Shown here: positions 1-64,000 of the stretch, one piece after another
Position numbering within the stretch: position 1 is the first letter of the stretch
How the letters are laid out: each line of letters opens with the position of its first letter
Source of the DNA: Pyrinomonadaceae bacterium
Lineage (GTDB): Bacteria; Acidobacteriota; Blastocatellia; Pyrinomonadales; Pyrinomonadaceae
Length of the DNA: 64,000 bases
Assembly (NCBI GenBank): GCA_035276685.1
Contig: DATELK010000065.1
Location: 10,387 to 74,386 of the forward strand
Direction: 5' to 3'
Made by a program: the position numbers and the translations under genes
The notes under the pieces: model-generated
Told to the model about the DNA's origin: nothing
Seen by the model: the letters and a program-made list of their open reading frames with translations, nothing else
Databases searched by the model: none

Positions 1-717
1 GAAGGGCCACTGCGCGCCGTGAACCGCGAGCGTCATCTTCAGCATTCGCTCGGAGTTGCTCGACATGTTAGAGCCGTGCGCGCGGTACTCGGCCACCATC
101 ACGCCGTGACAGTAGACAGGATGCGCGCGGCTGATACGCAGGTAAAGGTCGTAGTCTTCGGAAGATTTAAGCGAGGTGTCGAACTCTCCCACCGCGTCGA
201 AAACCGTGCGGCGGTACATGACAGAGGCGGGCACGGTTATGTAGTTGTTCTCAAGTAGAGCGGCGTAGTGCTCCGTCTTAACGTGCGGCTGCGCGTTGGT
301 CTCCTGCGGCACGCCCTCGGCGTTGATGAGCCTGTAGTGGCCCGACACGAAAGCGCACTCGGGATTTTCTTCCAGATACTTGAGGCCCGTAGAGAGAGCT
401 TCTGGAAGCAGCCTGTCGTCGGAATCCAGAAAGACCAGATAACGCCCACGGCTCTCCCTTAGCCCGGTGTTGCGCGCTCCCGGCAGTCCCTTATTCTCCT
501 GCCGTATGCAGCGCGCCTCTTTGTAGCGCGCCGCGACCTCCGAAGTGTTATCGGTAGAGCCGTCGTCAACGACGATTATCTCGAAGTGTGTATAGCTCTG
601 ATTAAGCACGCTCTCCACGGCTTCGCTCAGAAAGTGCGCCTGGTTGTAGCAGGGGATGATGACGGAGACGAGCGGCGCTTCAGTCGGTTGGGATTCGTTT
701 CGTTCTGCTCTTTGCAT
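1..717 (-). CDS. Glycosyltransferase family 2 (partial; C-terminus runs off the left window edge)
   Basis: Absent from the ORF track because there is no stop inside the window. Hand translation from ATG at 717..715 gives MQRAERNESQPTEAPLVSVIIPCYNQAHFLSEAVESVLNQSYTHFEIIVVDDGSTDNT...FLDSDD...SEDYDLYLRI...AQWPF. It has the GT-A N-terminal motif plus DxD and is open to position 1. Clear paralogue of 725..1684. Confidence 0.85.
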   Translation of the reverse strand, partial: MQRAERNESQPTEAPLVSVIIPCYNQAHFLSEAVESVLNQSYTHFEIIVVDDGSTDNTSEVAARYKEARCIRQENKGLPGARNTGLRESRGRYLVFLDSDDRLLPEALSTGLKYLEENPECAFVSGHYRLINAEGVPQETNAQPHVKTEHYAALLENNYITVPASVMYRRTVFDAVGEFDTSLKSSEDYDLYLRISRAHPVYCHGVMVAEYRAHGSNMSSNSERMLKMTLAVHGAQWPF

Positions 718-724
718 CGGCGGC

Positions 725-1684
725 TCAGGCTTTGACCCTGAAGATAAGACAGTACAACTTTCTGTAGGCTTGTGTGAAGAACTCTTTTGGGTGATACCTT
801 AAAAGCACCTTTATGCTGTGGGCGGCCTGGCCCCACTCAGCTCTCTTTCGCACCTGAGAGCGAACCTTTTCGACCAGATGGCTGCCGTAGAACTCCTTCC
901 ACTTGCGCCGCCCTTCCCTGTAAGCCTGCTCGCGCTCATGGTCGCCTTTGACGAAGGGCCACTGCGCGCGGTGGACTGTGAGCGTGGACTTCAACATGGT
1001 GGCGGCGTTGCTCGAAAGGCTTGAGCCGTGCTCGCGGTAGACCACCACGGCGTGCTGGTGGCAATGAACGGGCGACTCTCTGGCTATGCGAAGATAAAGG
1101 TCGTAGTCCTCCGAGCCCTTCATCTCCATAGCGATGTTGAAGCCGCCCGCGCTTTCAAGCACTGCGCGGCGGAACATCACGACGCCCGGCGTCCAGATGT
1201 AGTTCTGGCGCAGCAGCGCAAGGTAATGCTCCTTCTCTACGCAAGGGAGTTGTTTGACCGGCAGGGGCTCGCCCTCAGGGCCCATGGCCCGGCAGTGGCC
1301 CGAGACGAAGGCGTATTCTGGATGAGCTTCGAGAAGCCGCACGCCTATCTCAAGCGCGTCGGGCAGCAGGTGGTCGTCCGCATCAAGAAAGACTACGTAA
1401 CGCCCGGAGCTTTCCCTCAGCCCGCGGTTGCGCCCCACGGCTGGCCGCCCCTGATTCTCCTGGCTGAGCAGCTTAACTTCCTTGTAACCGCGCGCTACAT
1501 CCCCCGTGTTGTCCGTGGAGCCGTCGTCAACGACGATTATCTCGAAGTGAGGATAGCTCTGATTAAGCACGCTCTCTATGGCTTCGCTCAGGTAGTGGCC
1601 CTGGTTATAGCAGGGGATGATGACAGAGACGAGCGGCGAGTCTCGCCCAAAGGTCTCTCTACTGTTCACCCGGCTTAAGTCCAT
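725..1684 (-). CDS. Glycosyltransferase family 2
   Basis: 319-aa ORF with VSVIIPCYNQGHYLSEAIESVLNQSYPHFEIIVVDDGSTDNT, FLDADD (DxD) and SEDYDLYLRI. Starts 12 nt downstream of the giant gene on the same strand. Confidence 0.9.
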   Translation of the reverse strand: MDLSRVNSRETFGRDSPLVSVIIPCYNQGHYLSEAIESVLNQSYPHFEIIVVDDGSTDNTGDVARGYKEVKLLSQENQGRPAVGRNRGLRESSGRYVVFLDADDHLLPDALEIGVRLLEAHPEYAFVSGHCRAMGPEGEPLPVKQLPCVEKEHYLALLRQNYIWTPGVVMFRRAVLESAGGFNIAMEMKGSEDYDLYLRIARESPVHCHQHAVVVYREHGSSLSSNAATMLKSTLTVHRAQWPFVKGDHEREQAYREGRRKWKEFYGSHLVEKVRSQVRKRAEWGQAAHSIKVLLRYHPKEFFTQAYRKLYCLIFRVKA

Positions 1685-1696
1685 GCCTCGCTTGCT

Positions 1697-4600
1697 TCAG
1701 GGCCATTGTCTGAGCGTGGCCGGAAAGAGCCTCATGCTTCTGTCCCACGCCACGGCGCTCATAGACTTCATCAGCTCATTCTCAAAGAGAAGGGGAAGCT
1801 CCGGCCTGCTCTCGTCAAAGCCCAAGGCAAGCATCGTCCCGTCGCTGAAAGTCATGTTGCTTGCGATGACACTCTCGGCAGGGCCGTTGCCGGAAGGAGT
1901 GAAGCTGGCCGAAGTGGTCAACAGCAGCCGGTCGAGCCGCATCCCGTCCTCTCTCATCCAGACGTTCAGCGTGTAGACGCCCGCGCTAGGGATGTTAATC
2001 GTAGCCACCTGCGACCCGTCCATGGTGCTCTTAGTCCATACCCAAGCCCCGGACGTGGGACTGAAGGTCATGCGGTCTGCCGTTGTGAGCGCCTGTCCGT
2101 TCAGTCCTATGTGGACGGCGTTGTCCTGCTGGCTGTTGGCCGAAGCCCTGAGCCAGACATGATACGTGCCGGGCGTGGTGAACTTGATGCGGTACTGTAG
2201 CTCGGGCGTGGTAGTGGTGTAGCCCGTGTCCACCTGCGCGCCCGTGTTCGGGTTGGAAATCATAGCGCCCGTTCCGACGAAGCCTGTGAACGAGGTGGTC
2301 AAGTCCCATGACTTTCCGGCGCGCGCAATCTTCTGAGTATACTTTTCAGCCTCCATCACCACCTGCCCGCCCTGCTCTATAAACGCGGGAGAAGGAGTGG
2401 GCGTAGGTGTTGGCGTTGGAGTGGGTGTCGGAGTTGGGGTTGGAGTTGGAGTTGGAGTTGGCGTAGGCGATGGCGTGCCGCCTCCAATCACCTCTATGGC
2501 GCTGACCTTGGCATTATCAACACTTGCAGCAAAGCTTATGTCCAACACTCCGTCACTGACTGTCACCGGTACCTGCTCGACTATTGCCCTCAGCGCTCCT
2601 CCTGCCCTCTGATAGATGTCATAGTTGGACAGCACTACGCTGTTCTCTATGCTCACATCAAACACACGCGAGCCTGCTCCTCCTCCGTTTCCTCCTACCC
2701 CGTGCCATATCTCCGCAAAGTGCAGCCTCACCGTGTATGTCCCGTTCTGCACTGGGATGGAGTACTTCAGAGCAGGCGTGCCCTGTGCCCCTCCGTATCT
2801 CTCTGTCTGATACAGTGCATCATCCACAGTGTTCTGTATGTCTGTTGATGAAGAGATGGAGAAGGTGGAGCCGTTCTGGAAATAGGTGTCTGCTTTCCAT
2901 TGCTGCCCTTGTGAATCTGTGTATGCCGGGCCTCCCGCGTTCACACGCTCTACAGCTACCTGCGACGCGCCCGGAGTGGCCGACGCCTGATTCGACGCTG
3001 CCGATTCTCCGCTTGCCCCGCCAACAGCCGTCACCACGTAGAAATAGGTAGTCCCGTTCGCTACGGTCGTATCAGTAAAGCTAGTGCCGGCGACGGCGTT
3101 GCCGCCGTTAAGCCTGTTGGCAGCCGTAAGCTGTACGGGGCTCGTGGTGCTTCTGTAAATCCTGTAGCCGCTGCTCCCGCTCACCACGTTCCAGCTTAAA
3201 GCGACCTGCGCGTTTCCGGCCTGGGCCGTGAGGCCCGTCGGCGCTGGCAGGTTGGCGCTGACGTTCCGGTCTATGCGGAAGTAGTCGTAGACGAAGGACA
3301 ACGGCGCGGCGCTGCCGTTGCTGACCATGAGGCCCGCGAGCGAGTTGTTCTGCGCAGGCACTACGTTGTTAGCAAACCAAGAGGACGGCACGACGACAGG
3401 CGAGCCCAGTTGCACAGGATTAGCCGTCTGCTCTAAGCCATAGAAGGCCGTCACGGTTCCCGCCGCCGGATTGCCTACCAGATAAATATCAAGGTCTGTG
3501 ATGTCTATGGTGCCTAGGTTAACAGCGCTCTGCTCTATGAAGCTTCCGCCCTGCTCAAGTCCAAGCTGAAGGATTTGGTTGCCGCCCGCGCTTCCCACCA
3601 GAGCAAGCCGTATGAAGTTATCCTGATTGGGCCCGAAGAAGATTCCGGCGACGTGACCGTTCGCGGGCGTGACGCCGGTGCTGAAGGGCTGCACGATGCG
3701 GCTCCAGATGCGGAAGGCCTGCGTGGAGTCGAAGCCTACCTGTAGCGCGTTGACCTGACTGTTGGCTGAGCCTTCGGCCGTGCCGCTAAAGGTCTGAAGC
3801 GACATGAAGCCTCCGGCAGCGCCCACTCTTATGCTCGTAGGATTAGTGTCCGTGCGGTTGCCGTTTGTTGCTATCTGCGTGCCTGTAAAGCCTGTGAGCG
3901 CGATTTTACCTAGCGAGGGGTCGCCCGGATTCCACTCGAAGGCCAGAGGCACAGTAGTATTCGCGCCGTTCTGAGCATCGAAGAAGAGCTGATCTTGAGT
4001 GTCGAGTATGCCGTCGTTGTCGTCGTCCGTGTCCGTCAGGTCGCCTATGAAATCAAGGTCGAAGTCGGGCGGTCGGCTCGCGGCGCTGCACGGGTCTGTG
4101 GCGTGAACAGCCTCGTCCGTGTCCGTGTAGCCGTCGCCGTCATCATCCGTTTTGGAGGGGTCAGGACACATAGCGCCCTCGTTCGGAATCATGATGGTAA
4201 TCTGGCTCGTCCCGTGCTCGGCTATGTAGATGATGCCGGAAGCATCGGTCGTGACATCGAGCGGATTGCCGAAGCCGCCAAGGTTGCGCTCGACGGCCGT
4301 CGTGCCCGTCTCGCCCAGTATCACGCGGCGCACGTTCTTGTTGCCCGCGTAAGTGGCGCTAATCAGGTTGCCCTTCATCTGCCCGCCGAAGACGTTGGCC
4401 GTGTACTCGACTATGCCGTTGGTGCTCGCGCCGTTGTCGTAAGTCGTCAGAGGCGCGAGGTAGTTCGTGAGCGGAACAAGGTCGGGCTCGTAGCTCTTGC
4501 CGTCATTCAGGACGCACTGGCCGCGCGCGGGGTTCGGGTGCCCGCCGTAAGAGCCCTGCGTTACTATGTGGAAAGTGTCCGGCAGAGAGTTGGGATTAAT

Positions 4601-7600
4601 CGAAGGCGTAGAGCAGCCGTCGCTGGTCGAAGGCGTGTTGCCCAGAGCATCGTTGCCCGCGTTGTCGTTCAGATAAAGGTTGCCGTTAGAGTGCCAGACG
4701 AGGTCGTAAGCGTTGCGGAAGCCCGTCGCGTAAAGCTCGAACTTGCCCTGTAGCGGCGACATGTCCGAAGCCGTCTTCACGTTCTGCACGTTGAGCGTCG
4801 TCGTCCCTATCACCGCGAGGTTCAGTCGCACCACCGCCGCCGACAGGTAGTACTCATCAAGGTTGCTGAAGAAGGGACTCTTCTGCCCGTAGTTCGTGTT
4901 GCCTCCGGTTGCAAGGTAGAGCCAGCCGTCCGGGCCGAAGCTCATGCCGTTGACCGAATGGTTCTCTCTTGAGCGCGGAAGGCCTGTGACGATGTCCTGA
5001 TTGCCCGTCACGCTGAAGTCGTTCGGGTCTGAGGTGGAGTTGTTGGGCTGAAGCGTGAGCTTCGTGACAGTGCCCGAATAGGTGTCAATCGAAAGACCTA
5101 TGCTGTCCGTGTTCTGGCCTATGCGCGGGTCGCTGTTGCTCACGTACAGGACTACGTTCGCGGCCGTGCTCTCCGGCGCAATCACAAGTCCCGTGACCTG
5201 CCTTCCCGTCGGCGTGCCCGAAAGGAACTGGCAGTTCGTCAACTGGCCGTTGATGTTGCAGGTGCGCGTGGGCTTGCTGGCTATCTGGTTAAGAGTCTGA
5301 ACGCCCGTGACGGCAAGCTGCCCTGTTTGAGCGAGCTTCGCCTGGTCGAGCGTCACTATGTAAATTTGCCCTAGCTGCGTCGCGATGTAGAGACGCTTGT
5401 CCGGCCCTATGGCTATGCTGGTCGGATTGGCGAAGCCGTTGATGCCGAAGACCGAGCCGGAAGTCGTGCCGCTCTTGATGATGGTCTTGTTGATAAAGCT
5501 TATGACGGGAGGCGCTGGCGAAGCCGCGACAGCCGCGCCAAGCTCGAACTCGTCAAAGACCGTGTTGAAGGAGGACGCGGGGCCCGAGTCGGTCGTAAGC
5601 AGCCCGCCGTAAAGCTGGCTGTTCGACGTGCTCCAACCCGGCGCGCTCGCGGTCGTGCCCACGGAGTTGGTCGCGCCGAAGGTGGGCGAAGACGTAAGGC
5701 TCGTCACCTTGCGATAGAGAGCTTCTATGGTGCCGTCGCTCTTACGCACGAGCCAGAGGTCTAAGGCTTCCGTGTTGCTGTCAAGCTCCGTCAAATCAAA
5801 GGGCACGTCCGCGACGACGTTCGTGAATACGCCGCCCGTCTCAAGGCCGAACTGCAAGCGGCCCGCGCCGTTCGCGTACCCCACGACGAGCTTCGCGTAG
5901 TTGTCGCTGTTGAGAGCGAGCGCCACGCCCGCCGATTGAAAATTGGCCGAAGGGATAAACGGCCCCTTGATGCGAGCGCGCACGGAGTAGCTCGCGCTGT
6001 TGTTAATCTTGAGGGCGAGCGCGTTGGCCTGCCCCGTCATGTTCTGGAAGATGTCGCCGTCCGTGCTGGTGACCGTCAACTGGCTGTTGAAGCCGCTCAA
6101 AGTCAGGCCCGTGCTGGCCGCGTCCGGCTGTGCCGTGCCGGGCATGAAGCAGTTAAAGCCGCTTCCCGCGTAAGTGTCCGCGACGGCTCCGCTGAAGTTC
6201 AGGAGCGTAGGATTCGGTGCCGTGTTACAGGCGGGCAGAGCGCCCGAAGCCTTCGCGCTCACGGGCGCTGTGGGAGCCGACGCGCCCGCGTTGTTAACAG
6301 CCGTCACCAAGTAGAAATAGGTGGCGCTCTGTGAAGCGTTCGTGTCTACGAAGGCGGAAGAGGTGAGCGGCGTCGTGCCGTTATAAGGCGTGCCGCTAGT
6401 GCTCACCGCGCTCGTGGTGCCGCGATAGACGTTATAGCCCGTGGCGTTCGACACGTCGTCCCAGTCGAGACTGATGTTGCCGAAACCGGGCGTGGCCGTC
6501 AGGCCCGTGGGCGTGGGCGGCGGCGTGTTGGCCCCGGAGCGTGCGCTCTCAGCAGGGCCGTTGCCCGTAGGCGTAAAGCCCGCCGAAGTCGTCAAGAGCA
6601 GCCGGTCAATACGCATCCCGTCTTCTCTCATCCAGACGTTGACGGTATGCACGCCTGCCGTCGTCACGTTGAGAGTCGCGACGGGGCCGTCCGAGGTGCT
6701 GTTGGTCCAGAGGAAAGTGCCTAGCGTGCCCAGCGTCATGCGGTCTGCGCTCGCAACCGCCTGACCGTCGAGTCCCGCGTGGACAGAATTATCCTGCAAG
6801 CTGTCGGCTTCGGCCCTCAGCCATAGATAGTAGGTTCCGGTGGCGGAGAAGTTGACCTTGTACTGTAGCTCAGGCGTGGTCGTAGTGTAGTTTGTATCAA
6901 CCTGATTGCCGTTGTTCGGAGACGAAAGCATCGCTCCCGTGCCCGTGTATCCTGCTTTGTCCGTGACCTTCGTCCACGATTGCCCGCCGCGCGAAATCTG
7001 CTGGTCGTAGTTCTCTGCCTCCATCACGACCTGCCCGCCCTGCTCTATGAAAGCGCCGCTGCCGGGCGTAGGCGTCGGTGTAGGAGTCGGCGTCGGCTGC
7101 GGGTTAAAGTTCGGGTCGTACTCAATGACTATGACGGATGAAGTGAGGCTCGTCCTCCCGCTTGAATCCTTTGTGACGGCTACTATGTGATTGATGCCGC
7201 CCGTGGTGTCCGAGCGCGTGAGCGTGACGGGGATGTCAACGAAGCCCGCAGAGCCCACGGTCGCAGTCTGCTCTGAGACACCTATGGCCTTGTTGGCGTA
7301 GAAGGGCGGCAGGCCCGCGCCGTTGCCGGAGCCCGCGTCGGTGTAAAGCCCGCCTTCCAGCACCATGAGCTGCACGGTCGAGCCTGCCGTGCCGAAGACG
7401 CGCACGGTCTGATTGGCGGTCGTGACTGTGGCGGGCGCGTTCGGAACGTTCAGCACGGAGACCGCGGGCTGCGCTGGCCTGTAAGCCTTGCCCGTGTTCT
7501 GCGACTGGCTGAGGCTCGCGGGGATGCGGTAGGTGTCCATGACGCGCACTTCGCCGTTACTGAACTCAACCGTCACGCGCGCTCCTACAAGCTCAAGCCC

Positions 7601-9643
7601 CGAGACTTTGCCCGAGAGACTGGGCCCGTCGTTGTTCGTAGTCCCCTTGATGCTGTTCGGGTCAACGTCGAGCGAGAAGGTAAAGGTCTTGCCGGGGTCG
7701 AAGGTGCTGAAGTCTATCTCAAGCACGTCGAAGCCGCCGTTGTGGCTACCGCTGAACCTTGGATTAAAGTAGCCCACGCCGGGGTCGCTGTCCGGCGTGA
7801 AGGTCTTGCCCACGGGGTCGCCGCCCGTGCCCGTAGGGTCAAAGACCATGTCGGGCAGGATTGTGTCTCTCAAATCGACTTTGACGCGCGTGATGCGCTC
7901 GCCCGACTGGGAGCTGTTCGTAATCTTGAAAGAGCCGCTGTTGTAGGTGCTGGCATTAAGGCCGCTCTCGTTCGCCCCGTTGTCGGGCGGCGCAATAGAG
8001 AAGAGCGCCTGCGGCGAGAGCTGCGTCGGGTCTGCAAGTGTGGCCGTGCGCGTAGTGGTCTGCGGAGTGATGCCGCGCACGTTGCCGCCGCCCGTCGTGA
8101 CGATAGTGTTACCTACGACCTGCGCCACGACCGCTCTTAAAGGCTCGGCCAGAGGCGTCAGCTCTCGCCACGTATTTGTAGCTGGATTGTACTCGCTTAA
8201 GTTTCCGAGTTGGTCTGCCGTCAGTCCCTTGCCGCCCGCGATGATGATGCGCTCGTTGACGACGAAGGTGCCGGGCTCGAAGTGCGAGCGGGCAAGCGAC
8301 AGGCTCGCGCGCGAGGCCCACTGTCCCGTCGCGGGGTCGTAGACTTCTACGGTTGTGATGTCGGTGAAATTGTCGTGGTCGTGGCCTCCGCCTATCAGGT
8401 AGATTTTCCCGTTGACGACAGCCGCAGCGTGATGCACGCGCCCGCTCGTCATGGGCGTGGACGTAACCCAGCTCACAGGGTTATCAAGATTCAGAATCCA
8501 GTGGTCAGCCGTGTCCGTGTGGCGGTCGTTCAGCGTGCCGCCGAAGAAGTGTAGCTCACGGCCGACGCGCACCATCGCGCCGCCCGCTCGCACGCCGGGC
8601 AGAGCGGGGCCGTCCGTCCACACGCCCGTAGTCACGTCGTACATCCAGACGTTGCTGATGCCTGTGCCGGGGAAATCTCCCTGAAAGCCGCCCGCTATCC
8701 AGATGTGCTGGTCGTCTACGGCAACGGCGTGGTGCGTCAAGGGCACGGGCATGTCTGTGCCGCGCGACCAGGTGTTCGAGCCGGGGTCGTAAATGTCTAC
8801 GCGAGACGTAGCCTGCAAGCTCTCCGTGATGAAGCCGCCTAGGACGTAGACCTTTCCGGCCGCAACGGTGGCAGGGCCTTCGTAGCGCGCCACGGGGATA
8901 GGAGCCGCCTGCGTCCACGTCAAATTAGATGAAGGCGGCGGCGTAGGTGTAGGCGTCGCAGGCGGCGGCGTTGAGCCGCTGAAGACTTCAATGGCGCTGA
9001 CCTTGGCGTTATCAACACTTGCAGCAAAGCTTATGTCCAACACTCCGTCACTGACCGTCACCGGTACCTGCTCGACTATTGCCTTCAGCGCTCCCCCTGC
9101 CCTCTGATAGATGTCATAGTTGGACAGCACCACGCTGTTCTCCACACTGACATCAAAGACTCTGGAGCCTGCTCCTCCTCCGTTTCCTCCTACCCCGTGC
9201 CATATCTCCGCAAAGTGCAGCCTCACCGTGTATGTCCCGTTCTGCACTGGAATGGCATATTTAAGTGATGGCGTGCCCTGTGCCCCTCCGTATCTCTCTG
9301 TCTGGTAGAGAGAGTCATCCACAGTGTTCTGTATGTCTGTTGATGAAGAGATGGAGAAGGTAGAGCCGTTCTGGAAGTAGGTGTCTGCTTTCCATTGCTG
9401 CCCTTGTGAATCTGTGTAGACCCCGCCTCCTGCGTTCACTCTCTCCACGCTCGACTGCGCCGATGCGGAGTTGGAGAAGAGCGTGCCCCGCAGGAGCGCG
9501 ACTCCGGATAGAAGCAGCAGGGCAACGAGCAGAAGCGCGAGCCTTTTAACTCCTCTATGAGATAAACCTTTGTTGGACGAAATGGAAGCGGATTGCGAGA
9601 ATGGCTGCAAAAGCAGATTGCGCCGGATGCGGGGCTTAGACAT
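1697..9643 (-). CDS. Giant secreted multidomain carbohydrate-binding / propeller protein (2648 aa)
   Basis: N-terminal signal/TM ([18 protein letters not shown]..ASAQS). Two malectin-like domains ([21 protein letters not shown]). Kelch-type propeller ([38 protein letters not shown]). Two FN3 domains ([34 protein letters not shown]). Two CBM-like beta-sandwiches ([13 protein letters not shown].Y ... [15 protein letters not shown]). Two LamG/ConA-like modules. An SGDH/PQQ-type sugar-dehydrogenase-like propeller ([35 protein letters not shown]). Asp-rich thrombospondin-type-3-like Ca sites ([26 protein letters not shown]). PT linkers. Confidence 0.9.
   Translation of the reverse strand: [2648 protein letters not shown]
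2387..2476. repeat. Low-complexity hexanucleotide-period tract encoding a (Pro-Thr)n linker
   Basis: Minus-strand codons read [33 protein letters not shown]. The plus strand reads as repeated ggagtt/ggcgtt units and produces the spurious GVGVGV ORF 2397..2612. Confidence 0.9.
2496..2953. repeat. Intragenic direct repeat, copy 2 (malectin-like domain 2)
   Basis: Aligns without gaps at a constant offset of 6495 nt to 8991..9448. It includes an 86-nt run (2670..2755 = 9165..9250) that is identical base for base. Confidence 0.9.
8991..9448. repeat. Intragenic direct repeat, copy 1 (malectin-like domain 1)
   Basis: See 2496..2953. Same orientation, same gene, 6495 nt apart. Confidence 0.9.
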
Positions 9644-9933
9644 CGAAATCTTCTCCGGTGACGTTCGGAAATGCCGAATAAAAAGTTTTTGAGCCTGCTC
9701 TGGCGGTCAAACGAGCCGGGGAGTGCTCGTCCTGAGGTAAAAGAGGATACCCGGAGGCACAACCTTGGCTCTTTGCTACCGCCGCCTTAGAATCTAATTA
9801 AAATCCTAATAGGCTCTATCTTTTAGTAAATGGAGCGCGCTCCTGTGGGGCGAGCCTCAGCTACCACGTCTCTGGCAGGTCTGGGAAGATTAACATTTTC
9901 GCCTCGCTCGCATCAAAGCGCAGAGCGCACCAA

Positions 9934-10025
9934 GTCAGTGCCGCCTGCGGTAGCGGGCGGGTCTTTAGTCTCAAACATGACTCTAGACAAACTAATACCC
10001 GCCCGCTACCGCAGGCGGTACTGAC
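9934..10025. repeat. 92-bp palindromic element, copy 1 (29-bp GC-rich inverted arms, conserved loop)
   Basis: Left arm GTCAGTGCCGCCTGCGGTAGCGGGCGGGT, 34-nt loop containing CATGACTCTAG, right arm ACCCGCCCGCTACCGCAGGCGGTACTGAC. There is one G:T position in the stem. It lies 27 nt downstream of the wzt stop, so it could also act as a terminator hairpin. Confidence 0.9.
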
Positions 10026-10052
10026 CTGTTTGTCGTCTCTGAAACTGACCTA

Positions 10053-11312
10053 TTATATCTTTGAGACTATCTGGCCGAGAGCGTCTTCGCTCTGTTCACC
10101 TTCGGGCGCGCTCTTAATCGTCCAGTCGTGCGGCGTGAAGAATCGCCCGCGCACTATGCGGCCGGGGTCTACGCGCATCATGGCGCAGTGATACTGCCAC
10201 TCTATGCCTTCGAGGGGCTCTCGCTGCACGACGGTCGCGTCCAGGTGGTAGATGCCCGGCTGAAGCCCAAGCTCGGGGCAGGTGAATTCCACCACTCCCG
10301 CGCCCGGCTCAACGTCCAGCCTTCTCTCGCTCGATTCCGTAGTCAGCTGGCAGTGCAGCTCGTCGTCGCCCGCGTAGAAGAATAGCTCGAAGACAGCATC
10401 CTCTACGCGCTCGTGCGCGAAGTACTCTACCGACACCGAGAGCGGCCCGCCCGTCTTAAAGGCAGTTGTTTCCTGGCCCAACGAGTCGCGGAAGACGACG
10501 GAGCGAACCTCTATCCTGCGCGTGTTGATGCTGGCTCCCGATGGCGGCGGCTGCGAGGCCGTGAAGCTTCCGGCGATGCGCTGGTATTCGGCAATGACTT
10601 CGCGCGGCGGGCCGCTCGCGGCGACCTCTCCGCGCTGAATGAGCAGCACGCGGTCGCACAGTCGCTCCACGGCACCTAGGTCGTGCGAGACGAAGACGAT
10701 GGTTTTTCCGCCGTGCTTGAGGTCTGTGATTCTCTGTAGACACTTGGCCTGAAAGGCAGCGTCGCCTACGGCCAGCACTTCGTCCAGCAGCAGCACGTCC
10801 GGGTCAAGGTGCGCCGCGATTGAGAAGCCTAAGCGCACGTACATGCCCGAAGAGTAGCGCTTGACGGGAACGTCTATGAACTGCCTGATGCCTGCGAACT
10901 CGACTATCTGTTCCAGTTTCTCGGTTATCTCACGCCGCCGCATCCCTAAGATTGAGCCGCTCAGGTAGACGTTCTCTCTTCCGGTAAGCTCCGGATGAAA
11001 GCCCGAGCCGACTTCTATTAAAGCCGAGAGCCGCCCGTTGATGGTTATCTGTCCTGAGGTCGGCGTGGTGATGTTCGACAGGAGCTTGAGAATGGTGGAC
11101 TTGCCCGCGCCGTTATGGCCTATGATGCCGAGCGCCTCGCTTCTTTCCACTTCAAACGTGACATCGCGCAGCGCCCAGAAGTCCTGCGAGCCTCGCCTGA
11201 GCCGTCTCAGGACGCGCGAGACGGGGTTGCCACCTGCCGCGCTTTCATCATCATTTGCGCGCACCTTGTATCTCTTCGAGACGTGGTCGAATTTGAGGTC
11301 AATCATAGCCAT
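10053..11312 (-). CDS. wzt: Polysaccharide ABC exporter ATP-binding protein with C-terminal carbohydrate-binding extension (Wzt/TagH type)
   Basis: Walker A GHNGAGKST, signature YSSGMYVRL, Walker B LLLDEVLAVGD. A ~150-aa C-terminal beta-rich extension resembles the Wzt C-terminal glycan-binding domain. It lies next to an ABC-2 permease. Confidence 0.85.
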   Translation of the reverse strand: MAMIDLKFDHVSKRYKVRANDDESAAGGNPVSRVLRRLRRGSQDFWALRDVTFEVERSEALGIIGHNGAGKSTILKLLSNITTPTSGQITINGRLSALIEVGSGFHPELTGRENVYLSGSILGMRRREITEKLEQIVEFAGIRQFIDVPVKRYSSGMYVRLGFSIAAHLDPDVLLLDEVLAVGDAAFQAKCLQRITDLKHGGKTIVFVSHDLGAVERLCDRVLLIQRGEVAASGPPREVIAEYQRIAGSFTASQPPPSGASINTRRIEVRSVVFRDSLGQETTAFKTGGPLSVSVEYFAHERVEDAVFELFFYAGDDELHCQLTTESSERRLDVEPGAGVVEFTCPELGLQPGIYHLDATVVQREPLEGIEWQYHCAMMRVDPGRIVRGRFFTPHDWTIKSAPEGEQSEDALGQIVSKI

Positions 11313-11330
11313 CTTCGCTTAAGCCGCACG

Positions 11331-12215
11331 TTAGATAACGTCGGCGATTGTCGCCTCCACGCGCTTGAAGTAGACGTAAGATATTGCGAGCAGCACGAGC
11401 GACGTGACAAGCGCTACGCCCAGAGAGACGAAGTCCGGCGGCTCGCCCTGAAGCATCACGCGGCGAAAGCTCTCTATGATTCCGGCCATAGGGTTGAGCA
11501 TGTAAAAGGGGCGCAGCCAAGCGGGCACAGCGCTCAGTGGATAAACGACCGGCGAGGCGAACATCCAGAGCTGCATAAGGAGCGGCATGGCCACGCCTAT
11601 GTCCCTAAAGCGCACCTGTGTCGCCGAGAAAAGGAGCGACACGGCCGTCGCAAAGCAGGTCAGGACGAGGACAATCGGAATGCTGTAGAGAGCCGTCCAA
11701 GTCAACTGTACCTGGTAGTAAACCAGTAGCCCCGCGAACACGATGCTCGCCACCAGAAAATCGAAGAGCGCCGCGATGACGTAAGTCAGCGGAAGAATCT
11801 CTCGCGGGAAGTAGACCTTCGTCACGAGGTCTGCGTGACTGACGAGCCCGTTCGTCGAATTAACGAGCGCCGTGGAAAAGTATGTCCAGGGCAGCAGCGC
11901 AGAGTAGGCGAAGACAGCGTAAGGGATGCCGTCGCTGGGCATGCGCGCTATGTAAGAGAAGATGAGCGTGTAGATGAGCATCAGCGAGAGCGGTTGCAGC
12001 ACGGCCCACGCCACGCCCAGCACAGACTGCTTGTAGCGCACCTTGACGCGATGCACGCTCAGCGTGTAGAGCAAGTCCCTGTAGTGCGAGAGCTTCACCA
12101 CGTCGCGCAGGACGCCCGCGAAGGAGACGGCCGGCGCGCCTATGATGGTCACGCGCCGCTCTCTTGAATCGTAAGCGGCGTCCCGCAACTGCTCCGATGT
12201 GACATCCGAACTCAT
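11331..12215 (-). CDS. wzm: Polysaccharide ABC exporter permease (ABC-2 type, Wzm/TagG type)
   Basis: 294 aa with about 6 TM helices. The N-terminal region LSVHRVKVRYKQSVLGVAWAVLQPL is typical of ABC-2 permeases. It sits immediately upstream of wzt. Confidence 0.85.
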   Translation of the reverse strand: MSSDVTSEQLRDAAYDSRERRVTIIGAPAVSFAGVLRDVVKLSHYRDLLYTLSVHRVKVRYKQSVLGVAWAVLQPLSLMLIYTLIFSYIARMPSDGIPYAVFAYSALLPWTYFSTALVNSTNGLVSHADLVTKVYFPREILPLTYVIAALFDFLVASIVFAGLLVYYQVQLTWTALYSIPIVLVLTCFATAVSLLFSATQVRFRDIGVAMPLLMQLWMFASPVVYPLSAVPAWLRPFYMLNPMAGIIESFRRVMLQGEPPDFVSLGVALVTSLVLLAISYVYFKRVEATIADVI

Positions 12216-12234
12216 CTCTGGACTCTTTATCTCC

Positions 12235-13257
12235 TTATGACGTGCGGCTCATGGCAAGGGAATCGTTGCCTGCCTCGACCGCGCTCTTCGCGCTCTTATT
12301 CTCTTTGTAAAAGTGCTTGCCGTAGAAGAAGCCCGCGAAGTCCCAGACGGCCAGCTCATCCGAAAAGCTTTCGGCGCGGTTCTTATCGAAACGAATCACA
12401 CGCGAGACTTTACTGATTGCACCGCGCACGGCTTTACCCACAATCCAACGCGGCACTCCCAGAAGGTAAGCCACTGGCATGCGCCGCTCCCTGTCAATCA
12501 CTCCCTGAGAGACGCCGCGCCAGAAGCTCCACTGACGAAAGTATCGCTTCGTCAGCCTCTCCGGCGGGATGTAGTGATAGATGACGAGCCCCGGAAGATA
12601 GAACCCACGCGCGCCCGCCTCTCTCAAGCGGTGATACATGTCCTCGTCCTCGCACGAGAGAAGATGCTTGTCCGTGCGGCCGAGCTTAGTCGTGTAGAGC
12701 CCAACCTTTTCCAAGATAGAGCGGCGCAGCACGGAGTTTCCGCCCATCAGTATGCCGGGGTAGTCGTCGTCAAAGGGGCAGCGACTATCGCCTCCGTCAA
12801 CCCATCCGACAACTCCCCTGTAAGAGAGCGGGAACCATTCGGGACACTCCATGCCCCAGCGAGGCGCGCAGGGGCCGCCTATGAAATCGACGCTCGCGTC
12901 GGAGAAGGCCTCGTGAGCCTGCTCGTACCACCCGGCGTCAATCTCTTCGTCGTCGTCAATCATGCCGACGATATCGCCGTCCGTGGCGCGTATCCCTGCG
13001 TTTAAGGCGGGAGACCTTCCCTGCTCTTTTTCCAGAAGATAAGAGACGCGCTCCTGCCCGTGCCTCTCTATGTAGTCTTCAACGACACGGCGCGTCTCGT
13101 CCTTAGAGTTGTTGTCAACGACAGTGACGCGCACCGTGAGGCCTTCGGGCACGCGCGCCGCCATCAGGCTGTCGAGCGTGCGCTTGAGCATCTCGTGCCT
13201 GTTATAGGTAGGCACAATCACGTCCAGCTTCATCGTCGAATCGGTCTTCGGGCTCAT
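12235..13257 (-). CDS. Glycosyltransferase family 2
   Basis: KLDVIVPTYNRHEMLKRTLDSL, VVDNNSKD, IDDDEE (DxD). Confidence 0.85.
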   Translation of the reverse strand: MSPKTDSTMKLDVIVPTYNRHEMLKRTLDSLMAARVPEGLTVRVTVVDNNSKDETRRVVEDYIERHGQERVSYLLEKEQGRSPALNAGIRATDGDIVGMIDDDEEIDAGWYEQAHEAFSDASVDFIGGPCAPRWGMECPEWFPLSYRGVVGWVDGGDSRCPFDDDYPGILMGGNSVLRRSILEKVGLYTTKLGRTDKHLLSCEDEDMYHRLREAGARGFYLPGLVIYHYIPPERLTKRYFRQWSFWRGVSQGVIDRERRMPVAYLLGVPRWIVGKAVRGAISKVSRVIRFDKNRAESFSDELAVWDFAGFFYGKHFYKENKSAKSAVEAGNDSLAMSRTS

Positions 13258-13260
13258 TCC

Positions 13261-14268
13261 TTAAACTCTGGTGCTGGTCTTCAGTATCAGCCTGTCGCGC
13301 AAGTCATAGGTGCGTAGGAGCAGCTGAGGCGCGAGCCGCAGCAGCACCAGCACGACTGCTGTCTTGCGGCTCTTGAAGAAACGGTTAGCTTCCTTCAGAC
13401 ATTCGATAGCGGTCTTCGCGTCGCCTTCGGTGAAAGCGCGCTTGCCTCTGTAGAAGCTGTGCGTCGCCTGAAAACGGGCTCTGGCACGCCCTACAGCTTC
13501 CCTCTCATCATCCGTCAGACTAAGGCTGCGCTCCAGCTTATCCAGCACGCGCACGGAGTTCTCGCAGACCCAGAGCGGGTCGGATGAGAGGCTGCCGCGA
13601 TGGCGGCGGTAGCGAACAAGCACGCGGCGGTGATAGCGTATGCGCCCGCCAGCCTTGATTATCCTGAGCCACAGGTCAAAGTCCTCAGAGCAGTTCAGGC
13701 TCTCGTCATACATCCCTGCGCGCAAGACCATCTCGCGCCGCGCCGTGACGCAGGTCATGACCGTGCAGGTCTGCATCACCAGGCTCTCGAAAGTCACCTC
13801 TCCTTCTGACGGCGCGACCTCCATGAACTCGCGCCCGGCCTCAGGCATGTCACCGAAGACGAGCGCGTTCGGGTAAAGCACGTCAATCGAAGGGTCACGC
13901 TCAAGCGTCTCCATCTGCACGGCGAGGTACTCGGGCTCCCACAGGTCGTCCGGGTCAAGCTGCGCTATGAAGGGCGAGCGAGAGGCGCGTAGGGCTGCGT
14001 TGCGTGCGGCGCTCACGCCACGGTTCTCCTGCTTGAGATAGACTACGCGGTCAAGGTACGGCTCAAGCGCCAGTTCAAACTCTTCCGTGTCGGGCGAGCC
14101 GTCGTTAACGACTATCACTTCAAAGTCGCGAAAGGTCTGTGCGAAGACCGAACAGAGCGCGTCCCTGATGTAACCGGCCGCGCGATAGCAGGGTATGATG
14201 ACGCTGACAGCCGGGACGTGCTCGTCCCCGCCTTCAAGCTTCTTTGCTGTCGCATCAATCGGCTTCAT
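13261..14268 (-). CDS. Glycosyltransferase family 2
   Basis: VSVIIPCYRAAGYIRDALCSVFAQTFRDFEVIVVNDGSPD, QLDPDD, SEDFDLWLRI. The track ORF extends to 14328. The ATG at 14268 avoids a 49-nt overlap with the upstream gene. Confidence 0.8.
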   Translation of the reverse strand: MKPIDATAKKLEGGDEHVPAVSVIIPCYRAAGYIRDALCSVFAQTFRDFEVIVVNDGSPDTEEFELALEPYLDRVVYLKQENRGVSAARNAALRASRSPFIAQLDPDDLWEPEYLAVQMETLERDPSIDVLYPNALVFGDMPEAGREFMEVAPSEGEVTFESLVMQTCTVMTCVTARREMVLRAGMYDESLNCSEDFDLWLRIIKAGGRIRYHRRVLVRYRRHRGSLSSDPLWVCENSVRVLDKLERSLSLTDDEREAVGRARARFQATHSFYRGKRAFTEGDAKTAIECLKEANRFFKSRKTAVVLVLLRLAPQLLLRTYDLRDRLILKTSTRV

Positions 14269-14279
14269 AGAAATTTCGG

Positions 14280-15377
14280 CTACCCTCGCGGCGAGCGTAA
14301 GACGCTCAGTAGAAACCCGCTCCCCCAAGAACTGTGAATGATGAAGAAGACCACGGGCAGCACAGGCGCGAGCCTGAAGTCCCCGCCTTTTATAGCAAGC
14401 TTCACACTAACTGTGGCCGCGAGCAGAGAGTAAGAGGCGACGGTCAATAAGAGCAGAAGAAGCGCGGGCGTCCAGAAGATGCCCAGAGCGCCGAAGCTCA
14501 AGATGGAGAGCACGAACACGGGCGCGACAAGCTGTCTCAGTCGCACTGAGCGCGGGTGTTCTTTGAGCATCGCGGCCTTCCAGCGGCCGTAGCGAAAGTA
14601 CTGGCGAGCTAAATCAGTGAGCGTGGGCCGGGCGTAGTAAGACGAATACCCTTGCGCGTCCAAAAGCACGCGCCCGCCGCCCCGCCTTATGCGGTAATAA
14701 AAGTCGTAGTCCTCGTTGGCCAGCAACTCTTCGTTAAAGCCGCCGACTTCCCGCCACAGGCTCTTGGCAAACGCGCCGAAGGGAACAGTGTCCACGAACT
14801 CGGACGAAGCTAGACCCGCGTTCCTGTACCTCGCGTCACCTATCCCGAAGGGATGCGACACGGCCAAGGCAATCGCTCGCGCAACTACACTCTCTGCGCC
14901 CGGCTCTATGCGCCAAGGCATCCCGCAGACCTCAGCCTCTCCTTTATCAAGAAGCTCAACGAGCCGCCGCACGTAGTTGACTGACGGGACAGAGTGCGCG
15001 TCCATGCGGACTATGAGTTCCCCGCGCGCAGCCTCTATCCCGCGATTCAGGGCGGCGGGGATGTGTCGCGCCGGGTTGTCTACGAGACGAACCTGAACCT
15101 GCGGGTTCTGTTGCGTAAACTTTGAGACTTCGGCGCGCGTGCCGTCCTCACTCATGCCGTCAACTATGATTATCTCAAAGCTCTCCGGCTCGTACTGGCC
15201 CAGAAGATTCGCTAACACCTTGCCTATGTAGCGCTCCTCGTTAAAGCATGGGATGACTACGGAGACGCGCGGCGGAGCAGTAGCAGCGGCGCGCAGAGAC
15301 TCTTCGCCCGTGCCGCCCGTGTGGACGCGCGGCTCTGTCTCGTAATCTGCGACTGTCGCTTGTGCGTGCTCCAACAT
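14280..15377 (-). CDS. Glycosyltransferase family 2 with C-terminal transmembrane segments
   Basis: VSVVIPCFNEERYIGKVLANLL, IIVDGMSEDGT, RMDAHS. Hydrophobic C-terminus (LVAPVFVLSILSFGALGIFW...). Confidence 0.85.
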   Translation of the reverse strand: MLEHAQATVADYETEPRVHTGGTGEESLRAAATAPPRVSVVIPCFNEERYIGKVLANLLGQYEPESFEIIIVDGMSEDGTRAEVSKFTQQNPQVQVRLVDNPARHIPAALNRGIEAARGELIVRMDAHSVPSVNYVRRLVELLDKGEAEVCGMPWRIEPGAESVVARAIALAVSHPFGIGDARYRNAGLASSEFVDTVPFGAFAKSLWREVGGFNEELLANEDYDFYYRIRRGGGRVLLDAQGYSSYYARPTLTDLARQYFRYGRWKAAMLKEHPRSVRLRQLVAPVFVLSILSFGALGIFWTPALLLLLLTVASYSLLAATVSVKLAIKGGDFRLAPVLPVVFFIIHSSWGSGFLLSVLRSPRG

Positions 15378-15431
15378 CTTTGAGTGTGGGTGTCTGGTAA
15401 GAGCCTAATCGTGTGCGTCGCTCTTCTGCTT

Positions 15432-17030
15432 TCAAGCAGGCCTCTGTAAAGTCTCCTGCTCAAGCAATCCGGGCCGAGGCTCCTTGACAGCTTCTACTTC
15501 CTCGCGCTCTTTCATCTTCGCTTCCCGCTCTTCCAGAGCCTTCCGCTCGGCCTTGTAGAGGCGTCGCAGGCAGACCGCGTAGCCCACCAGATAATAAACG
15601 TACCACTGGTAAGCGACCGAGGCGAAGAAGCTAGAGACCATGTAGGCCACAAGGCTCGCCTGAAGCCCCACGGCCAGATAGTAGAAATGAGAAGCCCTGC
15701 GGTCTTCAAACGTCTCATTCTCTATCATACGCAGGCCCTTGAAGGGCGAGAGGATGAACAATATGTAGACGACCATCGCGGCCATCCCCATCTCGGCCGC
15801 GACCTGCGTGTAGGCGTTGTGGCTGACAAGCTCGCCTATAGAGACTATGTGAAAATTGCCCATGCCTACGCCGAAGACCGGGTTGGCAATGGCGACCTTG
15901 ATTGAGCGAAAGAGGAGGTTCGTGCGAGCGCCTGCGGAGCCGAAGGCGTCTGCGTCGTGGTTGACGATTGAGTCCAGCCGGTTGGTGTAGCCCGCTGGCG
16001 CAAAGGCTATCACCGTGGCAAGGCCTACAACGGCCAGCACGATGACGGCCAGCCTGTTCCTGCGGCCAATCTTCCACGCTATGACCGCGCCCGCAGCGAC
16101 CAGCCCCAGAAAGCCCGAGCGCGAAAAGGTAAGCATGCTTCCGATTATCATCAGCAGCGCGCAGACGGCGTAAAGGATTTTGAAGACGATGTTTCTAGTG
16201 GTGAACGAGAGAGCGACCGAGATGGGTATCACCGTCACCAGATGCAACGCCATGTCGTTCGGATTGCCGAAGAGGTTTCCTATGATGCCCGCTACGCGAT
16301 AGCCTTCGACGCTGAAGCGCGCCATGCGGTAGTCGTAAATTGCGCCCACGCTCAGGACTACGCTCACCGTCAGCGTCAGAAAGAAGATTCCCTTCAAACG
16401 CCACTCCGTCCTGACCACGTTAATCATCACTATGAAAATCATCACAGGGCGCAGGAACTCTACAAAGGTCGCGAGCGCCTCAGGCGGATTGATGGCGGGC
16501 GGAATCGAGATGAGCGCGGCCACGCAGAAGAGCAGCAGAAGATTTACTTCGCGCGGGCGGGCCGTCAGGTTGCCTTCCGCGGCAAGCTGCGACGGCAGGT
16601 AGGCCGCCAAAGTAAAGACGCCCATCCAGAAGGCCATAGACTTGACCGAATTCAGGGCCGTGAAAATCTCGTAAGGGCGGAAGTAGAGTACAACCGTGAA
16701 GAGAAAGAGCCCCGCGTAGCTGATGGCGTGCCCGCGCCTGAAAATCCAGTTCTCAGGCTTCGCTTCTTTCTTCGATTTTGATTTCGGGGTGGTGTCTTCG
16801 TGTCGCTCTGCCTGAGCTACTACTACTTCTTCTTCCTTCGCGGAAGCAAGCGGCTCTAAGAGAAAATCGGCGGTCTCTTCCGTTTCACGCTTACGCGCGC
16901 GACGCGAAGGCGTCACGGGTTCATAATCTACGAATGAACTACCAGACCGCATCTTGAAGGCACTCAGGTCAAGCGAACGGGTCGCAAAAGCGTAGCAATC
17001 GTCTCGCTCTTGGAAAAAGGCACAGGGCAT
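15432..17030 (-). CDS. O-antigen ligase / Wzy-like polytopic membrane protein
   Basis: More than 10 TM helices. Wzy_C-type motif TFSRSGFLGLVAAG ... SHNAYTQVAAEMG. Charged N- and C-terminal tails. An alternative ATG lies near 16952. Confidence 0.75.
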   Translation of the reverse strand: MPCAFFQERDDCYAFATRSLDLSAFKMRSGSSFVDYEPVTPSRRARKRETEETADFLLEPLASAKEEEVVVAQAERHEDTTPKSKSKKEAKPENWIFRRGHAISYAGLFLFTVVLYFRPYEIFTALNSVKSMAFWMGVFTLAAYLPSQLAAEGNLTARPREVNLLLLFCVAALISIPPAINPPEALATFVEFLRPVMIFIVMINVVRTEWRLKGIFFLTLTVSVVLSVGAIYDYRMARFSVEGYRVAGIIGNLFGNPNDMALHLVTVIPISVALSFTTRNIVFKILYAVCALLMIIGSMLTFSRSGFLGLVAAGAVIAWKIGRRNRLAVIVLAVVGLATVIAFAPAGYTNRLDSIVNHDADAFGSAGARTNLLFRSIKVAIANPVFGVGMGNFHIVSIGELVSHNAYTQVAAEMGMAAMVVYILFILSPFKGLRMIENETFEDRRASHFYYLAVGLQASLVAYMVSSFFASVAYQWYVYYLVGYAVCLRRLYKAERKALEEREAKMKEREEVEAVKEPRPGLLEQETLQRPA

Positions 17031-17101
17031 GTGGGCCTTTTAGGGGGCGAGACATCTCGCGGGCCGAGTATACACTGCGGCGGGCCACTTTTGCGAAAAG
17101 C

Positions 17102-18283
17102 TTAGACGGCGATGCTCTCTTCGACCAGAACCAGCGAGCGCACTTTCTCTCGCAGAGCCAGCTCAAAGCGGCGCGCCTCTTCAATCTCGGAGAAGGCCAG
17201 CGCGCGAAGCTCCTGCTCTATGCGGCGGCGATAGTCAGAGACGAGCGAGTCTGAGACTCCAAGAGCGCTCGCCACTTCCAGCTGCGTCGAATGCTCCGGG
17301 CTCAGGTAACAGTGCCACAGCACGCCGAGCATGCGGTTGTACTGCTTGACCTTCCCGCGCACGCTCTCGTGCAGGCCCTTCAAAAACTGCTCGACGCATC
17401 CGGCGGCGGCCTGCTCCGACTCGCGCCTCAAGAGCCCCTCTTCGGGATTGTCGCCAACGTCCACGGGCTCAAACTGCATCCCGCCTTCTTCGCCGTCGTC
17501 GCCTCCTAGCGGCACGAGGTAGATGTCCATGACGGGGAGCCTCGACATCACAAGGCTGCGAAGCGCGCGCACGTCCACGGGAGAGTCCACCGCCTCAAGG
17601 ACGGAGATAATAAGGTCTTCCAAATCAGAGTTGCTGATGACCACCTGAGCGTCGCCCGTGCAGCCCACCATGCGCGTGTCGCGCTGGCGCATCGGTATCA
17701 TCTGCACTCTCTGCTCAAGCTCATGCGTCTCGCGCCTTCCCTTCCCGTCGGGCCACTCCGAGAGGCCATAGACGCGGTCAACAAGGCGGCGGTGCGGCTC
17801 GTCGTTCATGCCCGAAGAGTCGAAGCGGCGGAAATTGGCGCTCGATTGAATCAGGGTAGAGATGCGGCGGGCCAGTCTATAGGATTCCGGGTGACGCTTG
17901 CGTAGCTCTGCCGTCAGAAGATTTGTCAGCTCAATCTGCCCTATCTCGCACTCGATTTCGGCATCGGTCATCCCAGTGTCCAGATAATGCTGAAAGCGCC
18001 CCTTGCTCAAAAGCTGCACGAACAGCTCCTGCGTGAGGTCTGTGTAAGCGTTTTGCGCCCCCTCTTCGACAAGGAGCCCTGCGCTGCGGGAGGCGCGCAC
18101 GAGCGGGTGATGACAGACGACGCGGTGCAGGTCGCTCCAGAGCTGTGAAACGTCCGAGCGCTTGAGGCTGTTAACCCACTGTATGCTCTTCGGTTGGCGC
18201 TCCCTAAAGGCGCGTTGCGAGCGCGGCTGTTCCTTCAGAGCGCTCATGGTTGATTCGGGATGATTAGTGCCGGTAGCTTTCAC
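17102..18283 (-). CDS. Hypothetical regulator with sigma-70-like region 2 and region 4 (HTH) remnants
   Basis: 393 aa, GTG start. AYTDLTQELFVQLLSKGRF resembles sigma region 2.1/2.2. The C-terminal STQLEVASALGVSDSLVSDYRRRIEQELR resembles a region-4 HTH. A long acidic insertion lies between them. Confidence 0.35.
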   Translation of the reverse strand: MKATGTNHPESTMSALKEQPRSQRAFRERQPKSIQWVNSLKRSDVSQLWSDLHRVVCHHPLVRASRSAGLLVEEGAQNAYTDLTQELFVQLLSKGRFQHYLDTGMTDAEIECEIGQIELTNLLTAELRKRHPESYRLARRISTLIQSSANFRRFDSSGMNDEPHRRLVDRVYGLSEWPDGKGRRETHELEQRVQMIPMRQRDTRMVGCTGDAQVVISNSDLEDLIISVLEAVDSPVDVRALRSLVMSRLPVMDIYLVPLGGDDGEEGGMQFEPVDVGDNPEEGLLRRESEQAAAGCVEQFLKGLHESVRGKVKQYNRMLGVLWHCYLSPEHSTQLEVASALGVSDSLVSDYRRRIEQELRALAFSEIEEARRFELALREKVRSLVLVEESIAV

Positions 18284-19044
18284 GATGATTTGTCTTCAGG
18301 TCTGGTATTTTGTGCAAGGACTCTGGGATAAGCAGGCAATGGCTAACCTTTAAGATAGTACCGCCGGGTAACGCTTGTGTTTCATCTCGCGGCGCATGTG
18401 CTGTCTTAGCTCATCTGGTTCAAGCTGGTCAGAGGCGACGCGTGAAGGCTGACATCTTTTATGAGCGGATCACCTTTGCCAGATTTGAACAGGGGTGGCG
18501 GGTTTGCGCCTCTGGCCTCGTCTGATGAGCGCGGCCAGCCGTGCGCAATTAAAGTCGGGCAGCGATTATTCGTTACCTCTTTCCCAAGGGTTGTCAAACT
18601 GGGCCCAAACGAGGGGCCAATTTTGCTTTGAGACCTTGCCGGGAAACCGCGCTTATTCTGACCGCAAAGGGGAATCGGCGCGGCCAGGCTAGATAGGGGA
18701 ATCAAGGAGCGCAGTGGCATCCCTGACTGACGTTTAAGATGTTATCAGCAAATACTTTTTTGAGCAACATCTTTTTACACACTGGCCAAAATATTGATAA
18801 GACTTGAAAAAAAGGGCCCGGAGGGGGCGGAAGTTTTGGAAGCTGCGGGCAATTAGCGCTTTCCTTTTGATGACCAGGCTAGAGCGCCCTTTGGTTCGAG
18901 AGGATGTCATGGCGGCTCCTCGTCTCTGCTTGCCCCACAAGTTTGCTGCCAATTTTGCGGGAGGCGCTCCGTTTTACACAGGCCGGTCAAGGATGCTCTA
19001 CGAACTACGAGCAAAAGAGGTAAGCCCACAGTAAGGGTGAGCAT

Positions 19045-19368
19045 ATGAGGACTTCAAGCATCACGGTGTTTTCCAAGCAGGCTAGCTGCCCCTCAGCCGA
19101 GACGCTCGTTTCATACAATACTTCAACACTTTCGGCGGGCGCTCGGGCGCACGTCCTGGAGCATCTCTCGTCCTGCGAGTTCTGTAGCGCGGAGCTGAAA
19201 CTGCTGTCCGAGCACACACCGCTTGAGGAAGAGTACCGCGCAGCGGAAATCCCAGCGCACCTGCGCTCGCTGGCCGAGGCTCTTATGGGCCAGACGGAGC
19301 TATCGGGCATACTCTCTCTCAGGGAAATCTCCTGCGAGCCGGAGCGGCTGACGCTGACGGACGCTTAA
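19045..19368 (+). CDS. Soluble zinc-binding anti-sigma factor-like protein (ZAS, zf-HC2 motif)
   Basis: 107 aa with Cys15 followed by HLSSCEFC (H-x3-C-x2-C) at residues 40-47. No TM segment. Size and Cys/His spacing resemble RsrA-type ZAS proteins. AAGGGTGAG lies upstream of the ATG. Confidence 0.55.
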   Translation: MRTSSITVFSKQASCPSAETLVSYNTSTLSAGARAHVLEHLSSCEFCSAELKLLSEHTPLEEEYRAAEIPAHLRSLAEALMGQTELSGILSLREISCEPERLTLTDA

Positions 19369-19387
19369 AAATCTTGAAATAGATGCT

Positions 19388-19426
19388 AAAAGGCACTAAG
19401 CAGAGATAATTTGCTTAGTGCCTTTT
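19388..19426. terminator. Bidirectional intrinsic terminator hairpin between convergent genes
   Basis: AAAAGGCACTAAGCA - 9-nt loop - TGCTTAGTGCCTTTT. The stem is a perfect 15 bp flanked by an A-run and a T-run. It lies between the stop at 19368 (+) and the stop at 19454 (-). Confidence 0.8.
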
Positions 19427-19453
19427 ATTGTGACGCGTCCTTGATTTATCTCT

Positions 19454-22156
19454 TCAAATACGAATCTCTTCAAGGCAGGCCCTGACCTCGCGGGCCAGCA
19501 CCTGTACGTGCGGCTCGTCGTACATGTTCAGGTGATTGCCGGGCACTATGCGAACGTCCACGCCGCCCGAGGCCAGCTCCTTCCATCCCTTGTCGCGGCC
19601 GAGCGCGCGGAAGACGGGCTGGGCTCGGGTGCGAAAGAGCGTGACGCGCCCCTCATAGCGCCGCGCCTCGTAGCCCGCAAGGGCCTGAAACAGCGCTTCG
19701 CTCACGCGGCGATGATTGTCCGGCAGAAGCGCCACGTCCAGCATGTCTTCCAGATTTTCCCTGTGGGCTTCTACGTGCAGCGGGCCAATGCGGCTGAAGA
19801 GGTTTCGCCCGACCCGCTTCAGGTGCCTTTTGACATCGGCGGCGACTTCGCGCGGCTGTCGCTTGAAGACGTGGTCGGCCAGCCAGTAGGGAAGGTTCAG
19901 CGCCGTGTGGAGAAGGCGAGCCGCGCTGATTCCCTGCTCATTCGAGCCCGGCGCTTCTTCGTCCAGCACGGCGAGGAGCGCTATCTCCTCTCCGCTCTCC
20001 TGTAGCTGCTGGGCCATCTCGAAGGCTATCACGGCCCCGAGCGAGTAGCCGCCGAGTATGTACGGCCCCGAGGGTTGAACGCTTCGCACAATCTCCACGT
20101 AATGCGAGGCCATGGCGCGCATGTCCGTGAAGGGCTCTTCAAGGCCGTCGAGCCCGCGCGCCTGTATGCCGTAGAAGGGATGGGCCGAGCCGAGGTAGCG
20201 CGCAAGCGTGCCGTAACCGAAGACCTCGCCGCCTATCGGGTGCATGAAGAAGATAGGCGTGCGCTCGCCCTCTGTCTGAATCTCCACGAGCGAAGACCAC
20301 CTCTTCTCGGGCACATGCGACTCTATGACTCGCGCCAGGTGCTCTATAGTCCCTTCGTGTATGAGGGCCGAGAGCGGGATGTTCTTGCCAAGGCTGTCAT
20401 GAACCTCAAGCAGCATGCTGACGGCCAAAAGCGAGTCGCCGCCAAGCTCGAAGAAGTTGTCGCGCACGCCTATGGGAGAGATGCCTAGCACGCCTTCCCA
20501 GATTTCCTTAAGCTCGCTCTCAATCTGTGTGCGCGGTGACTCCGTGGCTTCGCCCGGCTCGTGTATGGGGCTCGGGCTGTGCGCGGCGAGCGAGAGGCGG
20601 TCGACTTTTCTGCTCGGCGTCAGCGGCATCGTCTCAAGATGCACGAAGCCCGAGGGCAGCATGTAATCCGGCAGCCTCGCCGCCAAAAACTCCCGCAGCT
20701 CTTTGGCCGTGGCAGTTTTTCCGGCATCCTTCGAGACCCAGTAGGCCATGAGCCGCTTGTTGCCCGAAGCATCCTCGCAGACGAGCGCCACGCTCTGGCC
20801 CACAGCTTCGTGCTGCGAGAGCGCCGATTCTATCTCGCCAAGCTCTATGCGAAAGCCGCGTATCTTGACCTGGCTGTCGGCCCTTCCCAGAAACTCTATG
20901 TCGCCGGAGGGCAGCACGCGCCCGAGGTCTCCAGTCCTGTAGAGCCTTGCGCCGCCGTGAATGTCGAAGGGGTCAGGGACGAATCTCTCTGCGGTCAATT
21001 CGGGCCGCTCAAGGTAGCCGCGCGCAAGGCAGACGCCGCCCACGTAAATCTCGCCCGCCTCGCCTGCCCCGACCCTTTGGAGTCGCTCGTCTAGCACGTA
21101 AACCCGTGCGCCGTCTATAGGCCTGCCTATGGGAACGGAAGAGGCGTTTGCCGAAAGCTCTCGCGTGTCGCAGAAGGTGGCGTCGGCAGCCGCTTCCGAC
21201 GAGCCGTAGAGGTTAAGAAGCGTCGTCTCAGGCGCGCTCTTTCTAAAGCGCTCGCAAAGCTCTGGCGAAAGCGCCTCGCCGCTGCTGACGCAGACCTTAA
21301 GCTGCGGCAGTCTTCGCCCAAGCTCCGGCTCCGCGTCCAGCATGGCGCGCAGGAGCGACGGCACGAGCACGATTCTCGTCACCTTCCGCCGCGCCAGAGT
21401 CTCTATAAGCCTGCGCACGTCCTTCACATCTTCATCGGGGATGATGACTAGAGGCACGCCTTTGAGGAGCGGCCCGAAAATCTCCCACACGGAATCTACG
21501 AAGCTGAGCGCAGTCTTCTGGCACAAGACCTCTCCGGTCTCGAAAGGAAAGGCGCGCCACATCCACTGGAAGCGATTGACCGCGCCCTTGTGCAAGCCCT
21601 GAACGCCTTTGGGCCTGCCCGTAGAGCCGGAGGTGTAAGCCACGTAAAGCAGATTTTCGCCCGTCAGCCCGGACGGCGGATTATCGGAGCGCGCGTCAGC
21701 CAGACGACCATCCATTTCATCCAGCACAATCACCCGCGCGTCGTGCTCTGTAAGCGTGCCGGAGAGTTTTTTCTCAGTCAGTAAAAACGTGGGACGCGCG
21801 TCCGCGAGCATGAAAGAGAGCCTCTGCTTCGGGTACGAGGGGTCGAGCGGAAGGTAAGCGCCGCCAGCCTTTATGACGGCGAGGATGGCCACGAGCATCT
21901 CAGCGGAGCGCTCCGCGTGAATGGCACAAAGGGTTTCGAGGCGAGCGCCAAGCGAAAGCAGGTGATGCGCCAGACGGTTCGCGCGCTCGTTCAGCTCTCG
22001 GTAGCTGAGCCGCTGCTCTTTGAAGTAAACGGCCACACTGTCAGGCGTGCGCTCTGCCTGCTCCTCGAAGAGTTGCTGTATGGATAAGGCTTGCGGCTCC
22101 CGCACTTGAATAAAGTTATCGGCTGACGAAGGATTGTATAGTTCGACTTTCAGCAT
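19454..22156 (-). CDS. Single-module NRPS-like protein: adenylation - thiolation (PCP) - thioesterase
   Basis: A-domain cores LSYRELNERANRLAHHL, YVAYTSGSTGRPKGV, NLYGSSE, YRTGDLGR, GRADSQVKIRGFRIELGEIE, PLTPSRKVDR. PCP motif FFELGGDSLLAV. TE motif GGYSLG. The track ORF extends to a TTG at 22282, but that TTG is part of a TTGACA-18-CATACT promoter-like motif, so ATG 22156 is preferred. Confidence 0.85.
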   Translation of the reverse strand: MLKVELYNPSSADNFIQVREPQALSIQQLFEEQAERTPDSVAVYFKEQRLSYRELNERANRLAHHLLSLGARLETLCAIHAERSAEMLVAILAVIKAGGAYLPLDPSYPKQRLSFMLADARPTFLLTEKKLSGTLTEHDARVIVLDEMDGRLADARSDNPPSGLTGENLLYVAYTSGSTGRPKGVQGLHKGAVNRFQWMWRAFPFETGEVLCQKTALSFVDSVWEIFGPLLKGVPLVIIPDEDVKDVRRLIETLARRKVTRIVLVPSLLRAMLDAEPELGRRLPQLKVCVSSGEALSPELCERFRKSAPETTLLNLYGSSEAAADATFCDTRELSANASSVPIGRPIDGARVYVLDERLQRVGAGEAGEIYVGGVCLARGYLERPELTAERFVPDPFDIHGGARLYRTGDLGRVLPSGDIEFLGRADSQVKIRGFRIELGEIESALSQHEAVGQSVALVCEDASGNKRLMAYWVSKDAGKTATAKELREFLAARLPDYMLPSGFVHLETMPLTPSRKVDRLSLAAHSPSPIHEPGEATESPRTQIESELKEIWEGVLGISPIGVRDNFFELGGDSLLAVSMLLEVHDSLGKNIPLSALIHEGTIEHLARVIESHVPEKRWSSLVEIQTEGERTPIFFMHPIGGEVFGYGTLARYLGSAHPFYGIQARGLDGLEEPFTDMRAMASHYVEIVRSVQPSGPYILGGYSLGAVIAFEMAQQLQESGEEIALLAVLDEEAPGSNEQGISAARLLHTALNLPYWLADHVFKRQPREVAADVKRHLKRVGRNLFSRIGPLHVEAHRENLEDMLDVALLPDNHRRVSEALFQALAGYEARRYEGRVTLFRTRAQPVFRALGRDKGWKELASGGVDVRIVPGNHLNMYDEPHVQVLAREVRACLEEIRI

Positions 22157-22252
22157 AAAGAAGAGGCACAGCTTAACCCTCGTTTCGTGTGCGACTAGGC
22201 GAGTAAAGGCAGACCGGGTAACAGGCTTTAGCGGCCCAACGGCGCGCTTGAG

Positions 22253-22282
22253 AGTATGGATTCTCAGGCGCACGCCTGTCAA
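22253..22282 (-). promoter_or_regulatory. Candidate sigma-70 promoter for the NRPS-like gene
   Basis: On the minus strand: TTGACA (22282..22277), 18-nt spacer, CATACT (22258..22253). Located in the gap downstream of the acyl-CoA ligase stop (22332). Confidence 0.35.
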
Positions 22283-22331
22283 GATTTATAGTCTTACGGC
22301 TCTGTTAAAAGGTGAGGTGGGCCAGGCGTGA

Positions 22332-24151
22332 TTACTCCGAAGCGCCGTAAAGCTCGTCAATCAGGTCAGAGTATTTCTCGTCGACTATGCGTCTTTTGAC
22401 CTTCAAGGTGGGCGTCAGCTCGCCGCCGTCAATGGTGAACTCTTCCGGCAGCAGGGCCACGCGGCGCACCCGTTCGTAATCGGCAAGCTCCGTAGTGAGC
22501 TGAATGATTTCGCGCTGGACTATCTTGACGGCTTCGGGCGCGCGGCTCAGCTCTGCGCGCCCTCGCGGCGGCTCCGAGCCGTTCTTCTGCATGGCTTCAG
22601 AGAGCGCTTCCCAATCGGGGACGATGAGCGCGGCGGGCTGCTTGCGGCCCGCTCCTATGACAACGACCTGGCTGACAAGCTCGCTCTGCTTGATGAGGCT
22701 CTCTACCAGTTGCGGCGCGACGTACTTGCCGTTCGAGAGCTTGAAGAGGTCTTTCTTGCGGTCTGTGATGTAGAGGTGGCCGCGCTCGTCCATGCGGCCA
22801 ACGTCGCCGGTCGCGAACCAGCCGTCCTTCAGCACTTCACTCGTCTCTTCCGGCTTGCCGTAATAGCCGCGCATGACGTTCGGCCCGCGCACCACTATCT
22901 CTCCGTCCTCCGCAATCTTCACTTCCATCCCCGGAAAGACCAAGCCGACAGAGCCCACCTGGTTATCCTCGGGGCGGTTGGCAGAGACGATGCAGGTCTC
23001 TGTCATGCCGTAGCCCTGAAGAATTGGAATGCCTGCGGCCATGAAGGAGAAGGAGAGCGTGGGCGAAAGCGGCGCGCCGCCCGAGACGAAGAAGCGCAGG
23101 CGGCCGCCTACGCCTTCGCGCCACTTTGAGAAGACGAGGCGGTCTGCCACAGACTGCTTGAACTTGAGCGAGAGGGGAATGCGCTCACGCTTGTCCTTCA
23201 ACTCCGCGTAGCGCAAACCCGTCCGCATGGCATCTTCAAAGACCTTTCGCTTCCAGCCTTTGGCGGACATACCGCGCTTGACTATCTTGTGATAGACCTT
23301 CTCGAAGAGCCTCGGCACGGCCGTCATAATCGTCGGGCGCACTTCGCGCAGGTGCTCGCCCACCTGGTCGAAGGAGGCAGAGTAATGCACGGAGACGCCC
23401 GTGTAGCAGAAGACGTAAAAGACCGCGCGCTCGAAGATGTGCGAAAGCGGCAGCACCGAAAGCGCCACGTCAGAAGTGTAGATGGGAAGCGAGCCCGCGA
23501 TTGAAAGGACGTTCGAGACGAAGTTGTTGTGCGAGAGCATCACGCCCTTAGGCTCGCCCGTAGTCCCGGAAGTGTAGATGACGGTCGCAAGGTCATCGAG
23601 GCTCACGGCTGAAAGAAATCGCTCGAAGGCTTCCGGCTCACGCTCTGCCCTGGCGCGTCCAAGCTCTTCCAGTTCTGAAAGCTTTCCGCCGCGCTCCACT
23701 CCTTCGTCCGCGCCTTCGTCAAAGAAGATGATTCGCTCAAGCTGCTCAAGGCCGTCGATTCCGGGCCGCGCGTGCTTGAAGACTTTTTTGCCCGAGACGA
23801 ACAGGAGCCGCGCGCCTGAATCCCCGAGGATGTAGCGCACCTGCTCCACGGCTTGCGTCGTGTAGATGGGAACGTTGACGGCACCGAGGCTCAGGATTGC
23901 GAGGTCAACGATTGACCATTCGGGGCGGTTCTCGGAAAGCAGCGCGACGCGGTCGCCGGGCTTGACGCCAAGCTCCGAGAGCCCCAGCGCGATACGCTCT
24001 ATGCGCGTGAGAAACTCCGAGGCAGAGATGCGCTCCCAGCGCCCGTCTCGCTTACGGTTAAGCGCGTCCGGCTTAGAGTGCTCGCGCACGCCCGACAGGC
24101 ACATCGCCGGAAGGGATTGAAAATCGGAGGCGGATTCTACCTTTTGACTCA

Positions 24152-24152
<1 letters not shown>
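22332..24152 (-). CDS. Long-chain acyl-CoA (AMP-forming) ligase, FadD/ACSL-like
   Basis: [63 protein letters not shown] at 24152 overlaps the UXS TGA (TGATG). The track start is the TTG at 24155. Confidence 0.85.
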
Positions 24153-26101
<1,949 letters not shown>

Positions 26102-26154
26102 CAGTAACCCCTCTTCCGTAGGGCAGATTATTAGAACAACGATTATTGAATCAA

Positions 26155-26574
26155 CTACTCGGGGAGCGCGCCGCCCGGCTTCAGCGCCAGCGTGCAGCGC
26201 GAGACGCACACCATACGGTCGCGCTCGTCCTTTATCTCTATGGCCCAGACGTTCATCTGTCTTCCTATGTAGACGGGACGGGCTTCCGCCACCACGCGGC
26301 CCTTGGTCACAGAGCGCAGGTGATTGGCGTTTATCTCTACGCCGACGGGCGTGTAGCGTGTCAGGTCTGTGTTGAGCGCCGCGCCGATTGAGGCGGCAGT
26401 TTCGGCAAGCACGACCGAGACGCCGCCGTGCAGGAGCCCCGTGTACTGGTGAACGCGCTCTGTGACAGGCATGGAGAGAACAACGCGGTCTCGCTCGGCT
26501 GCCTCAACCGTGATGTCCAGAGTCTCAAGGACAGTGTGGCCTCGTCTGCTTCGCAAAGTTTCAAGCACGTTCAT
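26155..26574 (-). CDS. Hotdog-fold thioesterase (PaaI / DHNA-CoA hydrolase family)
   Basis: 139 aa. ...ERDRVVLSMPVTERVHQYTGLLHGGVSVVLAETAAS... is typical of PaaI-type thioesterases. Confidence 0.75.
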   Translation of the reverse strand: MNVLETLRSRRGHTVLETLDITVEAAERDRVVLSMPVTERVHQYTGLLHGGVSVVLAETAASIGAALNTDLTRYTPVGVEINANHLRSVTKGRVVAEARPVYIGRQMNVWAIEIKDERDRMVCVSRCTLALKPGGALPE

Positions 26575-26608
26575 CGTCGGTCTTCCTCTTCAGCAGTCAA
26601 CTCTACGG

Positions 26609-27781
26609 TCAGGATACTACCTGCTCTTCTTCTTCCACGCTCTGGGCGGCTTTCGTTTCCCGCCCGGCGCTTCTGCCGGACGCGCGCCAGCCCTGACCGC
26701 CCAGAATCTTTACGTCCACGAGCCCCGCGCGCTCGAACCACTCGGCCACCTCCGCGCTTGAGTAGCGGTTCTCAATCGGCGCGGAGAAGCGGTCGAACTG
26801 GTCTGTGTGCAGCACGCGGAAAGAGTACTTGCGATAATGGCCCAGCGGCACGCGGTCTGCCAGCCCGCTCGTACTACTGAAGCGCCCGAGCACTCGTGCA
26901 GGCGTGACGAAAGCCACTTCAAACCCGGCTGCTATCAACCAGGAGACTTTCTTCAAAAGATTATGGGGCATGCGAGTGGTGACGCGCCGCGCGGCTGTCA
27001 CGACGCCGAGCAGCGCCCGACGCCACGCCGCCTCGCCCTCAAGATTCCAGTAAAGATAGATGTTCATGAACCCGCCCTTGCGTAGAAGCTTGAGCAGCGA
27101 GCGGAAGCCCTTCTCAGGCTCCGGCAGGTGATGAAGCACGCCCAGGCTGTAGATGAAGTCGAAGGTGCCGGGCCGAAACGGCGGGCGATAGATGTCCGCC
27201 TGAACGAAGTGGGCGTTCGTGTGCGCGCGGTTGTTGCGCGCGGCGACCTCTATGGCCTGACTCAAGTCCATCGCAATGACTTCGCGCGCGGTCTTCGACA
27301 CGTAGTAGGTGTGGCGTCCCGTGCCGCATCCCGCGTCCAGCACTCGCTTGCCACGGAAGTCAGCGGGCGAAAAGCGCTCGAAGTACCAGAGAAAGTTCTT
27401 CTCGTAATCCTCGGGCAGTATCTCTGAGAAAGCCTGCCACTCGTAGCCGAAGCTGCGCGCCGTCTCTTTCTGCTTCGTAAGAGCCTTGTCCGTCTCGCCA
27501 GCATTCTTTGAAAGGACTTCCTGCGGCAACGCGTCTTCCGGCAAATGTTTCCCGTGCTCGCTATAAAATTCCGGGTGCATCTCCCACAGCATCGACTGAA
27601 GGTCTGCGGGCAGAAGGCGCGGGATGCCTCCTATGATTGGATAAGAGGCTCCGCACGCGCACCTTAAGAGGCCGCTTTCGGTCTCGTCTGCGGACGACAC
27701 ACTTTGCGCGTCGAAGCTCTCAAGCGAGAGCGCACCCGCACACACGGGGCAAACAATCAGCTCTAACAGGTTCTTCCTCAT
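26609..27781 (-). CDS. Class I SAM-dependent methyltransferase with N-terminal Trm112-like zinc ribbon
   Basis: LELIVCPVCAGALSL ... LRCACGASYPIIGGIPRLLP (Cys4 ribbon), then the VLDAGCGTGRHT SAM motif. Paralogue of 52352..53383. Confidence 0.8.
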   Translation of the reverse strand: MRKNLLELIVCPVCAGALSLESFDAQSVSSADETESGLLRCACGASYPIIGGIPRLLPADLQSMLWEMHPEFYSEHGKHLPEDALPQEVLSKNAGETDKALTKQKETARSFGYEWQAFSEILPEDYEKNFLWYFERFSPADFRGKRVLDAGCGTGRHTYYVSKTAREVIAMDLSQAIEVAARNNRAHTNAHFVQADIYRPPFRPGTFDFIYSLGVLHHLPEPEKGFRSLLKLLRKGGFMNIYLYWNLEGEAAWRRALLGVVTAARRVTTRMPHNLLKKVSWLIAAGFEVAFVTPARVLGRFSSTSGLADRVPLGHYRKYSFRVLHTDQFDRFSAPIENRYSSAEVAEWFERAGLVDVKILGGQGWRASGRSAGRETKAAQSVEEEEQVVS

Positions 27782-27801
27782 CTCTAATTACAGCAGCTTT
27801 C

Positions 27802-29373
27802 CTAAACCTTCTCGGCGACCGCACGGCTGGCGGCTGTGCTGTGGCTGTGCCCTCGATGACGGCGACGGCGTCTGTGGCGGCGCTTAGTTTGTCCTCCACC
27901 CTCTTCCACGTTGCCGTTCACGGTGGCGAGCGCGCAGAGCGTCAGGAAGAGAAGACCGTTGGCCGTCGTGTGCAGCGTGAAATCGAAGAAGCTGTGAACC
28001 AGCACGCCGAAGCAGCCTACCAATGCTCCCGTCGCCACGCCTCTTCTAAACGGGTCTTCCGTCTCGCGCCGCGCGAAGCCTTTGCGAAACAGCAGGCCGA
28101 CGAACGCGAGCGCTAATATAGCGCCGACAATGCCTGCGTCCGAGAGCACCTGTAGGTAATCGTTGTGCGCCTGCTCAAGACGGAACATGCCGTTGCGAGT
28201 ATCGTAGAGCGTGTAGGCCACGCCGAACGAGCCGAGCCCCGTTCCTATCAACGGATGGTCGCGTATTACCTGAAGCGCGCCGCGCCAGAAATGCGCGCGT
28301 CCCGTCGTAGGGTCTTGAGCATTCACAGTCCCTATAAAACGGCTCAGGACATCTTCGCCGCCGAAGAAGACCACGGCCGAGAAAATCACAGAGAGCAGGA
28401 CGAGAGCCAGCCCCGCTCTAATCATCAAAGAGCGCGCACGCCCGCGCTTTCTCTCAGACTGCTCCTCGTCGCGTCCTAGGCTCAGGCCCGTGATGCTGAA
28501 GAGAAAGATGGTCTCGGCGAAGAGGCTTATGATGCCGCCGCGCGAGTTGGTCATGACGAGCGCAATCGCCATCATCACGGCCGCGAAGATACAGAGAAGG
28601 CGCTTCTCGCTCTCAACCGCGCCCGCGAGCAGCAAGCCCGCAGTCAACCCCAGCGCCATCTCCATGTAGGCCGCGAAGTGATGCCGGTTAATGAACGGCC
28701 CGAAAGCGGTGCTCTGGCCCAGTTCCTTTATCCCGTAGATTCTGGTGGGCGAGACGAAGGACTGCGTGAGTCCGAAGATGGCGAGCGCGAAGCTGAAGAT
28801 GACGATGGTGTAGGTGACTACGCGCAGGCGGCGCGGGCTGTCTATGAAGACGAGCGCCGCCGCGAAATAGACCAGTAGCGCCACGAGCTGAACCAGTATG
28901 AGGCGCGTTGAGTACGGGTCGAGCGAGAGAGTGCGCGCAGCCGCTACACCACTCGCGGCCTCAAGCGGAGCGCTACCGATTGGCAGAAGCTGTATCAGTC
29001 CCAGCAGGCAGATTCCCAGAAGCGGCAGTTGCAGCGAGTTGCGGCTCAGGCGTAAGGTGCGGCTGCGCCATGCGTCCACGGCCCAGAAGATGATGACGAG
29101 AGCGGCGCTCGACTGAAAGAGGGCGAGCGCCCAGTAATGCACCGTGCCGTAGGCGAGGGTCGAGAGCACCAGCGCCATGCAAAGTATCAGTATGATGAAG
29201 CGGCTGGCTACCGTGTGAACGAGACGGCTCGGAGGCGCTCCCTCTTGAAGAGAGCCGCCGTCGCTAACGCGCGCCTGCGCCCCTTGCGCCAGCTTCTCTG
29301 CCTGTGAGTTGGAGATTGAAGTCGTCATACCAAACAGTGCCGAAGATGGGGCACACGCCGCCCTCTGCGGCAC
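27802..29373 (-). CDS. O-antigen ligase / Wzy-like polytopic membrane protein (second copy)
   Basis: TNSRGGIISLFAE ... LEQAHNDYLQVLSDAGIVG, with many TM helices and an Arg/His-rich C-terminal tail. The N-terminus overlaps the upstream gene by 65-110 nt depending on the start (ATG at 29373 or 29328). Confidence 0.75.
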   Translation of the reverse strand: MPQRAACAPSSALFGMTTSISNSQAEKLAQGAQARVSDGGSLQEGAPPSRLVHTVASRFIILILCMALVLSTLAYGTVHYWALALFQSSAALVIIFWAVDAWRSRTLRLSRNSLQLPLLGICLLGLIQLLPIGSAPLEAASGVAAARTLSLDPYSTRLILVQLVALLVYFAAALVFIDSPRRLRVVTYTIVIFSFALAIFGLTQSFVSPTRIYGIKELGQSTAFGPFINRHHFAAYMEMALGLTAGLLLAGAVESEKRLLCIFAAVMMAIALVMTNSRGGIISLFAETIFLFSITGLSLGRDEEQSERKRGRARSLMIRAGLALVLLSVIFSAVVFFGGEDVLSRFIGTVNAQDPTTGRAHFWRGALQVIRDHPLIGTGLGSFGVAYTLYDTRNGMFRLEQAHNDYLQVLSDAGIVGAILALAFVGLLFRKGFARRETEDPFRRGVATGALVGCFGVLVHSFFDFTLHTTANGLLFLTLCALATVNGNVEEGGGQTKRRHRRRRRHRGHSHSTAASRAVAEKV

Positions 29374-30601
29374 ACGTCGCGCGGCCGATGCTTAAGATTA
29401 TCCCGTCCACATCGGCCGGAACCTTGAAGTCCATAGAGATTTTCTGCCAGTCGCTGTCGCCCGCCGTCGCCTGCGCGGATTCCGCAAGCCTTGCCTTGTC
29501 CACGGCGCTCAGAATCCTGACGACCGGCGTGGCGGCGCTCTTCAAACCGCTCGTGCGAACATAAAAGGTCAGATGATAATTAGCGCTCGGCTCGACCGCT
29601 ATCAACTGCGAGATGTTAAGCTCGAAGGGGTCGGGCGCGTTTAAGTTGACTCTGAGGCTCATCTCGCCCGCTTGCGCTTTGCCGGGGTCAAGGGAGGCGC
29701 GGGCCTGCGCCGTGCTCGGCACGTTCCACGTGAAGAGGTCTGTGGCGTCCTGCTTGACGCCTCCCTCAAAGCTTCCGTTAGAGACCTTCCCGACCTCAAG
29801 GCCCGCCTGCTCCTGAGAGATGTCACGCAAGCTTTCGAGCGCCATGCGGTAACGCTTCTCCGCGACCAGCGTATCCGTCAGGAGCTTGCCCGTCGTCTCG
29901 AACTCCTTCTTCTGCTCGCGGCTAAAGCCCGACCAGATTTGTATCGCCTCGTTCAGCTGCTTGCGGCCCAGCAGGTACGCGACCAGTTCTGAGCGCACCG
30001 AGGGCGAGTCTCCGAGCGCGCGGCTCATCGTCCCAACGTCCCCGCCATAAATCATCCAGGCGTAATCAAAGACCGCGCCGCGCTTCGTGGGGTCTTCTTC
30101 CGCCACGCGGCGCAGCTCCGTCATAGCCTCGTCGAAGCGGCCTCGCCTCAGCAGAAAGTTTCCCAGATGCCAGCGCGGCCATGAGTAATAGGGCGCAAGC
30201 TCTACGGCGCGGCGCAGAGCGCGCTCGCTCCCGGCAAAGTTTCCCGCCTGCTCCTCTGCCCTTCCCAAATCCGTCCAGAGACGAAAGTCCCTAGGCGAAA
30301 GACTCACGGCCCTTTTGTACTCGCCGATTGCCGCTTGCAGGTCGTTTGCCCCGACGCCTCTTTGCAGCACTGTGCCGAGCGCCCAGCGAGCCAGCGGGTC
30401 GTCGGGCGAAAGGCGCGCGGCAGTCTGCGCCGCGCTGAGAGAGTTCTCGGGCAGGTATGGCGCGGCCAGCGCTATCTCGCTTCCGCCGTACCAACGGAAC
30501 GCGAGCCACGAGCAGAGGAGCGCCGCGAGCGCTACGACTATGAGCAGAGCGCGCGCTAGCGTGCTGCCCGCGTCTATGAGCTTTAACTGGTCGGAAGCCA
30601 C
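29264..30601 (-). CDS. Membrane-anchored TPR-repeat protein with C-terminal CBM4/9-like carbohydrate-binding domain
   Basis: N-terminal TM (ALLIVVALAALLCSWLAF). TPR units (AIGEYKRAVSLSPRDFRLWTDLGRAEEQAGNFAGSERALRRAVELAP...). C-terminal NGSFEGG... beta-sandwich signature. Confidence 0.65.
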   Translation of the reverse strand: MASDQLKLIDAGSTLARALLIVVALAALLCSWLAFRWYGGSEIALAAPYLPENSLSAAQTAARLSPDDPLARWALGTVLQRGVGANDLQAAIGEYKRAVSLSPRDFRLWTDLGRAEEQAGNFAGSERALRRAVELAPYYSWPRWHLGNFLLRRGRFDEAMTELRRVAEEDPTKRGAVFDYAWMIYGGDVGTMSRALGDSPSVRSELVAYLLGRKQLNEAIQIWSGFSREQKKEFETTGKLLTDTLVAEKRYRMALESLRDISQEQAGLEVGKVSNGSFEGGVKQDATDLFTWNVPSTAQARASLDPGKAQAGEMSLRVNLNAPDPFELNISQLIAVEPSANYHLTFYVRTSGLKSAATPVVRILSAVDKARLAESAQATAGDSDWQKISMDFKVPADVDGIILSIGRATCAAEGGVCPIFGTVWYDDFNLQLTGREAGARGAGAR

Positions 30602-30654
30602 AATAGGAATCAGAGAAAATCTTAAAACGGGAATCTAAAAAATCTCGCGCGCTC

Positions 30655-32454
30655 TTAGTCTTCGTCCACCTGCTCTATCTTAATCAGCATGCGCTTGAGC
30701 GAGACGTTCACCTCTCGGCAGTCGTCCAGAATCTCGCGCACGCGCTCCTTTGAAATCTTTGAGCTTGAGATGAGTATCTCGTCAATGCGCTGGTCGCTGC
30801 AAATGCTCTGCAAAGAGCCGTTGCCGCCATACACCTTCAGCCCGTGTATGACCTTTCCCTTCTTGTTCGGGTCGTCGTCAATGAAGCCCACGGGCGCGTA
30901 CTTCAAGTCGCGGTTATTGCGAAGCTCTCTCAGTAGAAGCTCGCCCCCATCGCCCGCGCCGTAAATCAGTATCCGTGCGCCTTCAAGCGACTGCGGCTGC
31001 GGCAGCACCTGCCGGAACAGTCGGAACGCCATGCGGCTCCCGGCCACCATCATCAGCAGTATTATCGCGTCAACTATGAAGACCGTGCGCGACACGCCCT
31101 CGAACCTGAAGGCGAAGAGCACGGCCAGCAGGCTCGCGACGGAGCTTATCACCACGGCCTTTGCGAAGACCACGAGGTCGTCAACGCTCGTGTATCGCCA
31201 GATGCCTCTGTAGACGCCCATCACCAGAAACGTAGCCATCTTGACGAACAGTATGACGGGCAGCGTGCGGAAGAAGATGGTGCGCGCGGTGCTTTCCGAC
31301 ATGGGCCCGAAGCGCAGGACGTATGCCAGATAATAAGAGAGGATGATAAGCACAAGGTCCAGCATCACCTCGAAGATCCTGCGCTTGTAGGAGAGGTCAA
31401 CCAGAAAGGCGGAGAGCGGTTTCTCGCGCGCCGCCTGAGCATCCTTCTCGTCGTAAACCTTCACGCCCGAGAGATAAACGCCGAGCAGAGTCAGCACCAC
31501 CGTGAAGCCCGAGACGGCGGCTATGCTCATGTCCGGCTCCATCTGCCTGACCAGCAGCGCCAGAAGTCCGGAGAGAGCGGCGAAGCCGTAGAGCATCAGC
31601 ACCGCGCGGCGCTCGGACATCCCCAGCGCCACGAGCCTATGCGAAGTGTGGTCGCGCCCGCCTTGCCTGACGGCACGGCCCGACAATTTGCGCACGACCG
31701 TCACGAGCGTAGTGTCGAAGATAGGGATAAACAGGATAAGAATCGGCACGGCCAGCACGGGCAGAAACGAGCGCGAGCGCCCGCCCGAGACACTCATCAA
31801 AGCCGTGCTCGCGATAAAGAAGCCTATGAACATGGAGCCGCAGTCGCCCATGAAAATCGAGGCCGGGTTCGAGTTGTAGGCCAGGAAGCCTACGAGCGCG
31901 GCGGCGAAGACGGCCAGCATGGAGGCTTCCACGAACTGGCCGTTGGCGATGAAGCTCAGGGCCAGAAAGATTGAGGCGATGGCCGCGATGCCCGCCGCCA
32001 GCCCGTCCATGTTGTCCAGCAGGTTGATGGCGTTGGTGATGCCTATCAGCCAGAAGATGGTGATGGCTATGTTGACGGTGTGCGAGCTTGTCCACGGCAG
32101 GCTCAGGCCGTAATAGATGATGAAGGCCGCGCCCATCACCTGCCCTATCAGCTTCTGGTAGGGCTTGGCGTGAAAGATGTCGTCGGCCAGTCCCATCAGA
32201 AAGAGAAAGGTGCTTGAGCCTATGACGACCCAGCCGTAGGGCGTGTGCTCTATGAAGAGTAGATAAGGGATGACGACCGAAAGCCAGATGCCTGTGCCGC
32301 CGAGCATGGCCGTGGGCTTCTTGTGCCAGCGGTCAATCTTGGGCTTGGCGACCATGCCTACGCGGCGCGCGACGAGGCGCACCAATGGCGTCAGGATGAG
32401 CGAAAGAGCAAAAGCGAGCGCTATGGCAGTAATCTGTAGCGTATCGAAAGGCAT
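30655..32454 (-). CDS. WecA/MraY-family polyprenyl-phosphate hexose-1-P/HexNAc-1-P transferase fused to a C-terminal TM + CoA-binding-like (WbpM/WbaP N-terminal type) domain
   Basis: GLADDIFHAKP, NAINLLDNMDGLAAG, FMGDCGSMFIGF (GT4/MraY-type). After more TM helices comes ILIYGAGDGGELLLRELRNNRDLKYAPVGFIDDDPNKKGKVIHGLKVYG. ATG 32454 (MPFDTLQI...) is preferred over the track GTG at 32517. Confidence 0.8.
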   Translation of the reverse strand: MPFDTLQITAIALAFALSLILTPLVRLVARRVGMVAKPKIDRWHKKPTAMLGGTGIWLSVVIPYLLFIEHTPYGWVVIGSSTFLFLMGLADDIFHAKPYQKLIGQVMGAAFIIYYGLSLPWTSSHTVNIAITIFWLIGITNAINLLDNMDGLAAGIAAIASIFLALSFIANGQFVEASMLAVFAAALVGFLAYNSNPASIFMGDCGSMFIGFFIASTALMSVSGGRSRSFLPVLAVPILILFIPIFDTTLVTVVRKLSGRAVRQGGRDHTSHRLVALGMSERRAVLMLYGFAALSGLLALLVRQMEPDMSIAAVSGFTVVLTLLGVYLSGVKVYDEKDAQAAREKPLSAFLVDLSYKRRIFEVMLDLVLIILSYYLAYVLRFGPMSESTARTIFFRTLPVILFVKMATFLVMGVYRGIWRYTSVDDLVVFAKAVVISSVASLLAVLFAFRFEGVSRTVFIVDAIILLMMVAGSRMAFRLFRQVLPQPQSLEGARILIYGAGDGGELLLRELRNNRDLKYAPVGFIDDDPNKKGKVIHGLKVYGGNGSLQSICSDQRIDEILISSSKISKERVREILDDCREVNVSLKRMLIKIEQVDED

Positions 32455-32524
32455 GGCTTGAAAGATTTCCGGCGAATCTGAAACCCTAGTAGATTGCGCG
32501 CGACAAATCAAGCGCACAGAAAGG

Positions 32525-32613
32525 AATTAACAGGGATAGACAGGATAGACAGGATAAAGAAGAAGCAAGCTCTTCTCTTTTTATCCTGTCTATCCTGTCT
32601 ATCCCTGTTAATT
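32525..32613. repeat. CAGGAT-hairpin repeat, copy A (palindromic ~85-bp intergenic element)
   Basis: AATTAACAGGGATAGACAGGATAGACAGGATAAA ... TTTATCCTGTCTATCCTGTCTATCCCTGTTAATT. The arms match perfectly for about 33 nt, and each arm carries three CAGGAT motifs. It lies 14 nt downstream of the stop of 32627..33646. Confidence 0.9.
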
Positions 32614-32626
32614 TCTCTTCCTCAAT

Positions 32627-33646
32627 CTAAGCTTGTGTGGCGGATTTCTGGCCGGTGTTGAAGATGCGCCCGCGCGGCTCGCCCTCCGCGTCGCTGTAAT
32701 AGTTGATGACGGTCTGGAGGATGCCGTCCAGAGACATGCGCGGGCTGAAGCCCACGAGCGATTGAACCTTGGAGATGTCGGGAACCCTTCGAGGCATGTC
32801 CTCGAAGCCCTCTTCGTAAGCCTCGTCGTAAGGCACGTAGACAATCTCGGAGGATGAGCTGGTCAGAGCCTTGACGCGCTCGGCCAGCTCACCGATTGTC
32901 ACCTCTTCGTTGGAGCCTATGTTGAATACCTGCCCGACCGCCTCGTCATGCTCCATCAGGCCAATCAGCGCCTCCACCACGTCGCCCACGTAGCCGAAGC
33001 AGCGCGACTGTTTGCCGTCGCCGTAAACCGTGATGGGACGGCCCGCCATGGCCTGCTTGACGAAGGTCGGGATGACCATGCCGTACTGGCCCGTCTGTCT
33101 GGGGCCTACGGTGTTGAAGAGGCGCACCACTACCGTCGGCAGCCGTTTCTCGCGCCAGTAGGCGAGGGCCAGAAACTCGTCAATCGCTTTGGAGCAGGCG
33201 TAAGACCAGCGCCCCTTCGTCGTCGCTCCCATGACAAGCTGCCCGTCCTCTCGGAAAGGCACTTCCGTTGAGAGGCCGTAGACTTCCGAGGTGGAAGCTA
33301 TGAGCACCTTCTTCTTCTTCTTGTTGGCGAGCGAGAGCATGACCTCCGTGCCATGCACGTTGGTCTCTATGGTTCTGACGGGGCTCTCAACTATGAGCTT
33401 GACTCCGACGGCTGCGGCCAGATGAAAAATCACGTCGCACTGGTCTACAAGCTCGGCCATCACGGGCAGGTTGCTCACAGAATCAATCGTGTAGTGAAAG
33501 CGCGGCTGTTCCTTGAGGTGCGCGATGTTCAGGAAGCTTCCCGTGGAGAGGTCGTCGACGACGAAGACCTCGTCGCCGCGCTCAATGTAGGCGTCCGACA
33601 GATGAGAGCCTATGAAGCCCGCGCCGCCCGTAATCAACACTCGCAT
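32627..33646 (-). CDS. NAD-dependent nucleotide-sugar epimerase/dehydratase (extended SDR; UXS/ArnA-C-terminal-like clade)
   Basis: MRVLITGGAGFIGSHL, STSEVYG, RWSYACSKAIDE (YxxxK). The substrate cannot be assigned from the sequence. Confidence 0.75.
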   Translation of the reverse strand: MRVLITGGAGFIGSHLSDAYIERGDEVFVVDDLSTGSFLNIAHLKEQPRFHYTIDSVSNLPVMAELVDQCDVIFHLAAAVGVKLIVESPVRTIETNVHGTEVMLSLANKKKKKVLIASTSEVYGLSTEVPFREDGQLVMGATTKGRWSYACSKAIDEFLALAYWREKRLPTVVVRLFNTVGPRQTGQYGMVIPTFVKQAMAGRPITVYGDGKQSRCFGYVGDVVEALIGLMEHDEAVGQVFNIGSNEEVTIGELAERVKALTSSSSEIVYVPYDEAYEEGFEDMPRRVPDISKVQSLVGFSPRMSLDGILQTVINYYSDAEGEPRGRIFNTGQKSATQA

Positions 33647-33677
33647 TCTACTTTTGTCTCCATTCTTAAAACGTCCC

Positions 33678-34691
33678 CTATGATTCCTGATAGCCTTCAG
33701 GGTGCGACTCGTGCCACTGCCACGCAGTCCCTATTATCTCTTCGAGCGAAGGGTAGCGCGGCTTCCAGCCTAGGACTTCAAACGCTTTGCTGGCGTCCGC
33801 CACCAGATGCGAAGGGTCGCCTGCGCGTCTGGCCTCGAATCGAACCTCAATCTCTTTGCCCGTCACGCGCCGCGCCGCCTCAATCACTTCCAGCACAGAA
33901 TAGCCCTGCCCGTTGCCCAGATTGAAGGCCGCGGACTCTCCGCCGCGCCCGAGGTAATCGAGCGCCGCAAGGTGCGCGCTCGCGAGGTCTGAGACGTGTA
34001 TGTAATCGCGCACGCAGGTTCCGTCCGGCGTAGGATAGTCACGACCGAAGACGGAGATGTGCGAGCGCTTGCCCTGAGCCGCAAAGAGCACGAGCGGTAT
34101 CAGGTGCGTCTCGGGCGTGTGGTCTTCGCCGCACGCCTCTGTTGCCCCGGCGGCGTTGAAGTATCGAAGCGCGACGAACCTTAAGCCGTAAGCGCGGTCG
34201 TAATCCCTCATGATTCTTTCCATGAAGAGCTTTGACGCGCCGTACGGGTTCGTAGGGTTCTGCGGGTGCTCTTCATGTAGCGGCAAGCCCTGCGGCTCGC
34301 CGTAGGTCGCGCAGGTGGAAGAGAAGACTATCTGCCTGACGTTTGAATCGAGCAGCGCATCGAGCAGCCGTATCCCCTGCGCGACGTTGTTCTGATAATA
34401 GCGCGCGGGCTTCTCCACGGACTCGCCGACGTAGGCGAAGGCCGCAAAGTGTATGCAGGCTTTCACGTCATGCTCGCTAACAATCCGGCGCACAAGCTCC
34501 GACTCGCCAATGCTTCCATGATAAAAGGGGACGCCTTCAAAGACCGCCTGCCTGTGGCCGTAGACAAGATTGTCTAGCACCACCACCTGCCTGCCCTCCG
34601 CGAGCAGCATCTCCACGGTGGCGCTGCCTATGTAGCCCGCGCCGCCCGTCACCAGCACCGTGCCCTTCTCCCGCCCGCTACTCTGACTCAA
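33678..34691 (-). CDS. galE: UDP-glucose 4-epimerase
   Basis: [70 protein letters not shown]. Canonical GalE. Confidence 0.9.
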
Positions 34692-34704
34692 AGAAGCTTC
34701 CCCT

Positions 34705-36027
34705 TCATCTTCCTCCGCCCAGACCCTGCAAGACGGCCTTGTGCGTCTTCCCGCCCATCAGCATCTCCCGGTAGAGGCCCGACACGTCCTTCAACAGCCG
34801 CTCCTTCGAGTAGCTCGTTTCGACAAAGCTTGCCCCGCGCTCGCCCATCTCGCGGCGCAAAGTTTCGCTCTCAATCAAACAGGCCAGAGCTTCGGCGAAG
34901 GCTTCGGCGTTGCCGGGCTCTACCAGCACGCCGCGCTCACGCAGAGTGTAGCCTACAGGCGCGCTCCCGGCTAATGCGGAGCTATTCTCCTCGCCCAAGA
35001 GGTCTACGACACCGCCCACGCCCGTGGCGACGACGGCGCGACCATTCGCCATCGCCTCAATCAGAGTAAGCGGCGTCCCTTCGTTCAAAGATGTCAGCGC
35101 CACTATGTCCAGCGCCGGGTAAAGCCTTTCGAGGTCGCTTCGCGTACCCATAAAAGTTACGTCCGTCTGAACCTGAAGCTCGCGCGCCTGAGCCTCAAGC
35201 CCCGCGCGCAGGTGCCCGTCGCCGATAATCAGGAAACGAACGCGCCTATCATTCTTTCCGTGCAGCTCCCTGTAGCGCGCGACCGCTTTGAGAAAGAGCG
35301 AGTGGTTCTTGACCTCCGTGAGCCTGCCGATTATACCCACGGCCACGTCCTCGTCACCCAGGCCCAGCTCATCGCGCATCAGCTTACGTCGCGAGCGCCA
35401 GTCCGCGAAAGCCGAGGTGTCCAGCCCCAGAGGGATGACGGCAAACTGCTTTTCGCGACCTACATGAAACTCGCTGTGAATCTCCCTGTACTGCTGCGGG
35501 CTGATGGCGATGATGCGGTCTGTAGCCAGTAGGGCCAGCATCTTTTCTATCGCCAGAAAGAGGCGCGTCTTCAGGTGGCCGTAGTAGCTGTGGAAGATGT
35601 GGCCGTGATAGGTGTGAACGAAGAGGCACGAGCGCCTTCGGCCGAGAAGCGCGCCCGGCGTGAGCCAACTGTAGAGCAGCCCCGCGAGGCGTCCCACAGT
35701 CCCGGCCTTGGCCGTGTGCGTGTGAACAATGTCGGGCCGCCACTTCAGAAAAAGACGATAGAGCTTCCAGACGGTCACTATGTCTTTCGGAGAAATCTCG
35801 CGGCTCATCTGCGGGATAATTATCGGCGAGACGCCGTGCTCTGCGGCGAAGTAGCTCATGTCGTCTTCGCCGGGCGGAACCCGGCCCGTCACGAGCAGCG
35901 TCTTCCAACCCTCACGCTCAAGCCCTTCGTTCAACCAGACGACGTGGCGCGCGGGCCCGCCGACGTTGAGACGGGCGATGATACGCACTACCTTCGGATA
36001 AAGCTCGCCTGAGCCGACTTCACTCAT
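34705..36027 (-). CDS. Glycosyltransferase family 4 (GT-B, Glycos_transf_1)
   Basis: [17 protein letters not shown]; C-terminal [27 protein letters not shown] (EX7E-type region). Confidence 0.85.
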
Positions 36028-36037
36028 TTACTTCAGT

Positions 36038-37600
36038 CTAGTCCTGCGCCGGGGTCATAGCCGAACAGTCATAGACGCGCAGGGTAGCGCGGTCAAGCCT
36101 GCGGCATCTTCCCAGAAGCGCGCGAATGCCCTCGCCCTCGCGGCTGAAGAGCCTGGTTCTGTACGAGGGGATAACTACCATGCGGCCCGCTACCTCTTCC
36201 GGGGTCACGAGCCTGTACTTGCCCTTCTCGCGCACGTAGATTTGGTCTTCGTCAAAGGAGAGGTCAATAGGCCTGATTTTATAGTCGGGCCCGAGGTAGT
36301 GCTGGTAAATCTGCGCGCCGTTCATAAGCGCCTCGCGCTCGCCAATTACACCTTTGAGCCATGCTATGTCCTCGCGAGGCGCGGCGTCGTCCAGCATAGT
36401 GTGCAGCTTGCTTGCCCACGCGGTCGTCACCACCAATGCAGCCATGATAACTAAAAGGGCTGCGGCTGCCGTTGTCCTAGCGGGCCTTGCGGAAACGAAG
36501 CTGTCAACGGCAAGGCCTACCATGCAGGCGAGCGGCGCGAGCGCAGGCACGAGGTACTGCGGGACGAGCCCGAACGGAGTCACGACGATGATGATGATGG
36601 CGTAGACGACGCCTATCACCATGAAGGGGCCAAAGCTGCGCGTCTTCTCCCTGTGCGCGTAAAAGAGCCACGCGCAGGCCGCAATCACTGGCAGAGAGAT
36701 GGGCAGCAGGGTTAAGAAAGGCGCAAGCGTGCGGCGGTATTCCTGCCCCTGCAAAGACCTGTAAAAGATGACAATCGGCGTCTTGAAGAAAGAGGCCTTG
36801 AGGACGGAGCCCGGCCAGAAGAGAACGACGAACAGCGCCGTGAGCCCCGTGCCAATCAACACGTAGCGCCAGAAGCTGAGGCTCCTTATTCCTGAAACCC
36901 CGAGCGGCTTCCATATGAGAAGCGCTAGAAGAACAGCCGCCACCACCACCAGCCCCGTCTCAAGGCTCACGACCGTCAGCGCCACGGAGGCGCACAGCAG
37001 GAGGCCCGCCCTTCTGTCGCCGTCCTTTAACCAGCGGCTCAGGAAAGCCGCCGCGAGAGTCGTCCACACGGAGAGCCAGCCGTGATTCGATAGAGAGTAG
37101 AAGGCCAGATAGCTCAAGCCTATCCCGAAGACGAGAACGGCGAGCATGCCCGCGAGCGTGGGCGCGTCGGAAAGCTGTCGGTAGGCGTAAAAGAGCGCGC
37201 AGAGGAAAGCCAGAACTCCAAGAAGCTGTCCTATGCGTATGGCGCGGTCGCTCTCGGAATTAAGCAGAGGAGTCGTCGCGGCCGTCACGTAGGCTATGAA
37301 CGGAGGATGATAGTGCCTCAGGAGCAGCGGGTCTTTCTGCTCGTCATACTGCGGCGGGTAGGCTGGCTCCACGCCTTTGCGCTTGGAGTTGATGAACCCG
37401 AAGAACTCAAGGGGCGAGAGCGAGCCACGGTCTATGTAGTTAGTCACGAGCCCGAGGCGCGAGGCGTTATAGTAATCCACCTCGTCCAGATTCATGATGG
37501 TGTTGTGCAGGGGCCACAGCGCGAGGATGACCGCGACCCAGCCCACGAGGATTAAGCCTCCGAGCAGCTTATATGAAGAATGTTGACGGTTATCTTTCAC
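36038..37600 (-). CDS. GT-C fold membrane glycosyltransferase (ArnT/PMT-like, GT39/83-like)
   Basis: 520 aa and polytopic. The first-loop acidic motif NLDEVDYYNASRLG resembles the ArnT/PMT DE motif. It sits with a polyprenol-P sugar synthase-like GT2 two genes upstream. Confidence 0.55.
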   Translation of the reverse strand: MKDNRQHSSYKLLGGLILVGWVAVILALWPLHNTIMNLDEVDYYNASRLGLVTNYIDRGSLSPLEFFGFINSKRKGVEPAYPPQYDEQKDPLLLRHYHPPFIAYVTAATTPLLNSESDRAIRIGQLLGVLAFLCALFYAYRQLSDAPTLAGMLAVLVFGIGLSYLAFYSLSNHGWLSVWTTLAAAFLSRWLKDGDRRAGLLLCASVALTVVSLETGLVVVAAVLLALLIWKPLGVSGIRSLSFWRYVLIGTGLTALFVVLFWPGSVLKASFFKTPIVIFYRSLQGQEYRRTLAPFLTLLPISLPVIAACAWLFYAHREKTRSFGPFMVIGVVYAIIIIVVTPFGLVPQYLVPALAPLACMVGLAVDSFVSARPARTTAAAALLVIMAALVVTTAWASKLHTMLDDAAPREDIAWLKGVIGEREALMNGAQIYQHYLGPDYKIRPIDLSFDEDQIYVREKGKYRLVTPEEVAGRMVVIPSYRTRLFSREGEGIRALLGRCRRLDRATLRVYDCSAMTPAQD

Positions 37601-37643
37601 AGGTTCTACAGAACAGAAGAAACGGCTCGTCTTTCGGAATCCT

Positions 37644-38348
37644 TTAGCGTTTACGGCAGAGCACCTGATACTGCGTGCCTAAGGGCAGACGTGATACGTG
37701 CGGCTCTATGAAACGCAGCGCTCGCAGCATTCTGGGAAAGATGAACAGGAAGTCTGTGCGTAGAATCTCGAAGCCTCCGTCCTGAAGAAGGCGGCGGGCT
37801 TCCGGCGGAGTCAGCGTGATGGCGTCGCGGTCAAACGGGATGCGGCTCATCACGTAACGCGTCCCCGGATTCCAGGGATTATTCTCCCAGAAGGAGAAGA
37901 GCCCGCCCGGACGAAGCGAGCGATGTATGTAGTCAACGGCCCCTCTGCGCTGCGCGGGCGGGATGTGATGAAAGACGCCGTTACAGAAGCTGAGGTCTAT
38001 CTGCTCTTTGGGCTTGTGCTCGTCGAGCAGCATGAACTGTGTCTTGTCCGAGCCGTGATGGGCTCTGGCGACCTCAAGCGATTTGGCGGAATTATCAACG
38101 CCCGTCACAGACTCTGCCCCCACAATCTCATGCAGGAAGGGCGCGGAGGTGCCTGTGCCGCAGCCGAAATCAAGAGCCCGTGCAGGCCGCTCGCCCAGTT
38201 TCGCCAGACAGTCCGCGAGCCACATCGCACGGCCGCGCGCGAAGTAGTGCTTGTCCTCGCCGGAGACGGCCAGGCCCTGCTCAAGCGCCGCGTCATACTC
38301 GGTCGCGTAGCCGTCGAACTCGGCTTTATAAGAAGAATGAGTGCTCAT
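37644..38348 (-). CDS. Class I SAM-dependent methyltransferase
   Basis: ALDFGCGTGTSAPFL, FCNGVFHHI. ATGA overlap with the upstream GT2 stop. Confidence 0.8.
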   Translation of the reverse strand: MSTHSSYKAEFDGYATEYDAALEQGLAVSGEDKHYFARGRAMWLADCLAKLGERPARALDFGCGTGTSAPFLHEIVGAESVTGVDNSAKSLEVARAHHGSDKTQFMLLDEHKPKEQIDLSFCNGVFHHIPPAQRRGAVDYIHRSLRPGGLFSFWENNPWNPGTRYVMSRIPFDRDAITLTPPEARRLLQDGGFEILRTDFLFIFPRMLRALRFIEPHVSRLPLGTQYQVLCRKR

Positions 38349-39565
38349 CGTCGTCGCATCCCCAAAATGCTGACAAAGAAGCTGGACAGGACAGTCTGAA
38401 AGCCCAGCGCCGTCAGGGTCGCGCCCGGTATGACCCAGCGCATGGTGTGGCTGTAATCAAGGTGGCCGAAATCTATCAGCCGCCACTGGTTCATCGCCGA
38501 CACGAGAAGCGCCAGTCCTATCAGCAGGCTTCCTGCTCCCAGAATCAACCCTCTCTCCAGATTAACAATCTCGAAGAAGCGGTTCATGCGCGGGTCGTCC
38601 GGCATGAGCCCTTCGCTGATGGCGAAGGTCTTGGAGAAGATGGCGAAGAGGATTGATTGATAGCCGCAGAGAATCGAGAGGCTGGCAAAGAGCAGCGTGT
38701 GCGCGTCAAAGGTGATGCCCTTAATGGTCACGCCCGGAAGCGCCAGAGCGTAGCCCACGAGTCCAAGCAGGATGAGCAGAGCGCCCGGCGCGAGGAAGAG
38801 CCAGCGCGGGCTGTACATCAGAAAGAAGCGAAGCGTGCGCCAGCCGTCGCGGAAAGTCTTCAGGTGCGGAGCATGAGAGGTGCGCCCGTCCGGATGCAGC
38901 GTAATCGGCACTTCAGTTATGCCTACACGATAGAGGCTCGACTTGATAATCATCTCGGTCGCGAACTCCATCCCCGTGCAGCGCAGGTCTAGCCGGTTAT
39001 AAAGCTCCTTGGTGAAGCCGCGCAGGCCGCAGTAAACGTCATGAATCGGCGCGCGAAACCACTTGCGAACCATCATGGAGAACATCGGGTTGCCCCACCA
39101 GCGATGCAGGAAAGGCATGGCACCCGGCAAGACCTGTCCCCCGCCCCTTGGCAAGCGGCATCCCTGCACGAGGTCGAAGCCCTCTCTTAGCTTCTCTACA
39201 AACTTTGGCACTTCGAGGAAGTCGTAGGAGTCGTCTGCGTCTCCCATGATGACGAAGCGGCCGCGAGCGGCAGCGATGCCGCCCTGTAGAGCGCTGCCGT
39301 AGCCCTTGGCCTCTACGTTGATGACGCGCGCTCCCAGACGGGTCGCGATGTCCTGAGAGCCGTCCATGCTGCCGTTGTCCGCGATGATGATTTCGCCGTC
39401 TATCTTGTGCTCAGTGAGCACGCGCTGGGCTTTCCTGATACAGGTCTCAAGCGTGTCTGCCTCGTTCAGGCAAGGCATCACGATTGACAGCTCCACGGGT
39501 CGGTCGCCGTTTGTCTCGGGCGCTGCGACCTGCTGCTCGCGCGTCAGGTTATCTTCAACCAGCAT
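38345..39565 (-). CDS. GT2 polyprenol-phosphate glycosyltransferase (ArnC/GtrB/DPM1-like) with C-terminal TM helices
   Basis: ELSIVMPCLNEADTLETCI, IIADNGSMDGS, MGDADDSYD. Four C-terminal TM helices. Confidence 0.8.
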   Translation of the reverse strand: MLVEDNLTREQQVAAPETNGDRPVELSIVMPCLNEADTLETCIRKAQRVLTEHKIDGEIIIADNGSMDGSQDIATRLGARVINVEAKGYGSALQGGIAAARGRFVIMGDADDSYDFLEVPKFVEKLREGFDLVQGCRLPRGGGQVLPGAMPFLHRWWGNPMFSMMVRKWFRAPIHDVYCGLRGFTKELYNRLDLRCTGMEFATEMIIKSSLYRVGITEVPITLHPDGRTSHAPHLKTFRDGWRTLRFFLMYSPRWLFLAPGALLILLGLVGYALALPGVTIKGITFDAHTLLFASLSILCGYQSILFAIFSKTFAISEGLMPDDPRMNRFFEIVNLERGLILGAGSLLIGLALLVSAMNQWRLIDFGHLDYSHTMRWVIPGATLTALGFQTVLSSFFVSILGMRRR

Positions 39566-39727
39566 CTATACACTCCTTGCAAAAATATCCGGGGCGAGCC
39601 GGGCAGCAAACCATCTGCGGAAAAAGCGGCCGTGATGAAAAAGGTTCGCTTGTGCCTCTGACCCCGGAAATGCTTATGAGGTTACCTTGCTTGAGGTCAG
39701 AAGCTAAATCAGAGACCGGCTCTCTAC

Positions 39728-40240
39728 TTAAAAGCTCTCGTCCATACTGAAAATCGTTCGGGGGTCGTCCTCGTGCCTGATTACGTCCACCTCTTCGAGG
39801 CGGCCCTCGCCCATGTAAAGCCTGTTGGGAAAGTTGAGCACTAGGCCGACACTGCTTCCCACGTTGCTATAAGCATGCACCACGCCCTTGGGAACCAGCA
39901 CGGACTTAGGATTGTCTTCGCCCACCATGAGCGTCATCACGTTACCGTAGGTCGCGGAGTCGGCTCGATTGTCCCAGAGGCGCAGCTTGAAGCTCGACGG
40001 GCCTATGAAGCAGAAGAAGTCTGCCTGACTCGTGTGCTCGTGCGGCCCGCGCGCAACGCCCGGATGAGTCTCCGAGACGTAGGCCATCTGCGGATAGAAC
40101 TCTTCGGCCAGTTGGTCGTGGCGGAACAGCTCGGCCAGCCACCCGCGCCCGTCACTGTGCTTCTGAATATCACGGACTTGGACGCCCACTATCTCTCCCT
40201 GCTTAAATGTCAGCGGCGACGCCTCAGGCTTCGGCTGCAT
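39728..40240 (-). CDS. RmlC-like cupin (NDP-4-keto-6-deoxyhexose epimerase/isomerase family)
   Basis: HSDGRGWLAELFRHDQ ... GVARGPHEH ... VPKGVVHAYSNVG. ATG at 40240 (MQPKPEASPL) is preferred. The track TTG at 40336 lies deep inside the upstream gene. Confidence 0.6.
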   Translation of the reverse strand: MQPKPEASPLTFKQGEIVGVQVRDIQKHSDGRGWLAELFRHDQLAEEFYPQMAYVSETHPGVARGPHEHTSQADFFCFIGPSSFKLRLWDNRADSATYGNVMTLMVGEDNPKSVLVPKGVVHAYSNVGSSVGLVLNFPNRLYMGEGRLEEVDVIRHEDDPRTIFSMDESF

Positions 40241-40976
40241 CTTCCGTCTCCATCTTGTTCGCGCCCGTCCTGGCCACCAGATTAGAAGCGTAGAGCAGAC
40301 TATCAAACGTTCCGGCGTCCGTCCACCAGCCCGCAAGCTCCTCCCACGTCATCATGCCCCTCGTGATGTAGGCATTGTTGACATCCGTAATCTCAAGCTC
40401 GTGGCGCGCGGAAGGCACCAGGCCGCGTATGATGTCGAAAACTTCCGAGTCGTACATGTAAAGGCCCGTGACCGCGTATTCCGACTTGGGAACTTCGGGC
40501 TTCTCTTCTATGCGGAGAATCGTGCGGCCGTCCATCACAGGCACGCCGAAGCGCTGCGGGTCCGGAACCTTCTTCAGGATAATCTTCGCGCCCCGGCCCT
40601 GCTCCGCGTAGGCACGCACGGCGCGGCAGATGTTGCCCTCGATGATGTTATCTCCGAGGGCGACGCAGACCGCCTCTTTGTCCGCGAAGTCTTCGGCCAA
40701 GGCGAGAGCGGCCGCGATGCCGCCTTCGCCTTCCTGATAAGTATAGTCCAGATGCGTCAGGCCGAAATCGCGCCCGTTCTTGAGCAGCCGCAGAAAGTCA
40801 CCCGCAGAGTTTCCCCCGGTGACAATCATTATCTCTTTTATCCCGGCGTTTATGAGTGTCTGGATGGGGTAATATACCATAGGCCGGTTGTAGACGGGCA
40901 ACAGGTGCTTGTTCGTCACAGCCGTCAAAGGCATAAGCCGCATCCCCAACCCACCGGCTAACACGACACCCTTCAC
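40224..40976 (-). CDS. Sugar-1-phosphate nucleotidyltransferase (short glucose-1-phosphate thymidylyltransferase-like)
   Basis: MKGVVLAGGLGMRLMPLTAVTNKHLLPVYNRPMVYYPIQTLINAGIKEIMIVTG. Confidence 0.8.
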   Translation of the reverse strand: MKGVVLAGGLGMRLMPLTAVTNKHLLPVYNRPMVYYPIQTLINAGIKEIMIVTGGNSAGDFLRLLKNGRDFGLTHLDYTYQEGEGGIAAALALAEDFADKEAVCVALGDNIIEGNICRAVRAYAEQGRGAKIILKKVPDPQRFGVPVMDGRTILRIEEKPEVPKSEYAVTGLYMYDSEVFDIIRGLVPSARHELEITDVNNAYITRGMMTWEELAGWWTDAGTFDSLLYASNLVARTGANKMETEDAAEA

Positions 40977-41028
40977 TTTGAGCAGAACCCCTCGGGCAGG
41001 ATAGATAAGAGCAGGTCAGGCCTCTTTG

Positions 41029-42912
41029 CTAATCAATGAATCTCTGGAACCACAGCTCAAGCATCAGGAGCGTCCAGAGCTGGTGCGCGTAGTCGCGCTC
41101 GCCGCGAGTGTGAAGCTCGAACATGCGCCTGACCTCTTCCGCGCGGAAGAGCCCGCGACTCATGGCCTTTTCGCTCAGGATAGTCTCGGCCAGAAACTTT
41201 TTCATCTTATCGCGGAACCAGTAGCCTATGGGGACGCCGAAGCCCATCTTCGGGCGGTTCAGATTCTCCACCGGCAGAAGTTTTTTCAGCACGTTCTTCA
41301 GTATGTACTTCGTCGTCAGCCCCCGTAGCTTCAGCCTCTCAGGCAGGCTCGCCGCGAACTCTATGACGTGATGGTCAAGAAAGGGCGAGCGCGCTTCCAG
41401 AGAGACGGCCATGCTGGCTATGTCCACCTTGACCAGCAGGTCGTTCGGCAAGTAAGTCATGGTGTCCGTCAAAAGACTCGCGTCCACGACGCCCGCGCCG
41501 TTCGCGTGCTTGAACCACGGCGCGAGCCACATAGCGGGGTCGTGTCCCTCCACGCCGCGACGAAACTCTTCCGTGTAAAGCTCGTCCTTCGCGGCCCTGT
41601 CGAGCACGCTCACCCACCTCAGATAACGCTCAACGGGCGGAAGAGAAGCCGCATGAAGAAAGCGCTTCATGCTCCTGACACGGCTCTTGCGAAGCTCTGA
41701 GGTTGGGATGAGGCTGACGGCCCTGCGTATCACGCCCTCGCGCAATAGCCCCGGCACTGCTCTGTAACGCTCCGCCAGCCGCATCGCCGCATAACGCTCG
41801 TAGCCCGCGAAGCACTCGTCGCCTCCGTCGCCGTTCAGGGCCACGGTCACGTGCTTGCGCGTCTCGCGCGAAACGTAATAAGTGGGAATCGCGGAGGAGT
41901 CCGCGTAAGGCTCGCCGTAATGCTCCACGAGAGTGGGCAGCACCTCCATGGCGTCGGGCCGCACTATGAACTCGTGATGCTCCGCGCCGACGTGCTCTGC
42001 GACGCGGCGCGCGTGATGAAGCTCGCTGAAGTCCTGCTCGTCAAAGCCTATGGAGAAGGTCTTGACGGGCGTGGAAGACAGCTCACTCATCAGCGCGACG
42101 ACGGCGCTCGAATCGATGCCGCCCGAAAGAAATGCGCCAAGCGGAACTTCGGACATCAGTCGCACGCGCACGGCTTCGCGTAGCACTTCTATGGCGCGCT
42201 CTCCGGCCTCCTCCTCGCTCATCTCTACTTTTTTGGAGAAGTCGGGCTGCCAGTACCGCTCAATTTTAATGTCGCCGTGCCTCTGCCAGAGCAGCGAGTG
42301 CCCCGGCTCAAGTTTGCGAATCATGCGGTAGGCCGTCAGAGGCGCGGGCACGCACATGAAGGAGAGGTAGTAATGAAGAGCCGCCGTGTCAATCTCGCGG
42401 CTCATCTTCGGATGCAGCAGCAGCGTCGTGAACTCAGAGCCGAAGATGAAGTCGTCGCCCACCTGCGCGTAAAGGAGCGGCTTTTTTCCGACGCGGTCGC
42501 GCGCCAGAAAAAGCTCTTCGCGTCGCTCGTCCCAGATGGCGAAGGCGAACATGCCGCGCAGGTGATTGGGGCAGTCCGCGCCGTAGGCTTCGTAGGCGTG
42601 GACTATCGCTTCGGTGTCGCTGTCGGTATAGAAGCTATGGCCCAGCTTCTCAAGCTTTTCCCTCAGCTCAAGGTAGTTGTAGATTTCGCCGTTGAAGACT
42701 ATCCAGAGCGAGCGGTCTTCGTTGTGCATGGGCTGCTGGCCGCCCTTGAGGTCAATGATGGCGAGCCGCCGCATGGCGAGGCCCGCGCCGTCTTTCATGT
42801 AGAAGCCGTCCTCGTCAGGCCCACGGTGGCGTATGGCCTCGCACATGTTTGAGAGCAGGACGCTATCTACTGGCTCGCGGCTGCGGCGAACGATTCCGGT
42901 AATTCCACACAT
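41029..42912 (-). CDS. asnB: Asparagine synthase (glutamine-hydrolysing) family amidotransferase
   Basis: The Ntn Cys requires the start at MCGITGIV (ATG 42912). SGGIDSS PP-loop motif. Probably a sugar/uronate amidotransferase given its context. Confidence 0.85.
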   Translation of the reverse strand: MCGITGIVRRSREPVDSVLLSNMCEAIRHRGPDEDGFYMKDGAGLAMRRLAIIDLKGGQQPMHNEDRSLWIVFNGEIYNYLELREKLEKLGHSFYTDSDTEAIVHAYEAYGADCPNHLRGMFAFAIWDERREELFLARDRVGKKPLLYAQVGDDFIFGSEFTTLLLHPKMSREIDTAALHYYLSFMCVPAPLTAYRMIRKLEPGHSLLWQRHGDIKIERYWQPDFSKKVEMSEEEAGERAIEVLREAVRVRLMSEVPLGAFLSGGIDSSAVVALMSELSSTPVKTFSIGFDEQDFSELHHARRVAEHVGAEHHEFIVRPDAMEVLPTLVEHYGEPYADSSAIPTYYVSRETRKHVTVALNGDGGDECFAGYERYAAMRLAERYRAVPGLLREGVIRRAVSLIPTSELRKSRVRSMKRFLHAASLPPVERYLRWVSVLDRAAKDELYTEEFRRGVEGHDPAMWLAPWFKHANGAGVVDASLLTDTMTYLPNDLLVKVDIASMAVSLEARSPFLDHHVIEFAASLPERLKLRGLTTKYILKNVLKKLLPVENLNRPKMGFGVPIGYWFRDKMKKFLAETILSEKAMSRGLFRAEEVRRMFELHTRGERDYAHQLWTLLMLELWFQRFID

Positions 42913-42963
42913 GTTCGGATTCCTATGAGAGGAGACTCTATGGGGCAAAGGTGAGCGAAGGCT

Positions 42964-44412
42964 TTAATCCACCCGCGCCCGGCTCTCTGTCTCCCTTCCC
43001 TCTTCTATCTTCAAAGGCTCTTCGGCGCGGCGCGGCTCTTCCTGCCAACGGCCGGGCAGTGCGCGCGACTGGCGCAGCGCGGCCACCTTCGCCAGATGCT
43101 CCGCCTCCTTCAGCTTGACCAGCCGCTTCTTCTCTTCTCTGACCTCCTGCATAAGGACGAAGCCAACGGCGACGAAGATGAAGTAGAAGACGAGGAGCTG
43201 CGAGCGCTGGCGATAAGCCGTGCCCACGTTGCCCTGAAAGATGGAGTAAGAGATGGTCAGCATCAGGCTGAACATCAGGATTGGCAGCGCCTGCCTGAGC
43301 CGGAATTTAATCGTGAACCAGAGCCCCAAAACCAGAAACGGAACAGACACCCACCAGACGAGCATTTCGGGCAGCGTCAGGCTTTGTCTCAAGTTAGCAA
43401 GCTGCCACGGGAAAGGCGCGAACAGCAGATAGTTCATGCCTATCGGAATCGCGCTCAGTGCGCCGGAAGAGGTCGAAACGTCAACGTCCTTGCCGAAGGA
43501 GGACTTGGCCGTCTGCATCTGGTCAAGGCGTCCGACCTGAATCTTTTCCAGACTGCCGTAGGCTTCGAACTGCTGCGTGGCCGTCCTCAAAACGCCGAAG
43601 TAAGTCAGGAAGAGCCCGAGCATGAGGGCCGTGGCAAACTGTCTTATCATGCTGTTGGCCGTCAGGGTCTTCATCCCTATCAGCAGGCTCCCGCCTATGG
43701 CCGCCAGCACCATGTAAAAGATGTAGAAGCGCAGGCTCAGTAGCCCGAGAAGGGAAAAGCCCAGCAGCAGCGCGCTCTTTATGGTGAAACGCTCGCCGAG
43801 GCGCAGCACGAGCAGCATGACCACGCTCAGCAGGAAGACTATCAGCCCGTCCTTGAGCCCCTGCGACGACCAGAGAATCAGCGAAGGATAGAAGGCCGCG
43901 AAGTAAGCAGTCACGCGCGCCACCTTGATGTTCTGGAAAATACGGAGCGCGCAGAAGAAGACGGCCGGGGCGGTGGCTGCTCCGGCCACGGCGCTGATGA
44001 ACTGTATGGCGAGCGGGTTGCGCCCTATGACGGCGTAGACGCCCGCGACCAGATAGAGCATTCCCCAGCCGCCGCCTACGTAGTACTTCTCCACGTAAGA
44101 CATCAACTGAGTGTCCTGGCCCTGCCAGATGGAGAGCAGCAGCTGGCCGAACTCGTCGTAGGTGACGGCGTCGCCTCCGAAGAAGGCTTGCAGGTTGGCT
44201 ACGTAGATAAGCGTGCCGACCAGAATCCTGACTAAAAAGGCTGCGCCGAATAGCTTCAGCAGAAAGTTGCCGTGAGTGCGGTTTCTTGAGATGACGACGG
44301 CCGCCACGACGGCAAAGAGCAGCCCGACGATGATTGCCGAAGGGCCGTCCGGCACGAAGAAGACGACGCCCATGCAGACAAGCATCAAGCCTAGAATGAT
44401 GAGGCTGTTCAT
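42964..44412 (-). CDS. Polytopic membrane protein, possible polysaccharide polymerase or GT-C-like enzyme
   Basis: 482 aa with more than 10 TM helices. Acidic loop motif FFGGDAVTYDEFG. Charged coiled C-terminal tail. No confident family assignment. Confidence 0.4.
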   Translation of the reverse strand: MNSLIILGLMLVCMGVVFFVPDGPSAIIVGLLFAVVAAVVISRNRTHGNFLLKLFGAAFLVRILVGTLIYVANLQAFFGGDAVTYDEFGQLLLSIWQGQDTQLMSYVEKYYVGGGWGMLYLVAGVYAVIGRNPLAIQFISAVAGAATAPAVFFCALRIFQNIKVARVTAYFAAFYPSLILWSSQGLKDGLIVFLLSVVMLLVLRLGERFTIKSALLLGFSLLGLLSLRFYIFYMVLAAIGGSLLIGMKTLTANSMIRQFATALMLGLFLTYFGVLRTATQQFEAYGSLEKIQVGRLDQMQTAKSSFGKDVDVSTSSGALSAIPIGMNYLLFAPFPWQLANLRQSLTLPEMLVWWVSVPFLVLGLWFTIKFRLRQALPILMFSLMLTISYSIFQGNVGTAYRQRSQLLVFYFIFVAVGFVLMQEVREEKKRLVKLKEAEHLAKVAALRQSRALPGRWQEEPRRAEEPLKIEEGRETESRARVD

Positions 44413-44439
44413 ATCAGCAACTTAAAGCGCAGGGCGAGA

Positions 44440-45528
44440 CTAGCTCATGGAACTCACACGGGCGGAACTACCCTGGAACACTCCTTCGATAAAATCAATC
44501 TGACGGGAGAGGCTGAACTGCTCTTCGGCCGTGCGGCGCGCGGCGCGTCCCATCTCCAGCCGCAGCTCAGGATTCTCCAACAGCGTCTTGAGCCTAGCGT
44601 ACCACTCATCATCGGAATCCGCCAGAAAGCCGTTCTCGCCGTCCCTGATTATCTCCTTGTTCGAGCCCGTGGCGGTGGCGACCACCGGCATCCCCAGACT
44701 CATGTACTGAATCAGCTTGAAGAAGAACTTCCAGGGGCTCCATACGCTCTCCTTCACAGGCACGATGCCAATCTGGCACTCCTGAAGCCTAGGCACCTCT
44801 ATGTCGTAAGCCCAAGGGATGAACTCCACCTCCACGCCGGGCAGAGTCATGGGCTCGTCCGCTATGACGCGAAGTATCGTCCCGTGCGATTCACGCAGAC
44901 GCCTGAGCGGCTCCGTGACTAGCTCTACGTTCGGCTGGTTCGTGAATGTGCCGACCCAGCCGATGCGCGGCGGCACAAGCTCCTTTCGGGGCGCGGGGCT
45001 GTACCTCTCCGTGTCCACGGCCATAGGGACTATGGAGACCTGCTTGGCAAAGCGCTCTGCATAATCCCCTATGGCCTTATTGACCGCGAGCACGTGGTCG
45101 CTCATCTCAAGCAGCGTGTTGACCTTCGAGAAGAACTTGAGCATGTTGAGACGCCCGTTGCTTGGACTGACGTAAGGGACAAAGAGCGGCTCGTCTATGT
45201 CGTAAATGATGGGAGCCTTCCAGCGCCGCGTGAGCCGCTCTATCCAGGCGGGCCCTATGAGCGCAGCCTCCCTGTAGATGTATATGGCGTCGGGGCGCGA
45301 GGCACGCAGCACTCGGCTCAACTGCTCAACGTAGCAGCGCAGCATCTCCCGGCCCTTCTGAAGTGTCTGTCCCTGATTATAGAGCCTGCCGGTCAGAGAA
45401 GGGCTGGCAAAAGGGTAATACTCGACCTCTATGCCCCGCCCCGTGAGGTGCTTGGCCCAAAGCTCTATCCTGAACCTCTGCCCGGCGCAGAAACCCGTGT
45501 GATAAGGAACGATTGCAGCAACTTTCAT
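44440..45528 (-). CDS. Glycosyltransferase family 4
   Basis: C-terminal YMSLGMPVVATATGSNKEIIRDGENGFLA (GT-B Glycos_transf_1 signature). Confidence 0.8.
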   Translation of the reverse strand: MKVAAIVPYHTGFCAGQRFRIELWAKHLTGRGIEVEYYPFASPSLTGRLYNQGQTLQKGREMLRCYVEQLSRVLRASRPDAIYIYREAALIGPAWIERLTRRWKAPIIYDIDEPLFVPYVSPSNGRLNMLKFFSKVNTLLEMSDHVLAVNKAIGDYAERFAKQVSIVPMAVDTERYSPAPRKELVPPRIGWVGTFTNQPNVELVTEPLRRLRESHGTILRVIADEPMTLPGVEVEFIPWAYDIEVPRLQECQIGIVPVKESVWSPWKFFFKLIQYMSLGMPVVATATGSNKEIIRDGENGFLADSDDEWYARLKTLLENPELRLEMGRAARRTAEEQFSLSRQIDFIEGVFQGSSARVSSMS

Positions 45529-45582
45529 AAATCAAGAAGAACAATTCTATTAGCGAACGGCCGCAAATTCAAAGCGGACTCA

Positions 45583-45666
45583 AACAGGATGGACAGGATA
45601 AGCAGGATAAAAGAAGAATAAATGCTTTCTCTTTTTATCCTGTGCATCCTGTCCATCCCTGTTAAT
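45583..45666. repeat. CAGGAT-hairpin repeat, copy B
   Basis: AACAGGATGGACAGGATAAGCAGGATAAAAGA ... TCTTTTTATCCTGTGCATCCTGTCCATCCCTGTTAA. The arms are imperfect. The TAA stop of 45662..46573 is the TTAA of the repeat. Confidence 0.85.
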
Positions 45667-46573
45667 TTCCTTCTCTGCTCCACCACTCAATCGTTTCGGC
45701 AAGGCCGTCCGAGAGGCTGTAGGCCGGAGTCCAGCCGACCTCTGTTTTTAGCCGCTCGACATCGGCGACGATAAGCGGCGGCTCAGTCTCAGGCGTGGGC
45801 AGCGCTCCGAGCCTCACAAGCTCGCGCCCGCCTATCTGGTCTGCGATACGGCGTACAATCTCTCTAACCTCTACAGGCTCGCCCGAAGCTATGTTGACCG
45901 CGCCCGACACGTCGCTCTCTAAAAGCGAGACGAAGGCGGAGGCCACATCCTGCACGTGCAGGTAATCCCTGACTTGAGTCCCTGCTGTGCAGGCCACCGT
46001 CTCGCCTCGGAGCAGGCCGCGTATGACGTGCGGCACTAGACGCGCGGGGTGCTCGTGCGGCCCGTAAAGGAAGAAGATTCGTCCCCACGCCGCGCTCACG
46101 TTTAAGCCCCCGGCCGCCGCGTCCAGCATCAAAGAGAGCGCGTGCTTCGACGCACCATACAGCGTTTGAGGCAGAAGCGGCGTACTCTTCTCGGAGCAGA
46201 TGCACTGGCTCCAATCATACTCGGCGCAGGTGCCCGCCATGACCACGCGCTCGCCGCCTGCGCGAGCAAACTGCTGCAACAAATCGAGGCTCGCCTGAAC
46301 CCACGCGAGATTCTCAAGGGCCGTCCAGTACTTGCCCGGCACAGCGTACCATGCAAGGTGCAGCAGAGAGTCGGGCCGCACGCGCGCCAGAAGCTCAGAG
46401 ACCTCCGAAGGATTGAGCAGGTCTGCGCGGTGCCACGTGACCTCTTTTGAAAGACCTTCGGGCGGTAAGCTCCTTGAGACGGCGTGGACTTCCACCAGTT
46501 CACGCGAGGCGAGCTGTGGCAGAGCGTGCCTGCCTATAAACCCGCCCGCGCCTGTCACCAAGACTCTCTTCAT
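45662..46573 (-). CDS. NAD(P)-dependent sugar epimerase/reductase (SDR), probable terminal 4-ketoreductase of the CDP-sugar module
   Basis: MKRVLVTGAGGFIGRHAL, YGASKHALSLML (YxxxK). ATGA overlap with the upstream epimerase gene. Confidence 0.7.
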   Translation of the reverse strand: MKRVLVTGAGGFIGRHALPQLASRELVEVHAVSRSLPPEGLSKEVTWHRADLLNPSEVSELLARVRPDSLLHLAWYAVPGKYWTALENLAWVQASLDLLQQFARAGGERVVMAGTCAEYDWSQCICSEKSTPLLPQTLYGASKHALSLMLDAAAGGLNVSAAWGRIFFLYGPHEHPARLVPHVIRGLLRGETVACTAGTQVRDYLHVQDVASAFVSLLESDVSGAVNIASGEPVEVREIVRRIADQIGGRELVRLGALPTPETEPPLIVADVERLKTEVGWTPAYSLSDGLAETIEWWSREGN

Positions 46574-47100
46574 CCTGCGAAGTCCGGGAAGCTCTCATCG
46601 CGCTCAGACATGACGCGCTCCGCTATGGGCCAGCGAAAGTCGAAGCCGGGGTCGTTCCAGCGAACGCCACGCGCGTACTCCGGCTGGTAGAGTGCTGAAA
46701 TCTGGTACAGCACCTCCGTCTCGTCTTCCAGAGTCTGAAAGCCGTGCGCGAATCCCTCCGGTATGTAGAGCATGCGGAAGTTCGAGGCCGTCAATTCCAC
46801 GGCGAACCATTTTTTGAAAGTCTCGGACGCGGGCCTGAGGTCAACAATCAGGTCGTAGAGAGCGCCGCGAGCGCACCTGACGAGCTTCGCCTCCTCGAAG
46901 GGCGCGGCCTGATAATGAAGCCCTCGCAGCGTCCCGCGCTTGAGATTGAAAGAGGTGCTGCACTGCTCCAGATGCTGATTGAGGCCGTGCGCCTCGAACT
47001 CCTCGCGGCACCACGTTCGCGCAAAGTAGCCGCGCTCGTCCCTGTGCGGCTCCATCTCTATGACGTAAGCTCCCTTCAAAGGAGTCTCTGTGAACTTCAA
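46570..47100 (-). CDS. NDP-4-keto-6-deoxyhexose 3,5-epimerase (RmlC family)
   Basis: LKFTETPLKGAYVIEMEPHRDERGYFARTW ... RGLHYQ ... IPEGFAHGF. A TTG at 47100 overlaps the upstream TGA (TTGA) and gives a typical 176-aa RmlC. The track ORF extends to 47196. Confidence 0.8.
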   Translation of the reverse strand: MKFTETPLKGAYVIEMEPHRDERGYFARTWCREEFEAHGLNQHLEQCSTSFNLKRGTLRGLHYQAAPFEEAKLVRCARGALYDLIVDLRPASETFKKWFAVELTASNFRMLYIPEGFAHGFQTLEDETEVLYQISALYQPEYARGVRWNDPGFDFRWPIAERVMSERDESFPDFAG

Positions 47101-48332
47101 GCTATAACCTCTACCTGCGGGATGGGCACGACGAAGCGTGCGCCCCACTCGCGCGCGTAAGTACTCTGCGCCATTATCTCTTCGCGCAGGTTCCAAGGCA
47201 GTATCAGCACGTAATCCGGCCGCGTCTCTTTCAATTTGTCAGGGTGATGTATGGGGATGCGCGTGCCGGGCAGGTATCGCCCCTGCTTGTGCGGGCTAGC
47301 GTCCACCGTGTACTCGATGAAGTCGGTGCGTATGCCGCAATAGTTCAGGAGCGTGTTGCCCTTGGCGGGCGCGCCGTAAGCCGCAACGCGCTTGCCCTCG
47401 CGCCGCGCCCCTATCAGAAAGGTAAGGAGCGAGCGCTTCGTCTCTTCCACCTGCGCGGAGAAGCCCAAGTATGTCTCAAGTCTTCGCGTGCCAAATGAAA
47501 GCTCGCGCTCTTTAAGCTCATCAACACGCTCCGAGAGAGGCTTGCTCTCATCCTCCATGTGGCGCGCGTAGATTCTGAGCGAGCCGCCGTGCGTCTCAAG
47601 CTCTTCGACATCAAACAGCGTCAGGCCGTGACGCGCGAAGACCTCTTCGACCGTGAGGAAAGAGAAGTAAGAGAAGTGCTCGTGATAGATGGTGTCGAAC
47701 TGGTTGCCCTCCATGAGCCGCATCAGGTGCGGGAACTCCATGGTGACGACGCCCTGCGGCTTCAGCAGAATCTTCAGCCCTTCCACGAAATCGTTGAGCG
47801 CGGGCACGTGCGCCAGCACGTTGTTGCCTAGCAGAAGGTCTGCTTGCTTGCCTTCCGCCGCGAGCCTCGTAGCTAGCTGGCTCCCGAAGAACTCAGTGAT
47901 GGTCGGCACTCCCTTTTCTTCGGCCACGCGCGCGACGTTCGCCGCAGGCTCTATGCCGAGCGAAGGCACGCCGCCGTTTACGAAGTATTGCAGGAGGTAG
48001 CCGTCGTTGCTCGCTATCTCGACGACGCGGCTCTCCGCGTTCAGACGGAAGCACTCTCGCATCTGCTCCGTATACTTCCTGGCGTGTCTCAGCCACGACT
48101 CGGAATAGGATGAGAAGTAGGCGTAATCCTGAAAGATGTGCTCGGGGCTTTCGAACTCTTCCAACTGTACTAGGAAGCAGCGGTGGCAGACGTAGGCGTG
48201 AAGCGGATAGAAGGGCTCCATGCGGCTCAACTGCTCCGGCGCGAGGTAAGAGTTGGAGAGAGGCGAGACACCTAAGTCAACAAAGGTGTGCTGTAGCTCC
48301 GTGCCGCAGAAACGGCAGACTGATTGACTCAT
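47097..48332 (-). CDS. NDP-hexose C-methyltransferase (TylCIII-like, N-terminal Zn ribbon + SAM MTase + C-terminal domain)
   Basis: [30 protein letters not shown] is the hallmark N-terminus of sugar C3-methyltransferases. VVEIASNDGYLL is the SAM motif. Confidence 0.75.
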   Translation of the reverse strand: MSQSVCRFCGTELQHTFVDLGVSPLSNSYLAPEQLSRMEPFYPLHAYVCHRCFLVQLEEFESPEHIFQDYAYFSSYSESWLRHARKYTEQMRECFRLNAESRVVEIASNDGYLLQYFVNGGVPSLGIEPAANVARVAEEKGVPTITEFFGSQLATRLAAEGKQADLLLGNNVLAHVPALNDFVEGLKILLKPQGVVTMEFPHLMRLMEGNQFDTIYHEHFSYFSFLTVEEVFARHGLTLFDVEELETHGGSLRIYARHMEDESKPLSERVDELKERELSFGTRRLETYLGFSAQVEETKRSLLTFLIGARREGKRVAAYGAPAKGNTLLNYCGIRTDFIEYTVDASPHKQGRYLPGTRIPIHHPDKLKETRPDYVLILPWNLREEIMAQSTYAREWGARFVVPIPQVEVIA

Positions 48333-49426
48333 AGCCCTTCCCCTTCCTCTACGGAATCCTGAAAGGCTCGAATCTGCTCAAGCGAGAAGGCCTGCACGTC
48401 CTCGCCGTTCTGATAAGCCCTGTACCAGTTGACAGTCTCTTTCAAAGTCCTCTCCAAGGGCCAGCGCGGCCGCCACTCAAGATGCGTGCGCGCCTTGGAG
48501 CAATCAAGCTTCAGGTAGTGCGCCTCGTGCGGGTGCAGGTTTTTATCAATCGCCCACGCAGCCTTGCCCTCTCTCGAAGACCAAAGCTCGGACAGGCGGC
48601 GGACGACGTGCTCCACCGTCTGCGCGTCCTCTTCGCGCGGCCCGAAGTTCCAGCCCTCACTGTAAGCCGCCGCGTCCTCGCAGAGCTTTTCGCAGAGCAG
48701 CAGGTAGCCGTGAAGCGGGTCGAGCACGTGCTGCCACGGGCGCACCGCGCGGGGGCTTCGTATAGCCACCTCGCGCCCCTCCATCCAGCTCTTGATGATG
48801 TCAGGCACGAGCCTGTCCTCGGCCCAGTCGCCGCCGCCCAGCACGTTGCCCGCGCGTGCCGATGCGACCGCAGTCGTGCCCTTCTCTCCCGATTGAAAGA
48901 AGGAGCTTCGCATGGCGGAGGTGACAAGCTCCGCGCAGCCCTTGCTTGAGGAGTAAGGGTCGTGGCCGCCCATGCTTTCGGTTTCTCTGTAGCCCCAGAC
49001 CCACTCACGATTTTCGTAGCACTTGTCGCTCGTGACCACGACCACTGCCCTCACAAAATCGGAGCCCGAGCGACGCACGGCCTCAAGCACGTTGACCGTG
49101 CCCATCACGTTCGTCCCGTAGGTCTCAACCGGATTAGCATAGGAGCGGCGCACGAGCGACTGCGCGGCCATGTGTATGATGATTTCGGGACGGCGGCTCT
49201 CAATCAACTGGCTCACGCGCTCGAAGTCGCGCACGTCGCCCGTCACGGACTCCACCTGCTCACTTATGCGCGCCAGTTGAAAGAGGCTAGGCGTAGTCGG
49301 AGGCTCAAGCGCGTAGCCCGTGACACGCGCTCCCATCTCCGCCAGCCAGAGCGAGAGCCAGCTTCCCTTAAAGCCCGTGTGCCCCGTCAAGAGGACTCTT
49401 TTATCTCTCCAGAATTCGGGTCTCAT
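48329..49426 (-). CDS. rfbG: CDP-glucose 4,6-dehydratase
   Basis: [52 protein letters not shown] 49426 forms an ATGA overlap with the rfbF stop. Confidence 0.85.
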
Positions 49427-50196
49427 TCCCAGACCTTCCAGGGCGCTTTCCCGGTGGCCCATAGCTCTTCCAGTTGATGCTTGTCGCGCAAAGTATCCAT
49501 GGGCTGCCAGAAGCCCTTATGAAAAAAGGTCGAGAGCTGGCCCTCGGATGCAAGCCTCTCCATGGGCTCCTGCTCCCAGACCGTCTGGTCGCCCTCTATG
49601 TAATCAATGACCTTGGGCGAGAGGATGAAGAAGCCGCCGTTTATCCAGCCGTCGCCCGAAGGCTTTTCACGAAAGCTCGTGACGCGGCTTCCGTCAACGA
49701 CGAGCGCGCCGAAGCGTCCCGGCGGCTGGACGGCCGTCACGGTCGCCAAAGTCTTCTGCGCTTTGTGAAACTCTACGAGCGCGCCTATGTCTATGTCGGC
49801 CAGCCCGTCGCCGTAGGTGAAGCAGAAGTCCGCATCATCAAGATAATTTCGCACGCGCTTGAGACGCCCGCCCGTCATCGTCTCCGCGCCCGTGTCAACG
49901 AGCGTGACTCTCCACGGCTCGGCGTAGTTCTGATGCACGCGCATCTCGTTGCGCTCTATGTCGAAGGTGATGTCGGACATGTGCAGGAAGTAGTTGGCGA
50001 AGTACTCCTTGATGATGTAGCCCTTGTAGCCGCAGCAGATGATGAAGTCGTGTATGCCGTGCGCGGAATAGGTCTTCATGATGTGCCAGAGGATAGGCTT
50101 GCCGCCAATCTCCACCATGGGCTTGGGCTTCATGCTGGTCTCTTCGCTGAGGCGGCTTCCCATGCCGCCCGCCAGGATAACGGCTTTCATGCTCAT
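49423..50196 (-). CDS. rfbF: Glucose-1-phosphate cytidylyltransferase
   Basis: [64 protein letters not shown]. Canonical RfbF. Confidence 0.9.
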
Positions 50197-50945
50197 CTCT
50201 CTAATTGCGCGCTCTCGTCTTCAAAATCATCCGGCAGGTCTGGCCGCGTCTTCTGCTCTACAAGGAACCGGTCGTCCTCGCTCAGGGGCTTTATAGGCTT
50301 TGCAGGCACGCCCGCTATCAGGTAGTACTCGCCCGTCAGTTGCCCTGTGACGACAGCGCCGATGCCTACGATGCAGCGCGAGGGAATCCGGCTCCCGGGC
50401 GCGACTCTTATCTCCGAGCCTATGTAAGTGAAAGAGCCAATCTCTATGGGGCGCGTCCTCTGACGGTTGTGCGTCCAGAGCGACGAGTTGCGCCCGCCCA
50501 GGATTGTACGGCGTCCAATCTCCACGCGGTCTGTGAAATCAATCTTGTGGCCCGTGGTGACGATGCTCGCGTCGCCGAGCAGAAAGCGCGGCTCAAGCTT
50601 ATTGACGGCGATGGGCTCGGGGATGGAGTTAATCTCGTTGAGACGGATTATCTCGGAATAGCGGCCGAGCCTGACTTCTTCGCCGCCGCGTATGATGTTG
50701 AGATGGCCTATGCGCGCGTGGTCTCCTATAGAAAGCTTTTCCACCCCTATGACAAGATTCAGGTGGCCTATGCGAACGTCGTCCTCAATCGTGCAGTTGC
50801 GAGCGTCTATGATGCTGAAGCCGATGCGGACGCGCTTGCCAATGCTATAACCGAAGAAGAGGCGATAGCAAATACGCTTGAGGAACGAGGGCAATACCGC
50901 TATCCCGGCCAAGCCAAGCAGCCGGAACTTACCTGTTCGATGCAT
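50193..50945 (-). CDS. Left-handed beta-helix (hexapeptide-repeat) acyl/acetyltransferase
   Basis: Repeated [LIV]G..x motifs ([38 protein letters not shown]; [21 protein letters not shown]). N-terminal hydrophobic segment. Confidence 0.75.
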
Positions 50946-51007
50946 TCAAAGCCCGCCATTCTGGCCATAGAGATTAAAAAGCAAGTCATTCAGTATATAA
51001 CGGATTC

Positions 51008-51088
51008 TAACAGGGATGGACAGGATAGACAGGATGAAAGTGAAAGCTATTTCTTCTTTATCCTGTTCATCCTGTCCATCCCTGTTAA
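51008..51088. repeat. CAGGAT-hairpin repeat, copy C
   Basis: TAACAGGGATGGACAGGATAGACAGGATGAAAG ... TTTATCCTGTTCATCCTGTCCATCCCTGTTAA. It supplies the TAA stop of 51085..52296. Confidence 0.85.
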
Positions 51089-52296
51089 TTCGTTTCTTTT
51101 ATGCGCTCGTAGACGCTTCTGTACCGTGTGCCGCCGACGCCCACGAGGTCGAAGTTGCGGCGCGCGGCATCAAGAGAGCGCTCCTTTATATCCGCTTCCG
51201 ACGCAAGAGCGAGCGCGCGGCGCGCGGCCTCCCTGTAAGCGTCCGCGTCAAGCTCTTCAACGACGACGCCCACGCGCTCCTGTTCCAGCATCTCGTCCAT
51301 GTCGCCCACGCCCGCGTTGCAGACTACTACGAGCCCGGCTGCGAGGTACTCGGCAATCTTCGTGGGCGAGGCGGCAATCTGTGAAAAGGCAGGCTTGCGA
51401 AAGGAGAGCCCGAGGCGTGCGCGGCGAAGGTGTCGCGGCACTTCAGCGGGCGCGACCGCGCCTATATGGAAATCGTCAGGCTTCAGGCCTACGCTTTCGA
51501 GTCGCGCGGCAGCCTCCTTCGGCTCCGAAGCGGTCATGATGTTAAGAAAGGCTTCGGGTCTCTCTGCGCGCACGGCCAGAAAGAAGCGGCCCATCTCTTC
51601 CAGCAGGTAAAGCCCCGTCACGCTTCCGGCGTAAGTGACTACGAAGCGCTCTTCCGGTTCGGGCTGAAGCTCCTGCCCGTTCTGCGCGAAGCGCGAGAAG
51701 TCCACGCAGCATGGAATCACTTCTATCTCGTCTGCGCTAGCAAGCTTCTGCTCCACGAGCCAGTCCTTCATGCGGCGCGTCAGCACTACAAGTTGGTCTG
51801 CCCTCTTTATCCCTGCACGCTCCAGCCGCTTTACCATTCGAAACGGCAGAGAGCCTTCGGCCCAGACCTGCGCGTCGGCGTACTCTTCCGCCACTAGCCC
51901 GCGTATGTCGAAGATAAGACGGCAGCGCGTGACCCTGTGTGCCAAGAGCGCCATCGCCATAGCTATGTGCGCCCGCGCGTGCAGCACGTCAATCCTGTGA
52001 CGCTGAATCAGCCGCACGGCCGCCCACGCGCCCATCAGCACGTCGTAGGCAGTCGCGGGCATGGACGGCCGCTTGTGATACGGCAGTGAGAGCCAGCGTA
52101 TGCCCTGCTCCATTAGCCTCGCGCGCTCTGCTTTAAGCTCCTCGTCGTTCCATCGCTCCTTCATACGCGGCTCGAAGGTCAGCAGGTAGACTTCAATTCC
52201 AGCGCCTGCCAGTTGTCGCAGGTAAGGCAGCACCTGCGTCTGAACCAGCGGCTCGCGCAGACCGAAATAGCAGAGGTATAGCGTGCGGATTCCCAT
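51085..52296 (-). CDS. Glycosyltransferase family 4
   Basis: GT-B architecture; C-terminal FSQIAASPTKIAEYLAAGLVVVCNAGVGD. Flanked on both sides by CAGGAT-hairpin repeats. Confidence 0.75.
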   Translation of the reverse strand: MGIRTLYLCYFGLREPLVQTQVLPYLRQLAGAGIEVYLLTFEPRMKERWNDEELKAERARLMEQGIRWLSLPYHKRPSMPATAYDVLMGAWAAVRLIQRHRIDVLHARAHIAMAMALLAHRVTRCRLIFDIRGLVAEEYADAQVWAEGSLPFRMVKRLERAGIKRADQLVVLTRRMKDWLVEQKLASADEIEVIPCCVDFSRFAQNGQELQPEPEERFVVTYAGSVTGLYLLEEMGRFFLAVRAERPEAFLNIMTASEPKEAAARLESVGLKPDDFHIGAVAPAEVPRHLRRARLGLSFRKPAFSQIAASPTKIAEYLAAGLVVVCNAGVGDMDEMLEQERVGVVVEELDADAYREAARRALALASEADIKERSLDAARRNFDLVGVGGTRYRSVYERIKETN

Positions 52297-52310
52297 CTAA
52301 AGCGTATTCA

Positions 52311-52389
52311 AACAGGGATGTGCAGGATGAACAGGATAAAGAAGAGATGCTTTATCTTTTATCCTGCCTATCCTGTCCATCCCTGTTAA
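52311..52389. repeat. CAGGAT-hairpin repeat, copy D
   Basis: AACAGGGATGTGCAGGATGAACAGGATAAAGAAGA ... TTTTATCCTGCCTATCCTGTCCATCCCTGTTAA. The last 13 codons of 52352..53383 (EINRDGQDRQDKR) are read from this repeat. Confidence 0.85.
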
Positions 52390-53383
52390 TTTCTTCTTCT
52401 CTTTTGCGGCCGACCAGATTCAGGCCGGGATTGCCGAGGCGTCTAAGCTCCTGTATGCCTGAGCCTGAGAGAGCGTGCTCGGCTTCCTGTAGAGTCTGCG
52501 GCTGGTCATACTGCGGCGCGAGCATATCAAACGTGTCCAGTATGGCCCAGTGATAGCGCTGCCTCCATGATAGAGAACGCTCGTCAACGTAATTTGCGAC
52601 CGGGATAGCGAACTTGAAAAACTTTCCAAGCTTCGGGATGCGAAAGGTGACTTCCGTGATGGGGAACACGACGGGCATCACGGCCTTGATAAGCCCCAGC
52701 AGCACGCGGTCGTTGAGCCTCTTCGTCAGAGGCCTTATCAGGTACTTGCTGTAAAGGAGCGTCCAGGGCTTTCGCTCGTAAATCGTGACGGCAATCTCTC
52801 CGTCCTGCTTAAGCACGCGCGGCAGAGCCTGCATGGCCCTGTGCGGGTCAGGCGTGTGTTGAAGCACGCCTATGCAGTAGCAGCCGTCAAAGGCTCCCGT
52901 GCGAAAGGGAAGCTCAAAGATGCTGGCCTGAACAAAATGCACGTTCTTTCGTCCCTTGAGCGTCTTCTGCGCGGCTTCTATGGCGCTGCTGATGTCTAGG
53001 CCGACCGCCTCGCAGTCCGCCTTGGAGATAACGTCTAGAAAGCGCCCGGCACCGCAGCCCGCGTCCAGAATCCACTTGCCCTTGAGCGACTCTCTGGTCC
53101 AGCCCGTCTCCGAATAGAGCCTCTCTTCCGAGAGCGATGTGCCGTTGATGGAATCAATCTGCTCGGACTTGAACAGGTTCCACTGGTAGCCGAACGACGA
53201 CGCGTAGTTATCCTTGGGCACGAAGCGCGGAATGCCAAGCTCTATGGGATAGACCGCTGAGCAGCCCGCGCAAGAGAGGCTGCCCTCAAGCACCTCGCCG
53301 TCATCGCTCGTCTTTTCCGTCTTGCAAGATAGTTCGCCCTGACACTTGGGGCAGGCCAGAACTTCCAACAATTTCATCTGCAT
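52352..53383 (-). CDS. Class I SAM-dependent methyltransferase with N-terminal Trm112-like zinc ribbon
   Basis: LLEVLACPKCQGELSC ... LSCAGCSAVYPIELGIPRFVP, then ILDAGCGAGRFLDV. Paralogue of 26609..27781. The C-terminal tail is repeat-derived. Confidence 0.8.
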   Translation of the reverse strand: MQMKLLEVLACPKCQGELSCKTEKTSDDGEVLEGSLSCAGCSAVYPIELGIPRFVPKDNYASSFGYQWNLFKSEQIDSINGTSLSEERLYSETGWTRESLKGKWILDAGCGAGRFLDVISKADCEAVGLDISSAIEAAQKTLKGRKNVHFVQASIFELPFRTGAFDGCYCIGVLQHTPDPHRAMQALPRVLKQDGEIAVTIYERKPWTLLYSKYLIRPLTKRLNDRVLLGLIKAVMPVVFPITEVTFRIPKLGKFFKFAIPVANYVDERSLSWRQRYHWAILDTFDMLAPQYDQPQTLQEAEHALSGSGIQELRRLGNPGLNLVGRKREEEINRDGQDRQDKR

Positions 53384-53435
53384 AATTGATTCTTCTTCTA
53401 AACCGGGGCTGTGAGAACTACTCGCTCATCAGAGG

Positions 53436-54719
53436 CTATTTAATGAGCCGGGAAAGATACTGTTCCAGAACCCGCGTCTGCTCTTCTCTTGAGAATTCTT
53501 CGACCTTTTGCCTGACGGAAAACGCTATACGTCCCCGTGCCTGCTTCTCCTTTATCCACTCTCTCAGGCGCTCCGCGATTTGATTAACGTCGCTTGTCAC
53601 AAGCCCGAGCCCACGGCTTTCGATTAACTCGGCCGCCACGTCGCCCGAGGGGCCCACGGCCAGTATGGGACGGCCCGCCCCTATGTACTCGAAAAGCTTT
53701 CCAGTATATACGCCTTTGTGCTCGGGGTCATTCCAGAGAAGCAGCAGAAGCACGTCCGCCTCCGTCTGCATCCGAAGCGATTGCCTATAAGGAACAGGGT
53801 CGTTAACCTCGACGACCTGCTCTACGCCGTGCTCGTCAACCAGTTCCCTCACCCGCTGTAGGAACGAGCCGTAGAAGGCGACCTCCACCTTCTTCATCTC
53901 CCCGCCAAGCTCTTTCAAAGCGGCGAAGAGCGGCGAAGGGTCTTGCCTTCCCTCGTAGACTACGCCCGTGTATAGAATCCTGACCGGCTCGTTCGCGGAA
54001 GACGTGCGCTCGTCTCTTACAGGATAGTCGGACGGGTCGAAGCCGTTCATCACTATGACGGGCTCTCTCTTATATTTCGTCCTGAGCGTAGCGGCCAGAG
54101 GCTCAGAGACGGTGACGAGCCCTGCCGCAGAACCTAGCACGCTTCTCTCCAACCTTCTCTCCACACGCTCGCGCAGGCGAGGCTGGTCATAGTACTGGTG
54201 GTCGACCCACAGGTCTCTCAAATCCGCCACCCACGGCACGCGGTACTTCTTAGCCAGATGTCGTGCGACCAAAAGCGTAGAGGGCGGCGGAGAGCTTGCC
54301 AATATAATGTCTGGCCGCCAGTCCTTTAAGAAATGCGCGGCGCTTCTGACGGCGTAAGGGAACCAGCCTATGTTGGCGTCAGGGAAATAGACGAAGGTTC
54401 TGAGCGCGAACCTGACTCCGCTCTTAAGGGCAGAGCCTAAGCCGCTCTGTCGGACAGCAGCCTTTTCACCGCTCTTCACAGCAGAAGGCGCGTCTTTCGA
54501 GACGACTTCGACGGGCTTTCGCACGTTGAGCCAGCGCGTGTAGACGACTCTCTCTTCTGGAATCTCAAGCGGCAGAGTTCGCGGGAAGGGTTGGTCTTGC
54601 GCGGCAATCACCCGCACGTCGTGACCGGCCTTGAGTAGATACTTGGCCGTCTTTCCGACGCGCACGCCGCCGATGCTGTTAAAGGGCGGGAAGGCATAAG
54701 AGACTATCAAAATCCGCAT
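53436..54719 (-). CDS. Glycosyltransferase family 4
   Basis: MRILIVSYAFPPFNSIGGVRVGKTAKYLLKAGHDVRVI (GT-B N-terminal domain). Confidence 0.8.
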   Translation of the reverse strand: MRILIVSYAFPPFNSIGGVRVGKTAKYLLKAGHDVRVIAAQDQPFPRTLPLEIPEERVVYTRWLNVRKPVEVVSKDAPSAVKSGEKAAVRQSGLGSALKSGVRFALRTFVYFPDANIGWFPYAVRSAAHFLKDWRPDIILASSPPPSTLLVARHLAKKYRVPWVADLRDLWVDHQYYDQPRLRERVERRLERSVLGSAAGLVTVSEPLAATLRTKYKREPVIVMNGFDPSDYPVRDERTSSANEPVRILYTGVVYEGRQDPSPLFAALKELGGEMKKVEVAFYGSFLQRVRELVDEHGVEQVVEVNDPVPYRQSLRMQTEADVLLLLLWNDPEHKGVYTGKLFEYIGAGRPILAVGPSGDVAAELIESRGLGLVTSDVNQIAERLREWIKEKQARGRIAFSVRQKVEEFSREEQTRVLEQYLSRLIK

Positions 54720-54737
54720 GCTGAGAGAGGGAGACCT

Positions 54738-56708
54738 CTAGAACTCTACCTTAAACTGCTCTGTCCAGCGAATCAGGTTCAGCCAGCGCCACACCCTGAA
54801 GTCAAAAGAGCGCCTGCCTTCGAGTATCTCTTCCCACTCGCGCCTCACGTGCGACAGGTTCAGGACGGGGATACTCCGAGCCGCGTCGCTTGCGAAAACC
54901 TGTTCGACCCAGGGCTTGAGCGCGGCGAGCCAGGAGCGCTCGGGCGTGGCAAAGCCTATCTTGTCCCTGCGCTCAAGAATAGCTTCGGGGACGATGCCGC
55001 GCATGGCCTGACGGAAGACGGATTTTGAAGTCCCGTCCGGGGCTATCAGGTACTCTTCCGGCAGACTGTAGATGAACTCGACCAAGGGTGTAGTTAAAAA
55101 CGGCACGCGGCTCTCGACGGAATGGGCCATCGAGTTGCGGTCTTCGTAGCGCAGCAGCATGGGCAGGCTGCTATCCACAAGCGTGTCGTGAAGCTGCTCT
55201 TGCAGGAGTCTCTGGCCGCGGCTTTTAAAGGGCTGTCTGGGCTCTACTCCCCTTTGGGCAAACCAGCGCTCGTTGAGCCACGAAGGGACGGCTCCATTCT
55301 GCGTCGCGTGTCTGACAAGGCGGCGTATGCTGGTCGGCAGCAGCGCCCCTCCGGCGCTCGCCATCAGATTTATCCCCTTCATCTGCGGCAGCGTCTCGAC
55401 CTGCTTGATAAAGCGATTGGCCTCCATCAAGCGCCCCTTTCGCAGCAGGGAGGCGACGCGCGCAGTCATATAGAAGGGATAGCCAGCGAGCAGCTCGTCC
55501 GCGCCCTGCCCGTCGAGCATGACCTTGATTCCGGCCTCGTGCGCCAGACGAAAAACGCGGTACTGGGCATAGATGCTGGTGCTGCCGAAGGGCTCGTCCT
55601 GCGTTCCTATGAGACGGTCTATGTCCTCGGTCAGCTCTTCAATAGTCGGGCGCACTTTATGAGCATGCGCGCCCGCGTCCTGTATGACTAAATCCACCCA
55701 GCGCTCTTCGCTCACGGCCGGGTCGTCCGCCGTGTAGCTGAAAGTATGTATCTCAAGGCCGGGATTCAGGTGGCGCATGGCCGTCACTATGGCCGAAGAA
55801 TCTATCCCGCCCGAAAGCGCCGTGCCTACAGCCACGTCGCTTCTCAGGTGCAAGCCTATGCTCTCAAGGAAAAGCTCTCTGAGCCTCGCGGCAGCTTCGT
55901 CAAATGAGAGGTCTGCGTTCGTATTAAGGTCAACTTGCCAGTAGCGCTGAAGGCGCGGCCTTACGTCTTTATCCCCGAGCGTCAACAACAGGAAGTGCGA
56001 GGCCGGAAGCTGTCTAATCTCGGCGAACGCGCTCTCGGTTCCGTAGTCCGTGATTCCGAACCGGAGATAATCATAAACCCTGTCGGGATTGACCTGTCTC
56101 TTTACGCCGAAGCATTCGAGCAGCACCTTTATCTCGGAGGCGAAGGCGAAGCGCTCGCCGTCGTCAACGTAATAGAGAGGCTTAATCCCGAACGGGTCGC
56201 GCGCCAGAAAAAGCCTCTTCTCCCGCCTGTCCCACAGGGCGAAGGCCCACATGCCTATGAAGCGCTGTAGACAATCCACGCCCCAGCGCTGGTACGCGGC
56301 TAAGATGACTTCCGTGTCCGTGCCCGTGCGGAAAGCGTAGCCCTCGCGCTCAAGCTCCGCCCGCAGCTCTATGTAGTTATAGATTTCGCCGTTGAAGATA
56401 ATCCAGCAGTTACCGTCAGCGCTCTGCATGGGCTGATGGCCCGCGCGCGAGAGGTCAAGAATTGAGAGGCGGCGAAAGCCTAAAGCCAGATTGAACGGCC
56501 CGTCCGTAGAGCCGCTTATCTGAGGCTCACTTATGCCCTCTATCGTGTCACTCCCGACGAAGGCGTGCGCGCGTCCCGTCAGTGTATCGGCAAGCAGATG
56601 GCCTTCGTCGTCCGGCCCGCGATGGCGCAGGACGCGTGCCGCCCGCTCAAGAGCCGACGCGTCTACCTGTTTGCCGCCCGCGTAATGTATGCCGAAGATG
56701 CCGCACAT
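54738..56708 (-). CDS. asnB: Asparagine synthase (glutamine-hydrolysing) family amidotransferase (second copy)
   Basis: MCGIFGIHY Ntn-Cys start and SGGIDSS PP-loop. First gene of the long minus-strand block. Confidence 0.85.
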   Translation of the reverse strand: MCGIFGIHYAGGKQVDASALERAARVLRHRGPDDEGHLLADTLTGRAHAFVGSDTIEGISEPQISGSTDGPFNLALGFRRLSILDLSRAGHQPMQSADGNCWIIFNGEIYNYIELRAELEREGYAFRTGTDTEVILAAYQRWGVDCLQRFIGMWAFALWDRREKRLFLARDPFGIKPLYYVDDGERFAFASEIKVLLECFGVKRQVNPDRVYDYLRFGITDYGTESAFAEIRQLPASHFLLLTLGDKDVRPRLQRYWQVDLNTNADLSFDEAAARLRELFLESIGLHLRSDVAVGTALSGGIDSSAIVTAMRHLNPGLEIHTFSYTADDPAVSEERWVDLVIQDAGAHAHKVRPTIEELTEDIDRLIGTQDEPFGSTSIYAQYRVFRLAHEAGIKVMLDGQGADELLAGYPFYMTARVASLLRKGRLMEANRFIKQVETLPQMKGINLMASAGGALLPTSIRRLVRHATQNGAVPSWLNERWFAQRGVEPRQPFKSRGQRLLQEQLHDTLVDSSLPMLLRYEDRNSMAHSVESRVPFLTTPLVEFIYSLPEEYLIAPDGTSKSVFRQAMRGIVPEAILERRDKIGFATPERSWLAALKPWVEQVFASDAARSIPVLNLSHVRREWEEILEGRRSFDFRVWRWLNLIRWTEQFKVEF

Positions 56709-56746
56709 TTGGAATCGTATTTAAGCTGCGTCGAGATTGGTTTGAC

Positions 56747-56775
56747 AGAATAAACGTTTCAATGCCGATTTGCAA
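56747..56775 (-). promoter_or_regulatory. Candidate sigma-70 promoter for the minus-strand polysaccharide block
   Basis: On the minus strand: TTGCAA (56775..56770), 17-nt spacer, TATTCT (56752..56747), about 40 nt upstream of the asnB ATG at 56708. Confidence 0.35.
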
Positions 56776-56780
56776 AAACA

Positions 56781-56872
56781 GGTCAGTACCGCCTGCGGTA
56801 GCGGGCGGGTTATTAGATAAGCATGACTCTAGCCCAACTGATACCCGCCCGCTACCGCAGGCGGTACTGACC
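56781..56872. repeat. 92-bp palindromic element, copy 2
   Basis: GGTCAGTACCGCCTGCGGTAGCGGGCGGGT - 32-nt loop with CATGACTCTAG - ACCCGCCCGCTACCGCAGGCGGTACTGACC. Same orientation and homologous loop as 9934..10025. Confidence 0.9.
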
Positions 56873-56950
56873 TAACTCTTTGAAAAACGCTGATGACAAA
56901 CAGCCACATATATAACTCTTTGGCGCAACTGATGCGTTAAGTATGACGGA

Positions 56951-57223
56951 GCTAAAATCAACCCGGACACGCCTGAAATCGCTCAAGACAGCCGAAAATT
57001 CGCCTCATGCAGCTTGAAAACCGGCTCAGGCAGAGTATAAATCGCCTCAGTCAGCCGCAAAATTGCCTAAGACAGCGACAAAATCGGCTCATACACTGTG
57101 AAAATCGCTTGATACAGCGCGAAAATCGACTCATACAAACGCGAAATCCGTTCAGTCACTGTAGAAATTGCTTCATACACTGTGGAAATCGGTTCATACA
57201 ATGCAGAAATCGGTTAATACAGC
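56951..57223. repeat. Array of 13 degenerate 21-bp direct repeats (phased A-tracts)
   Basis: Unit consensus GNGAAAATCGNYTCATACANY. The AAATC/AAATT core recurs at 56955, 56976, 56996, 57018, 57039, 57060, 57081, 57102, 57123, 57144, 57165, 57186 and 57207. Spacing is 20-22 bp over the first five intervals and exactly 21 bp for every interval from 57039 onward. Confidence 0.9.
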
Positions 57224-57281
57224 GTGGATGTGGGGTTTAGCGGGGTGAAAGTAGTGGGTCGGTTTCAGGATTTGCCCCTCT

Positions 57282-57310
57282 TTGACTAAAGATATGGAGC
57301 GTGTTATATC
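57282..57310 (+). promoter_or_regulatory. Candidate sigma-70 promoter for the plus-strand aminosugar operon
   Basis: TTGACT (57282..57287), 17-nt spacer, TATATC (57305..57310), about 110 nt upstream of the TTG start at 57420, which is preceded by AAGGAGG (57406..57412). Confidence 0.4.
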
Positions 57311-57319
57311 CTTTTTTGC

Positions 57320-57334
57320 TTTGAACCGTTCAAA
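57320..57334. promoter_or_regulatory. Operator-like perfect palindrome just downstream of the candidate -10
   Basis: TTTGAAC-C-GTTCAAA (7-bp arms, 1-nt centre), 10 nt after the TATATC hexamer. Confidence 0.3.
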
Positions 57335-57419
57335 ATTCTGCTCAATGATATTATCCCAGCCTGTAGCTTGATCCACTCTGCGCAGATAGTCTTTAGGGGA
57401 TGTTGAAGGAGGCTTAATA

Positions 57420-58472
57420 TTGTCGAATAATCTGCCCAAGGGGTCTGGCGATGCGAGGGAAGAATCTGCCGCGCCCACGTCACACTCCTGGTCTGACCGG
57501 CCCGTGCTGGTGACAGGAGCGGGGGGATTCATAGGCAGTCATTTAGTAGAAACGCTGCTTAAGGGTGGAGCGAGGGTGCGCGCCTTCGTGCGCTACAACT
57601 CGCGCCGGGACGCGGGGCTTTTGAGGCTGCTCTCGCCTGAGCTAATGAAGTCCTGCGAGATAGTCTACGGAGACCTGCGCGATTCGGACGCGGTGGACAA
57701 GGCTTCCAGAGGCGTTGATACAATCTTTCATCTGGGCGCGCTGATAGGCATTCCTTACTCATACGTTCACCCGCGCGAAGTCGTGGACACCAACGTCACT
57801 GGCACTCTGAACGTGCTCATGGCAGCCGAGCGCAACAAGGTCAGAAAGGTCGTCAACACTTCCACGAGCGAAGTCTACGGCACGGCCATCTACACTCCTA
57901 TAGACGAGAAGCATCCCTTGCAGGGACAGTCGCCTTATTCGGCCAGCAAGATTGGAGCGGACAAGATAGCGCAGAGCTTCTATTGCACCTTCGGCTTGGA
58001 GGTCGCCACGATTCGCCCCTTCAACACCTTCGGCCCCAGACAATCCGCGCGAGCCGTGATTCCGACCATCATCACGCAGGCTCTCGTCAAGGATACGGTT
58101 CATCTCGGAAGCCTTGAGCCGCGCCGCGACTTCACCTTCGTCACAGACACGGTGGATGCTTTCCTACGTATAGCCGCCTCGCCCAAATCAGCGGGCCGGG
58201 AGATTAACGTAGGCTCGGATGCCGAGATATCAATCGGAGAGCTGGCTGCGAAAATCATCAAGATGATTGGAAGGGATGTTGAAATCACCTGCGACACCGA
58301 AAGGGTGCGGCCCGACCGCAGCGAGGTGCAACAATTGTGGGCCGATGCAAGCCAAGCCTCCGAGCTGATAGGCTGGAAGCCCCAAGTCGGTTTCGACGAA
58401 GGATTGAGACGAACCATAGACTGGATACAGGCTCACCTCGACCTGTATCAGGTGGGACAATATCAGGTATAA
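57420..58472 (+). CDS. NDP-hexose 4,6-dehydratase-like extended SDR (LegB/RmlB-like)
   Basis: VLVTGAGGFIGSHLVETLL, TSTSEVYG, SPYSASKIGADKIAQSF (YxxxK). TTG start with a strong SD. First gene of a dehydratase-nucleotidyltransferase-aminotransferase trio. Confidence 0.75.
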   Translation: MSNNLPKGSGDAREESAAPTSHSWSDRPVLVTGAGGFIGSHLVETLLKGGARVRAFVRYNSRRDAGLLRLLSPELMKSCEIVYGDLRDSDAVDKASRGVDTIFHLGALIGIPYSYVHPREVVDTNVTGTLNVLMAAERNKVRKVVNTSTSEVYGTAIYTPIDEKHPLQGQSPYSASKIGADKIAQSFYCTFGLEVATIRPFNTFGPRQSARAVIPTIITQALVKDTVHLGSLEPRRDFTFVTDTVDAFLRIAASPKSAGREINVGSDAEISIGELAAKIIKMIGRDVEITCDTERVRPDRSEVQQLWADASQASELIGWKPQVGFDEGLRRTIDWIQAHLDLYQVGQYQV

Positions 58473-58475
58473 ATC

Positions 58476-59186
58476 ATGCGCGCCGTAATCTTAGCCGGAG
58501 GCAAGGGGACGCGCCTCGCCCCCTACACCACTCTGCTGCCGAAGCCGCTGATGCCTATCGGCGACATGCCCATCCTTGAGATTATCCTTCGCCAGCTACG
58601 CCGCGCAGGCATCAACCACGTCACCATGGCCGTCGGCCACCTCTCCAACCTGCTGATGGCCTTCTTCGACGACGGAAAAAAGTATGGCCTGAGCATAGAC
58701 TACTCGCTCGAAGACCAGCCGCTCGGCACGGCCGGGCCGCTCGCTTTGATAGAGGGGCTGGACTCTACGTTCCTGATGATGAACGGCGACGTGCTGACGA
58801 CGCTCGATTACTCTGCGCTCCTCGATTATCACAGGCGGCGCGGGGCCGCCGCGACCATAGCCATGCACGCCCGCAGCGTACAGATTGACCTCGGAGTGAT
58901 AGAGACGGACGGCGATAACATGCTGACGGGCTACATAGAGAAACCGACCTACAATTACAGCGTGAGCATGGGCATATACGTCTTCGAGCCACGCGTGCTG
59001 GACTTCATCACGCAAGGCGAGCGCATTGATTTCCCGGAGCTGATATGGAAGCTGCTCGCGGCAAAGGAGCCCGTGCAGGCTTATCCTTATGACGGCTACT
59101 GGCTGGATATAGGCCGCCCAGAAGATTACGTTCACGCGGTTGAAGAGTTCGACCGGCTGCGCGGCCAGTTTCTACCGGAAGATTAA
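58476..59186 (+). CDS. Sugar-1-phosphate nucleotidyltransferase
   Basis: MRAVILAGGKGTRLAPYTTLLPKPLMPIGDMPILEIILRQL. Confidence 0.85.
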   Translation: MRAVILAGGKGTRLAPYTTLLPKPLMPIGDMPILEIILRQLRRAGINHVTMAVGHLSNLLMAFFDDGKKYGLSIDYSLEDQPLGTAGPLALIEGLDSTFLMMNGDVLTTLDYSALLDYHRRRGAAATIAMHARSVQIDLGVIETDGDNMLTGYIEKPTYNYSVSMGIYVFEPRVLDFITQGERIDFPELIWKLLAAKEPVQAYPYDGYWLDIGRPEDYVHAVEEFDRLRGQFLPED

Positions 59187-59189
59187 TTA

Positions 59190-60347
59190 ATGGACTGGAA
59201 GATTCCACTAAGCGATATAGAGATAACGGAGCAGGACGTTGAGGCGGTCGAGCGCGTGCTGCGCTCCAAGTGGCTCTCCATGGGAGCGGTCACGCAGGAG
59301 TTCGAGCGAAGCTTCGCGAGCTTCATAGGCGTCAAGCACGCCTTCGCCGTCACCAACGCTACGGCCGCGCTGCACCTTGCATACATGGCGCTCGGGCTTG
59401 GCCCCGGTGATGAAGTCATTGCGCCGTCTTTAACCTTCGTCGCGACCGCCAACGCGATTCTCTACACGGGCGCGCGGCCGGTCTTCGCAGACATAAACGG
59501 CGCGGACGACCTGAACATCTCGGCCAGTGATATTCGCAGGCGCATCACTCCGAGAACGAAAGCCATCACGGTCATGCACTACGGCGGCTACGTCTGCGAC
59601 ATGACGGAGATTATGGCTATCGCGGACGAGTACAAGCTGGCCTTGATAGAGGACGCGGCACACGCGCCCGGGGCGAGCCTCGGTGATAGAAAGGCCGGAA
59701 CCTTCGGAGACGTGGCCTGCTTCAGCTTCTTCTCCAACAAGAATCTGACGACAGGCGAAGGCGGGATGGTCGTCACAGACCGCGACGATTTGGCCGAGCG
59801 CCTTCGTCTCATGCGCTCGCACGGCATGACCACGCTGACGTGGGACAGGCACAAGGGCCACGCGCATACCTACGATGTCGTGGCGCTAGGCTATAACTAC
59901 AGGATTGACGAGATGCGCTCGGCCCTCGGGCTCGTGCAGCTTGAGCATCTTCAGCAGCGTAACCAGAGAAGGCAGGAGATAGTTGACGAGTACCGCGCGA
60001 AGCTATCCGAGACGCCGGGCCTCTCCATCCCCTTCTCGAAGGTGAAGCACGGCAGCGCGCACTACATCTTCCCAGTCCTGCTCAAGAGCGCTGAGATGCG
60101 CGGCCCCTTCATCACGGAGCTTAAAGCCCAAGGCATTCAGACCAGCATTCACTATCCGCCCGTTCATCTTTTTGAGTACTACCGCGAGCGCTTCGATTAC
60201 GCGCCGGGCGCTCTTCCCATTACCGAAGACGCCTGCTCAAGACAGGTGACGCTGCCGCTTTATCCGACCATGCGCGAGGGCGATATTCAATTCGTTTGTG
60301 ATATAGTTAATCAAACACTGAGCGATTTAAGCCGCTCCAACGTGTAA
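59190..60347 (+). CDS. DegT/DnrJ/EryC1/StrS family PLP-dependent sugar aminotransferase
   Basis: VTNATAALHLAYMALGLGPGDEVI, IEDAAHA, SFFSNKNLTTGEGGMVV (PLP Lys). Confidence 0.9.
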   Translation: MDWKIPLSDIEITEQDVEAVERVLRSKWLSMGAVTQEFERSFASFIGVKHAFAVTNATAALHLAYMALGLGPGDEVIAPSLTFVATANAILYTGARPVFADINGADDLNISASDIRRRITPRTKAITVMHYGGYVCDMTEIMAIADEYKLALIEDAAHAPGASLGDRKAGTFGDVACFSFFSNKNLTTGEGGMVVTDRDDLAERLRLMRSHGMTTLTWDRHKGHAHTYDVVALGYNYRIDEMRSALGLVQLEHLQQRNQRRQEIVDEYRAKLSETPGLSIPFSKVKHGSAHYIFPVLLKSAEMRGPFITELKAQGIQTSIHYPPVHLFEYYRERFDYAPGALPITEDACSRQVTLPLYPTMREGDIQFVCDIVNQTLSDLSRSNV

Positions 60348-60378
60348 GAGTTTAATTAGACAAGGTTTCAAACGGGGA

Positions 60379-61488
60379 ATGAACGTCATCAAGAGCTCCT
60401 GGAGCAAACGTCACATAGCGGTCAACAAGGTGATGGAAGGCGTGACGCTGTTGCGCGCCAAGACTCGCCTGCCTTTGGGAGACCCTACCTACTCTCTGTG
60501 CATGCCATACCAGTTGCAGATTGCCATGACGACGCGCTGCAATCTGGCCTGCGGCTACTGCGAGAACCCTCTGATGGTGAAGGCTGGCATGGCGAGCGAC
60601 ATGGATTTCGATAAGTACTGCCGCCTGATAGACCAGCTCGCGGGCGTCAGGATTCTCTCGCTCCTTGGCATAGGAGAGCCGCTGCTTCATCCACGCTTCC
60701 CGGAGATGGTCGCCTACGCGGCGAAGAAGAACTGGGGATGGCACATCTCTACCACGAGCAACGGCATGCTCCTGACGGAAGAGCTGGGCGATAAGCTGAT
60801 TGACGCAGGCCTCAACGAGATGCGCGTCAGCATAGACGGCCCAGACAAGGATTACGTGGAGAAGATGCGAAAGGGCGCGAAGTTCGACAAGATTATAGAT
60901 AACTTCCGCCGCTTTAGGCGCAAGACGGACATGCGTATGGCCATGAACGTCGTCATGAGCTCCATCAATCTGGATTCCCTGCGCGGGCTCATCCCCTTCG
61001 CCATGGACTTAGGCGTCAATCACCTGCAAATCATGACGCTCAAGCCTTGGACGGGCGTTGACATAGGCAAGGACGATTTCACGCTCTTCCACAACATAGA
61101 TAAAAGACAGCTGGACACTATCAGAGAGCTTCAGGCCGAAGCCGCAGAGGCGCGTCTTGAGTTCGACGTAAGCTACGAGCCCTTCTACGGGAACTTCTGC
61201 GCTGACCCCTGGAACAAGCCCTACATCAACCCGGACGGAGCGCTCGCGCCCTGCTGCACGTGGACGACCAACTATCTTGACAACGTCTTCGACGCGGGCT
61301 TCTGGAAAGCATGGAACGGCCCGCGCATGCGTCACCTGCGGAAAGTGATGCTGGAAGGATTCCCCGGCTCGTTCTGCTATCAGAATTGCAGGCTGGTGCG
61401 GCAGACTAAGGCCGAGGCCATGAGCCAGAGCATGGCGCAGGCGACCGCCGCAGAGCGCACGGTTCAGATTGCCGGGCTGTCCCGCTAA
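60379..61488 (+). CDS. Radical SAM enzyme with C-terminal SPASM/twitch-like Cys motif
   Basis: CNLACGYC (CxxxCxxC). C-terminal C-x12-G-x4-C (FCADPWNKPYINPDGALAPCC) and FCYQNC. The start is uncertain; alternative ATGs lie at 60433 and 60502. Confidence 0.8.
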   Translation: MNVIKSSWSKRHIAVNKVMEGVTLLRAKTRLPLGDPTYSLCMPYQLQIAMTTRCNLACGYCENPLMVKAGMASDMDFDKYCRLIDQLAGVRILSLLGIGEPLLHPRFPEMVAYAAKKNWGWHISTTSNGMLLTEELGDKLIDAGLNEMRVSIDGPDKDYVEKMRKGAKFDKIIDNFRRFRRKTDMRMAMNVVMSSINLDSLRGLIPFAMDLGVNHLQIMTLKPWTGVDIGKDDFTLFHNIDKRQLDTIRELQAEAAEARLEFDVSYEPFYGNFCADPWNKPYINPDGALAPCCTWTTNYLDNVFDAGFWKAWNGPRMRHLRKVMLEGFPGSFCYQNCRLVRQTKAEAMSQSMAQATAAERTVQIAGLSR

Positions 61489-61500
61489 AAGAGATAGCTT

Positions 61501-61941
61501 ATGCGGCGTCACCTACACCTCGTCTGGGGTCTTTTCTATCGCAGCTTAAAATTTCTGGAGAGAAAGTATCCGCGCACTTTTCCGGGCTCGCCGCGAGGGC
61601 GCGTCCTGTCCGGCGACGAGCAGCTTCGCATCATTCAGGAGAGCCTGGACAAGAGCTTAAGGCTCAAGGGAGTTCAGATAGTTCCCTTCGACGAGACGTG
61701 TGAAAGCTGTCACGCTGCCTCGAATAAATTCTATTCGCTAGAAGAGCGGCCTCCGATTCCTTTACAGAATTGCCCGCGAGGCAAGGAGTGCACGGCCATC
61801 TACGCGCCCGTGATTGACTACGGCCTCTATAAAGTCAGCCAGATAATGGCGGCCAAGCCGGACATCAAGGTGCAGGAGCTCAGAAGGCTCTTGCGCGAAG
61901 AGGCGGAGCCTTCGGCGGAAGCGCTGGATAAGCAGGCGTAG
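61501..61941 (+). CDS. Hypothetical protein (146 aa, four-Cys CxxC...Cx5C)
   Basis: The ORF is tightly spaced after the radical SAM gene (12-nt gap). ETCESCH ... NCPRGKEC. No recognisable family. Confidence 0.45.
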   Translation: MRRHLHLVWGLFYRSLKFLERKYPRTFPGSPRGRVLSGDEQLRIIQESLDKSLRLKGVQIVPFDETCESCHAASNKFYSLEERPPIPLQNCPRGKECTAIYAPVIDYGLYKVSQIMAAKPDIKVQELRRLLREEAEPSAEALDKQA

Positions 61942-61969
61942 CCGCCGCCTCCTTTTATATAGCTAGAGT

Positions 61970-62743
61970 ATGGGTCGCAAAAGTGGAGTCTTAGATCATT
62001 GGGACGAGTCTAATCGCAAGGGCGGCGACCTGTCGGACGACATCCTCCTGTCATCGCTTCTGGAAGGGCCGGCGAATCTGCTCTTGCAGGCCGGTTATAA
62101 GGAGTGGATAGGGACGGGCTACGAGAAGATTCTGGACGTTGGAAGCGGGCTGGGGCGCTGGGCTCTCTATTTCAACCAGCTCTCGCCCGAGAGCCTCATC
62201 TACGCAGCGGATTTTACGCCGAGCGCCATGCTGCGCGCCAGCCGCTATCTCTCCAATCGCAAAATCCCCATGCGCTACTGCTGCGCCGACGCCTTCAATC
62301 TTCCCTTCGCGGACGAGTCCTTTAACCTTGTTCATTCCTTCGGGCTGATTGAGGACTATCCGAACTACATGGACATGCTGAAGGAGCAGATGAGAGTGCT
62401 CAAGCCTGGGGGACGCCTCATCTGCGTCACACTGCATCACAGGTCATGGCACGCGCTCTATAAGAAGCTCTTCGGCAGCCGATACTATTCCTTCACGAGC
62501 TACGAGCACGACTTCAGCGCGAAGGAGTTGACAGGGGCTTTCGAGCAGCTCGGATTGAAGAACATAGAGCTGTCATACGCGGAGCCCATGCACAGGATTG
62601 CGGCGGCGCGGCCGTGGAAGCTGGCACAGTTCATCGAGTACAACCTGAAGCGCGTTGACCTTTATCTTGAACACAGGCTGAAGCTGCCTCTGGCTCAATA
62701 CTGGAGCCATGACATCTACATCAAAGGAGATAAGCCCGCTTAA
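61970..62743 (+). CDS. Class I SAM-dependent methyltransferase
   Basis: ILDVGSGLGRWALYF, FNLVHSFGLIED, LKPGGRLI. Confidence 0.8.
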   Translation: MGRKSGVLDHWDESNRKGGDLSDDILLSSLLEGPANLLLQAGYKEWIGTGYEKILDVGSGLGRWALYFNQLSPESLIYAADFTPSAMLRASRYLSNRKIPMRYCCADAFNLPFADESFNLVHSFGLIEDYPNYMDMLKEQMRVLKPGGRLICVTLHHRSWHALYKKLFGSRYYSFTSYEHDFSAKELTGAFEQLGLKNIELSYAEPMHRIAAARPWKLAQFIEYNLKRVDLYLEHRLKLPLAQYWSHDIYIKGDKPA

Positions 62744-62757
62744 AAAAGTGCGGGCTT
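62732..62757 (+). terminator. Weak hairpin spanning the methyltransferase stop codon
   Basis: AAGCCCGC-ttaaaaaagt-GCGGGCTT, an 8-bp stem with the TAA stop in the loop and no downstream T-tract. It may be an attenuating structure rather than a true terminator. Confidence 0.25.
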
Positions 62758-62798
62758 CACGGACGGTCGTAGAGGCTAAGCCTCCGACCGCTCTCGCA

Positions 62799-64000
62799 AT
62801 GATGGCTGAACCTGTTCTACGCGATACAAGATATCTTGAGACTTACGGCTGTTACCCGCGCCGCGCCGTCGTAGAGCTTGAAGCAAGCGAAAAACTGGAC
62901 GCGAAGCTCACACGGTTTAAGCTCCTGCGCTTGGTCTTCTCTGAAGAGGAATCAAAGCAGACCTTTCTTGAAGAGCCGGAGGGGCAGACGTGGAGCATCT
63001 CTTTCAAAGAGCCTACGCTTCTGGAATTCTCCTTCGAGCTTAACCCCGGCTACTATCTTCTTTTCGCTTCCGGCGAGCGCGGGCGTTTCGCGCTGCCGAT
63101 TGTCGTTGATGATAGAGAGAGGCCGGCAAGTGTTGCCGTCATCAGGCCCACCTTTACGCAGTGGAGTTATCACGCAGAGGGCTTCTATCATAATGATTAC
63201 CGCTCGCAGGCAGACCGCGTGCTGATGTCCGTAGGCTACAGGGGAGGCCGCGCGGGCCGACTCATGGAAGGCGCGATGCGAAAGACTGCGCGCACTCTTA
63301 AGCTTCCGAAAGTCAATTTTCCTTACACGCCGTTCCCGGCAAATGCTTCCATTAATCTGAATGGTTTCTATCGTCGCAATAATCGCTGGGACAGGCTGAT
63401 GTGGGATGAAACCTACGGTAGGCTCGAAGGGCTCTGGGTTGACGAGGTGATTTCAGGCATGCCCGTCTTCGCGCTCTTAGAGAAGAACGCCGTGCCCTAT
63501 CACGTTTACACGGACGTTGACTTGCATAACCGCGACCCAAGGCTTGAGCGCTACCGCGTGCTCATATTTTCCGGGCAGGAGGGAATCACCAGAGACTATT
63601 ACACGATGCTTGAGAGCCTTCAGGCACGGGGCGAGACATCTTTTCTGCTCTGGGGCGTGCAGGCGTTCGGCTACAGGCAGCTTGATTATGACGCGCGTAG
63701 CGGAGAGCTGAGCTACGTGGCGACGCGCGGGCAGAGAGGCATGTGGGGCGATGCTTTGACAGAGCGCCAGCCCGATTGGGCGGACGAGAGCCGTCTCTTC
63801 GGCTTCCACTTTCCGGAGCCGCAGTCGGCCACGTGGCGATACGACAAGCCTTATTCCCGCATAGTCGTTCACGACCGGGAGCACGCGATTGTAAGCGCAA
63901 GCAATCATTCAGAGACTTATCACTTCGAGGTGCGCGACCGGCAGGGCGAGACGCATACGGGCCTCACGTGGGCAGGCGGCGAGGTGCAGGAGCGCGTTGA
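62799..64000 (+). CDS. Hypothetical protein (partial; runs off the right window edge)
   Basis: Absent from the ORF track because it has no stop. Hand translation from ATG 62799 is open for 400 codons: MMAEPVLRDTRYLETYGCYP...YRVLIFSGQEGITRDYYTMLESLQARGETSFLLWG.... The composition looks protein-like, unlike the Arg-rich alternative frames. It has a faint resemblance to the DMFase-large-subunit/GATase1-like Y..L.FSG..E motif. Confidence 0.6.
   Translation, partial: MMAEPVLRDTRYLETYGCYPRRAVVELEASEKLDAKLTRFKLLRLVFSEEESKQTFLEEPEGQTWSISFKEPTLLEFSFELNPGYYLLFASGERGRFALPIVVDDRERPASVAVIRPTFTQWSYHAEGFYHNDYRSQADRVLMSVGYRGGRAGRLMEGAMRKTARTLKLPKVNFPYTPFPANASINLNGFYRRNNRWDRLMWDETYGRLEGLWVDEVISGMPVFALLEKNAVPYHVYTDVDLHNRDPRLERYRVLIFSGQEGITRDYYTMLESLQARGETSFLLWGVQAFGYRQLDYDARSGELSYVATRGQRGMWGDALTERQPDWADESRLFGFHFPEPQSATWRYDKPYSRIVVHDREHAIVSASNHSETYHFEVRDRQGETHTGLTWAGGEVQERV

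Follow-up and report, generated by a model that had tools for sequence, protein, structure and literature searches.

Palindrome copies at the two ends of a Pyrinomonadaceae polysaccharide gene run are most probably independent insertions of a REPIN-type repeat, not island borders

In a 64,000-nt stretch of a Pyrinomonadaceae genome (hereafter, the window), two near-identical palindromes, copies A and B, stand as direct copies at either end of a long run of polysaccharide genes transcribed the same way, and the question is whether they delimit a mobile or replaceable island or came to lie there independently. Glycan loci often differ between strains. A preliminary description of the locus had two 92-bp palindromes "exactly bracket" a ~46.7-kb polysaccharide block, and the palindromes themselves are certainly there: the arms GTCAGTRCCGCCTGCGGTAGCGGGCGGGT were recovered at both sites with 0 mismatches (0 matches in 100 shuffles). 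Copy A lies, as had been stated, 27 nt from the wzt stop codon (10053). Copy B precedes the start codon of the asnB-like gene by 73 nt; by inspection, its insertion point is ~5 nt ahead of a candidate -35 (TTGCAA, minus strand), in agreement with the earlier placement. The remark that the spurious open reading frames 9830..10024 and 56582..56875 both encode SVPPAVAGG is also correct. Coordinates are collected in Table 1.

Table 1. Features of the window discussed in the text.
Feature	Position	Strand	Description
REPIN copy A	9934..10025		left arm 9934-9962(+), spacer 9963-9996, right arm 9997-10025(-)
Right-hand extension of copy A	10026..10050		CTGTTTGTCGTCTCTG..AAACTGACC; remnant of MITE-like shell; ends 2 nt before wzt stop codon
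REPIN copy B	56782-56871 (56779..56874 with CAG/CTA outer extension)		arms 56782-56810(+)/56843-56871(-), spacer 56811-56842
wzt-like ABC transporter ATPase	10053..11312	-	ABC_tran + Wzt_C; directly upstream of copy A on its own transcript
Asparagine synthase-like amidotransferase (asnB-like)	54738..56708	-	first gene of the minus-strand run
2648-aa malectin/Kelch/GH115_C protein	1697..9643	-	on the block's strand, beyond copy A

The bracketing itself was overstated, for glycan genes extend past both copies: below copy A the minus-strand glycan genes go on with two GT2 genes and the 2648-aa protein, and directly above copy B sugar-nucleotide genes begin (epimerase, nucleotidyltransferase). Four copies of another, different hairpin repeat were seen inside the block.

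Each arm is a hairpin by itself, with eight pairs (one of them a G.T wobble) and a 4-nt loop; in copy A these hairpins occupy 9941-9960 and 9999-10018 and read CCGCCTGC-GGTA-GCGGGCGG. The REP unit consists of a foot, (ACAG)GTCAG(A/T)A, a 20-nt imperfect hairpin and then GT, and two inverted units with a short spacer between them fold into one hairpin, the REPIN arrangement, in 71 complete elements of the host genome. Folding energy for the full hairpin is -91.9 kcal/mol (z = -9.7). Across the family the inverted repeat reaches outward past the arms, with AAAAACAG before GTCAG and CTGTTTTT after CTGAC; this outer part, and with it the ACAG extension, is missing on the left side of copy A. The two spacers had been described as homologous loops sharing CATGACTCTAG; the motif is indeed common to both, in the same orientation, but the spacer does not form a free loop: its two ends (attagttaag...cttaactaat) pair and enclose a core of 11 nt. 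Rfam had no match anywhere in the window. Unlike the REPs of REPIN/RAYT systems (Bertels & Rainey 2011, PMC3116915; Nunvar et al. 2010), the units lack a 5' GT[AG]G foot: the conserved foot is GTCAG(A/T)A, and GTAG spans the loop and 3' stem. Judged by these motifs, the family falls outside the canonical class 2 GTAG-REPs. In this genome the foot contains CAGT in about two thirds of arms, and the GTCAGAA (CAGA) variant dominates in most relatives.

The host is a soil acidobacterium, represented by a Pyrinomonadaceae MAG of 5.4 Mb with 490 contig ends. A search of this genome with the arm returned 265 matches (0 for the reversed-arm control), and the tally for the 29-nt arm, namely 71 complete hairpins, 29 internal solo arms and 121 contig ends that terminate in an arm, leads to an estimate of ~160 elements at a mean spacing of 34 kb. 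At about one element per 34 kb the 46.8 kb between copies A and B is ordinary (P = 0.25 for a gap of at least that size). The elements are intergenic: with ~90% of the genome coding, 53 of the 71 do not overlap any crude ORF, and 14 of 57 (25%) lie between convergent genes, against 13% of intergenic bases. Arms are very uniform (217/258 with at most one mismatch), and one of their variable positions is a two-state polymorphism. Spacers are 16-38 nt long in the complete elements and 70/71 are distinct, while the two arms of one element covary. On the 5' side the family ends are A-rich, on the 3' side T-rich. Since 27/71 spacers read GACTC and 23/71 GAGTC, the direct orientation of the two window copies stands as an observation but carries no meaning. 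The preliminary description had itself set a high-copy generic REP against the boundary idea, and ~160 scattered intergenic copies are just that.

Same-genus genomes carry the glycan block collinear, at ~84% identity, with sites that lack the element. In congener G001 the block is collinear over 44.6 of the 46.7 kb, with no arm. Site A is empty in G001, G002 and G003, all of which have the block. Site B, too, is empty in G001, whose conserved sequence continues as far as position 56777 of the window; the intergenic flanks have diverged too far from the congeners to fix exact insertion boundaries or a target motif. The comparison of relatives for whole-block replacement, proposed in the preliminary description, thus went against that proposal: the block was already present in G001 with both sites empty. 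Such a comparison of sequences makes both window copies younger than the split from the congeners. In the relatives, the empty site A holds a small native hairpin with TTTGAT directly after it. An apparent remnant of the native hairpin was noticed, by inspection, downstream of copy A.

Despite the near-identity of the pair, its placement as direct copies at either end of a long run of genes on one strand and the strain variability of glycan loci, it is extremely improbable that the two copies act as borders or recombination sites by which a polysaccharide island moves or is replaced, given ~160 copies at ordinary spacing, random spacer orientation, glycan genes running past both copies, and the empty sites in congeners that have the block; a sequence-specific insulator is likewise unsupported.

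We consider it very likely that copies A and B are REPIN-type mobile hairpin repeats, inserted independently beside a pre-existing glycan cluster. The apparent bracketing of 46.7 kb would follow from the density of the family together with its restriction to intergenic DNA. Both copies would be lineage-specific arrivals that landed in the nearest tolerant intergenic gaps, copy A just past the wzt stop codon and copy B a little way before the first gene's core promoter.

A candidate for the enzyme that moves the family is found in relatives, where two genomes (L043 and L053) hold an ORF of 169-171 aa between inverted arms, exactly at the position of the spacer, with 30.2 and 24.7 bits against Pfam Y1_Tnp (PF01797; cut-off 23). 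The gene is arm-flanked in nine further relatives, and an arm-flanked gene occurs in 24/80 species-level loci. In a contig scan with the gene family, aimed at Solibacter or Planctomycetes, the best 80 loci came almost all from Blastocatellia-type acidobacterial MAGs. Flank-to-flank inverted repeats of at least 12 nt were found in 66/72 loci (shuffles gave at most 10 nt), and stem changes across variants are compensatory, while the TCAG[AT]A foot in front of the stem stays constant. Considering 41 genomes, the gene is present in 11/20 arm-bearing versus 2/21 arm-less relatives (Fisher P = 0.0025), and both gene-positive arm-less relatives hold fragments, that of G012 with a stop codon. Genomes have one copy of the gene or a few diverged paralogues.

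The encoded protein gave an AF2 model with pLDDT 82.7, whose top 30 Foldseek matches are all IS200/IS608/ISDra2 TnpA or the RAYT 4er8. H95-x-H97 and Y156....Q161 are invariant in 103 sequences, with 61 aa from H95 to Y156, as are W2, N3, R16, W21, G24 and D25 at the N-terminus, the Pfam domain spanning residues 60-136 only. IMG labels homologues 'REP element-mobilizing transposase RayT'. Kinship is visible only by fold: the gene-family profile had no match among PDB sequences at E <= 10, the protein being too divergent from E. coli TnpA-REP (4ER8) or any other PDB chain for a sequence match, and NCBIfam REP_Tyr_transpos scored only 25.9 bits (cut-off 80). By its HUH motif, its catalytic Tyr and the IS200-type fold of the model, the arm-flanked protein belongs to the HUH/Y1 transposase superfamily. 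Such a small tyrosine transposase would mobilise the hairpins in trans. Movement would most likely be as single-stranded DNA and leave no target duplication, as for IS200/IS608 TnpA and E. coli TnpA-REP; by the same analogy it may be either cut-and-paste or copying of the single strand.

The preliminary description also listed a MITE-like repeat among its options, which holds in the sense of a miniature, non-autonomous mobile hairpin but not in that of a classical DDE MITE. Direct repeats of 2-8 bp, as expected of target-site duplication, were found at the element's own ends in 0/64 cases, the ends being conserved. Some copies are enclosed by an outer shell, GGTAGTGGTTCAGTTT...AAACTGAACCACTACC, that does have 8-9-bp direct repeats; it surrounds the REPIN intact at C122, C155 and C199, and copy A keeps a remnant of it. 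That shell is a separate element, also found around an unrelated second hairpin family, which flanks no Y1 gene of this genome. Copy A may have arrived by hitch-hiking in the shell instead of by the Y1 enzyme. Descent by deletion from a DDE-type insertion sequence, whose transposase would act on the terminal inverted repeats, would account for long terminal inverted repeats on a small, high-copy, intergenic element and for the shell; yet no DDE gene lies between any arm pair, the Y1/HUH transposase being the only gene found there, and a foot-plus-hairpin with covarying stems follows HUH recognition logic. With the duplications absent and the shell a distinct element, we consider this origin very improbable.

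Among known systems, REPIN/RAYT shares with our family two inverted imperfect palindromes and a spacer that make one long hairpin, tens to hundreds of extragenic copies with decayed singlets (here ~160 elements and 29 solo arms), no target duplication, a low-copy Y1/HUH gene flanked by the same repeats (the REPtron, here in relatives) and a patchy, family-wide distribution that tracks the gene. Besides the foot, the hypervariable spacers set our family apart. IS200/IS605 elements (IS608, ISDra2) provide the best structural matches to the HUH/Y1 fold; their TnpA recognises the ends as foot plus hairpin on single-stranded DNA, without target duplication or need of terminal inverted repeats. Their ends are, however, asymmetric (LE vs RE), whereas here the same unit is inverted, and it is the whole IS that multiplies there but a gene-less miniature here.

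Several traits resemble those of the Class 3 TnpA-Y1, 'REPtron-like' systems known from Acidobacteria and Planctomycetes (Quentin et al. 2018, PMC6006769), a likeness judged by the published description. Shared traits are the acidobacterial host, Y----Q (Y156...Q161), a fitting H95-Y156 spacing, an N-terminus that is conserved well outside the Pfam core, several atypical hairpins beside the gene, a hairpin copy number in the hundreds and a mixture of IS and REPtron features. As to the CnGA-type foot of Class 3, the GTCAGAA variant agrees with it (CAGA), but the commoner foot in our genome, CAGT, does not, and the description contains no doublet (REPIN) form, Pyrinomonadaceae family or gene exactly at the spacer position. 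Because the gene sits at the spacer position between the same inverted foot-plus-hairpin ends, because the gene-arm pair persists family-wide with co-varying stems, and because spacers are hypervariable with arms nearly invariant, we tentatively propose, at somewhat less than even confidence, that the hairpins are the gene-less miniature of a Y1 transposase unit of Class 3, which has been suggested to stand between IS200 insertion sequences and domesticated REP/RAYT systems.

The gene itself was not recovered from the host genome. A tblastn search with the relatives' arm-flanked gene found nothing there at E <= 1e-3, none of the arm-terminated contig ends shows its first or last codons (they run into ordinary spacers), and the gene is absent from all six genus genomes (our own and five others), including the single-contig G004. 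Five PF01797 genes do exist in the host genome, none with an arm within 4 kb; the C34 subtype (RAYT-like, NF047646 95.7 bits) and the C2 subtype do not track arm copy number across relatives. One could thus suppose that the genus lost its transposase and that the ~160 copies are immobile relics, as the absence from six genomes, the almost complete lack of shared spacers and the 29 solo arms would suggest. The diversity of the spacers also counts against our own explanation, since a very recent burst in which whole elements were copied would have given many identical ones. Set against a relic population are the extreme uniformity of the arms, the arrival of both window copies after the split from the congeners, and the contrast between the complete, gene-less G004, with 5 arm matches, and the near-complete, gene-bearing assemblies of G006 (98) and G013 (23). 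Dropout of the gene is plausible as well, since homologues often lie on 0.6-1-kb contigs and none of the contigs in our assembly is below 1026 nt; the gene is possibly present in the organism and lost from the assembly, perhaps via contig-size filtering. On balance, a population of relics is unlikely.

A further possibility, compatible with the REPIN explanation, concerns use rather than origin: copy A could have been co-opted as terminator of the wzt operon or as a 3' mRNA-stabilising hairpin, and copy B as an insulator of divergent promoters. E. coli REP/BIME elements offer a precedent, as they attenuate transcription and stabilise upstream mRNA (according to work cited in passages of PMC6006769 and PMC3733652). 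The stability of the hairpin, the terminator-like score of arm plus T-rich spacer start on both strands, family ends resembling those of bidirectional terminators, and some enrichment between convergent genes all point the same way. On the wzt transcript, however, the full hairpin is followed by UUGGUG and not by a U-run, relatives do with the small native hairpin and TTTGAT at the empty site, and copy B has no transcript to terminate, so that we regard such co-option as doubtful.

The REPIN-type reading of copies A and B carries a caution: in repeat-rich genomes an identical palindrome pair at operon ends is to be expected by chance and is no evidence of island mobility. This one repeat also makes up about a quarter of the contig breaks of the MAG, and it is probably the reason why short-read assemblies miss its own transposase gene. 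For the study of mobile DNA the gain is modest. Class 3 Y1 transposases of Acidobacteria, little studied and so far known only from a short description, now have a well-documented REPIN-like population beside them, described by its consensus of foot and hairpin, its covarying stems, its empty sites and the gene associated with it. If the Class 3 reading is true, Pyrinomonadaceae would present a natural series leading from an autonomous single-strand transposon to a REPIN population with a low-copy gene.

Four occurrences of the arm GTCAGTRCCGCCTGCGGTAGCGGGCGGGT, all with 0 mismatches (0 matches in 100 shuffles), make up the two palindromic copies of the window already recognised in the preliminary description, A downstream of wzt and B upstream of an asnB-like gene. 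We also recovered the 27 nt between the end of copy A and the wzt stop codon, the CATGACTCTAG common to both spacers and the peptide SVPPAVAGG in two spurious ORFs. Copy B is a plain family member. Copy A is atypical on both sides: the left end has no CAG extension, and what remains of an outer MITE-like shell, GGTAGTGGTTCAGTTT...AAACTGAACCACTACC, forms the right flank.

Genome-wide (5.42 Mb, 245 contigs, 58.7% GC), the 22-nt arm core returned 265 matches (reversed control, 0) and the 29-nt arm, allowing ≤4 mismatches, 258, which resolve into 71 complete hairpin elements within contigs and 29 internal solo arms, the rest lying at contig ends. Since an arm terminates 121 of 490 contig termini, the repeat causes about one quarter of the assembly breaks. 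The total is estimated at ~160 elements, one per 34 kb; about two copies are expected per 64-kb window and the probability of a given gap reaching at least 46.8 kb is ~0.25. Elsewhere on the contig, copies lie 1.6 kb and 6 kb ahead of the window, and there is one more past its end. Zero overlap with a crude ORF map was found for 53 of the 71 elements in a genome that is ~90% coding, so coding sequence is avoided (contexts: tandem 35, convergent 14, divergent 8).

Coordinates of the repeats and associated features in the window, in the rest of its genome and in a public locus
Feature	Location	Remark
Copy A, left arm	window 9934-9962 (+)	exact arm match
Copy A, right arm	window 9997-10025 (-)	exact arm match
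Copy A, right flank	window 10026-10050	shell remnant
Copy B, left arm	window 56782-56810 (+)	exact arm match
Copy B, right arm	window 56843-56871 (-)	exact arm match
A-T-TE and ligase-like proteins	window 19454-24155 (-)	942 aa and 607 aa
Epimerase/dehydratase gene	window 24152-26209 (-)	NAD-dependent
LAGLIDADG_3 insert	window ~24682-25668	~985 nt
Methyltransferase gene	window 37644-38348	segment differing from G001: 37568-38343
Second hairpin family	window 32525-32630	
Second hairpin family	window 45583-45666	
Second hairpin family	window 51008-51088	
Second hairpin family	window 52311-52389	
21-nt repeat array	window 56989-57221	~12 phased direct repeats
Shell	C122:39854-39952	own genome
Shell	C155:2136-2292	own genome
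Shell	C199:81736-81892	own genome
Y1 gene, C2 subtype	C2:30480-30929	own genome
Y1 gene, IS200-like	C28:6382-6744	own genome
Public locus L043	CAWBAT010000008.1:264001-272000	arm-flanked Y1 gene

Pfam confirmed the glycan cluster (Wzm/Wzt, many GT2/GT4 glycosyltransferases, Wzy_C proteins and sugar-nucleotide enzymes, with two AsnB-like amidotransferases and an A-T-TE module), but the pair does not bracket it exactly, contrary to the earlier claim: the cluster runs past both copies, with two GT2 genes and a 2648-aa malectin/Kelch protein beyond copy A and an epimerase and a nucleotidyltransferase beyond copy B. Bracketing is no property of the locus, and comparison with congeners decides the matter. 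In the congener G001 the block is collinear with the window over 44.6 of 46.7 kb (~82-85% identity) and the arm is absent throughout the 51-kb stretch examined. The site of copy A measures ~35 nt in three congeners (G001, G002 and G003) against 134 nt in the window, and that of copy B 55 nt in G001 against 500 nt, with conservation reaching the very edge of the element. A collinear block with empty sites implies that the block predates the elements; the window copies are lineage-specific insertions. With a high-copy, scattered repeat and empty congener sites, the reading of the pair as locus boundaries falls. The suggestion of a MITE-like repeat was essentially right, the mechanism being most likely Y1/HUH and not DDE.

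Copy A might have a secondary role in terminating transcription or stabilising mRNA: its hairpin is stable and half-elements are terminator-like. However, a U-run is missing after the full hairpin on the transcript, and the empty site in relatives has a small hairpin of its own, then TTTGAT.

Other differences from G001 lie within or beside the block. The methyltransferase gene is unmatched in G001, whose block, elsewhere collinear, has ~1.4 kb of different sequence at that point; this looks like a small cassette replacement. A LAGLIDADG_3-containing insert, probably an intein that carries a homing endonuclease, interrupts an epimerase/dehydratase gene and is exactly missing from the G001 orthologue. 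The array of 21-nt repeats (AAAATCGGTTCATACACTGCG-like) in the divergent control region adjoining copy B is missing from G001, where about one unit is present. The cluster also holds an NRPS-like A-T-TE protein and a fatty-acyl-AMP-ligase-like protein, a pair that suggests an acylated or amino-acid-decorated polysaccharide.

Alignment of all copies gave the anatomy of the element. Its conserved ends read AAAAACAG and then GTCAG(A/T)A; the foot is followed by a 20-nt arm hairpin, CCGCCTGC-GGTA-GCGGGCGG (8 pairs including one T.G), then GT. The spacer, of 16-38 nt, has ends that pair with each other and a core of mixed orientation (GACTC 27/71, GAGTC 23/71). Arms are nearly invariant (mean 1.7 differences per 29 nt) and the two within an element covary, position 6 (A/T) being concordant in 62 of 71, whereas 70 of 71 spacers are distinct. 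Such a pattern suggests that replication is limited to copies with intact arms; arm differences would then be confined to terminal branches and spacer differences would build up over the whole genealogy. No target duplication of 2-8 bp was found in 64 elements.

An unrelated, AT-richer hairpin family (arms ...CAGGATNNACAGGAT..., terminus ATCCTGTCCATCCCTGTTAAT) has four copies within the block and 351 genome-wide occurrences of its 16-mer ATCCTGTCCATCCCTG; it rarely causes contig breaks and flanks none of the own-genome Y1 genes. The MITE-like shell has ~29 termini in the genome; its ends are the inverted repeats GGTAGTGGTTCAGTTT/AAACTGAACCACTACC, and direct repeats of 8-9 bp mark the junctions. 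Besides the three tabulated cases, in which the GC-rich REPIN is enclosed intact, there are ~20 others, and the centre is held either by that REPIN or by the second family; the shell represents either a hot spot for nesting or a carrier. At the C113 tail and the C166 head, one common sequence, AAGCAGTCTCATAAATA..., breaks two REPIN spacers after ..CTAG/TTAG; it is possibly the end of a spacer-targeting insertion sequence.

None of the five PF01797 genes in the genome lies near an arm. Its C34 and C2 Y1 subtypes were rejected as mobilisers, as neither tracks arm copy number across relatives. The C2 gene is flanked by palindromes of its own (GTCCCTACGGGAC-type) and the IS200-like gene has CCGCAGCAAGCTGCGGGG at both ends; there may be several independent hairpin/Y1 pairs in this genome.

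Among public loci fetched with the arm, L043 and L053 carry a 169-171-aa ORF directly between inverted arms (Pfam Y1_Tnp, 30.2 and 24.7 bits; cut-off 23). Across 40 relatives and the own genome, this gene is present in 11 of 20 arm-bearing against 2 of 21 arm-less genomes (Fisher P = 0.0025); both arm-less carriers have a fragment, one (G012) with a stop codon, and intact genes only give P = 5e-5. In highly contiguous assemblies the gene/arm match is perfect (present in G006, 4 contigs, 98 arm hits, and G013, 5 contigs, 23 hits; absent from G004, 1 contig, 5 hits, and from G035 and G039, 0 hits). Around the best orthologue per relative, arms lie within 8-105 nt with feet pointing outward, which is also their orientation in the 92-bp element; the gene thus occupies the spacer position. 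At L043, seven upstream and three downstream arms, 51-56 nt apart, surround it; the contig is binned as 'Acidimicrobiia' yet carries a Pyrinomonadaceae-type unit, so either the contig is mis-binned or the unit as a whole was transferred horizontally.

Within the best 80 species-level loci, 24 have this exact arm on both sides. Full flanks are available for 72, and in 66 of these an inverted repeat of 12 nt or more connects one flank with the other (shuffles, maximum 10 nt). The foot TCAG[AT]A is constant among the variants, whose stem changes are compensatory (CG<->GC, GC<->AT, CG<->TA). The family has 4941 database homologues, many labelled 'REP element-mobilizing transposase RayT' by IMG, and all of 103 sequences share H95, H97, Y156 and Q161. 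A sequence search of the PDB found no chain, but the 30 best PDB matches to an AlphaFold2 model (pLDDT 82.7) are all IS200/IS608/ISDra2 TnpA or the E. coli REP-associated transposase 4ER8. The gene was not found in the window's assembly or in the five other genomes of its genus; dropout from this assembly is plausible, given that many homologues sit on 0.58-1.1-kb contigs and it has no contigs <1026 nt.

The anatomy is that of REPIN/RAYT systems (PMC3116915, PMC3337134), but their canonical GT[AG]G foot (PMC3733652, PMC6006769) is missing. The best fit, with published members compared by description only, is 'Class 3' TnpA-Y1, a rare group known chiefly from Planctomycetes, Acidobacteria and Proteobacteria (Quentin et al. 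2018, PMC6006769). The Y----Q motif and the extended, conserved N-terminus of its proteins are both matched here. Atypical hairpins flank the Class 3 genes and have a CnGA foot (PMC6006769), which is matched here in the GTCAGAA variant; about two thirds of the arms in this genome have CAGT. Solibacter usitatus has ~600 Class 3 hairpins, and members of the class have been called 'possibly evolutionary intermediates' linking IS200 and REP systems (PMC6006769).

Follow-up and report, generated by a model that had tools for sequence, protein, structure and literature searches.

What does a stand-alone adenylation-thiolation-thioesterase (A-T-TE) protein do inside a surface-sugar locus, and do the acyl-CoA ligase and the hotdog thioesterase encoded close to it belong to the same pathway? 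The question is raised by the 64,000-nucleotide stretch of DNA analysed here (the window), from a Pyrinomonadaceae bacterium, in which a glycan locus of ~55 kb holds all three genes on the minus strand. Family profile searches of the window ORFs placed the co-directional glycan cluster at about 10053..56708. A sequence-only reading had proposed that the three genes jointly assemble an acyl or aminoacyl decoration of the glycan or its lipid anchor. Its positions and common orientation for the three genes were confirmed, and so was its placement of an intein-bearing UXS gene between hotdog and ligase. The features discussed below are listed with window coordinates and strand.

10053..12215, minus: ABC-2 permease Wzm and its ATPase Wzt, the latter with a carbohydrate-binding Wzt_C domain
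17102..18283, minus: regulator-like protein of 381-393 aa, with a C-terminal helix-turn-helix resembling sigma region 4 in its translation
19045..19368, plus: orf107, a convergent 107-aa ORF read from the sequence, with an H-x3-C-x2-C motif
19387..19427, no strand assigned: 16-bp hairpin with flanking A and T runs, a predicted bidirectional intrinsic terminator between A-T-TE and the convergent orf107
19454..22156, minus: A-T-TE gene, encoding a stand-alone NRPS-like protein of 900 aa with no condensation (C) domain, from Pfam and NCBIfam
19490..20257, minus: type I thioesterase (TE) domain (PF00975, E 6.4e-31), with the GYSLG nucleophile, Asp in LAVLDEE and His in PGNH
20324..20515, minus: thiolation (PCP) domain (PF00550, E 4.7e-13), with its Ser codon at 20432..20434
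20606..22069, minus: adenylation domain, from alignments to LgrA and code extraction
22253..22282, minus: predicted sigma-70-like promoter (TTGACA-18-CATACT) in the 176-bp spacer upstream of A-T-TE
22332..24152, minus: ACSL/FadD11-like putative long-chain acyl-CoA ligase (AMP-binding and AMP-binding_C_3)
24152..26101, minus: UXS, a UDP-xylose-synthase-like SDR interrupted by a LAGLIDADG intein at 24683..25678
26155..26574, minus: hotdog thioesterase of the YdiI/YbdB/PaaI subfamily (4HBT domain, TIGR00369)

The glycan locus and its older genes

The three genes lie in a conserved soil-acidobacterial surface-sugar locus, the scaffold of which follows the order WecA-like fusion, TPR/CBM protein, Wzy_C, ligase, small convergent ORF, regulator and second Wzy_C. 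The convergent orf107 (35-89% identity in most loci) forms a conserved boundary of the insertion slot occupied by A-T-TE, and its H-x3-C-x2-C motif resembles those of zf-HC2 anti-sigma factors. The regulator-like protein, encoded by the first gene of the downstream unit, is the most conserved protein of the locus (94-97% identity, dN/dS 0.04). Family profile searches gave no match for either orf107 or the regulator-like protein. The sequencing runs containing the sequence are DNA runs only.

The EPS region of the window shares a Wzy_C protein, a TPR protein, AsnB-type amidotransferases and an AMP-forming ligase with the EPS loci of exosortase-A (PEP-CTERM) systems, to which it had been likened. 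However, the term exosortase-type was not confirmed for it: the window yielded no exosortase domain, and matches to the associated families fall far below cutoff. The exosortase-A-associated acyl-CoA ligase family TIGR03098 gives 160 bits for the ligase and 199 bits for A-T-TE against a cutoff of 592, and the O-antigen-ligase-like family TIGR03097, also exosortase-A-associated, gives 107 bits against 188.

The best NCBIfam match of the ligase is FadD11 (NF038343; 371 bits versus a cutoff of 950), and its nearest solved structures are distant. Its start overlaps the stop codon of UXS, to which it is translationally coupled; the length of 607 aa reported earlier is possible from TTG 24155, whereas ATG 24152 gives 606 aa. 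Ligase orthologues number in the hundreds (66-93% identity). The UXS gene is variable across relatives, being absent from locus L089 and most others, and its 332-aa LAGLIDADG intein is missing from UXS orthologues. For the hotdog protein, previously described as PaaI-type, the assignment holds at the level of subfamily TIGR00369 (120.6 bits, cutoff 36.6) but not for the PaaI equivalog (35.6 versus 118.9 bits); the EntH (85.7 versus 237) and MenI (136.5 versus 185) equivalogs are likewise missed. Its nearest solved relatives are 4m20, PA1618, HI1161, YdiI and YbdB/EntH.

Distribution and order of gain of the three genes

The comparison set comprised 88 related loci, with 62 informative loci outside the A-T-TE clade. 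The ligase is a universal scaffold gene across the set, and its neighbours are, with few exceptions, Wzy_C and the orf107/regulator pair. The hotdog gene was found in eight of 60 loci, these eight lacking A-T-TE, and its clade is monophyletic on the ligase tree. A-T-TE itself is represented by about 13 orthologues in one small clade inside the hotdog sub-clade and by none in the other 62 informative loci, which bears out the view that a complete A-T-TE protein is unusual in such a setting. Loci L087, L088 and L089 keep the scaffold and have no A-T-TE. The distribution is nested, with the ligase and hotdog genes accompanying A-T-TE in every locus that has it, and the ligase tree shows nested, monophyletic gains of hotdog and A-T-TE. 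The ligase is ancestral, the hotdog gene was gained once in a sub-clade, and A-T-TE was gained once, later, within that sub-clade. The region is therefore a composite of genes of three different ages rather than a three-gene module.

Judged from its flanks, A-T-TE is a self-contained cassette with its own predicted promoter and terminator. No site in 9.7 kb looks more like a promoter than the predicted one, which matches at 10 of 12 positions; its hexamers and their spacing are invariant across five lineages, while the sequence of the spacer itself varies. In locus L171, two antisense genes lie between the ligase and A-T-TE, and the promoter block stays with A-T-TE, downstream of them. At the other end, the terminator hairpin has a folding energy of -23.4 kcal/mol (z -4.64), equalled by none of 200 shuffles. 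Loci L001 and L003 have hairpins of different sequence at the same place.

These observations bear on the possibility that the three proteins cooperate, with the ligase activating a fatty acid, A-T-TE carrying an amino acid to give an N-acyl-aminoacyl substituent or lipid anchor, and the hotdog protein editing mis-loaded thioesters. Such a role would agree with the proximity and common direction of the genes, with the presence of ligase and hotdog in every A-T-TE locus, and with the proofreading of an NRPS carrier protein by EntH, the hotdog relative noted above. On the other hand, the ligase occurs in all loci and hotdog in eight without A-T-TE, A-T-TE has a separate promoter, the antisense pair of L171 splits it from the ligase, and nothing was found that could join the acyl and aminoacyl parts, be it a C domain, an acyltransferase or another carrier protein. 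We consider this cooperation improbable. The functional trio of the sequence-only reading gives way to three nested distribution depths. That reading had named independent transcription, together with conservation away from glycan genes in relatives, as evidence against itself; independent transcription is what is predicted for A-T-TE, whereas the ligase and hotdog genes remain in the relatives' glycan locus.

The ligase and hotdog proteins clearly work without A-T-TE. We infer that their role in the locus is an older one, perhaps the supply of acyl-CoA and editing, and that they are not dedicated A-T-TE partners. For annotation, the lesson is that co-directional neighbours in a glycan locus need not form a pathway. 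Of the earlier proposal, a carrier-tethered aminoacyl decoration off-loaded by the TE is most plausibly retained as a putative role of A-T-TE alone.

Domain content, constraint and predicted substrate of A-T-TE

The order of the Pfam domains is AMP-binding (E 1e-86), AMP-binding_C, PP-binding, Thioesterase. The protein scores 438.4 bits against TIGR01733 (amino-acid adenylation; cutoff 317.4) and belongs with the NRPS amino-acid adenylation domains (TIGR01733/PF00501, ANL superfamily), including the core motifs required for this class, i.e. A3 TSGSTGxPKG, A7 YxTGD, A8 GRxDxQVKIRG and the A10 Lys. The PCP is a PF00550 domain with a phosphopantetheine motif, GGDSL, that is invariant in 13 orthologues. 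The TE belongs to the type I NRPS/PKS class with conserved GYSLG, LAVLD and PGNH motifs; PDB matches reach into the TE domains of EntF and SrfA-C, and it is an ordinary NRPS-type TE with no feature marking a transferase. No Condensation domain (PF00668) was detected by Pfam, and only ~25 residues precede the A domain. A complete NRPS elongation or termination module was rejected on these grounds, the upstream spacer being taken up by the promoter.

The start at 22156 (900 aa) proposed earlier was upheld. We preferred this ATG because it is kept in relatives, because gene calls for the orthologues range from 897 to 930 aa, and because a longer ORF from TTG 22282, which was rejected, would start inside the -35 hexamer of the conserved promoter.

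Motifs A3, A5, A7, A8 and A10, the PCP Ser and the TE Ser/Asp/His are kept in 13 orthologues, and dN/dS for A-T-TE (0.135-0.153) is comparable to that of neighbouring enzymes. Purifying selection acts on the gene, which is intact. Its lack of the C domain that its nearest relatives carry, and of a PPTase gene nearby, might suggest an NRPS termination module in decay with no current function, but a frame intact in 13 lineages, a dN/dS of about 0.14, fully conserved catalytic motifs and a conserved promoter bring this explanation close to refuted.

The specificity code of the A domain, read at GrsA positions 235..517, is VDWVVSLADK, and its orthologues carry VDWV(V/I)SLADK; Val occupies position 235, with Ala there in a single orthologue, and Asp follows at 236. 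The extraction was validated by its recovery of canonical Ser, Gly, Thr and Val codes from other matches. Asp235 has been described as the conserved ligand of the alpha-amino group in alpha-amino-acid A domains (PMC11355689), and its substitution has been linked to other kinds of substrate (PMC11356792). An alpha-amino-acid-specific A domain was rejected for A-T-TE on account of the Val in place of Asp235. Codes of the VDWVISLADK type are, we take it, those for beta-alanine; a literature search did not return a reference beta-alanine code. Judging from the code, the substrate of the A domain is most likely a small acid with its amino group outside the alpha position, beta-alanine being the likeliest candidate.

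The nearest relatives of A-T-TE are C-A-T-TE termination modules with the same code and 55-59% identity over the A domain. These modules, with codes VDWV(V/I)SLADK, resemble the window protein in code and in A-T-TE order, but they belong to multimodular NRPS or PKS-NRPS assembly lines and have a C domain and often TubC_N, both lacking in the window protein. By sequence, A-T-TE would have originated from NRPS termination modules, minus their C domain.

Proposed off-loading onto a glycan

With no C domain, hydrolytic release of the loaded acid would be a futile cycle, and the TE Ser therefore most likely serves a nucleophile other than water. In our best reading, the A domain would adenylate a beta-alanine-like acid and load it onto the enzyme's own PCP, phosphopantetheinylated by a PPTase encoded elsewhere. 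The TE would then off-load the small beta-amino acid in the cytoplasm onto a hydroxyl or amino group, the favoured acceptors being the glycan and its nucleotide-sugar or undecaprenyl-linked precursor. On this view the glycan would be finished in the cytoplasm before the Wzm/Wzt pair accompanying A-T-TE exports it, and it would bear an aminoacyl decoration that is positively charged, optional and serotype-like. We give this reading as a whole about an even chance of being correct. Searches of the window found no PPTase, MbtH or transferase partner for A-T-TE. The link from A-T-TE to the glycan is inferred from gene position.

Wzm and Wzt with Wzt_C are present in all five independent A-T-TE loci (the window, L001, L003, L170 and L171), whereas the sister loci L087-L089 have a Wzx-type Polysacc_synt in their place; Wzm also occurs without A-T-TE, in L141. 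As A-T-TE and Wzm/Wzt were apparently gained in one event, their co-occurrence counts only once. A more specific possibility is that A-T-TE caps the undecaprenyl-linked polysaccharide at its non-reducing end with a beta-aminoacyl group, which would terminate the chain and be read by the co-inherited Wzt_C. We regard this as very doubtful; if true, the chain length of an O-polysaccharide would be set by a terminator of a new chemical class, and the enzyme installing it would be NRPS-derived.

The slot itself can be read in two ways. In other lineages it holds glycan genes (Wzx, GT4, a deacetylase and PMT_2), and slots around the ligase elsewhere also carry non-glycan cargo such as a porin and a P-domain protein. 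A-T-TE might accordingly be a self-sufficient small-molecule enzyme, making for example a soluble beta-aminoacyl conjugate or oligomer unrelated to the glycan and lodged in a permissive slot between genes at the operon end. Its own promoter and terminator and the unrelated cargo of ligase-flanking slots are in line with this, as are the stand-alone A-T-TE genes of our genome sample, which lie outside glycan loci. Stand-alone A-T-TEs of the same code family (VDA/VDS-VVSLADK) occur in unrelated contexts, two of three beside an Sfp-type PPTase, as if self-sufficient. MysE (Ava_3855), from shinorine biosynthesis in Anabaena variabilis, is an A-T-TE that joins serine to a non-peptide acceptor and shows that such proteins can act on soluble acceptors (PMC10666671). 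However, the slot of A-T-TE has stayed the same through divergence to 74% identity while neighbouring accessory genes changed, A-T-TE is restricted to loci of one glycan type, and no companion genes for a small-molecule pathway or its export were found near it. We consider the self-sufficient alternative rather unlikely.

MysE is like the window protein a stand-alone A-T-TE of ~890-900 aa with no C domain; it differs in using L-serine and a mycosporine acceptor, the window protein having a code without Asp235 and a glycan context. A MysE-type enzyme of mycosporine pathways was rejected, since the code differs from the serine or threonine code of that class and the EEVS, O-methyltransferase and ATP-grasp genes with which MysE sits were not found in the window.

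The TE could instead act by hydrolysis if the PCP-loaded amino acid were first modified in trans, for instance by a methyltransferase of the locus, and then set free as a tailored building block. The same logic underlies the synthesis of beta-hydroxy amino acids by A-T plus TE systems. A hydrolytic NRPS-type TE would fit, and the window encodes several methyltransferases and one radical SAM enzyme. Yet none of the tailoring genes varies in step with A-T-TE: L170 has A-T-TE but not the adjacent Trm112-methyltransferase, and L088 has the methyltransferase but no A-T-TE. Small, achiral beta-alanine, moreover, offers little for tailoring. This route seems highly improbable.

Returning to off-loading onto the glycan, carrier-borne aminoacylation of envelope glycolipids and glycopolymers, which adds positive charge, is known from Dlt and AlmEFG (PMC4278540). 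DltABCD (D-alanine, teichoic acids) and AlmEFG (glycine, Vibrio cholerae lipid A) likewise combine an adenylating enzyme with a phosphopantetheinyl carrier; their ligase, carrier and transferase (DltB/DltD or AlmG) are separate proteins, whereas the window protein unites A, T and a type I TE in one chain. The A domain reaches 281-301 bits with DltA models, below the cutoffs of 476 and 560. A DltABCD or AlmEFG system was rejected, as no separate carrier, DltB MBOAT, DltD or AlmG was found among the window ORFs. Aminoacylation by Dlt and Alm alters surface charge, and also how cells resist cationic peptides and interact with their environment. To our knowledge, all known envelope aminoacylation systems use separate ligase, carrier and membrane-transferase proteins. 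If our reading is correct, a fused cytoplasmic A-T-TE acting on an ABC-exported glycan would provide a simpler and portable route to aminoacylation, mobile as a cassette. A mechanistic precedent is the type I TE of mycobacterial Pks13, which releases its carrier-bound acyl product onto a sugar, trehalose, rather than onto water (PMC9210659). As a polyketide synthase, Pks13 handles very long acyl chains, and no particular sequence kinship with its TE was found; TE off-loading onto sugars would, if our reading holds, extend beyond it. The natural variants with and without A-T-TE, whose flanking genes are 80-93% identical, offer a ready comparison for glycan chemistry.

Gene content of the glycan cluster

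From ~10053 to 56708 the minus strand holds a single long co-directional glycan cluster that comprises GT2 and GT4 glycosyltransferases, nucleotide-sugar enzymes, two AsnB-type amidotransferases, several methyltransferases, two Wzy_C proteins, a WecA-like initiating enzyme with a fused CoA_binding_3 domain, and a Wzm/Wzt exporter whose Wzt ATPase bears a Wzt_C domain. The sequence-only reading had described three embedded genes, for an NRPS-like adenylation-PCP-thioesterase protein (A-T-TE), an acyl-CoA ligase and a hotdog thioesterase, and domain and model searches confirmed the position and domains of each:

19454..22156, minus strand: A-T-TE gene (900 aa), with AMP-binding, AMP-binding_C, PP-binding and Thioesterase domains
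22332..24152, minus strand: ACSL/FadD11-like ligase gene, with AMP-binding and AMP-binding_C_3 domains
24152..26101, minus strand: UDP-xylose-synthase-like (UXS) SDR gene, between the hotdog and ligase genes and split by an intein
24683..25678, minus strand: the UXS intein (332 aa, LAGLIDADG), between ...IGIRS and CYDEGK...
26155..26574, minus strand: hotdog thioesterase gene, YdiI/YbdB/PaaI subfamily

The A-T-TE protein scores above the cutoff of the amino-acid adenylation model (438 bits vs 317), and the domain search found no Condensation (C) domain in it. The UXS intein starts with Cys, ends in Gly-Asn instead of His-Asn and is followed by Cys at +1; it is absent in UXS orthologues with exteins 95% and 89% identical.

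The initiating enzyme (30655..32517, minus strand) begins with a WecA/MraY-type GT4 (PNPT) domain, to which is joined CoA_binding_3, a domain usually seen in WbaP/WcaJ-type phosphoglycosyl transferases, which are unrelated; this fusion is kept across the family. Directly downstream of Wzt lies a gene for a giant 2648-aa protein with Malectin, Kelch propeller, GSDH and GH115_C domains (1697..9643, minus strand), and a Malectin protein likewise follows Wzt in L001, another A-T-TE locus. Two of the methyltransferases, both class I SAM enzymes, have a Trm112-like zinc-ribbon at the N-terminus (26609..27781 and 52352..53383, both on the minus strand); the former is variable among relatives and missing in the A-T-TE locus L170 and the sister locus L087. 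A 250-aa protein (50193..50945, minus strand) had no Pfam match and a weak NCBIfam match to hexapeptide-repeat sugar O-acetyltransferases (WcaF/WbbJ-like), so the glycan is probably O-acetylated by a separate enzyme.

Distribution of the three genes among related loci

Around 13 orthologues of the A-T-TE gene were found, 74-86% identical and all from Pyrinomonadaceae-type metagenomes, and the ligase has hundreds (66-93% identity). Five independent A-T-TE loci share the gene order of the window. Loci with an 82, 80 or 74% identical ligase are arranged as WecA-fusion, TPR/CBM, Wzy_C, hotdog, ligase, a 107-aa ORF, a regulator and Wzy_C; they have no A-T-TE, and their ligase stop lies ~100 bp from the 107-aa ORF. 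Altogether, the A-T-TE gene occurs in 3 of 65 informative loci, all three members of one clade, and in none of 80 further metagenome loci, among those informative downstream of the ligase. Of 60 loci, 8 have the hotdog gene, and a typical locus passes from Wzy_C to the ligase within ~200 bp.

These occurrences are nested in the ligase tree, where the ligase is found everywhere, the hotdog in one clade and the A-T-TE in one sub-clade within it. The roles of the hotdog and the ligase thus need no A-T-TE, and the locus acquired each of the three genes at a different time. The trio had been read as one unit, which is contradicted by the nesting and by the scaffold loci that keep hotdog and ligase without the A-T-TE. 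A joint pathway of ligase, A-T-TE and hotdog would draw on genes that do lie together in the window; given the nested distribution, we consider it highly improbable. The other part of the proposal, aminoacyl decoration from a carrier, is favoured for the A-T-TE. Dedicated proofreading of the A-T-TE carrier was rejected as the original role of the hotdog, which is the older of the two.

Predicted substrate, origin and role of the A-T-TE

Alignment to solved A domains and mapping of the ten specificity positions (GrsA 235..517) gave the A-T-TE code V-D-W-V-V-S-L-A-D-K. The same mapping applied to other modules in the match list returned DVWHISLVDK, DILQLGMIWK, DFWNIGMVHK and DAFWLGGTFK, and the recovery of these textbook codes indicates that the extraction is sound. 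At position 235 the Asp ligand of the alpha-amino group has given way to Val, and Asp follows at 236, in the stretch FVDSVWE. Asp235 is conserved in alpha-amino-acid A domains (PMC11355689), and its substitution has been linked to other kinds of substrate (PMC11356792). The other pocket residues (W, S, L, D) are similar to those of the small serine pocket, except that the hydroxyl-reading His is missing. The A-T-TE code is of the type VDWVISLADK, which we take to be the published beta-alanine code; a literature text search, two supplements included, gave no match to VDWVVSLADK, VDWVISLADK or shorter fragments. We therefore predict a small beta-amino acid as the substrate, with beta-alanine the likeliest.

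All A-T-TE orthologues keep the code as VDWV(V/I)SLADK, together with the A3, A5, A7, A8 and A10 motifs, the PCP serine and the Ser/Asp/His of the TE. Against two relatives the gene has dN/dS values of 0.135-0.153, similar to those of neighbouring enzymes, and these values and the kept motifs indicate that it is functional.

In two loci from other lineages, group-II PLP-dependent decarboxylase genes stand beside the ligase in variable slots (L146, 8075..9598, minus strand; L096, 15176..16528, plus strand). As a beta-alanine supply they were rejected, because even their best matches, to DABA decarboxylase (148 bits vs 900) and PanP (110 vs 606), lie far below cutoff. As a weak lead, they may hint at chemistry involving amines or beta-alanine at the locus in other serotypes.

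The nearest A-T-TE sequences, 55-59% identical over the A domain, belong to termination modules of C-A-T-TE type that share the code and end multimodular NRPS or PKS-NRPS lines, and the window A-T-TE looks like such a module minus its C domain. Inspection of the insertion junctions revealed no evident repeats or mobile-element scars. Other stand-alone A-T-TEs, with VDA/VDS-VVSLADK codes and 47-49% identity, occur in unrelated contexts, and two of three adjoin an Sfp-type PPTase. A general glycan setting for stand-alone A-T-TEs was rejected, since in a sample of 80 loci from species genomes the ~14 such genes had hardly any neighbours of glycan families; the glycan setting is therefore specific to the clade of the window. 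In two soil metagenome loci (L005, 9130..12769; L006, 8986..12826) the A-T-TE (VDAVVSLADK/VDSVVSLADK) and the PPTase are divergently paired and may form a self-sufficient two-gene unit. Several Nostocales loci (L012-L024, L029, L053, L071) encode C-A-T-TE proteins of ~1370-1395 aa with the related code VDW(V/I)IS(L/F)ANK; in their TE, Cys replaces the nucleophile Ser.

The A-T-TE is linked to the glycan by position. The slots flanking the ligase hold, in other lineages, a Wzx flippase, GT4, polysaccharide deacetylase, PMT_2 and the two PLP decarboxylases, and also a porin and a P-domain protein. All A-T-TE loci have a Wzm/Wzt(Wzt_C) exporter, and the block of glycosyltransferase genes downstream is similar from one to the next; the sister loci (L087-L089) have Wzx. 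The A-T-TE and Wzm/Wzt were apparently acquired in one evolutionary event, so this co-occurrence counts once, and a further locus (L141) has Wzm without the A-T-TE. No PPTase, MbtH, second carrier protein or Dlt/Alm-type transferase was found among the window ORFs. The main alternative, in which the A-T-TE makes a small molecule on its own and came to lie in a slot that tolerates insertions, is in our estimate unlikely.

In the preferred reading, aminoacyl transfer to the glycan, the A domain would adenylate a small beta-amino acid, with beta-alanine the probable one, and load it on the PCP of the same enzyme. From there the TE serine would most likely transfer the aminoacyl moiety to the glycan or its precursor, at a hydroxyl or an amine. 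Without a C domain, hydrolytic release would only waste ATP, which makes transfer to a glycan acceptor the most likely outcome, and a glycan of the ABC-transporter pathway is assembled in the cytoplasm, where a soluble enzyme can reach it. As precedents, the TE of Pks13 releases its product onto trehalose (PMC9210659), MysE is an A-T-TE joining serine to a non-peptide acceptor (PMC10666671), and AlmEFG and Dlt follow the logic of carrier-borne aminoacylation of envelope glycolipids (PMC4278540). We give this mechanism as a whole an even chance. Carrier-dependent aminoacylation is known; what would be new is its predicted form here, with A, T and TE fused in one cassette within a glycan locus.

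Predicted promoter and terminator, and the neighbouring regulator-like gene

Upstream of the A-T-TE, a spacer of 176 bp contains TTGACA-18-CATACT, which ranks first among the promoter-like sites in 9.7 kb; both hexamers and their spacing are invariant in five lineages, and the sequence between them is variable. A 942-aa ORF from TTG 22282 was rejected: this TTG opens the -35 hexamer, which leaves the conserved ATG 22156 as the true start. Directly 3' of the stop lies a 16-bp hairpin with flanking A and T runs (-23.4 kcal/mol, z -4.6), and hairpins of differing sequence occupy the equivalent position in relatives. In the A-T-TE locus L171 two antisense genes lie between ligase and A-T-TE, and the promoter block remains with the latter. 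The conserved promoter, the hairpin and this arrangement argue that the A-T-TE acts as a promoter-gene-terminator cassette, which in the window may also receive read-through from the upstream operon. The sequencing-run search gave no transcript evidence, the sequence being contained only in metagenomic DNA runs.

The regulator-like protein (17102..18283, minus strand) has a C-terminal, sigma region-4-like HTH and lies mid-glycan-locus in nearly all relatives, together with the 107-aa ORF (19045..19368, plus strand), which is convergent with the A-T-TE and has an H-x3-C-x2-C motif like that of zf-HC2 anti-sigma factors. Neither protein matched any Pfam or NCBIfam model. The two genes are separated by ~780 bp of non-coding DNA, and no other protein of the locus is as conserved as the regulator (94-97% identity, dN/dS 0.04).

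Follow-up and report, generated by a model that had tools for sequence, protein, structure and literature searches.

A family of about 320 CAGGAT hairpins shares its arms with a putative GxxExxY nuclease cassette in a soil acidobacterium

Within a 64,000-nucleotide stretch of a Pyrinomonadaceae genome (contig DATELK010000065.1; referred to as the window), four palindromic elements rich in the word CAGGAT border genes of a glycan locus, which raises the question of what these elements are and what has spread them. According to the original prediction, which was made from the letters of the window, they form a family of inverted repeats of about 85 bp. The four elements were found where it had placed them (Table 1), and the three (A)CAGG(G)AT words described for each arm are seen in all of them. 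Also the constant right end was recovered, as it reads CCCTGTTAATT on the plus strand in 4/4 elements; the left end is AATTAACAGGG in E1 and TCAAACAGG, TCTAACAGGG and TCAAACAGGG in E2, E3 and E4, respectively. The size had been underestimated: a run of purines or of pyrimidines adds about 14 nt to each side of the conserved element.

Table 1. Positions of the hairpin elements and of an adjacent promoter-like site in the window
Feature	Position	Strand	Remarks
E1, CAGGAT hairpin	32520..32618	.	AATTA tip on both sides; nhmmer envelope 32509-32628
E2, CAGGAT hairpin	45582..45666	.	nhmmer envelope 45560-45683
Promoter-like TTGAAT-17-TAGAAT	45544..45572	-	directly downstream of E2 on the gene strand; context, outside the element
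E3, CAGGAT hairpin	51008..51088	.	nhmmer envelope 50995-51105
E4, CAGGAT hairpin	52311..52389	.	nhmmer envelope 52295-52408

The copies had been located between genes and inside an operon. The former holds insofar as the family is intergenic, but three upstream genes have their stop codons within elements. E1 is bordered by gene 32627..33646(-), whose TAG stop codon occupies 32627-32629, and by the start region of 30655..32517(-). The TAA stop codon of 45662..46573(-) is supplied by E2's own TTAA (45662-45664), and that of 51085..52296(-) by the TTAA of E3 (51085-51087), which also encodes the final codons ..IKETN of this gene; the corresponding tail in the relative G001 is ..YERVRMQS. Gene 52352..53383(-) extends 38 nt into E4 and ends with REEEINRDGQDRQDKR in place of the ancestral AAQDEKE, as found in G001. 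The location inside an operon does not apply to E2, which lies at a transcription-unit boundary with the promoter-like site just after it; a ATTCTATTAGCGAAC block at this site is conserved in four congeners. The predicted RNA folds of E1 to E4 on the gene strand reach -44.6 to -70.4 kcal/mol (z -7.3 to -10.5), the lowest values being those of E1, and 0/200 shuffles folded as well. The tails following the hairpins on the gene strand (GUUUGAGU, GUUAGAAU, GUUUGAAU, and GUUAAUUCC) contain no U run. A scan for Rho-independent terminators, i.e. a short GC-rich stem plus a U run, called 0/4 elements, in agreement with the earlier notion that these T-tract-free hairpins are not canonical terminators.

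In an nhmmer census of the 5.4-Mb assembly of this soil acidobacterium (G000), the family comprised 323 loci, exactly four of which are in the window. As a control search with the reversed pattern gave 0 matches, the hairpins are not due to chance; the family is clearly not confined to the four copies from which it had been described. An element of about 100-110 bp consists of a purine run, AATTA, three ACAGGAT words spaced by 9 bp, an imperfect centre, and the mirror image of these parts. The six CAGGAT words are 95-99% conserved, whereas the linkers are variable and show no compensation from arm to arm: the 3-nt linker of words 2 and 3 is complementary in 31 of 127 canonical copies (expected 28.0 +/- 4.1), which extends to the whole genome what had been noticed for the arm mismatches of the four copies. 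Conserved words with floating linkers also fit the proposed multi-site protein-binding module. Tips are AATTA-ACAGGG or TTCAA-ACAGGG. The cores are unique in 230/232 copies, which gives no hint of a burst in recent times, and a transposition event was not observed.

Based on crude gene calls made for this analysis, the family sits at the 3' ends of genes, often with the stop codon inside the element. At 200 of the 263 ends facing a gene 3' end, the stop codon is at most 20 nt away from the core, and at 26 of them it is the element's own TAA. Gene pairs around the elements are convergent in 28% (background 14%) and divergent in 11% (background 20%) of cases. Only 4/323 loci were located "inside" called genes, all of them owing to over-extended start codons; all CAGGAT copies seen are intergenic.

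The other 322 copies are gene-less, whereas at C171:23028-23481 the CAGGAT arms enclose an ORF of 120 amino acids in a cassette of about 455 bp. The encoded GxxExxY protein, whose gene is single in G000 as judged by tblastn and HMM searches, scores above the curated cut-offs of TIGR04256 (136.9 bits vs 35) and PF13366 (PDDEXK_3; 135 vs 22). Residues D65, E75, and K77, which constitute the D...ExK motif of PD-(D/E)XK enzymes, are invariant across 44 sequences. The protein model (pLDDT 94.9) best matches the folds of Cas4 SSO0001 and lambda exonuclease (TMq 0.52-0.60 for the top matches), along with other nucleases of the PD-(D/E)XK type. The gene product is thus predicted to be a minimal PD-(D/E)XK nuclease; to our knowledge, no activity has been reported for any GxxExxY protein. 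A cassette with nearly identical arms occurs in the genome of a congener, G004, where the protein is 83% identical and the 1.4-kb flanks are without homology. The pN/pS value of the gene pair is 0.11, with pS saturated at 0.81; by this measure, the protein is under strong purifying selection. As judged from this comparison, gene and arms are one unit, which occupies different sites in different species. By virtue of their common arms, E1 to E4 can be assigned as gene-less members of the palindromic family of about 320 copies to which the GxxExxY cassette belongs. The interpretation given by the original prediction is in part supported by these findings, but it had not foreseen a nuclease gene in the same arms.

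The occurrence of gene and hairpins among relatives within the genus is patchy. Both are found in G000 (323 hairpins) and G004 (about 95), neither is found in the closest relatives G001 and G003, and G005 has one hairpin and no GxxExxY gene. G002, an assembly that is 89% complete, contains about 100 CAGGAT hairpins, and its sole GxxExxY gene has CACAGAG arms. The sites of E2, E3, and E4 are unoccupied at the orthologous positions of G001, G003, and G002, and that of E2 is empty in G005, too; because the three "empty" sites are diverged by about 15%, exact insertion junctions are uncertain. At the E2 site, G001 has a different hairpin with TTGATTCAT words, and the E4 site of G001 already carries a CCCTGTTTTGAA word. 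A high-copy, intergenic repeat which is patchy among relatives and missing at orthologous positions in the nearest genomes corresponds in kind to the REP/MITE-like DNA element that had been suspected.

On a broader scale, flanking inverted word-arms with a score of at least 16 were detected at 44/75 GxxExxY loci, as compared to 7.7 in shuffled controls. Mapping the arm word onto the protein tree required 32 changes (null 46, minimum 42 in 300 shuffles), and the CAGGAT word alone required 4 changes versus 8.7. Hence, at the level of sequence, the arm word tracks the clade of the GxxExxY protein in six phyla. Counts of CAGGAT-NNN-CAGGAT were 9-153 in nine genomes with a CAGGAT-armed gene and 3-17 in eight controls (Mann-Whitney p = 5e-4). 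Besides the armed gene itself, such genomes carry gene-less CAGGAT hairpins in tens to hundreds. The hairpin cassette with an enclosed GxxExxY gene is a widespread kind of presumably mobile DNA, of which we found no description in the literature.

Comparable arrangements exist for another protein family. The two four-helix-bundle genes of G000 (PF05635, 23S-IVS-type; C190 and C228) are enclosed by the arms of two further hairpin families of about 110 and 30 copies, and word-arms are present at 16/16 PF05635 genes checked in the genus. Because these partner proteins of analogous families lack the nuclease fold, a nuclease is not a general requirement. Several hairpin families of G000 have no ORF-bearing copy; moreover, nested or chimeric hairpins are present, which indicates that the loops accept insertions.

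Taken together, we consider it probable (about 0.6, including the conditional steps that follow) that the hairpins are gene-less members of the GxxExxY cassette in a REPIN/RAYT-like system which is built like an rRNA intervening sequence (IVS). By analogy to the origin of MITEs from insertion sequences, short hairpins would have arisen by loss of the ORF from the cassette. The nuclease would then spread or maintain them in trans, presumably by recognising the CAGGAT words in their 9-bp spacing, comparable to the relation of REPINs and RAYT. Transcribed within the mRNAs of the glycan locus, each element is expected from the fold predictions to form a stem of 40-50 bp, a likely substrate of RNase III as in the case of 23S rRNA intervening sequences. 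Instead of terminating transcription, cleavage would make the stability of one flanking cistron independent of that of the other. A more general proposal, to which we assign clearly less than an even chance, regards GxxExxY nucleases and IVS-type four-helix-bundle proteins as trans-acting partners of word-built hairpins, with each clade recognising its own array of 7-9-nt words and, with no transposase involved, copying, inserting, or maintaining gene-less hairpins at the 3' ends of genes.

The hairpin itself might be the primary entity, being spread or maintained by a host or trans factor or by palindrome replication and repair, with the ORFs as cargo or loop insertions that do not act as mobilisers. 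Two unrelated protein families in the same architecture, loops that accept insertions, and the hairpin populations without cognate gene in G002 and in several families of G000 are what one would expect in this case. This explanation is nevertheless rather unlikely, as the arm word follows the protein clade in six phyla, gene and arms occur as one unit at non-orthologous sites, the protein is under strong purifying selection, and the abundance of hairpins goes with the presence of a cognate-armed gene. We deem it improbable that the hairpins are immobile at present and kept at 3' ends for a host function, i.e. as mRNA stabilisers, attenuators, RNase III sites, or arrays binding a host protein. 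The conserved words with free linkers and centre, the uniqueness of almost every copy, the tight placement against stop codons, the enrichment between convergent genes, and the very stable predicted stems agree with such a role. The closest relatives, however, lack the hairpins, also at orthologous sites, so that the loci work without them; furthermore, the elements are not canonical terminators, and from phylum to phylum these arms accompany a gene that looks selfish. A host function would, in addition, be compatible with a mobile origin.

Drivers of the two kinds named by the original prediction did not emerge. A classical MITE moved by a DDE transposase, e.g. of IS630/Tc1 type, is suggested by the arms, whose perfect terminal inverted repeats contain repeated words in the manner of some transposon ends, and by the room for a palindromic duplication of 2-4 nt (TA or TTAA), which may be hidden within the AATT tip. 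In 72/232 copies, however, one tip is TCAA and the opposite one ATTA, which speaks against a strict TA/TTAA duplication, and target duplications of at least 5 nt do not occur beyond chance (direct repeats 4.33 vs 4.29). The genome has no IS bounded by such ends: arms which are 250-1600 nt apart in G000 enclose no transposase, only the GxxExxY gene, and in the closed G004 genome the matches listed contain arm pairs at distances of 75-150 nt plus one of 456 nt, and no transposase unit. A DDE transposase is therefore a very improbable mover. The same low credence applies to a REP/REPIN moved by RAYT, a Y1 transposase of IS200/IS605 type, despite five PF01797 matches in G000, twelve in G004, and the joint lack of Y1 genes and hairpins in G001 and G003. 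None of the five Y1 matches of G000 is flanked by CAGGAT elements; the nearest CAGGAT locus is at least 2.2 kb away or on a different contig, and for the copy on C28, 35 nt from the contig end, one flank is unseen. Arms flank a single RAYT-like gene, and these are GC-rich and of a different kind. G002 combines about 100 hairpins with zero Y1 genes, whereas G005, G006, and G007 possess Y1 genes but 0-1 hairpins. Finally, a conserved GTAG or CGTC tetranucleotide marks the 5' end of REPs (PMC3733652), and no such tag is seen at the element ends.

GxxExxY/PDDEXK_3 and 23S-rRNA-IVS four-helix-bundle proteins are very abundant small families annotated as of unknown function (PMC3424549, PMC11270868), and how rRNA intervening sequences originate and spread is an old question. 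One nuclease gene, about 320 hairpins with the same arms, and closest relatives with neither offer an unusually clean handle on both. If the proposal of trans-acting partners is true, these elements represent a pan-bacterial class of minimal mobile element, which would explain the origin of rRNA intervening sequences as well as the function of two large uncharacterised protein families. The pairing of word and protein in six phyla turns vague "REP-like repeats" into a testable protein-DNA system. In practical terms, the elements provide hundreds of genes with stop codons and C-terminal tails, which matters for annotation; they break short-read contigs in the assembly of soil genomes, and they probably shape mRNA processing in long glycan operons.

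Among known systems, Correia/NEMIS elements of Neisseria, ERIC, and RUP are hairpin MITEs at gene ends, and the Correia hairpin is cut by RNase III. Bacterial MITEs, including hairpin-forming gene-end types, have been reviewed (PMC3184786). The CAGGAT elements resemble these three in their length of 100-150 bp, terminal inverted repeats, adjoining or overlapping gene ends, and probable co-transcription, but differ by their tandem-word arms, by the presence of a nuclease gene with the same arms, and in that no TA duplication is demonstrable and no parent IS exists. With the REPIN/RAYT systems of Pseudomonas and E. coli (PMC3116915, PMC3337134) they share hundreds of short intergenic palindromes, a gene that occurs once, within these very repeats, the lack of a long target duplication, and patchy, lineage-specific populations including orphan ones. 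In contrast to REPIN/RAYT, the partner is a PD-(D/E)XK protein of about 120 amino acids (GxxExxY) and not a Y1 HuH transposase, its gene occupies the loop of a single hairpin and not the space between separate REPINs, and the arms are arrays of 9-bp words instead of a GC-rich REP of 20-40 bp with a GTAG/CGTC tag.

The remaining relative is the 23S rRNA intervening sequence, which in Leptospira contains an S23p/four-helix-bundle ORF. The same holds for Coxiella burnetii (PMC4990558). Unlike these, CAGGAT elements lie between protein genes and not in rRNA helix 25 or 45, reach about 320 copies per genome, and have a GxxExxY ORF in place of a four-helix bundle; excision by RNase III is a feature of the 23S IVS, whereas the CAGGAT elements are known here from predicted stems. 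In relatives, the 23S genes showed no IVS of the word-hairpin type, the G000 assembly itself having no 23S gene; the extra 1.4 kb in the 23S gene of G004 hold LAGLIDADG ORFs and not a word hairpin. The likeness consists in a long stem around an optional small ORF, in the existence of ORF-bearing and ORF-less forms, and in the view of 23S IVSs as selfish and horizontally transferred. Moreover, exactly this design is realised, with other word-arms, by the two PF05635 genes of G000.

The four palindromic elements that had been proposed to lie between the genes of this stretch were confirmed in the window sequence, and they belong to a large CAGGAT family of the source genome. In its assembly (5.42 Mb in 245 contigs; the window is C65:10387-74386), a regular expression counted 243 copies, and the genome search envisaged for copy number, performed with an nhmmer profile, gave 323 loci, which occupy 0.67% of the assembly. 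Exactly four of the 323 lie within the window (E1-E4). Each arm of these four contains three (A)CAGG(G)AT words with a spacing of 9 bp, the arms enclose an imperfect purine/pyrimidine centre, and the right end on the plus strand is CCCTGTTAATT.

Coordinates of elements, genes and related loci in the window, in other contigs (C) of the source genome (G000) and in the closed congener genome G004
Feature	Location	Strand	Remark
E1	window 32520..32618		
E2	window 45582..45666		
E3	window 51008..51088		
E4	window 52311..52389		
Gene	window 45662..46573	-	TAA stop is E2's own TTAA
Gene	window 51085..52296	-	TAA stop is E3's own TTAA
Gene	window 52352..53383	-	extends 38 nt into E4
Promoter-like site TTGAAT-17-TAGAAT	window 45544-45572	-	directly after E2
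AACAGGTCAGTACCGCCTGCGGTAGCGGGCGGGT family, two copies	window 9929-10030 and 56776-56877		
GxxExxY cassette	G000 C171:23028-23481		CAGGAT arms
PF05635 four-helix-bundle gene	G000 C190:12032-12485		inside another hairpin family's arms
PF05635 four-helix-bundle gene	G000 C228:6116-6553		inside another hairpin family's arms
Y1 (RAYT-like) gene	G000 C107:10270-10906		own GC-rich inverted arms
Nested/chimeric hairpin	G000 C107:2152-2324		CAGGAT tip around a complete GCAGA-family hairpin
Main CAGGAT form, example	G004 C1:1454-1598		~145 nt, inner palindrome of TGCAAA words
23S rRNA gene	G004 C1:358980-363272		

Conservation was measured over 461 ends anchored on the outer word: the word bases are conserved to 89-100% and the linker positions to 37-77%. 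A conserved purine run reaches about -14 from the outer word; consequently, the full element comprises about 100-110 bp, and the proposed size of ~85 bp was too small. The tips are AATTA in most copies and TTCAA otherwise; AATTA is nearly always present at one tip, and TTCAA occurs on both sides in 2 of 232 copies. In agreement with the original prediction, arm mismatches are uncompensated, as linker 2 is complementary in 31 of the 127 canonical copies (28.0 +/- 4.1 expected). At the inner 4 nt, the arms match each other in 5 copies, far below the 43 expected, which indicates that the centre is intrinsically asymmetric. Constraint acts on the words and not on pairing itself; this argues for word recognition instead of selection for a perfect stem. 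The source genome also contains a second hairpin family (AACAGGTCAGTACCGCCTGCGGTAGCGGGCGGGT...), represented by about 130 arms on each strand, which has AACAGG...CCTGTT tips in common with the CAGGAT family; an ORF-bearing copy of it was not found in this genome.

The genes around E1-E4 are located on the minus strand, and three upstream genes terminate within an element. Folding of the RNA of this strand gave -44.6 to -70.4 kcal/mol for E1-E4, with z values of -7.3 to -10.5. The Rfam search produced only sub-threshold matches to plant and animal miRNA precursors, i.e. generic long hairpins, and a terminator scan called none of the four elements, which agrees with the view that they are not canonical terminators. 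The placement of the elements inside an operon has to be revised for E2: The promoter-like site directly after it puts E2 at a unit boundary. The ATTCTATTAGCGAAC block underlying this site is conserved in four congeners, and a transcription unit probably starts there.

According to a crude codon-bias gene caller made for this analysis, whose starts are over-extended, 28% of the gene pairs at element sites are convergent (background 14%) and 11% are divergent (background 20%). Where an element end looks toward the 3' end of a gene (263 ends), the distance from the core to the stop codon does not exceed 20 nt in 200 cases; in 155 cases it is at most 13 nt, which is within the conserved flank, and in 26 cases the element's own TAA is used as stop. 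These numbers show that the elements land at stop codons. Target duplications of at least 5 nt beside the copies did not exceed chance (4.33 vs 4.29), and the TTCAA tip has no polarity toward genes, with about equal values for gene 3' ends (16%) and 5' ends (19%). Across the genome, 17 occurrences of a TTCTA tip variant are turned toward the 5' end of a downstream gene, compared with two toward a 3' end. In the outward direction, the variant tips read TTGAAT and TAGAAT and look like promoter hexamers; in E4, the distance from the tip to the next start codon is 15 nt (window 52296-52310).

Within the genus, the distribution of the CAGGAT family is patchy. The source genome contains about 195 arms per strand, G004 about 95, and G002 about 100 of a looser pattern; G005 has one element. 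None was found in G001 and G003, the closest relatives by locus nucleotide identity (85% and 84%). A comparison of three sites only (E2, E3, E4) showed that the orthologous positions in G001, G003 and G002 are unoccupied by the family and have diverged; ancestral C-terminal codons gave way to element-encoded tails in the source genome. At the E2 site of G001 (C1; orthologue of window ~45580-45670), another palindrome consisting of TTGATTCAT words possesses the same GAAGAAGAAATT tip, i.e. one intergenic spot was hit by two hairpin families; a four-helix-bundle gene with TTGATTCAT arms is present in G004. At the unoccupied E4 site of G001 (orthologue of window ~52300-52400), the gene strand reads GAGTAA-CCCTGTTTTGAA. 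Here, the element's terminal word is already next to the stop codon, perhaps as a motif used for targeting or as a footprint left by excision. An exact-protein look-up for near-identical strains yielded one further assembly (Logan SRR5195140), built independently from short reads of the same organism, in which no presence/absence polymorphism was seen: Contigs break off within E2 and within E3. Both elements are thus present there, and CAGGAT repeats evidently break assemblies.

As the driver of REP-like elements, a RAYT/IS200-like transposase had been proposed. Y1/RAYT genes (PF01797 type) do exist in the source genome, but none adjoins or is flanked by a CAGGAT element, and the proposal was not borne out. 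One Y1 gene lies within arms of its own (CCCCTGCCGGGGGCGAAATAACAGTAGCCCACGGCG...), which indicates that a conventional REP/RAYT system coexists with the word-hairpin families. A parent insertion sequence could have supplied the transposase as well; none is located between CAGGAT arms, neither between the widely spaced arms of the source genome nor among the G004 matches listed. Widely spaced arms form a single unit in the source genome, and this cassette encloses a 120-aa ORF matching TIGR04256 (GxxExxY) and PF13366 (PDDEXK_3) far above the cut-offs. This is the sole GxxExxY gene of the genome, and it carries the cognate arms. G004 also possesses the cassette: The proteins are 83% identical, the genes have a pN/pS of 0.11 with saturated synonymous sites, and the arms are nearly identical. 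No flank homology exists over 1.4 kb on either side, and the two cassette sites are therefore non-orthologous. A PF13366 gene is absent from G001, G003 and G005. At their centres, the short forms look like a fusion of the cassette's two loop junctions, which fits a putative origin of the short hairpins by ORF loss from the cassette.

The cassette protein is predicted to be a minimal PD-(D/E)XK nuclease. Across 44 sequences, residues D65, E75 and K77 never vary, and a fold search with the AlphaFold model (pLDDT 94.9) matched Cas4 SSO0001, lambda exonuclease, restriction-endonuclease-like proteins, splicing endonucleases and Hjc. PADLOC gave no match to a defence system; a sequence search of the PDB found no solved relative, only spurious matches to ketol-acid reductoisomerase. 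In the literature, the GxxExxY family is listed as of unknown function, and no paper in the library searched connects either its genes or those of PF05635 with hairpins dispersed over a genome.

A one-genome-per-species scan yielded 563 GxxExxY relatives, and arms were scored in the best 75 of the 563 loci. Inverted arms with a score of at least 16 flank 44 of these 75 (7.7 for shuffles) and are composed of 7-9-nt words, e.g. CACGGAG, CACAGAG, GCAAAG, CACGAA or CAGGAT. On the protein tree, the arm word requires 32 changes (null mean 46, minimum 42), and the CAGGAT word alone requires 4 (8.7 expected); by this measure the arm word tracks the protein clade, and word and protein are paired across phyla. 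CAGGAT-armed genes also occur in Chloroflexota, Latescibacterota, Planctomycetota, Verrucomicrobiota and Gemmatimonadota. Nine CAGGAT-armed genomes contain 9-153 CAGGAT-NNN-CAGGAT arrays, whereas eight other-armed ones contain 3-17 (p = 5e-4); with 2-11 GxxExxY genes in each of the nine, gene-less hairpins outnumber genes. Cassettes are co-oriented with their neighbours in 68-73% of cases, which is uninformative, being close to the value for any bacterial gene.

A crude scan counted 527 long hairpins in the source genome, which fall into eight or more families. Its only two PF05635 genes, which encode four-helix-bundle proteins of the 23S-IVS type, are enclosed by arms of the families GCAGAAGGCAGAGTGCAGAATGATGAAT (~110 copies) and GATTTTGGATTTTAGATTTTGGATT (~30 copies), and word-arms surround every one of the 16 PF05635 genes that were checked across the genus.

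We infer that the CAGGAT words are recognised by the predicted nuclease, which would spread the hairpins or maintain them; transcribed stems would be processed by RNase III. Several caveats apply to this reading. The hairpin population of G002 appears orphaned, and the four-helix-bundle partners of the sister families are not nucleases. Moreover, a recent burst of identical copies is not evident, as 230 of the 232 cores occur only once, and the empty sites have diverged.

A direct link to 23S rRNA was rejected for this lineage: The source assembly is without a 23S gene, and that of G004, which exceeds the model length by about 1.4 kb, contains no word-hairpin intervening sequence; its two LAGLIDADG homing-endonuclease ORFs probably represent group I introns. 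The architecture of the elements is that of 23S rRNA intervening sequences: a long stem, an optional small loop ORF and ORF-less forms; those sequences are excised by RNase III and regarded as selfish and horizontally transferred (PMC4990558).

What the first reader, a model, noticed from the sequence alone, without database searches (positions are those of the whole stretch)
56951..57223. Thirteen phased 21-bp direct repeats in the divergent control region
Seen in sequence:
- There are 13 head-to-tail units of consensus GNGAAAATCGNYTCATACANY. The AAATC core recurs every 21 bp, exactly so for the last 9 units.
- The array lies between the 92-bp palindrome and the plus-strand promoter candidate.
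- 21 bp is two helical turns, so the A4 tracts and any bound protein would all face one side of the helix.
- 21 is also 7 codons. ORF 57007..57240 therefore reads as a heptad peptide (..ENRLIQRENRLIQ..CRNRLIQ..), but it has no SD, and the repeats start upstream of its ATG, beyond an in-frame stop.

Inference: this is most likely a DNA-level feature. It could be a cooperative regulator-binding (iteron-like) array or intrinsically bent DNA that controls the two divergent glycan operons. A repeat-number change would be a plausible switch.
Basis: partly seen in the sequence, partly recalled or inferred. Interest (0 to 1): 0.65.

Follow-up and report, generated by a model that had tools for sequence, protein, structure and literature searches.

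The report
Phased 21-bp repeat array upstream of promoter
Between two back-to-back sugar-polymer operons of an uncultured soil acidobacterium lie 13 degenerate but perfectly phased 21-bp repeats that its closest relatives lack; they are non-coding DNA and most likely a docking platform for a DNA-binding protein, but this is untested and they occur in only one genome.

Summary
Window 56951-57223 is exactly 13 x 21 bp with no net indel. AAA (positions 5-7) and CA (18-19) are essentially invariant; other columns vary freely.

The array is non-coding:
- substitutions show no codon bias (18/18/20);
- there is no SD, gene call or homologous family;
- there is no Rfam hit or stable RNA fold.

The array lies about -95 to -370 from a sigma70-like promoter (57283-57311) conserved in four relatives. 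The contig is a Pyrinomonadaceae MAG. Three syntenic relatives (~91% aa identity) keep both promoters but have a 55-bp spacer in place of window 56778-57277. That 500 bp holds a dispersed palindrome plus the array. The 55-bp spacer contains one unit-like sequence, so the array probably expanded in situ and is dispensable.

- Best reading (0.4): a phase-constrained, same-face binding platform for an unidentified protein on curved DNA.
- Main rival (0.3): a neutral minisatellite in a fast-evolving spacer.
- Predicted curvature is strong but generic to any 21-bp repeat.
- A repeat-number switch is unlikely: units are ~62% identical and the longest exact internal repeat is 12 bp.
- No replicon or plasmid/phage link was found.

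Interest is modest.

The parts
56951..57223 (.). Array of 13 head-to-tail 21-bp units. Consensus is about GyGAAAATCGgyTCAtACAgc, with a bipartite core of AAAT(C) at positions 5-9 and T.A..CA at positions 13-19. Units 1-6 are more degenerate (TCAgGCA / TaAGACA variants). Units 7-13 are TCATACA-type with a 63-bp higher-order period.
57224..57265 (.). Two further in-phase 21-mers (GTGGATGTGG..., GTGAAAGTAG...) that look like decayed units without the core. The GAAAGT(A)GTGG stretch resembles the right end of the relatives' 55-bp spacer. This is a weak inference.
   Evidence: by eye; not tested statistically
56778..57277 (.). Lineage-specific 500-bp segment: palindrome, 77 bp, array, 54 bp. In the three closest relatives it is replaced by a 55-bp spacer.
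   Evidence: blastn and MAFFT against L096, L103 and L104
56780..56873 (.). Palindromic element with perfect 31-nt arms and a 32-nt loop. It is one copy of a dispersed REP/MITE-like element and is not part of the repeat array.
9932..10027 (.). Second copy of the same palindromic element, in another intergenic gap. No 21-bp array lies next to it.
57283..57311 (+). Plus-strand sigma70-like promoter: TTGACT, 17 nt, TATATC, followed by the conserved leader GCTTTGAACC. It is conserved in L096, L103, L104, L097 and L100. If this is the promoter, the array lies about -95 to -370 from the start site.
   Evidence: sequence comparison. Not reported by the consensus scanner, whose rule requires T at -10 position 6.
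56744..56772 (-). Candidate minus-strand promoter for the AsnB-led operon. On the minus strand it reads TTGCAA, 17 nt, TATTCT. It lies in a block conserved with L096, L103 and L104.
   Evidence: consensus resemblance plus conservation only
57007..57240 (+). Heptad-like 77-aa ORF created by the 21-bp period. Judged spurious.
57420..58472 (+). First gene of the plus operon: an SDR sugar-nucleotide dehydratase/epimerase with a TTG start preceded by GAAGGAGG (57405-57412).
54738..56708 (-). First gene of the minus-strand glycan cluster: an AsnB-like amidotransferase.

Best explanation
The array is non-coding, non-transcribed upstream DNA. It is a lineage-specific 21-bp minisatellite that most likely grew in situ from a unit-like sequence in the short spacer between two back-to-back divergent promoters. 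It has since been held under constraint on helical phase (exactly two turns per unit) and on a bipartite core: AAAT(C), about 4 nt, then T.A..CA.

The most likely mechanism is as follows. Each unit is an asymmetric site whose two blocks, about 10 bp apart, face the same side of the helix. Thirteen in-phase sites let a sequence-specific DNA-binding protein, not yet identified, load cooperatively along one face of intrinsically curved DNA. The resulting nucleoprotein filament or loop would lie about -95 to -370 from the plus-operon promoter and would modulate that promoter, either activating or silencing it. It would also move the two divergent promoters 500 bp apart.

Shown: the anatomy, phase, positional constraint, non-coding nature, position relative to the conserved promoters, and absence in relatives.
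Inferred: protein binding, cooperativity and any effect on transcription.
For: 1. Exact phase. The array is 273 = 13 x 21 bp with no net indel, despite at least 56 substitution events. In the flanking blocks aligned to L096, gaps are common: 14 gap positions against 48 mismatches.
2. Substitutions are over-dispersed across columns. On a neighbour-joining tree of the units the dispersion is 2.0 (p = 0.006). Five columns never change, AAA at 5-7 and CA at 18-19 (p = 0.003). A simple mismatch test gives p < 1e-4.
3. There is no coding signal. Codon-position changes are 18/18/20, and an invariant third position sits beside variable first and second positions. No SD, Pfam hit or gene call exists.
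4. There is no RNA signal. Rfam finds nothing, and fold z-scores are +1.0 and -0.55.
5. The array lies upstream of a promoter conserved across relatives down to 75% amino-acid identity.
6. Predicted curvature is the strongest in the window: end-to-end/contour 0.477, against a mean of 0.93 for 1275 windows and 0.65 for the next unrelated window. It disappears at periods of 19, 20, 22 or 23 bp.
7. The relatives' 55-bp spacer holds a unit-like sequence, AGCTGAAAATCCGGCTC, that aligns best to unit 4 (9 of 500 shuffles score as well). This points to amplification of a pre-existing site.
Against: - L096, L103 and L104 carry the same operons and promoters without the array, so it is not required for basic expression.
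- The relatives' spacer evolves faster than the promoter blocks: about 8 of 55 differences between L096 and L104, against 2-3 per block, counted by eye from the alignment. The seed is therefore not obviously a conserved operator.
- No regulator gene was identified in the 64-kb window. The only hint is a weak sigma70 region-4-like match (E = 0.064) in a family-wide core protein.
- A PWM scan finds no additional sites in 64 kb beyond chance.
- No related array was found in 185,579 species genomes, JGI metagenomes, viral contigs, plasmids or phages, so cross-species conservation cannot be tested.
- Thirteen sites is more than ordinary operators need.
- The statistics rest on 13 short units with shared ancestry.
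Confidence: 0.4

Rival explanations
1. Neutral minisatellite. A 21-bp piece of a weakly constrained promoter spacer was amplified by slippage or unequal exchange and is now decaying. It has no function beyond being tolerated.
For: - The array is present in one lineage only; three close relatives have a 55-bp spacer.
- The same spacer also accepted a dispersed palindromic element. This genome carries a second palindromic family in four other intergenic gaps, so spacers here accumulate repeats.
- The spacer evolves faster than the promoter blocks.
- Edge units are more degenerate.
- There are no other motif copies in 64 kb.
- Unrelated 21-bp arrays are common across phyla.
- Mean unit divergence (38%) is close to four-fold-site divergence from the sister clade (35%), which fits unconstrained decay since about the time of the split.
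Against: - Column-wise over-dispersion and five never-changing columns (p about 0.003-0.006).
- No net indel across 273 bp, although indels are frequent in the flanking alignments.
Confidence: 0.3
2. A purely architectural element. Phased A-tracts make a planar bend of about 170 degrees that acts on the promoters without a sequence-specific partner, for example by wrapping RNA polymerase or recruiting a curvature-sensing nucleoid protein.
For: - The most conserved columns form the A-tract.
- The unit's summed twist is 718 degrees, about two turns.
- This is the most curved 273-bp window among 1275 in two wedge models (0.477 and 0.528).
Against: - 29% of random 21-mers repeated 13 times are at least as curved, and 9% of column-permuted arrays are. 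Curvature is therefore not evidence of selection.
- The second conserved block (T.A..CA) is not explained by curvature.
- There is only one A-tract per two turns.
- The wedge parameters were taken from memory of Bolshoy and Trifonov (1991).
Confidence: 0.12
3. Contingency (phase-variation) locus. Gain or loss of units changes promoter geometry and switches glycan expression.
For: - The array sits between promoters of surface-glycan operons, the classic setting for such switches.
- Relatives differ in unit number (1-2 unit-like sequences against 13).
Against: - Units are only about 62% identical and the longest exact internal repeat is 12 bp. There is no homogenisation, unlike the slippage-prone repeats known from the literature (background knowledge).
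- The array lies 60 bp upstream of the -35 element, not in the promoter spacer.
- No copy-number variants were found. The only other contigs of this strain stop at the palindrome or do not reach the array.
Confidence: 0.05
4. The heptad ORF 57007-57240 is translated into a small repeat peptide, or is a remnant of a repeat-protein gene.
For: - This frame is open for 77 codons while the other five frames have stops.
- Absence of indels would also suit a reading frame.
- phmmer finds heptad-repeat ORFs down to E = 4e-18.
Against: - No SD, and the ATG is a mutated repeat core (TCATGCA).
- Codon-position changes are 18/18/20, with an invariant third position beside free first and second positions.
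- No Pfam hit.
- The ORF was not called in the source assembly and its product is on record nowhere.
- The phmmer hits inspected are unrelated low-complexity or eukaryote-like satellite ORFs.
- Relatives have no gene at this position.
Confidence: 0.02
5. Iterons or a centromere-like site of an integrated plasmid, phage or ICE replicon or partition system.
For: The form matches: about 20-bp asymmetric direct repeats, phased two turns apart and present in many copies. The comparison with known iterons is from background knowledge.
Against: - No Rep, Par, integrase or relaxase domain in any ORF scanned.
- No DnaA box in the spacer.
- No similarity to 72,556 plasmids, 50,697 phages or IMG/VR contigs.
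- The flanking genes are syntenic chromosomal glycan genes in relatives.
Confidence: 0.02

Closest known systems
Plasmid and phage iterons (for example R6K gamma ori 7 x 22 bp, P1 oriR/incA 19-bp iterons, pPS10 4 x 22 bp, lambda ori 4 x 19 bp); background knowledge
   Same: Tandem, same-orientation, asymmetric units of about 19-22 bp. They repeat at about two helical turns, have a conserved core and variable edges, occur in many copies and are associated with DNA bending.
   Different: No initiator gene, DnaA boxes or AT-rich unwinding element. The array sits in a chromosomal glycan locus that is syntenic in relatives lacking it. No sequence similarity to any plasmid or phage record.
Partition centromeres and operator arrays bound by RHH or ParR-type proteins (pSK41 parC 20-bp repeats, R1 parC 11-bp x 10, F sopC 43 bp x 12); background knowledge
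   Same: Arrays of direct repeats that load a protein cooperatively into a curved or solenoidal complex. They often double as promoter operators.
   Different: No par genes nearby, and this is not a plasmid. The unit sequence is unrelated.
Direct-repeat operators spaced two helical turns apart (LytTR/AlgR/AgrA/ComE-type pairs of 9-bp repeats with 12-13-bp spacers; P2 C repressor half-sites, PMC1904263)
   Same: Direct rather than inverted repeats with centre-to-centre spacing of about 21-22 bp, placed upstream of promoters. AlgR-type regulators control exopolysaccharide operons.
   Different: Those operators have 2-3 sites, not 13. No LytTR or other regulator gene was found in the window. The motif does not match the consensus sequences I recall for these families. 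This is a lead from memory, not a test.
Promoter-associated simple-sequence contingency repeats (H. influenzae hmw 7-bp repeats, N. meningitidis nadA TAAA, hif TA repeats); background knowledge
   Same: Tandem repeats in the control region of surface-structure genes. Repeat number differs between lineages.
   Different: Those units are 1-7 bp and near-identical, and they change by slippage. Here the units are 21 bp and about 62% identical, with exact repeats of at most 12 bp.
Phased A-tract curved DNA upstream of bacterial promoters (PMC3940949, PMC3372288 for the periodicity background)
   Same: A-tracts in helical phase, predicted planar bend, upstream location.
   Different: One A-tract per 21 bp rather than per 10-11 bp. 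A second conserved non-A-tract block is present. The curvature is not exceptional for a 21-bp repeat.
Other degenerate 21-bp arrays found here (Acidobacteriota MAG JAUPLE01 loci L022/L048/L061/L089, Aminicenantes L083, Alloprevotella RGIG4801)
   Same: Long, degenerate 21-bp arrays with 42- or 63-bp higher-order periods in intergenic DNA. In L048 and L089 they lie directly upstream of large genes.
   Different: The unit sequences are unrelated (dyad TCAnnTGA core, or CATGTGCACGAGG...). They are multi-copy within their genomes and lie next to STAND-NTPase genes, not glycan genes. The shared 21-bp period was imposed by my search pattern.

Membership tests
Replicon iteron array | Tandem 17-22-bp direct repeats in helical phase | tested here: met
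   13 x 21 bp in strict phase
Replicon iteron array | Adjacent initiator (Rep) gene | tested here: not met
   Pfam scans of 46 window ORFs, covering nearly all of the large ones, show only glycan-synthesis, transport, NRPS-like and unknown proteins
Replicon iteron array | DnaA boxes or an AT-rich unwinding element next to the repeats | tested here: not met
   No TTATCCACA match (up to 1 mismatch) in 56709-57419. GC is 45-49%, with no strongly AT-rich block
Replicon iteron array | Sequence relatives on plasmids or phages | tested here: not met
   blastn (distant mode) against plasmids and phages found no match. The viral contig pattern scan gave 0 hits
Slipped-strand contingency locus | Near-identical repeat units that can misalign | tested here: not met
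   Mean pairwise difference 38%; longest exact internal repeat 12 bp
Slipped-strand contingency locus | Copy-number polymorphism within a population or among strains | not testable with these tools
   No reads are available. The only other contigs of this strain end in the palindrome or do not reach the array. More distant relatives have 1-2 unit-like sequences
Protein-coding heptad repeat | Open frame with translation signals | tested here: not met
   The frame is open for 77 codons, but there is no SD, the ATG lies inside a mutated core, and no gene was called
Protein-coding heptad repeat | Excess of third-codon-position change | tested here: not met
   Fitch changes by codon position are 18/18/20. 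Position 5, a third codon position, is invariant while positions 3-4 vary
Protein-coding heptad repeat | Conserved homologous proteins | tested here: not met
   No Pfam hit. phmmer against 1.84 billion representatives gave 43 hits; the 8 inspected were generic heptad or low-complexity ORFs
Intrinsically curved upstream DNA | A-tracts in phase with the helix and predicted curvature above background | tested here: met
   End-to-end/contour 0.477 against a window mean of 0.93; the two most curved of 1275 windows both overlap the array
Intrinsically curved upstream DNA | Curvature beyond what the repeat period alone gives (a sign of selection for bending) | tested here: not met
   29% of random 21-mers repeated 13 times, and 9% of column-permuted arrays, are at least as curved
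Intrinsically curved upstream DNA | Anomalous gel mobility | not testable with these tools
   Requires an experiment
Transcription-factor operator array | Position-specific conservation of a core within the units | tested here: met
   Dispersion 2.0, p = 0.006; five zero-change columns, p = 0.003
Transcription-factor operator array | Cognate regulator gene nearby, or further sites elsewhere (a regulon) | tested here: not met
   No regulator domain was found in the window ORFs. The PWM scan finds nothing beyond chance in 64 kb. The rest of the MAG could not be searched
Transcription-factor operator array | Conservation of the sites in orthologous promoters | tested here: not met
   L096, L103 and L104 have only one unit-like sequence in a fast-evolving spacer. 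L097, L100 and L101 have none
Structured RNA or riboswitch | Rfam match, or a fold better than shuffles | tested here: not met
   Nothing at gathering scores; at the permissive E-value threshold only chance-level matches, the better ones all on the palindrome. Fold z-scores +1.0 and -0.55
Dispersed REP/MITE-type element | Multiple copies in the genome | tested here: not met
   The array motif occurs only here in the 64 kb. The neighbouring palindrome does meet this feature, with 2 copies

The most novel reading that the evidence does not exclude
The array is a snapshot of de novo birth of a regulatory super-operator. A single site between back-to-back promoters was amplified in situ to 13 helically phased sites, and selection now maintains their phase and core. 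A chromosomal regulator polymerises on one face of a roughly 170-degree bend to form a solenoid-like enhancer, silencer or insulator for a 46-kb glycan cluster. This would be an iteron- or centromere-style nucleoprotein architecture co-opted for transcription control in Acidobacteriota. Similar 21-bp arrays upstream of other genes in the phylum might reflect the same principle.
Probability: 0.12. Interest if true: 0.6.

Novelty: new member of a known kind. Interest (0 to 1): 0.3.

Why it matters
If the array is functional, it would show how a multi-site, helically phased protein-loading platform can arise by amplifying one spacer sequence between divergent promoters. That would offer a route to rapid, lineage-specific rewiring of surface-glycan expression in a phylum where regulation is almost unstudied.

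If it is neutral, it is a useful caution. A 21-bp period automatically produces an open heptad ORF, strong predicted curvature and an iteron-like look, and none of these is evidence of function on its own.

Either way the feature is confined to one metagenome-assembled genome, so its general importance is limited for now.

Tried and rejected
- RNA element: Rfam finds nothing at gathering scores and only chance-level matches at the permissive threshold, the better ones on the palindrome. RNA folds of both strands are no better than shuffles.
- Coding: no Pfam hit. Codon-position test negative. phmmer against 1.84 billion representatives returned 43 hits, and the 8 inspected were generic heptad or low-complexity ORFs. 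The best look-alike, P0136, sits on a 40% GC, gene-poor, eukaryote-like contig with a perfect unrelated 21-bp satellite. The exact ORF product is on record nowhere.
- Homologous arrays elsewhere:
  - The three-unit skeleton pattern in 185,579 species genomes returned 91 loci, all with unrelated unit sequences.
  - The stricter pattern in JGI metagenomes gave one chance hit with no array, and none in IMG/VR.
  - The palindrome arm was not found in IMG/VR.
- Replicon or mobile origin: no plasmid or phage similarity, no DnaA boxes, no Rep, Par or integrase domains.
- Copy-number variation: other contigs of the same strain (Logan SRR5195140: L003, L099) end inside the palindrome or do not reach the array. 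No closer relatives exist in the 90% clusters.
- Regulon: a PWM scan of the window found nothing beyond chance.
- Candidate binder: the 393-aa protein at 17102-18283 has only a weak sigma70 region-4 hint (E = 0.064). It is a family-wide core protein, 79-94% identical across the 120 best hits listed, mostly Pyrinomonadaceae/Acidobacteriota MAGs, so it is not specific to the array.
- Sigma-54 promoter next to the array: none seen by eye.
- Conserved leader of the plus operon as a structured RNA: the alifold signal is weak (-8 kcal/mol).
- Literature: four full-text searches found no precedent for this array.

Full report
**1. The observation**

Window 56951-57223 is a real tandem array.
- Tandem Repeats Finder reports period 21 at 56989-57091 (score 60) and 57080-57221 (score 100). 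It also finds a 63-bp higher-order period (score 154).
- AAAT anchors recur at 56955, 56976, 56996, 57018 and 57039, then every 21 bp to 57207.
- Read in strict 21-bp phase from 56951, CA occupies positions 18-19 in 13 of 13 units. AAA occupies positions 5-7 in 12 of 13; in unit 3 the A-tract is shifted by 1 nt.
- The array is therefore exactly 13 x 21 bp with no net indel. The apparent 20- and 22-bp units cancel.
- A three-unit skeleton pattern matches 7 times here and never in 100 shuffles.
- The neighbouring palindrome has perfect 31-nt arms at 56780-56810 and 56843-56873.

**2. Context**

- The window is a metagenome contig, ENA ERZ27257058 k141_1975326 (80.7 kb). Its proteins are in NCBI as 'MAG TPA: Pyrinomonadaceae bacterium' (HKS27267.1, HKS27268.1). 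That places it in Acidobacteriota.
- The array lies in a 711-bp intergenic region, 56709-57419.
- On the minus strand an AsnB-like gene heads a roughly 46-kb cluster. It encodes glycosyltransferases, sugar-nucleotide enzymes, Wzm/Wzt-type ABC transport, Wzy_C proteins and NRPS-like adenylation enzymes.
- On the plus strand the operon encodes an SDR dehydratase, a nucleotidyltransferase, a DegT aminotransferase, a radical-SAM/SPASM protein and a methyltransferase.
- No DNA-binding regulator domain was found. The only hint is a weak sigma70 region-4 match (E = 0.064) in a 393-aa protein. That protein is 79-94% identical across the 120 best homologs listed, mostly Pyrinomonadaceae/Acidobacteriota MAGs, so it is a core gene not tied to the array.

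**3. Comparison with relatives**

- Three loci from other samples (L096, L103, L104) share the gene order on both sides; their dehydratases fall in the same 90% cluster (L096's is 91% identical to the window's).
- Both promoter blocks are conserved in them.
- On the plus strand, TTGACT-17 nt-TATATC (window 57283-57311) followed by GCTTTGAAYC is also kept in relatives at 75-78% identity (L097, L100).
- On the minus strand, TTGCAA-17 nt-TATTCT (56772-56744) lies in a block conserved with the three close relatives.
- Between these blocks the relatives have only 55 bp. The window has 500 bp (56778-57277): the palindrome, 77 bp, the array and 54 bp.
- The palindrome is a separate dispersed element. 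A second copy lies at 9932-10027 with no array beside it.
- The relatives' 55-bp spacer contains AGCTGAAAATCCGGCTC, which aligns best to unit 4 (9 of 500 shuffles score as well).
- The array is therefore lineage-specific. It probably expanded in situ from spacer sequence, and it is not needed for the basic promoter architecture.
- No closer relative exists in the protein collection. The only other contigs of this strain stop in the palindrome or do not reach the array. Copy-number variation could not be examined.

**4. Coding or DNA-level**

- All frames except one have stops.
- The open frame has no SD. Its ATG is a mutated repeat core. It was not called as a gene in the source assembly, and its product is on record nowhere. 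It has no Pfam hit.
- Parsimony changes by codon position are 18/18/20. Unit position 5, a third codon position, never changes while positions 3-4 vary freely. This is the opposite of protein-level constraint.
- phmmer against 1.84 billion representatives returned 43 hits; the 8 inspected were generic heptad or low-complexity ORFs. One look-alike sits on a eukaryote-like satellite.
- Rfam and RNA folding give nothing.
- Both candidate promoters fire away from the array, so it is probably not transcribed.

**5. Evidence of constraint**

- Mismatches are very unevenly spread over the 21 columns.
- After correcting for shared ancestry with a neighbour-joining tree of the units, the 56 inferred changes are still over-dispersed (dispersion 2.0, p = 0.006). 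Five columns never change, AAA at 5-7 and CA at 18-19 (p = 0.003).
- Units differ by 38% on average. That is about the four-fold-site divergence from the sister clade (35%), so the array is old rather than recent.
- It nevertheless has no net indel. The flanking alignments to L096 show 14 gap positions against 48 mismatches.
- These points favour selection on helical phase and on a bipartite core whose two blocks lie about one helical turn apart.
- They are the main argument against a purely neutral minisatellite. They rest on 13 short, related units.

**6. Curvature**

- I implemented the Bolshoy-Trifonov wedge model, with parameters recalled from the literature.
- The array has an end-to-end/contour ratio of 0.477 and a bend of about 170 degrees.
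- The two most curved of 1275 equal-length windows both overlap the array. The window mean is 0.93 and the next unrelated window scores 0.65.
- A pure AA-wedge model gives 0.528.
- This is generic to the period. In the model, 29% of random 21-mers repeated 13 times are at least as curved. The consensus unit becomes straight at periods of 19, 20, 22 or 23 bp.
- Curvature is a real predicted property, but it is not evidence of design.

**7. What it is not**

- Not a replicon origin or centromere. There are no Rep or Par genes, no DnaA box in the spacer, and no plasmid, phage or viral similarity.
- Not a dispersed element. The motif occurs only here in 64 kb.
- Not a credible slippage switch. The longest exact internal repeat is 12 bp.
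- No homologous array was found in 185,579 species genomes or in JGI metagenomes.

**8. Verdict**

- Best explanation (0.4): a phase-constrained array of asymmetric binding sites. An unidentified protein would load cooperatively on one face of curved DNA, about -95 to -370 from the plus-operon promoter.
- Main rival (0.3): a tolerated, decaying minisatellite in a fast-evolving spacer. The same spacer also took up a palindromic element, and this genome carries another palindromic family in four nearby gaps.
- Pure curvature: 0.12.
- Contingency switch: 0.05.
- Coding: 0.02.
- Replicon or centromere site: 0.02.
'Controls both operons' and 'repeat-number switch' are not supported.
- In kind this is another phased direct-repeat array in a promoter region, and it is confined to one MAG. 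Interest is modest.

Noticed in passing
window 56780-56873 and 9932-10027: A roughly 95-bp palindromic element with 31-nt near-perfect arms and a partly conserved loop (CATGACTCTAG) occurs twice, both times in intergenic DNA. It looks like a REP/MITE-type dispersed element. The Logan assembly of SRR5195140 breaks inside its arm.
   Followed up: partly
window 32522-32616, 45584-45658, 51008-51087, 52311-52387: A second family of intergenic hairpin elements is built from tandem 9-mers, (GGATrGACA)n followed by the inverted (TrTCCTGTC)n, with AACAGGGAT...ATCCCTGTT ends. Four copies sit in gaps between minus-strand glycan genes. They could be REP-like elements or intra-operon terminators or processing sites.
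   Followed up: partly
window 24152-26209 (-): A 685-aa NAD-dependent epimerase/dehydratase is split into two Epimerase matches, with a LAGLIDADG_3 hit at residues 411-466. This suggests an intein or homing-endonuclease insertion in a sugar-nucleotide enzyme.
   Followed up: no
window 17102-18283 (-) and the ORF-poor gap 18284-19453: A 393-aa protein has no Pfam domain and only a weak sigma70 region-4-like C-terminus (E = 0.064). It has more than 2600 homologs; the 120 best listed are 79-94% identical, mostly Pyrinomonadaceae/Acidobacteriota MAGs. That is far more conserved than the surrounding glycan genes. A 1.17-kb stretch with no convincing ORF lies upstream of it.
   Followed up: partly
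window 57312-57419, with L096, L104, L097 and L100: The roughly 100-nt leader of the plus operon is better conserved than the coding sequence. It includes GCTTTGAAYC just after the -10, GCGCmGATA, AAGGAG and a TATTGTC start region. It may be an ops/JUMPStart-like or other leader signal. The alifold support for a structure is weak.
   Followed up: partly
window 19454-24155 (-): An NRPS-like adenylation-PCP-thioesterase protein (942 aa) and a second AMP-binding enzyme (607 aa) are embedded in the glycan cluster. This hints at an acyl- or aminoacyl-modified polysaccharide.
   Followed up: no
window 1697-9643 (-): A giant 2648-aa protein carries Kelch repeats, malectin, GSDH-like and GH115_C domains. 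It sits at the distal end of the cluster, next to the second palindrome copy.
   Followed up: no
L022 1400-1728, L048 2192-2513, L061 2952-3312, L089 263-877, L083 6924-7160: An Acidobacteriota MAG (JAUPLE01) and an Aminicenantes MAG carry 240-650 bp of degenerate 21-bp arrays at several loci. At least three JAUPLE01 loci (L048, L061, L089) hold two unit types side by side: TTTCAGGTGATTTTAGAGTTG with a TCAnnTGA dyad, and CATGTGCACGAGGTCTCCGTG. In L048 and L089 the arrays lie directly upstream of roughly 1110-aa Metallophos + NB-ARC + TPR (STAND NTPase) genes.
   Followed up: partly
loci L008, L012, L013, L015, L019, L031 and others (Alloprevotella sp. RGIG4801, JAFUTC01): More than 20 separate loci in one Alloprevotella MAG carry arrays of a 21-bp unit, AAATTGCATTATGCAATTTCG, with a dyad TTGCAT.ATGCAA core. 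This is a genome-wide dispersed 21-bp repeat family.
   Followed up: no
L105 5060-5250: A gene-poor, 40% GC, eukaryote-like metagenome contig carries a near-perfect 21-bp satellite, GAAAACAGGCTGAGCCAGTCC. Its called ORF (SENRLSQ heptads) is 67% identical to the window's spurious ORF. This shows how 21-bp satellites produce look-alike 'proteins' in databases.
   Followed up: yes
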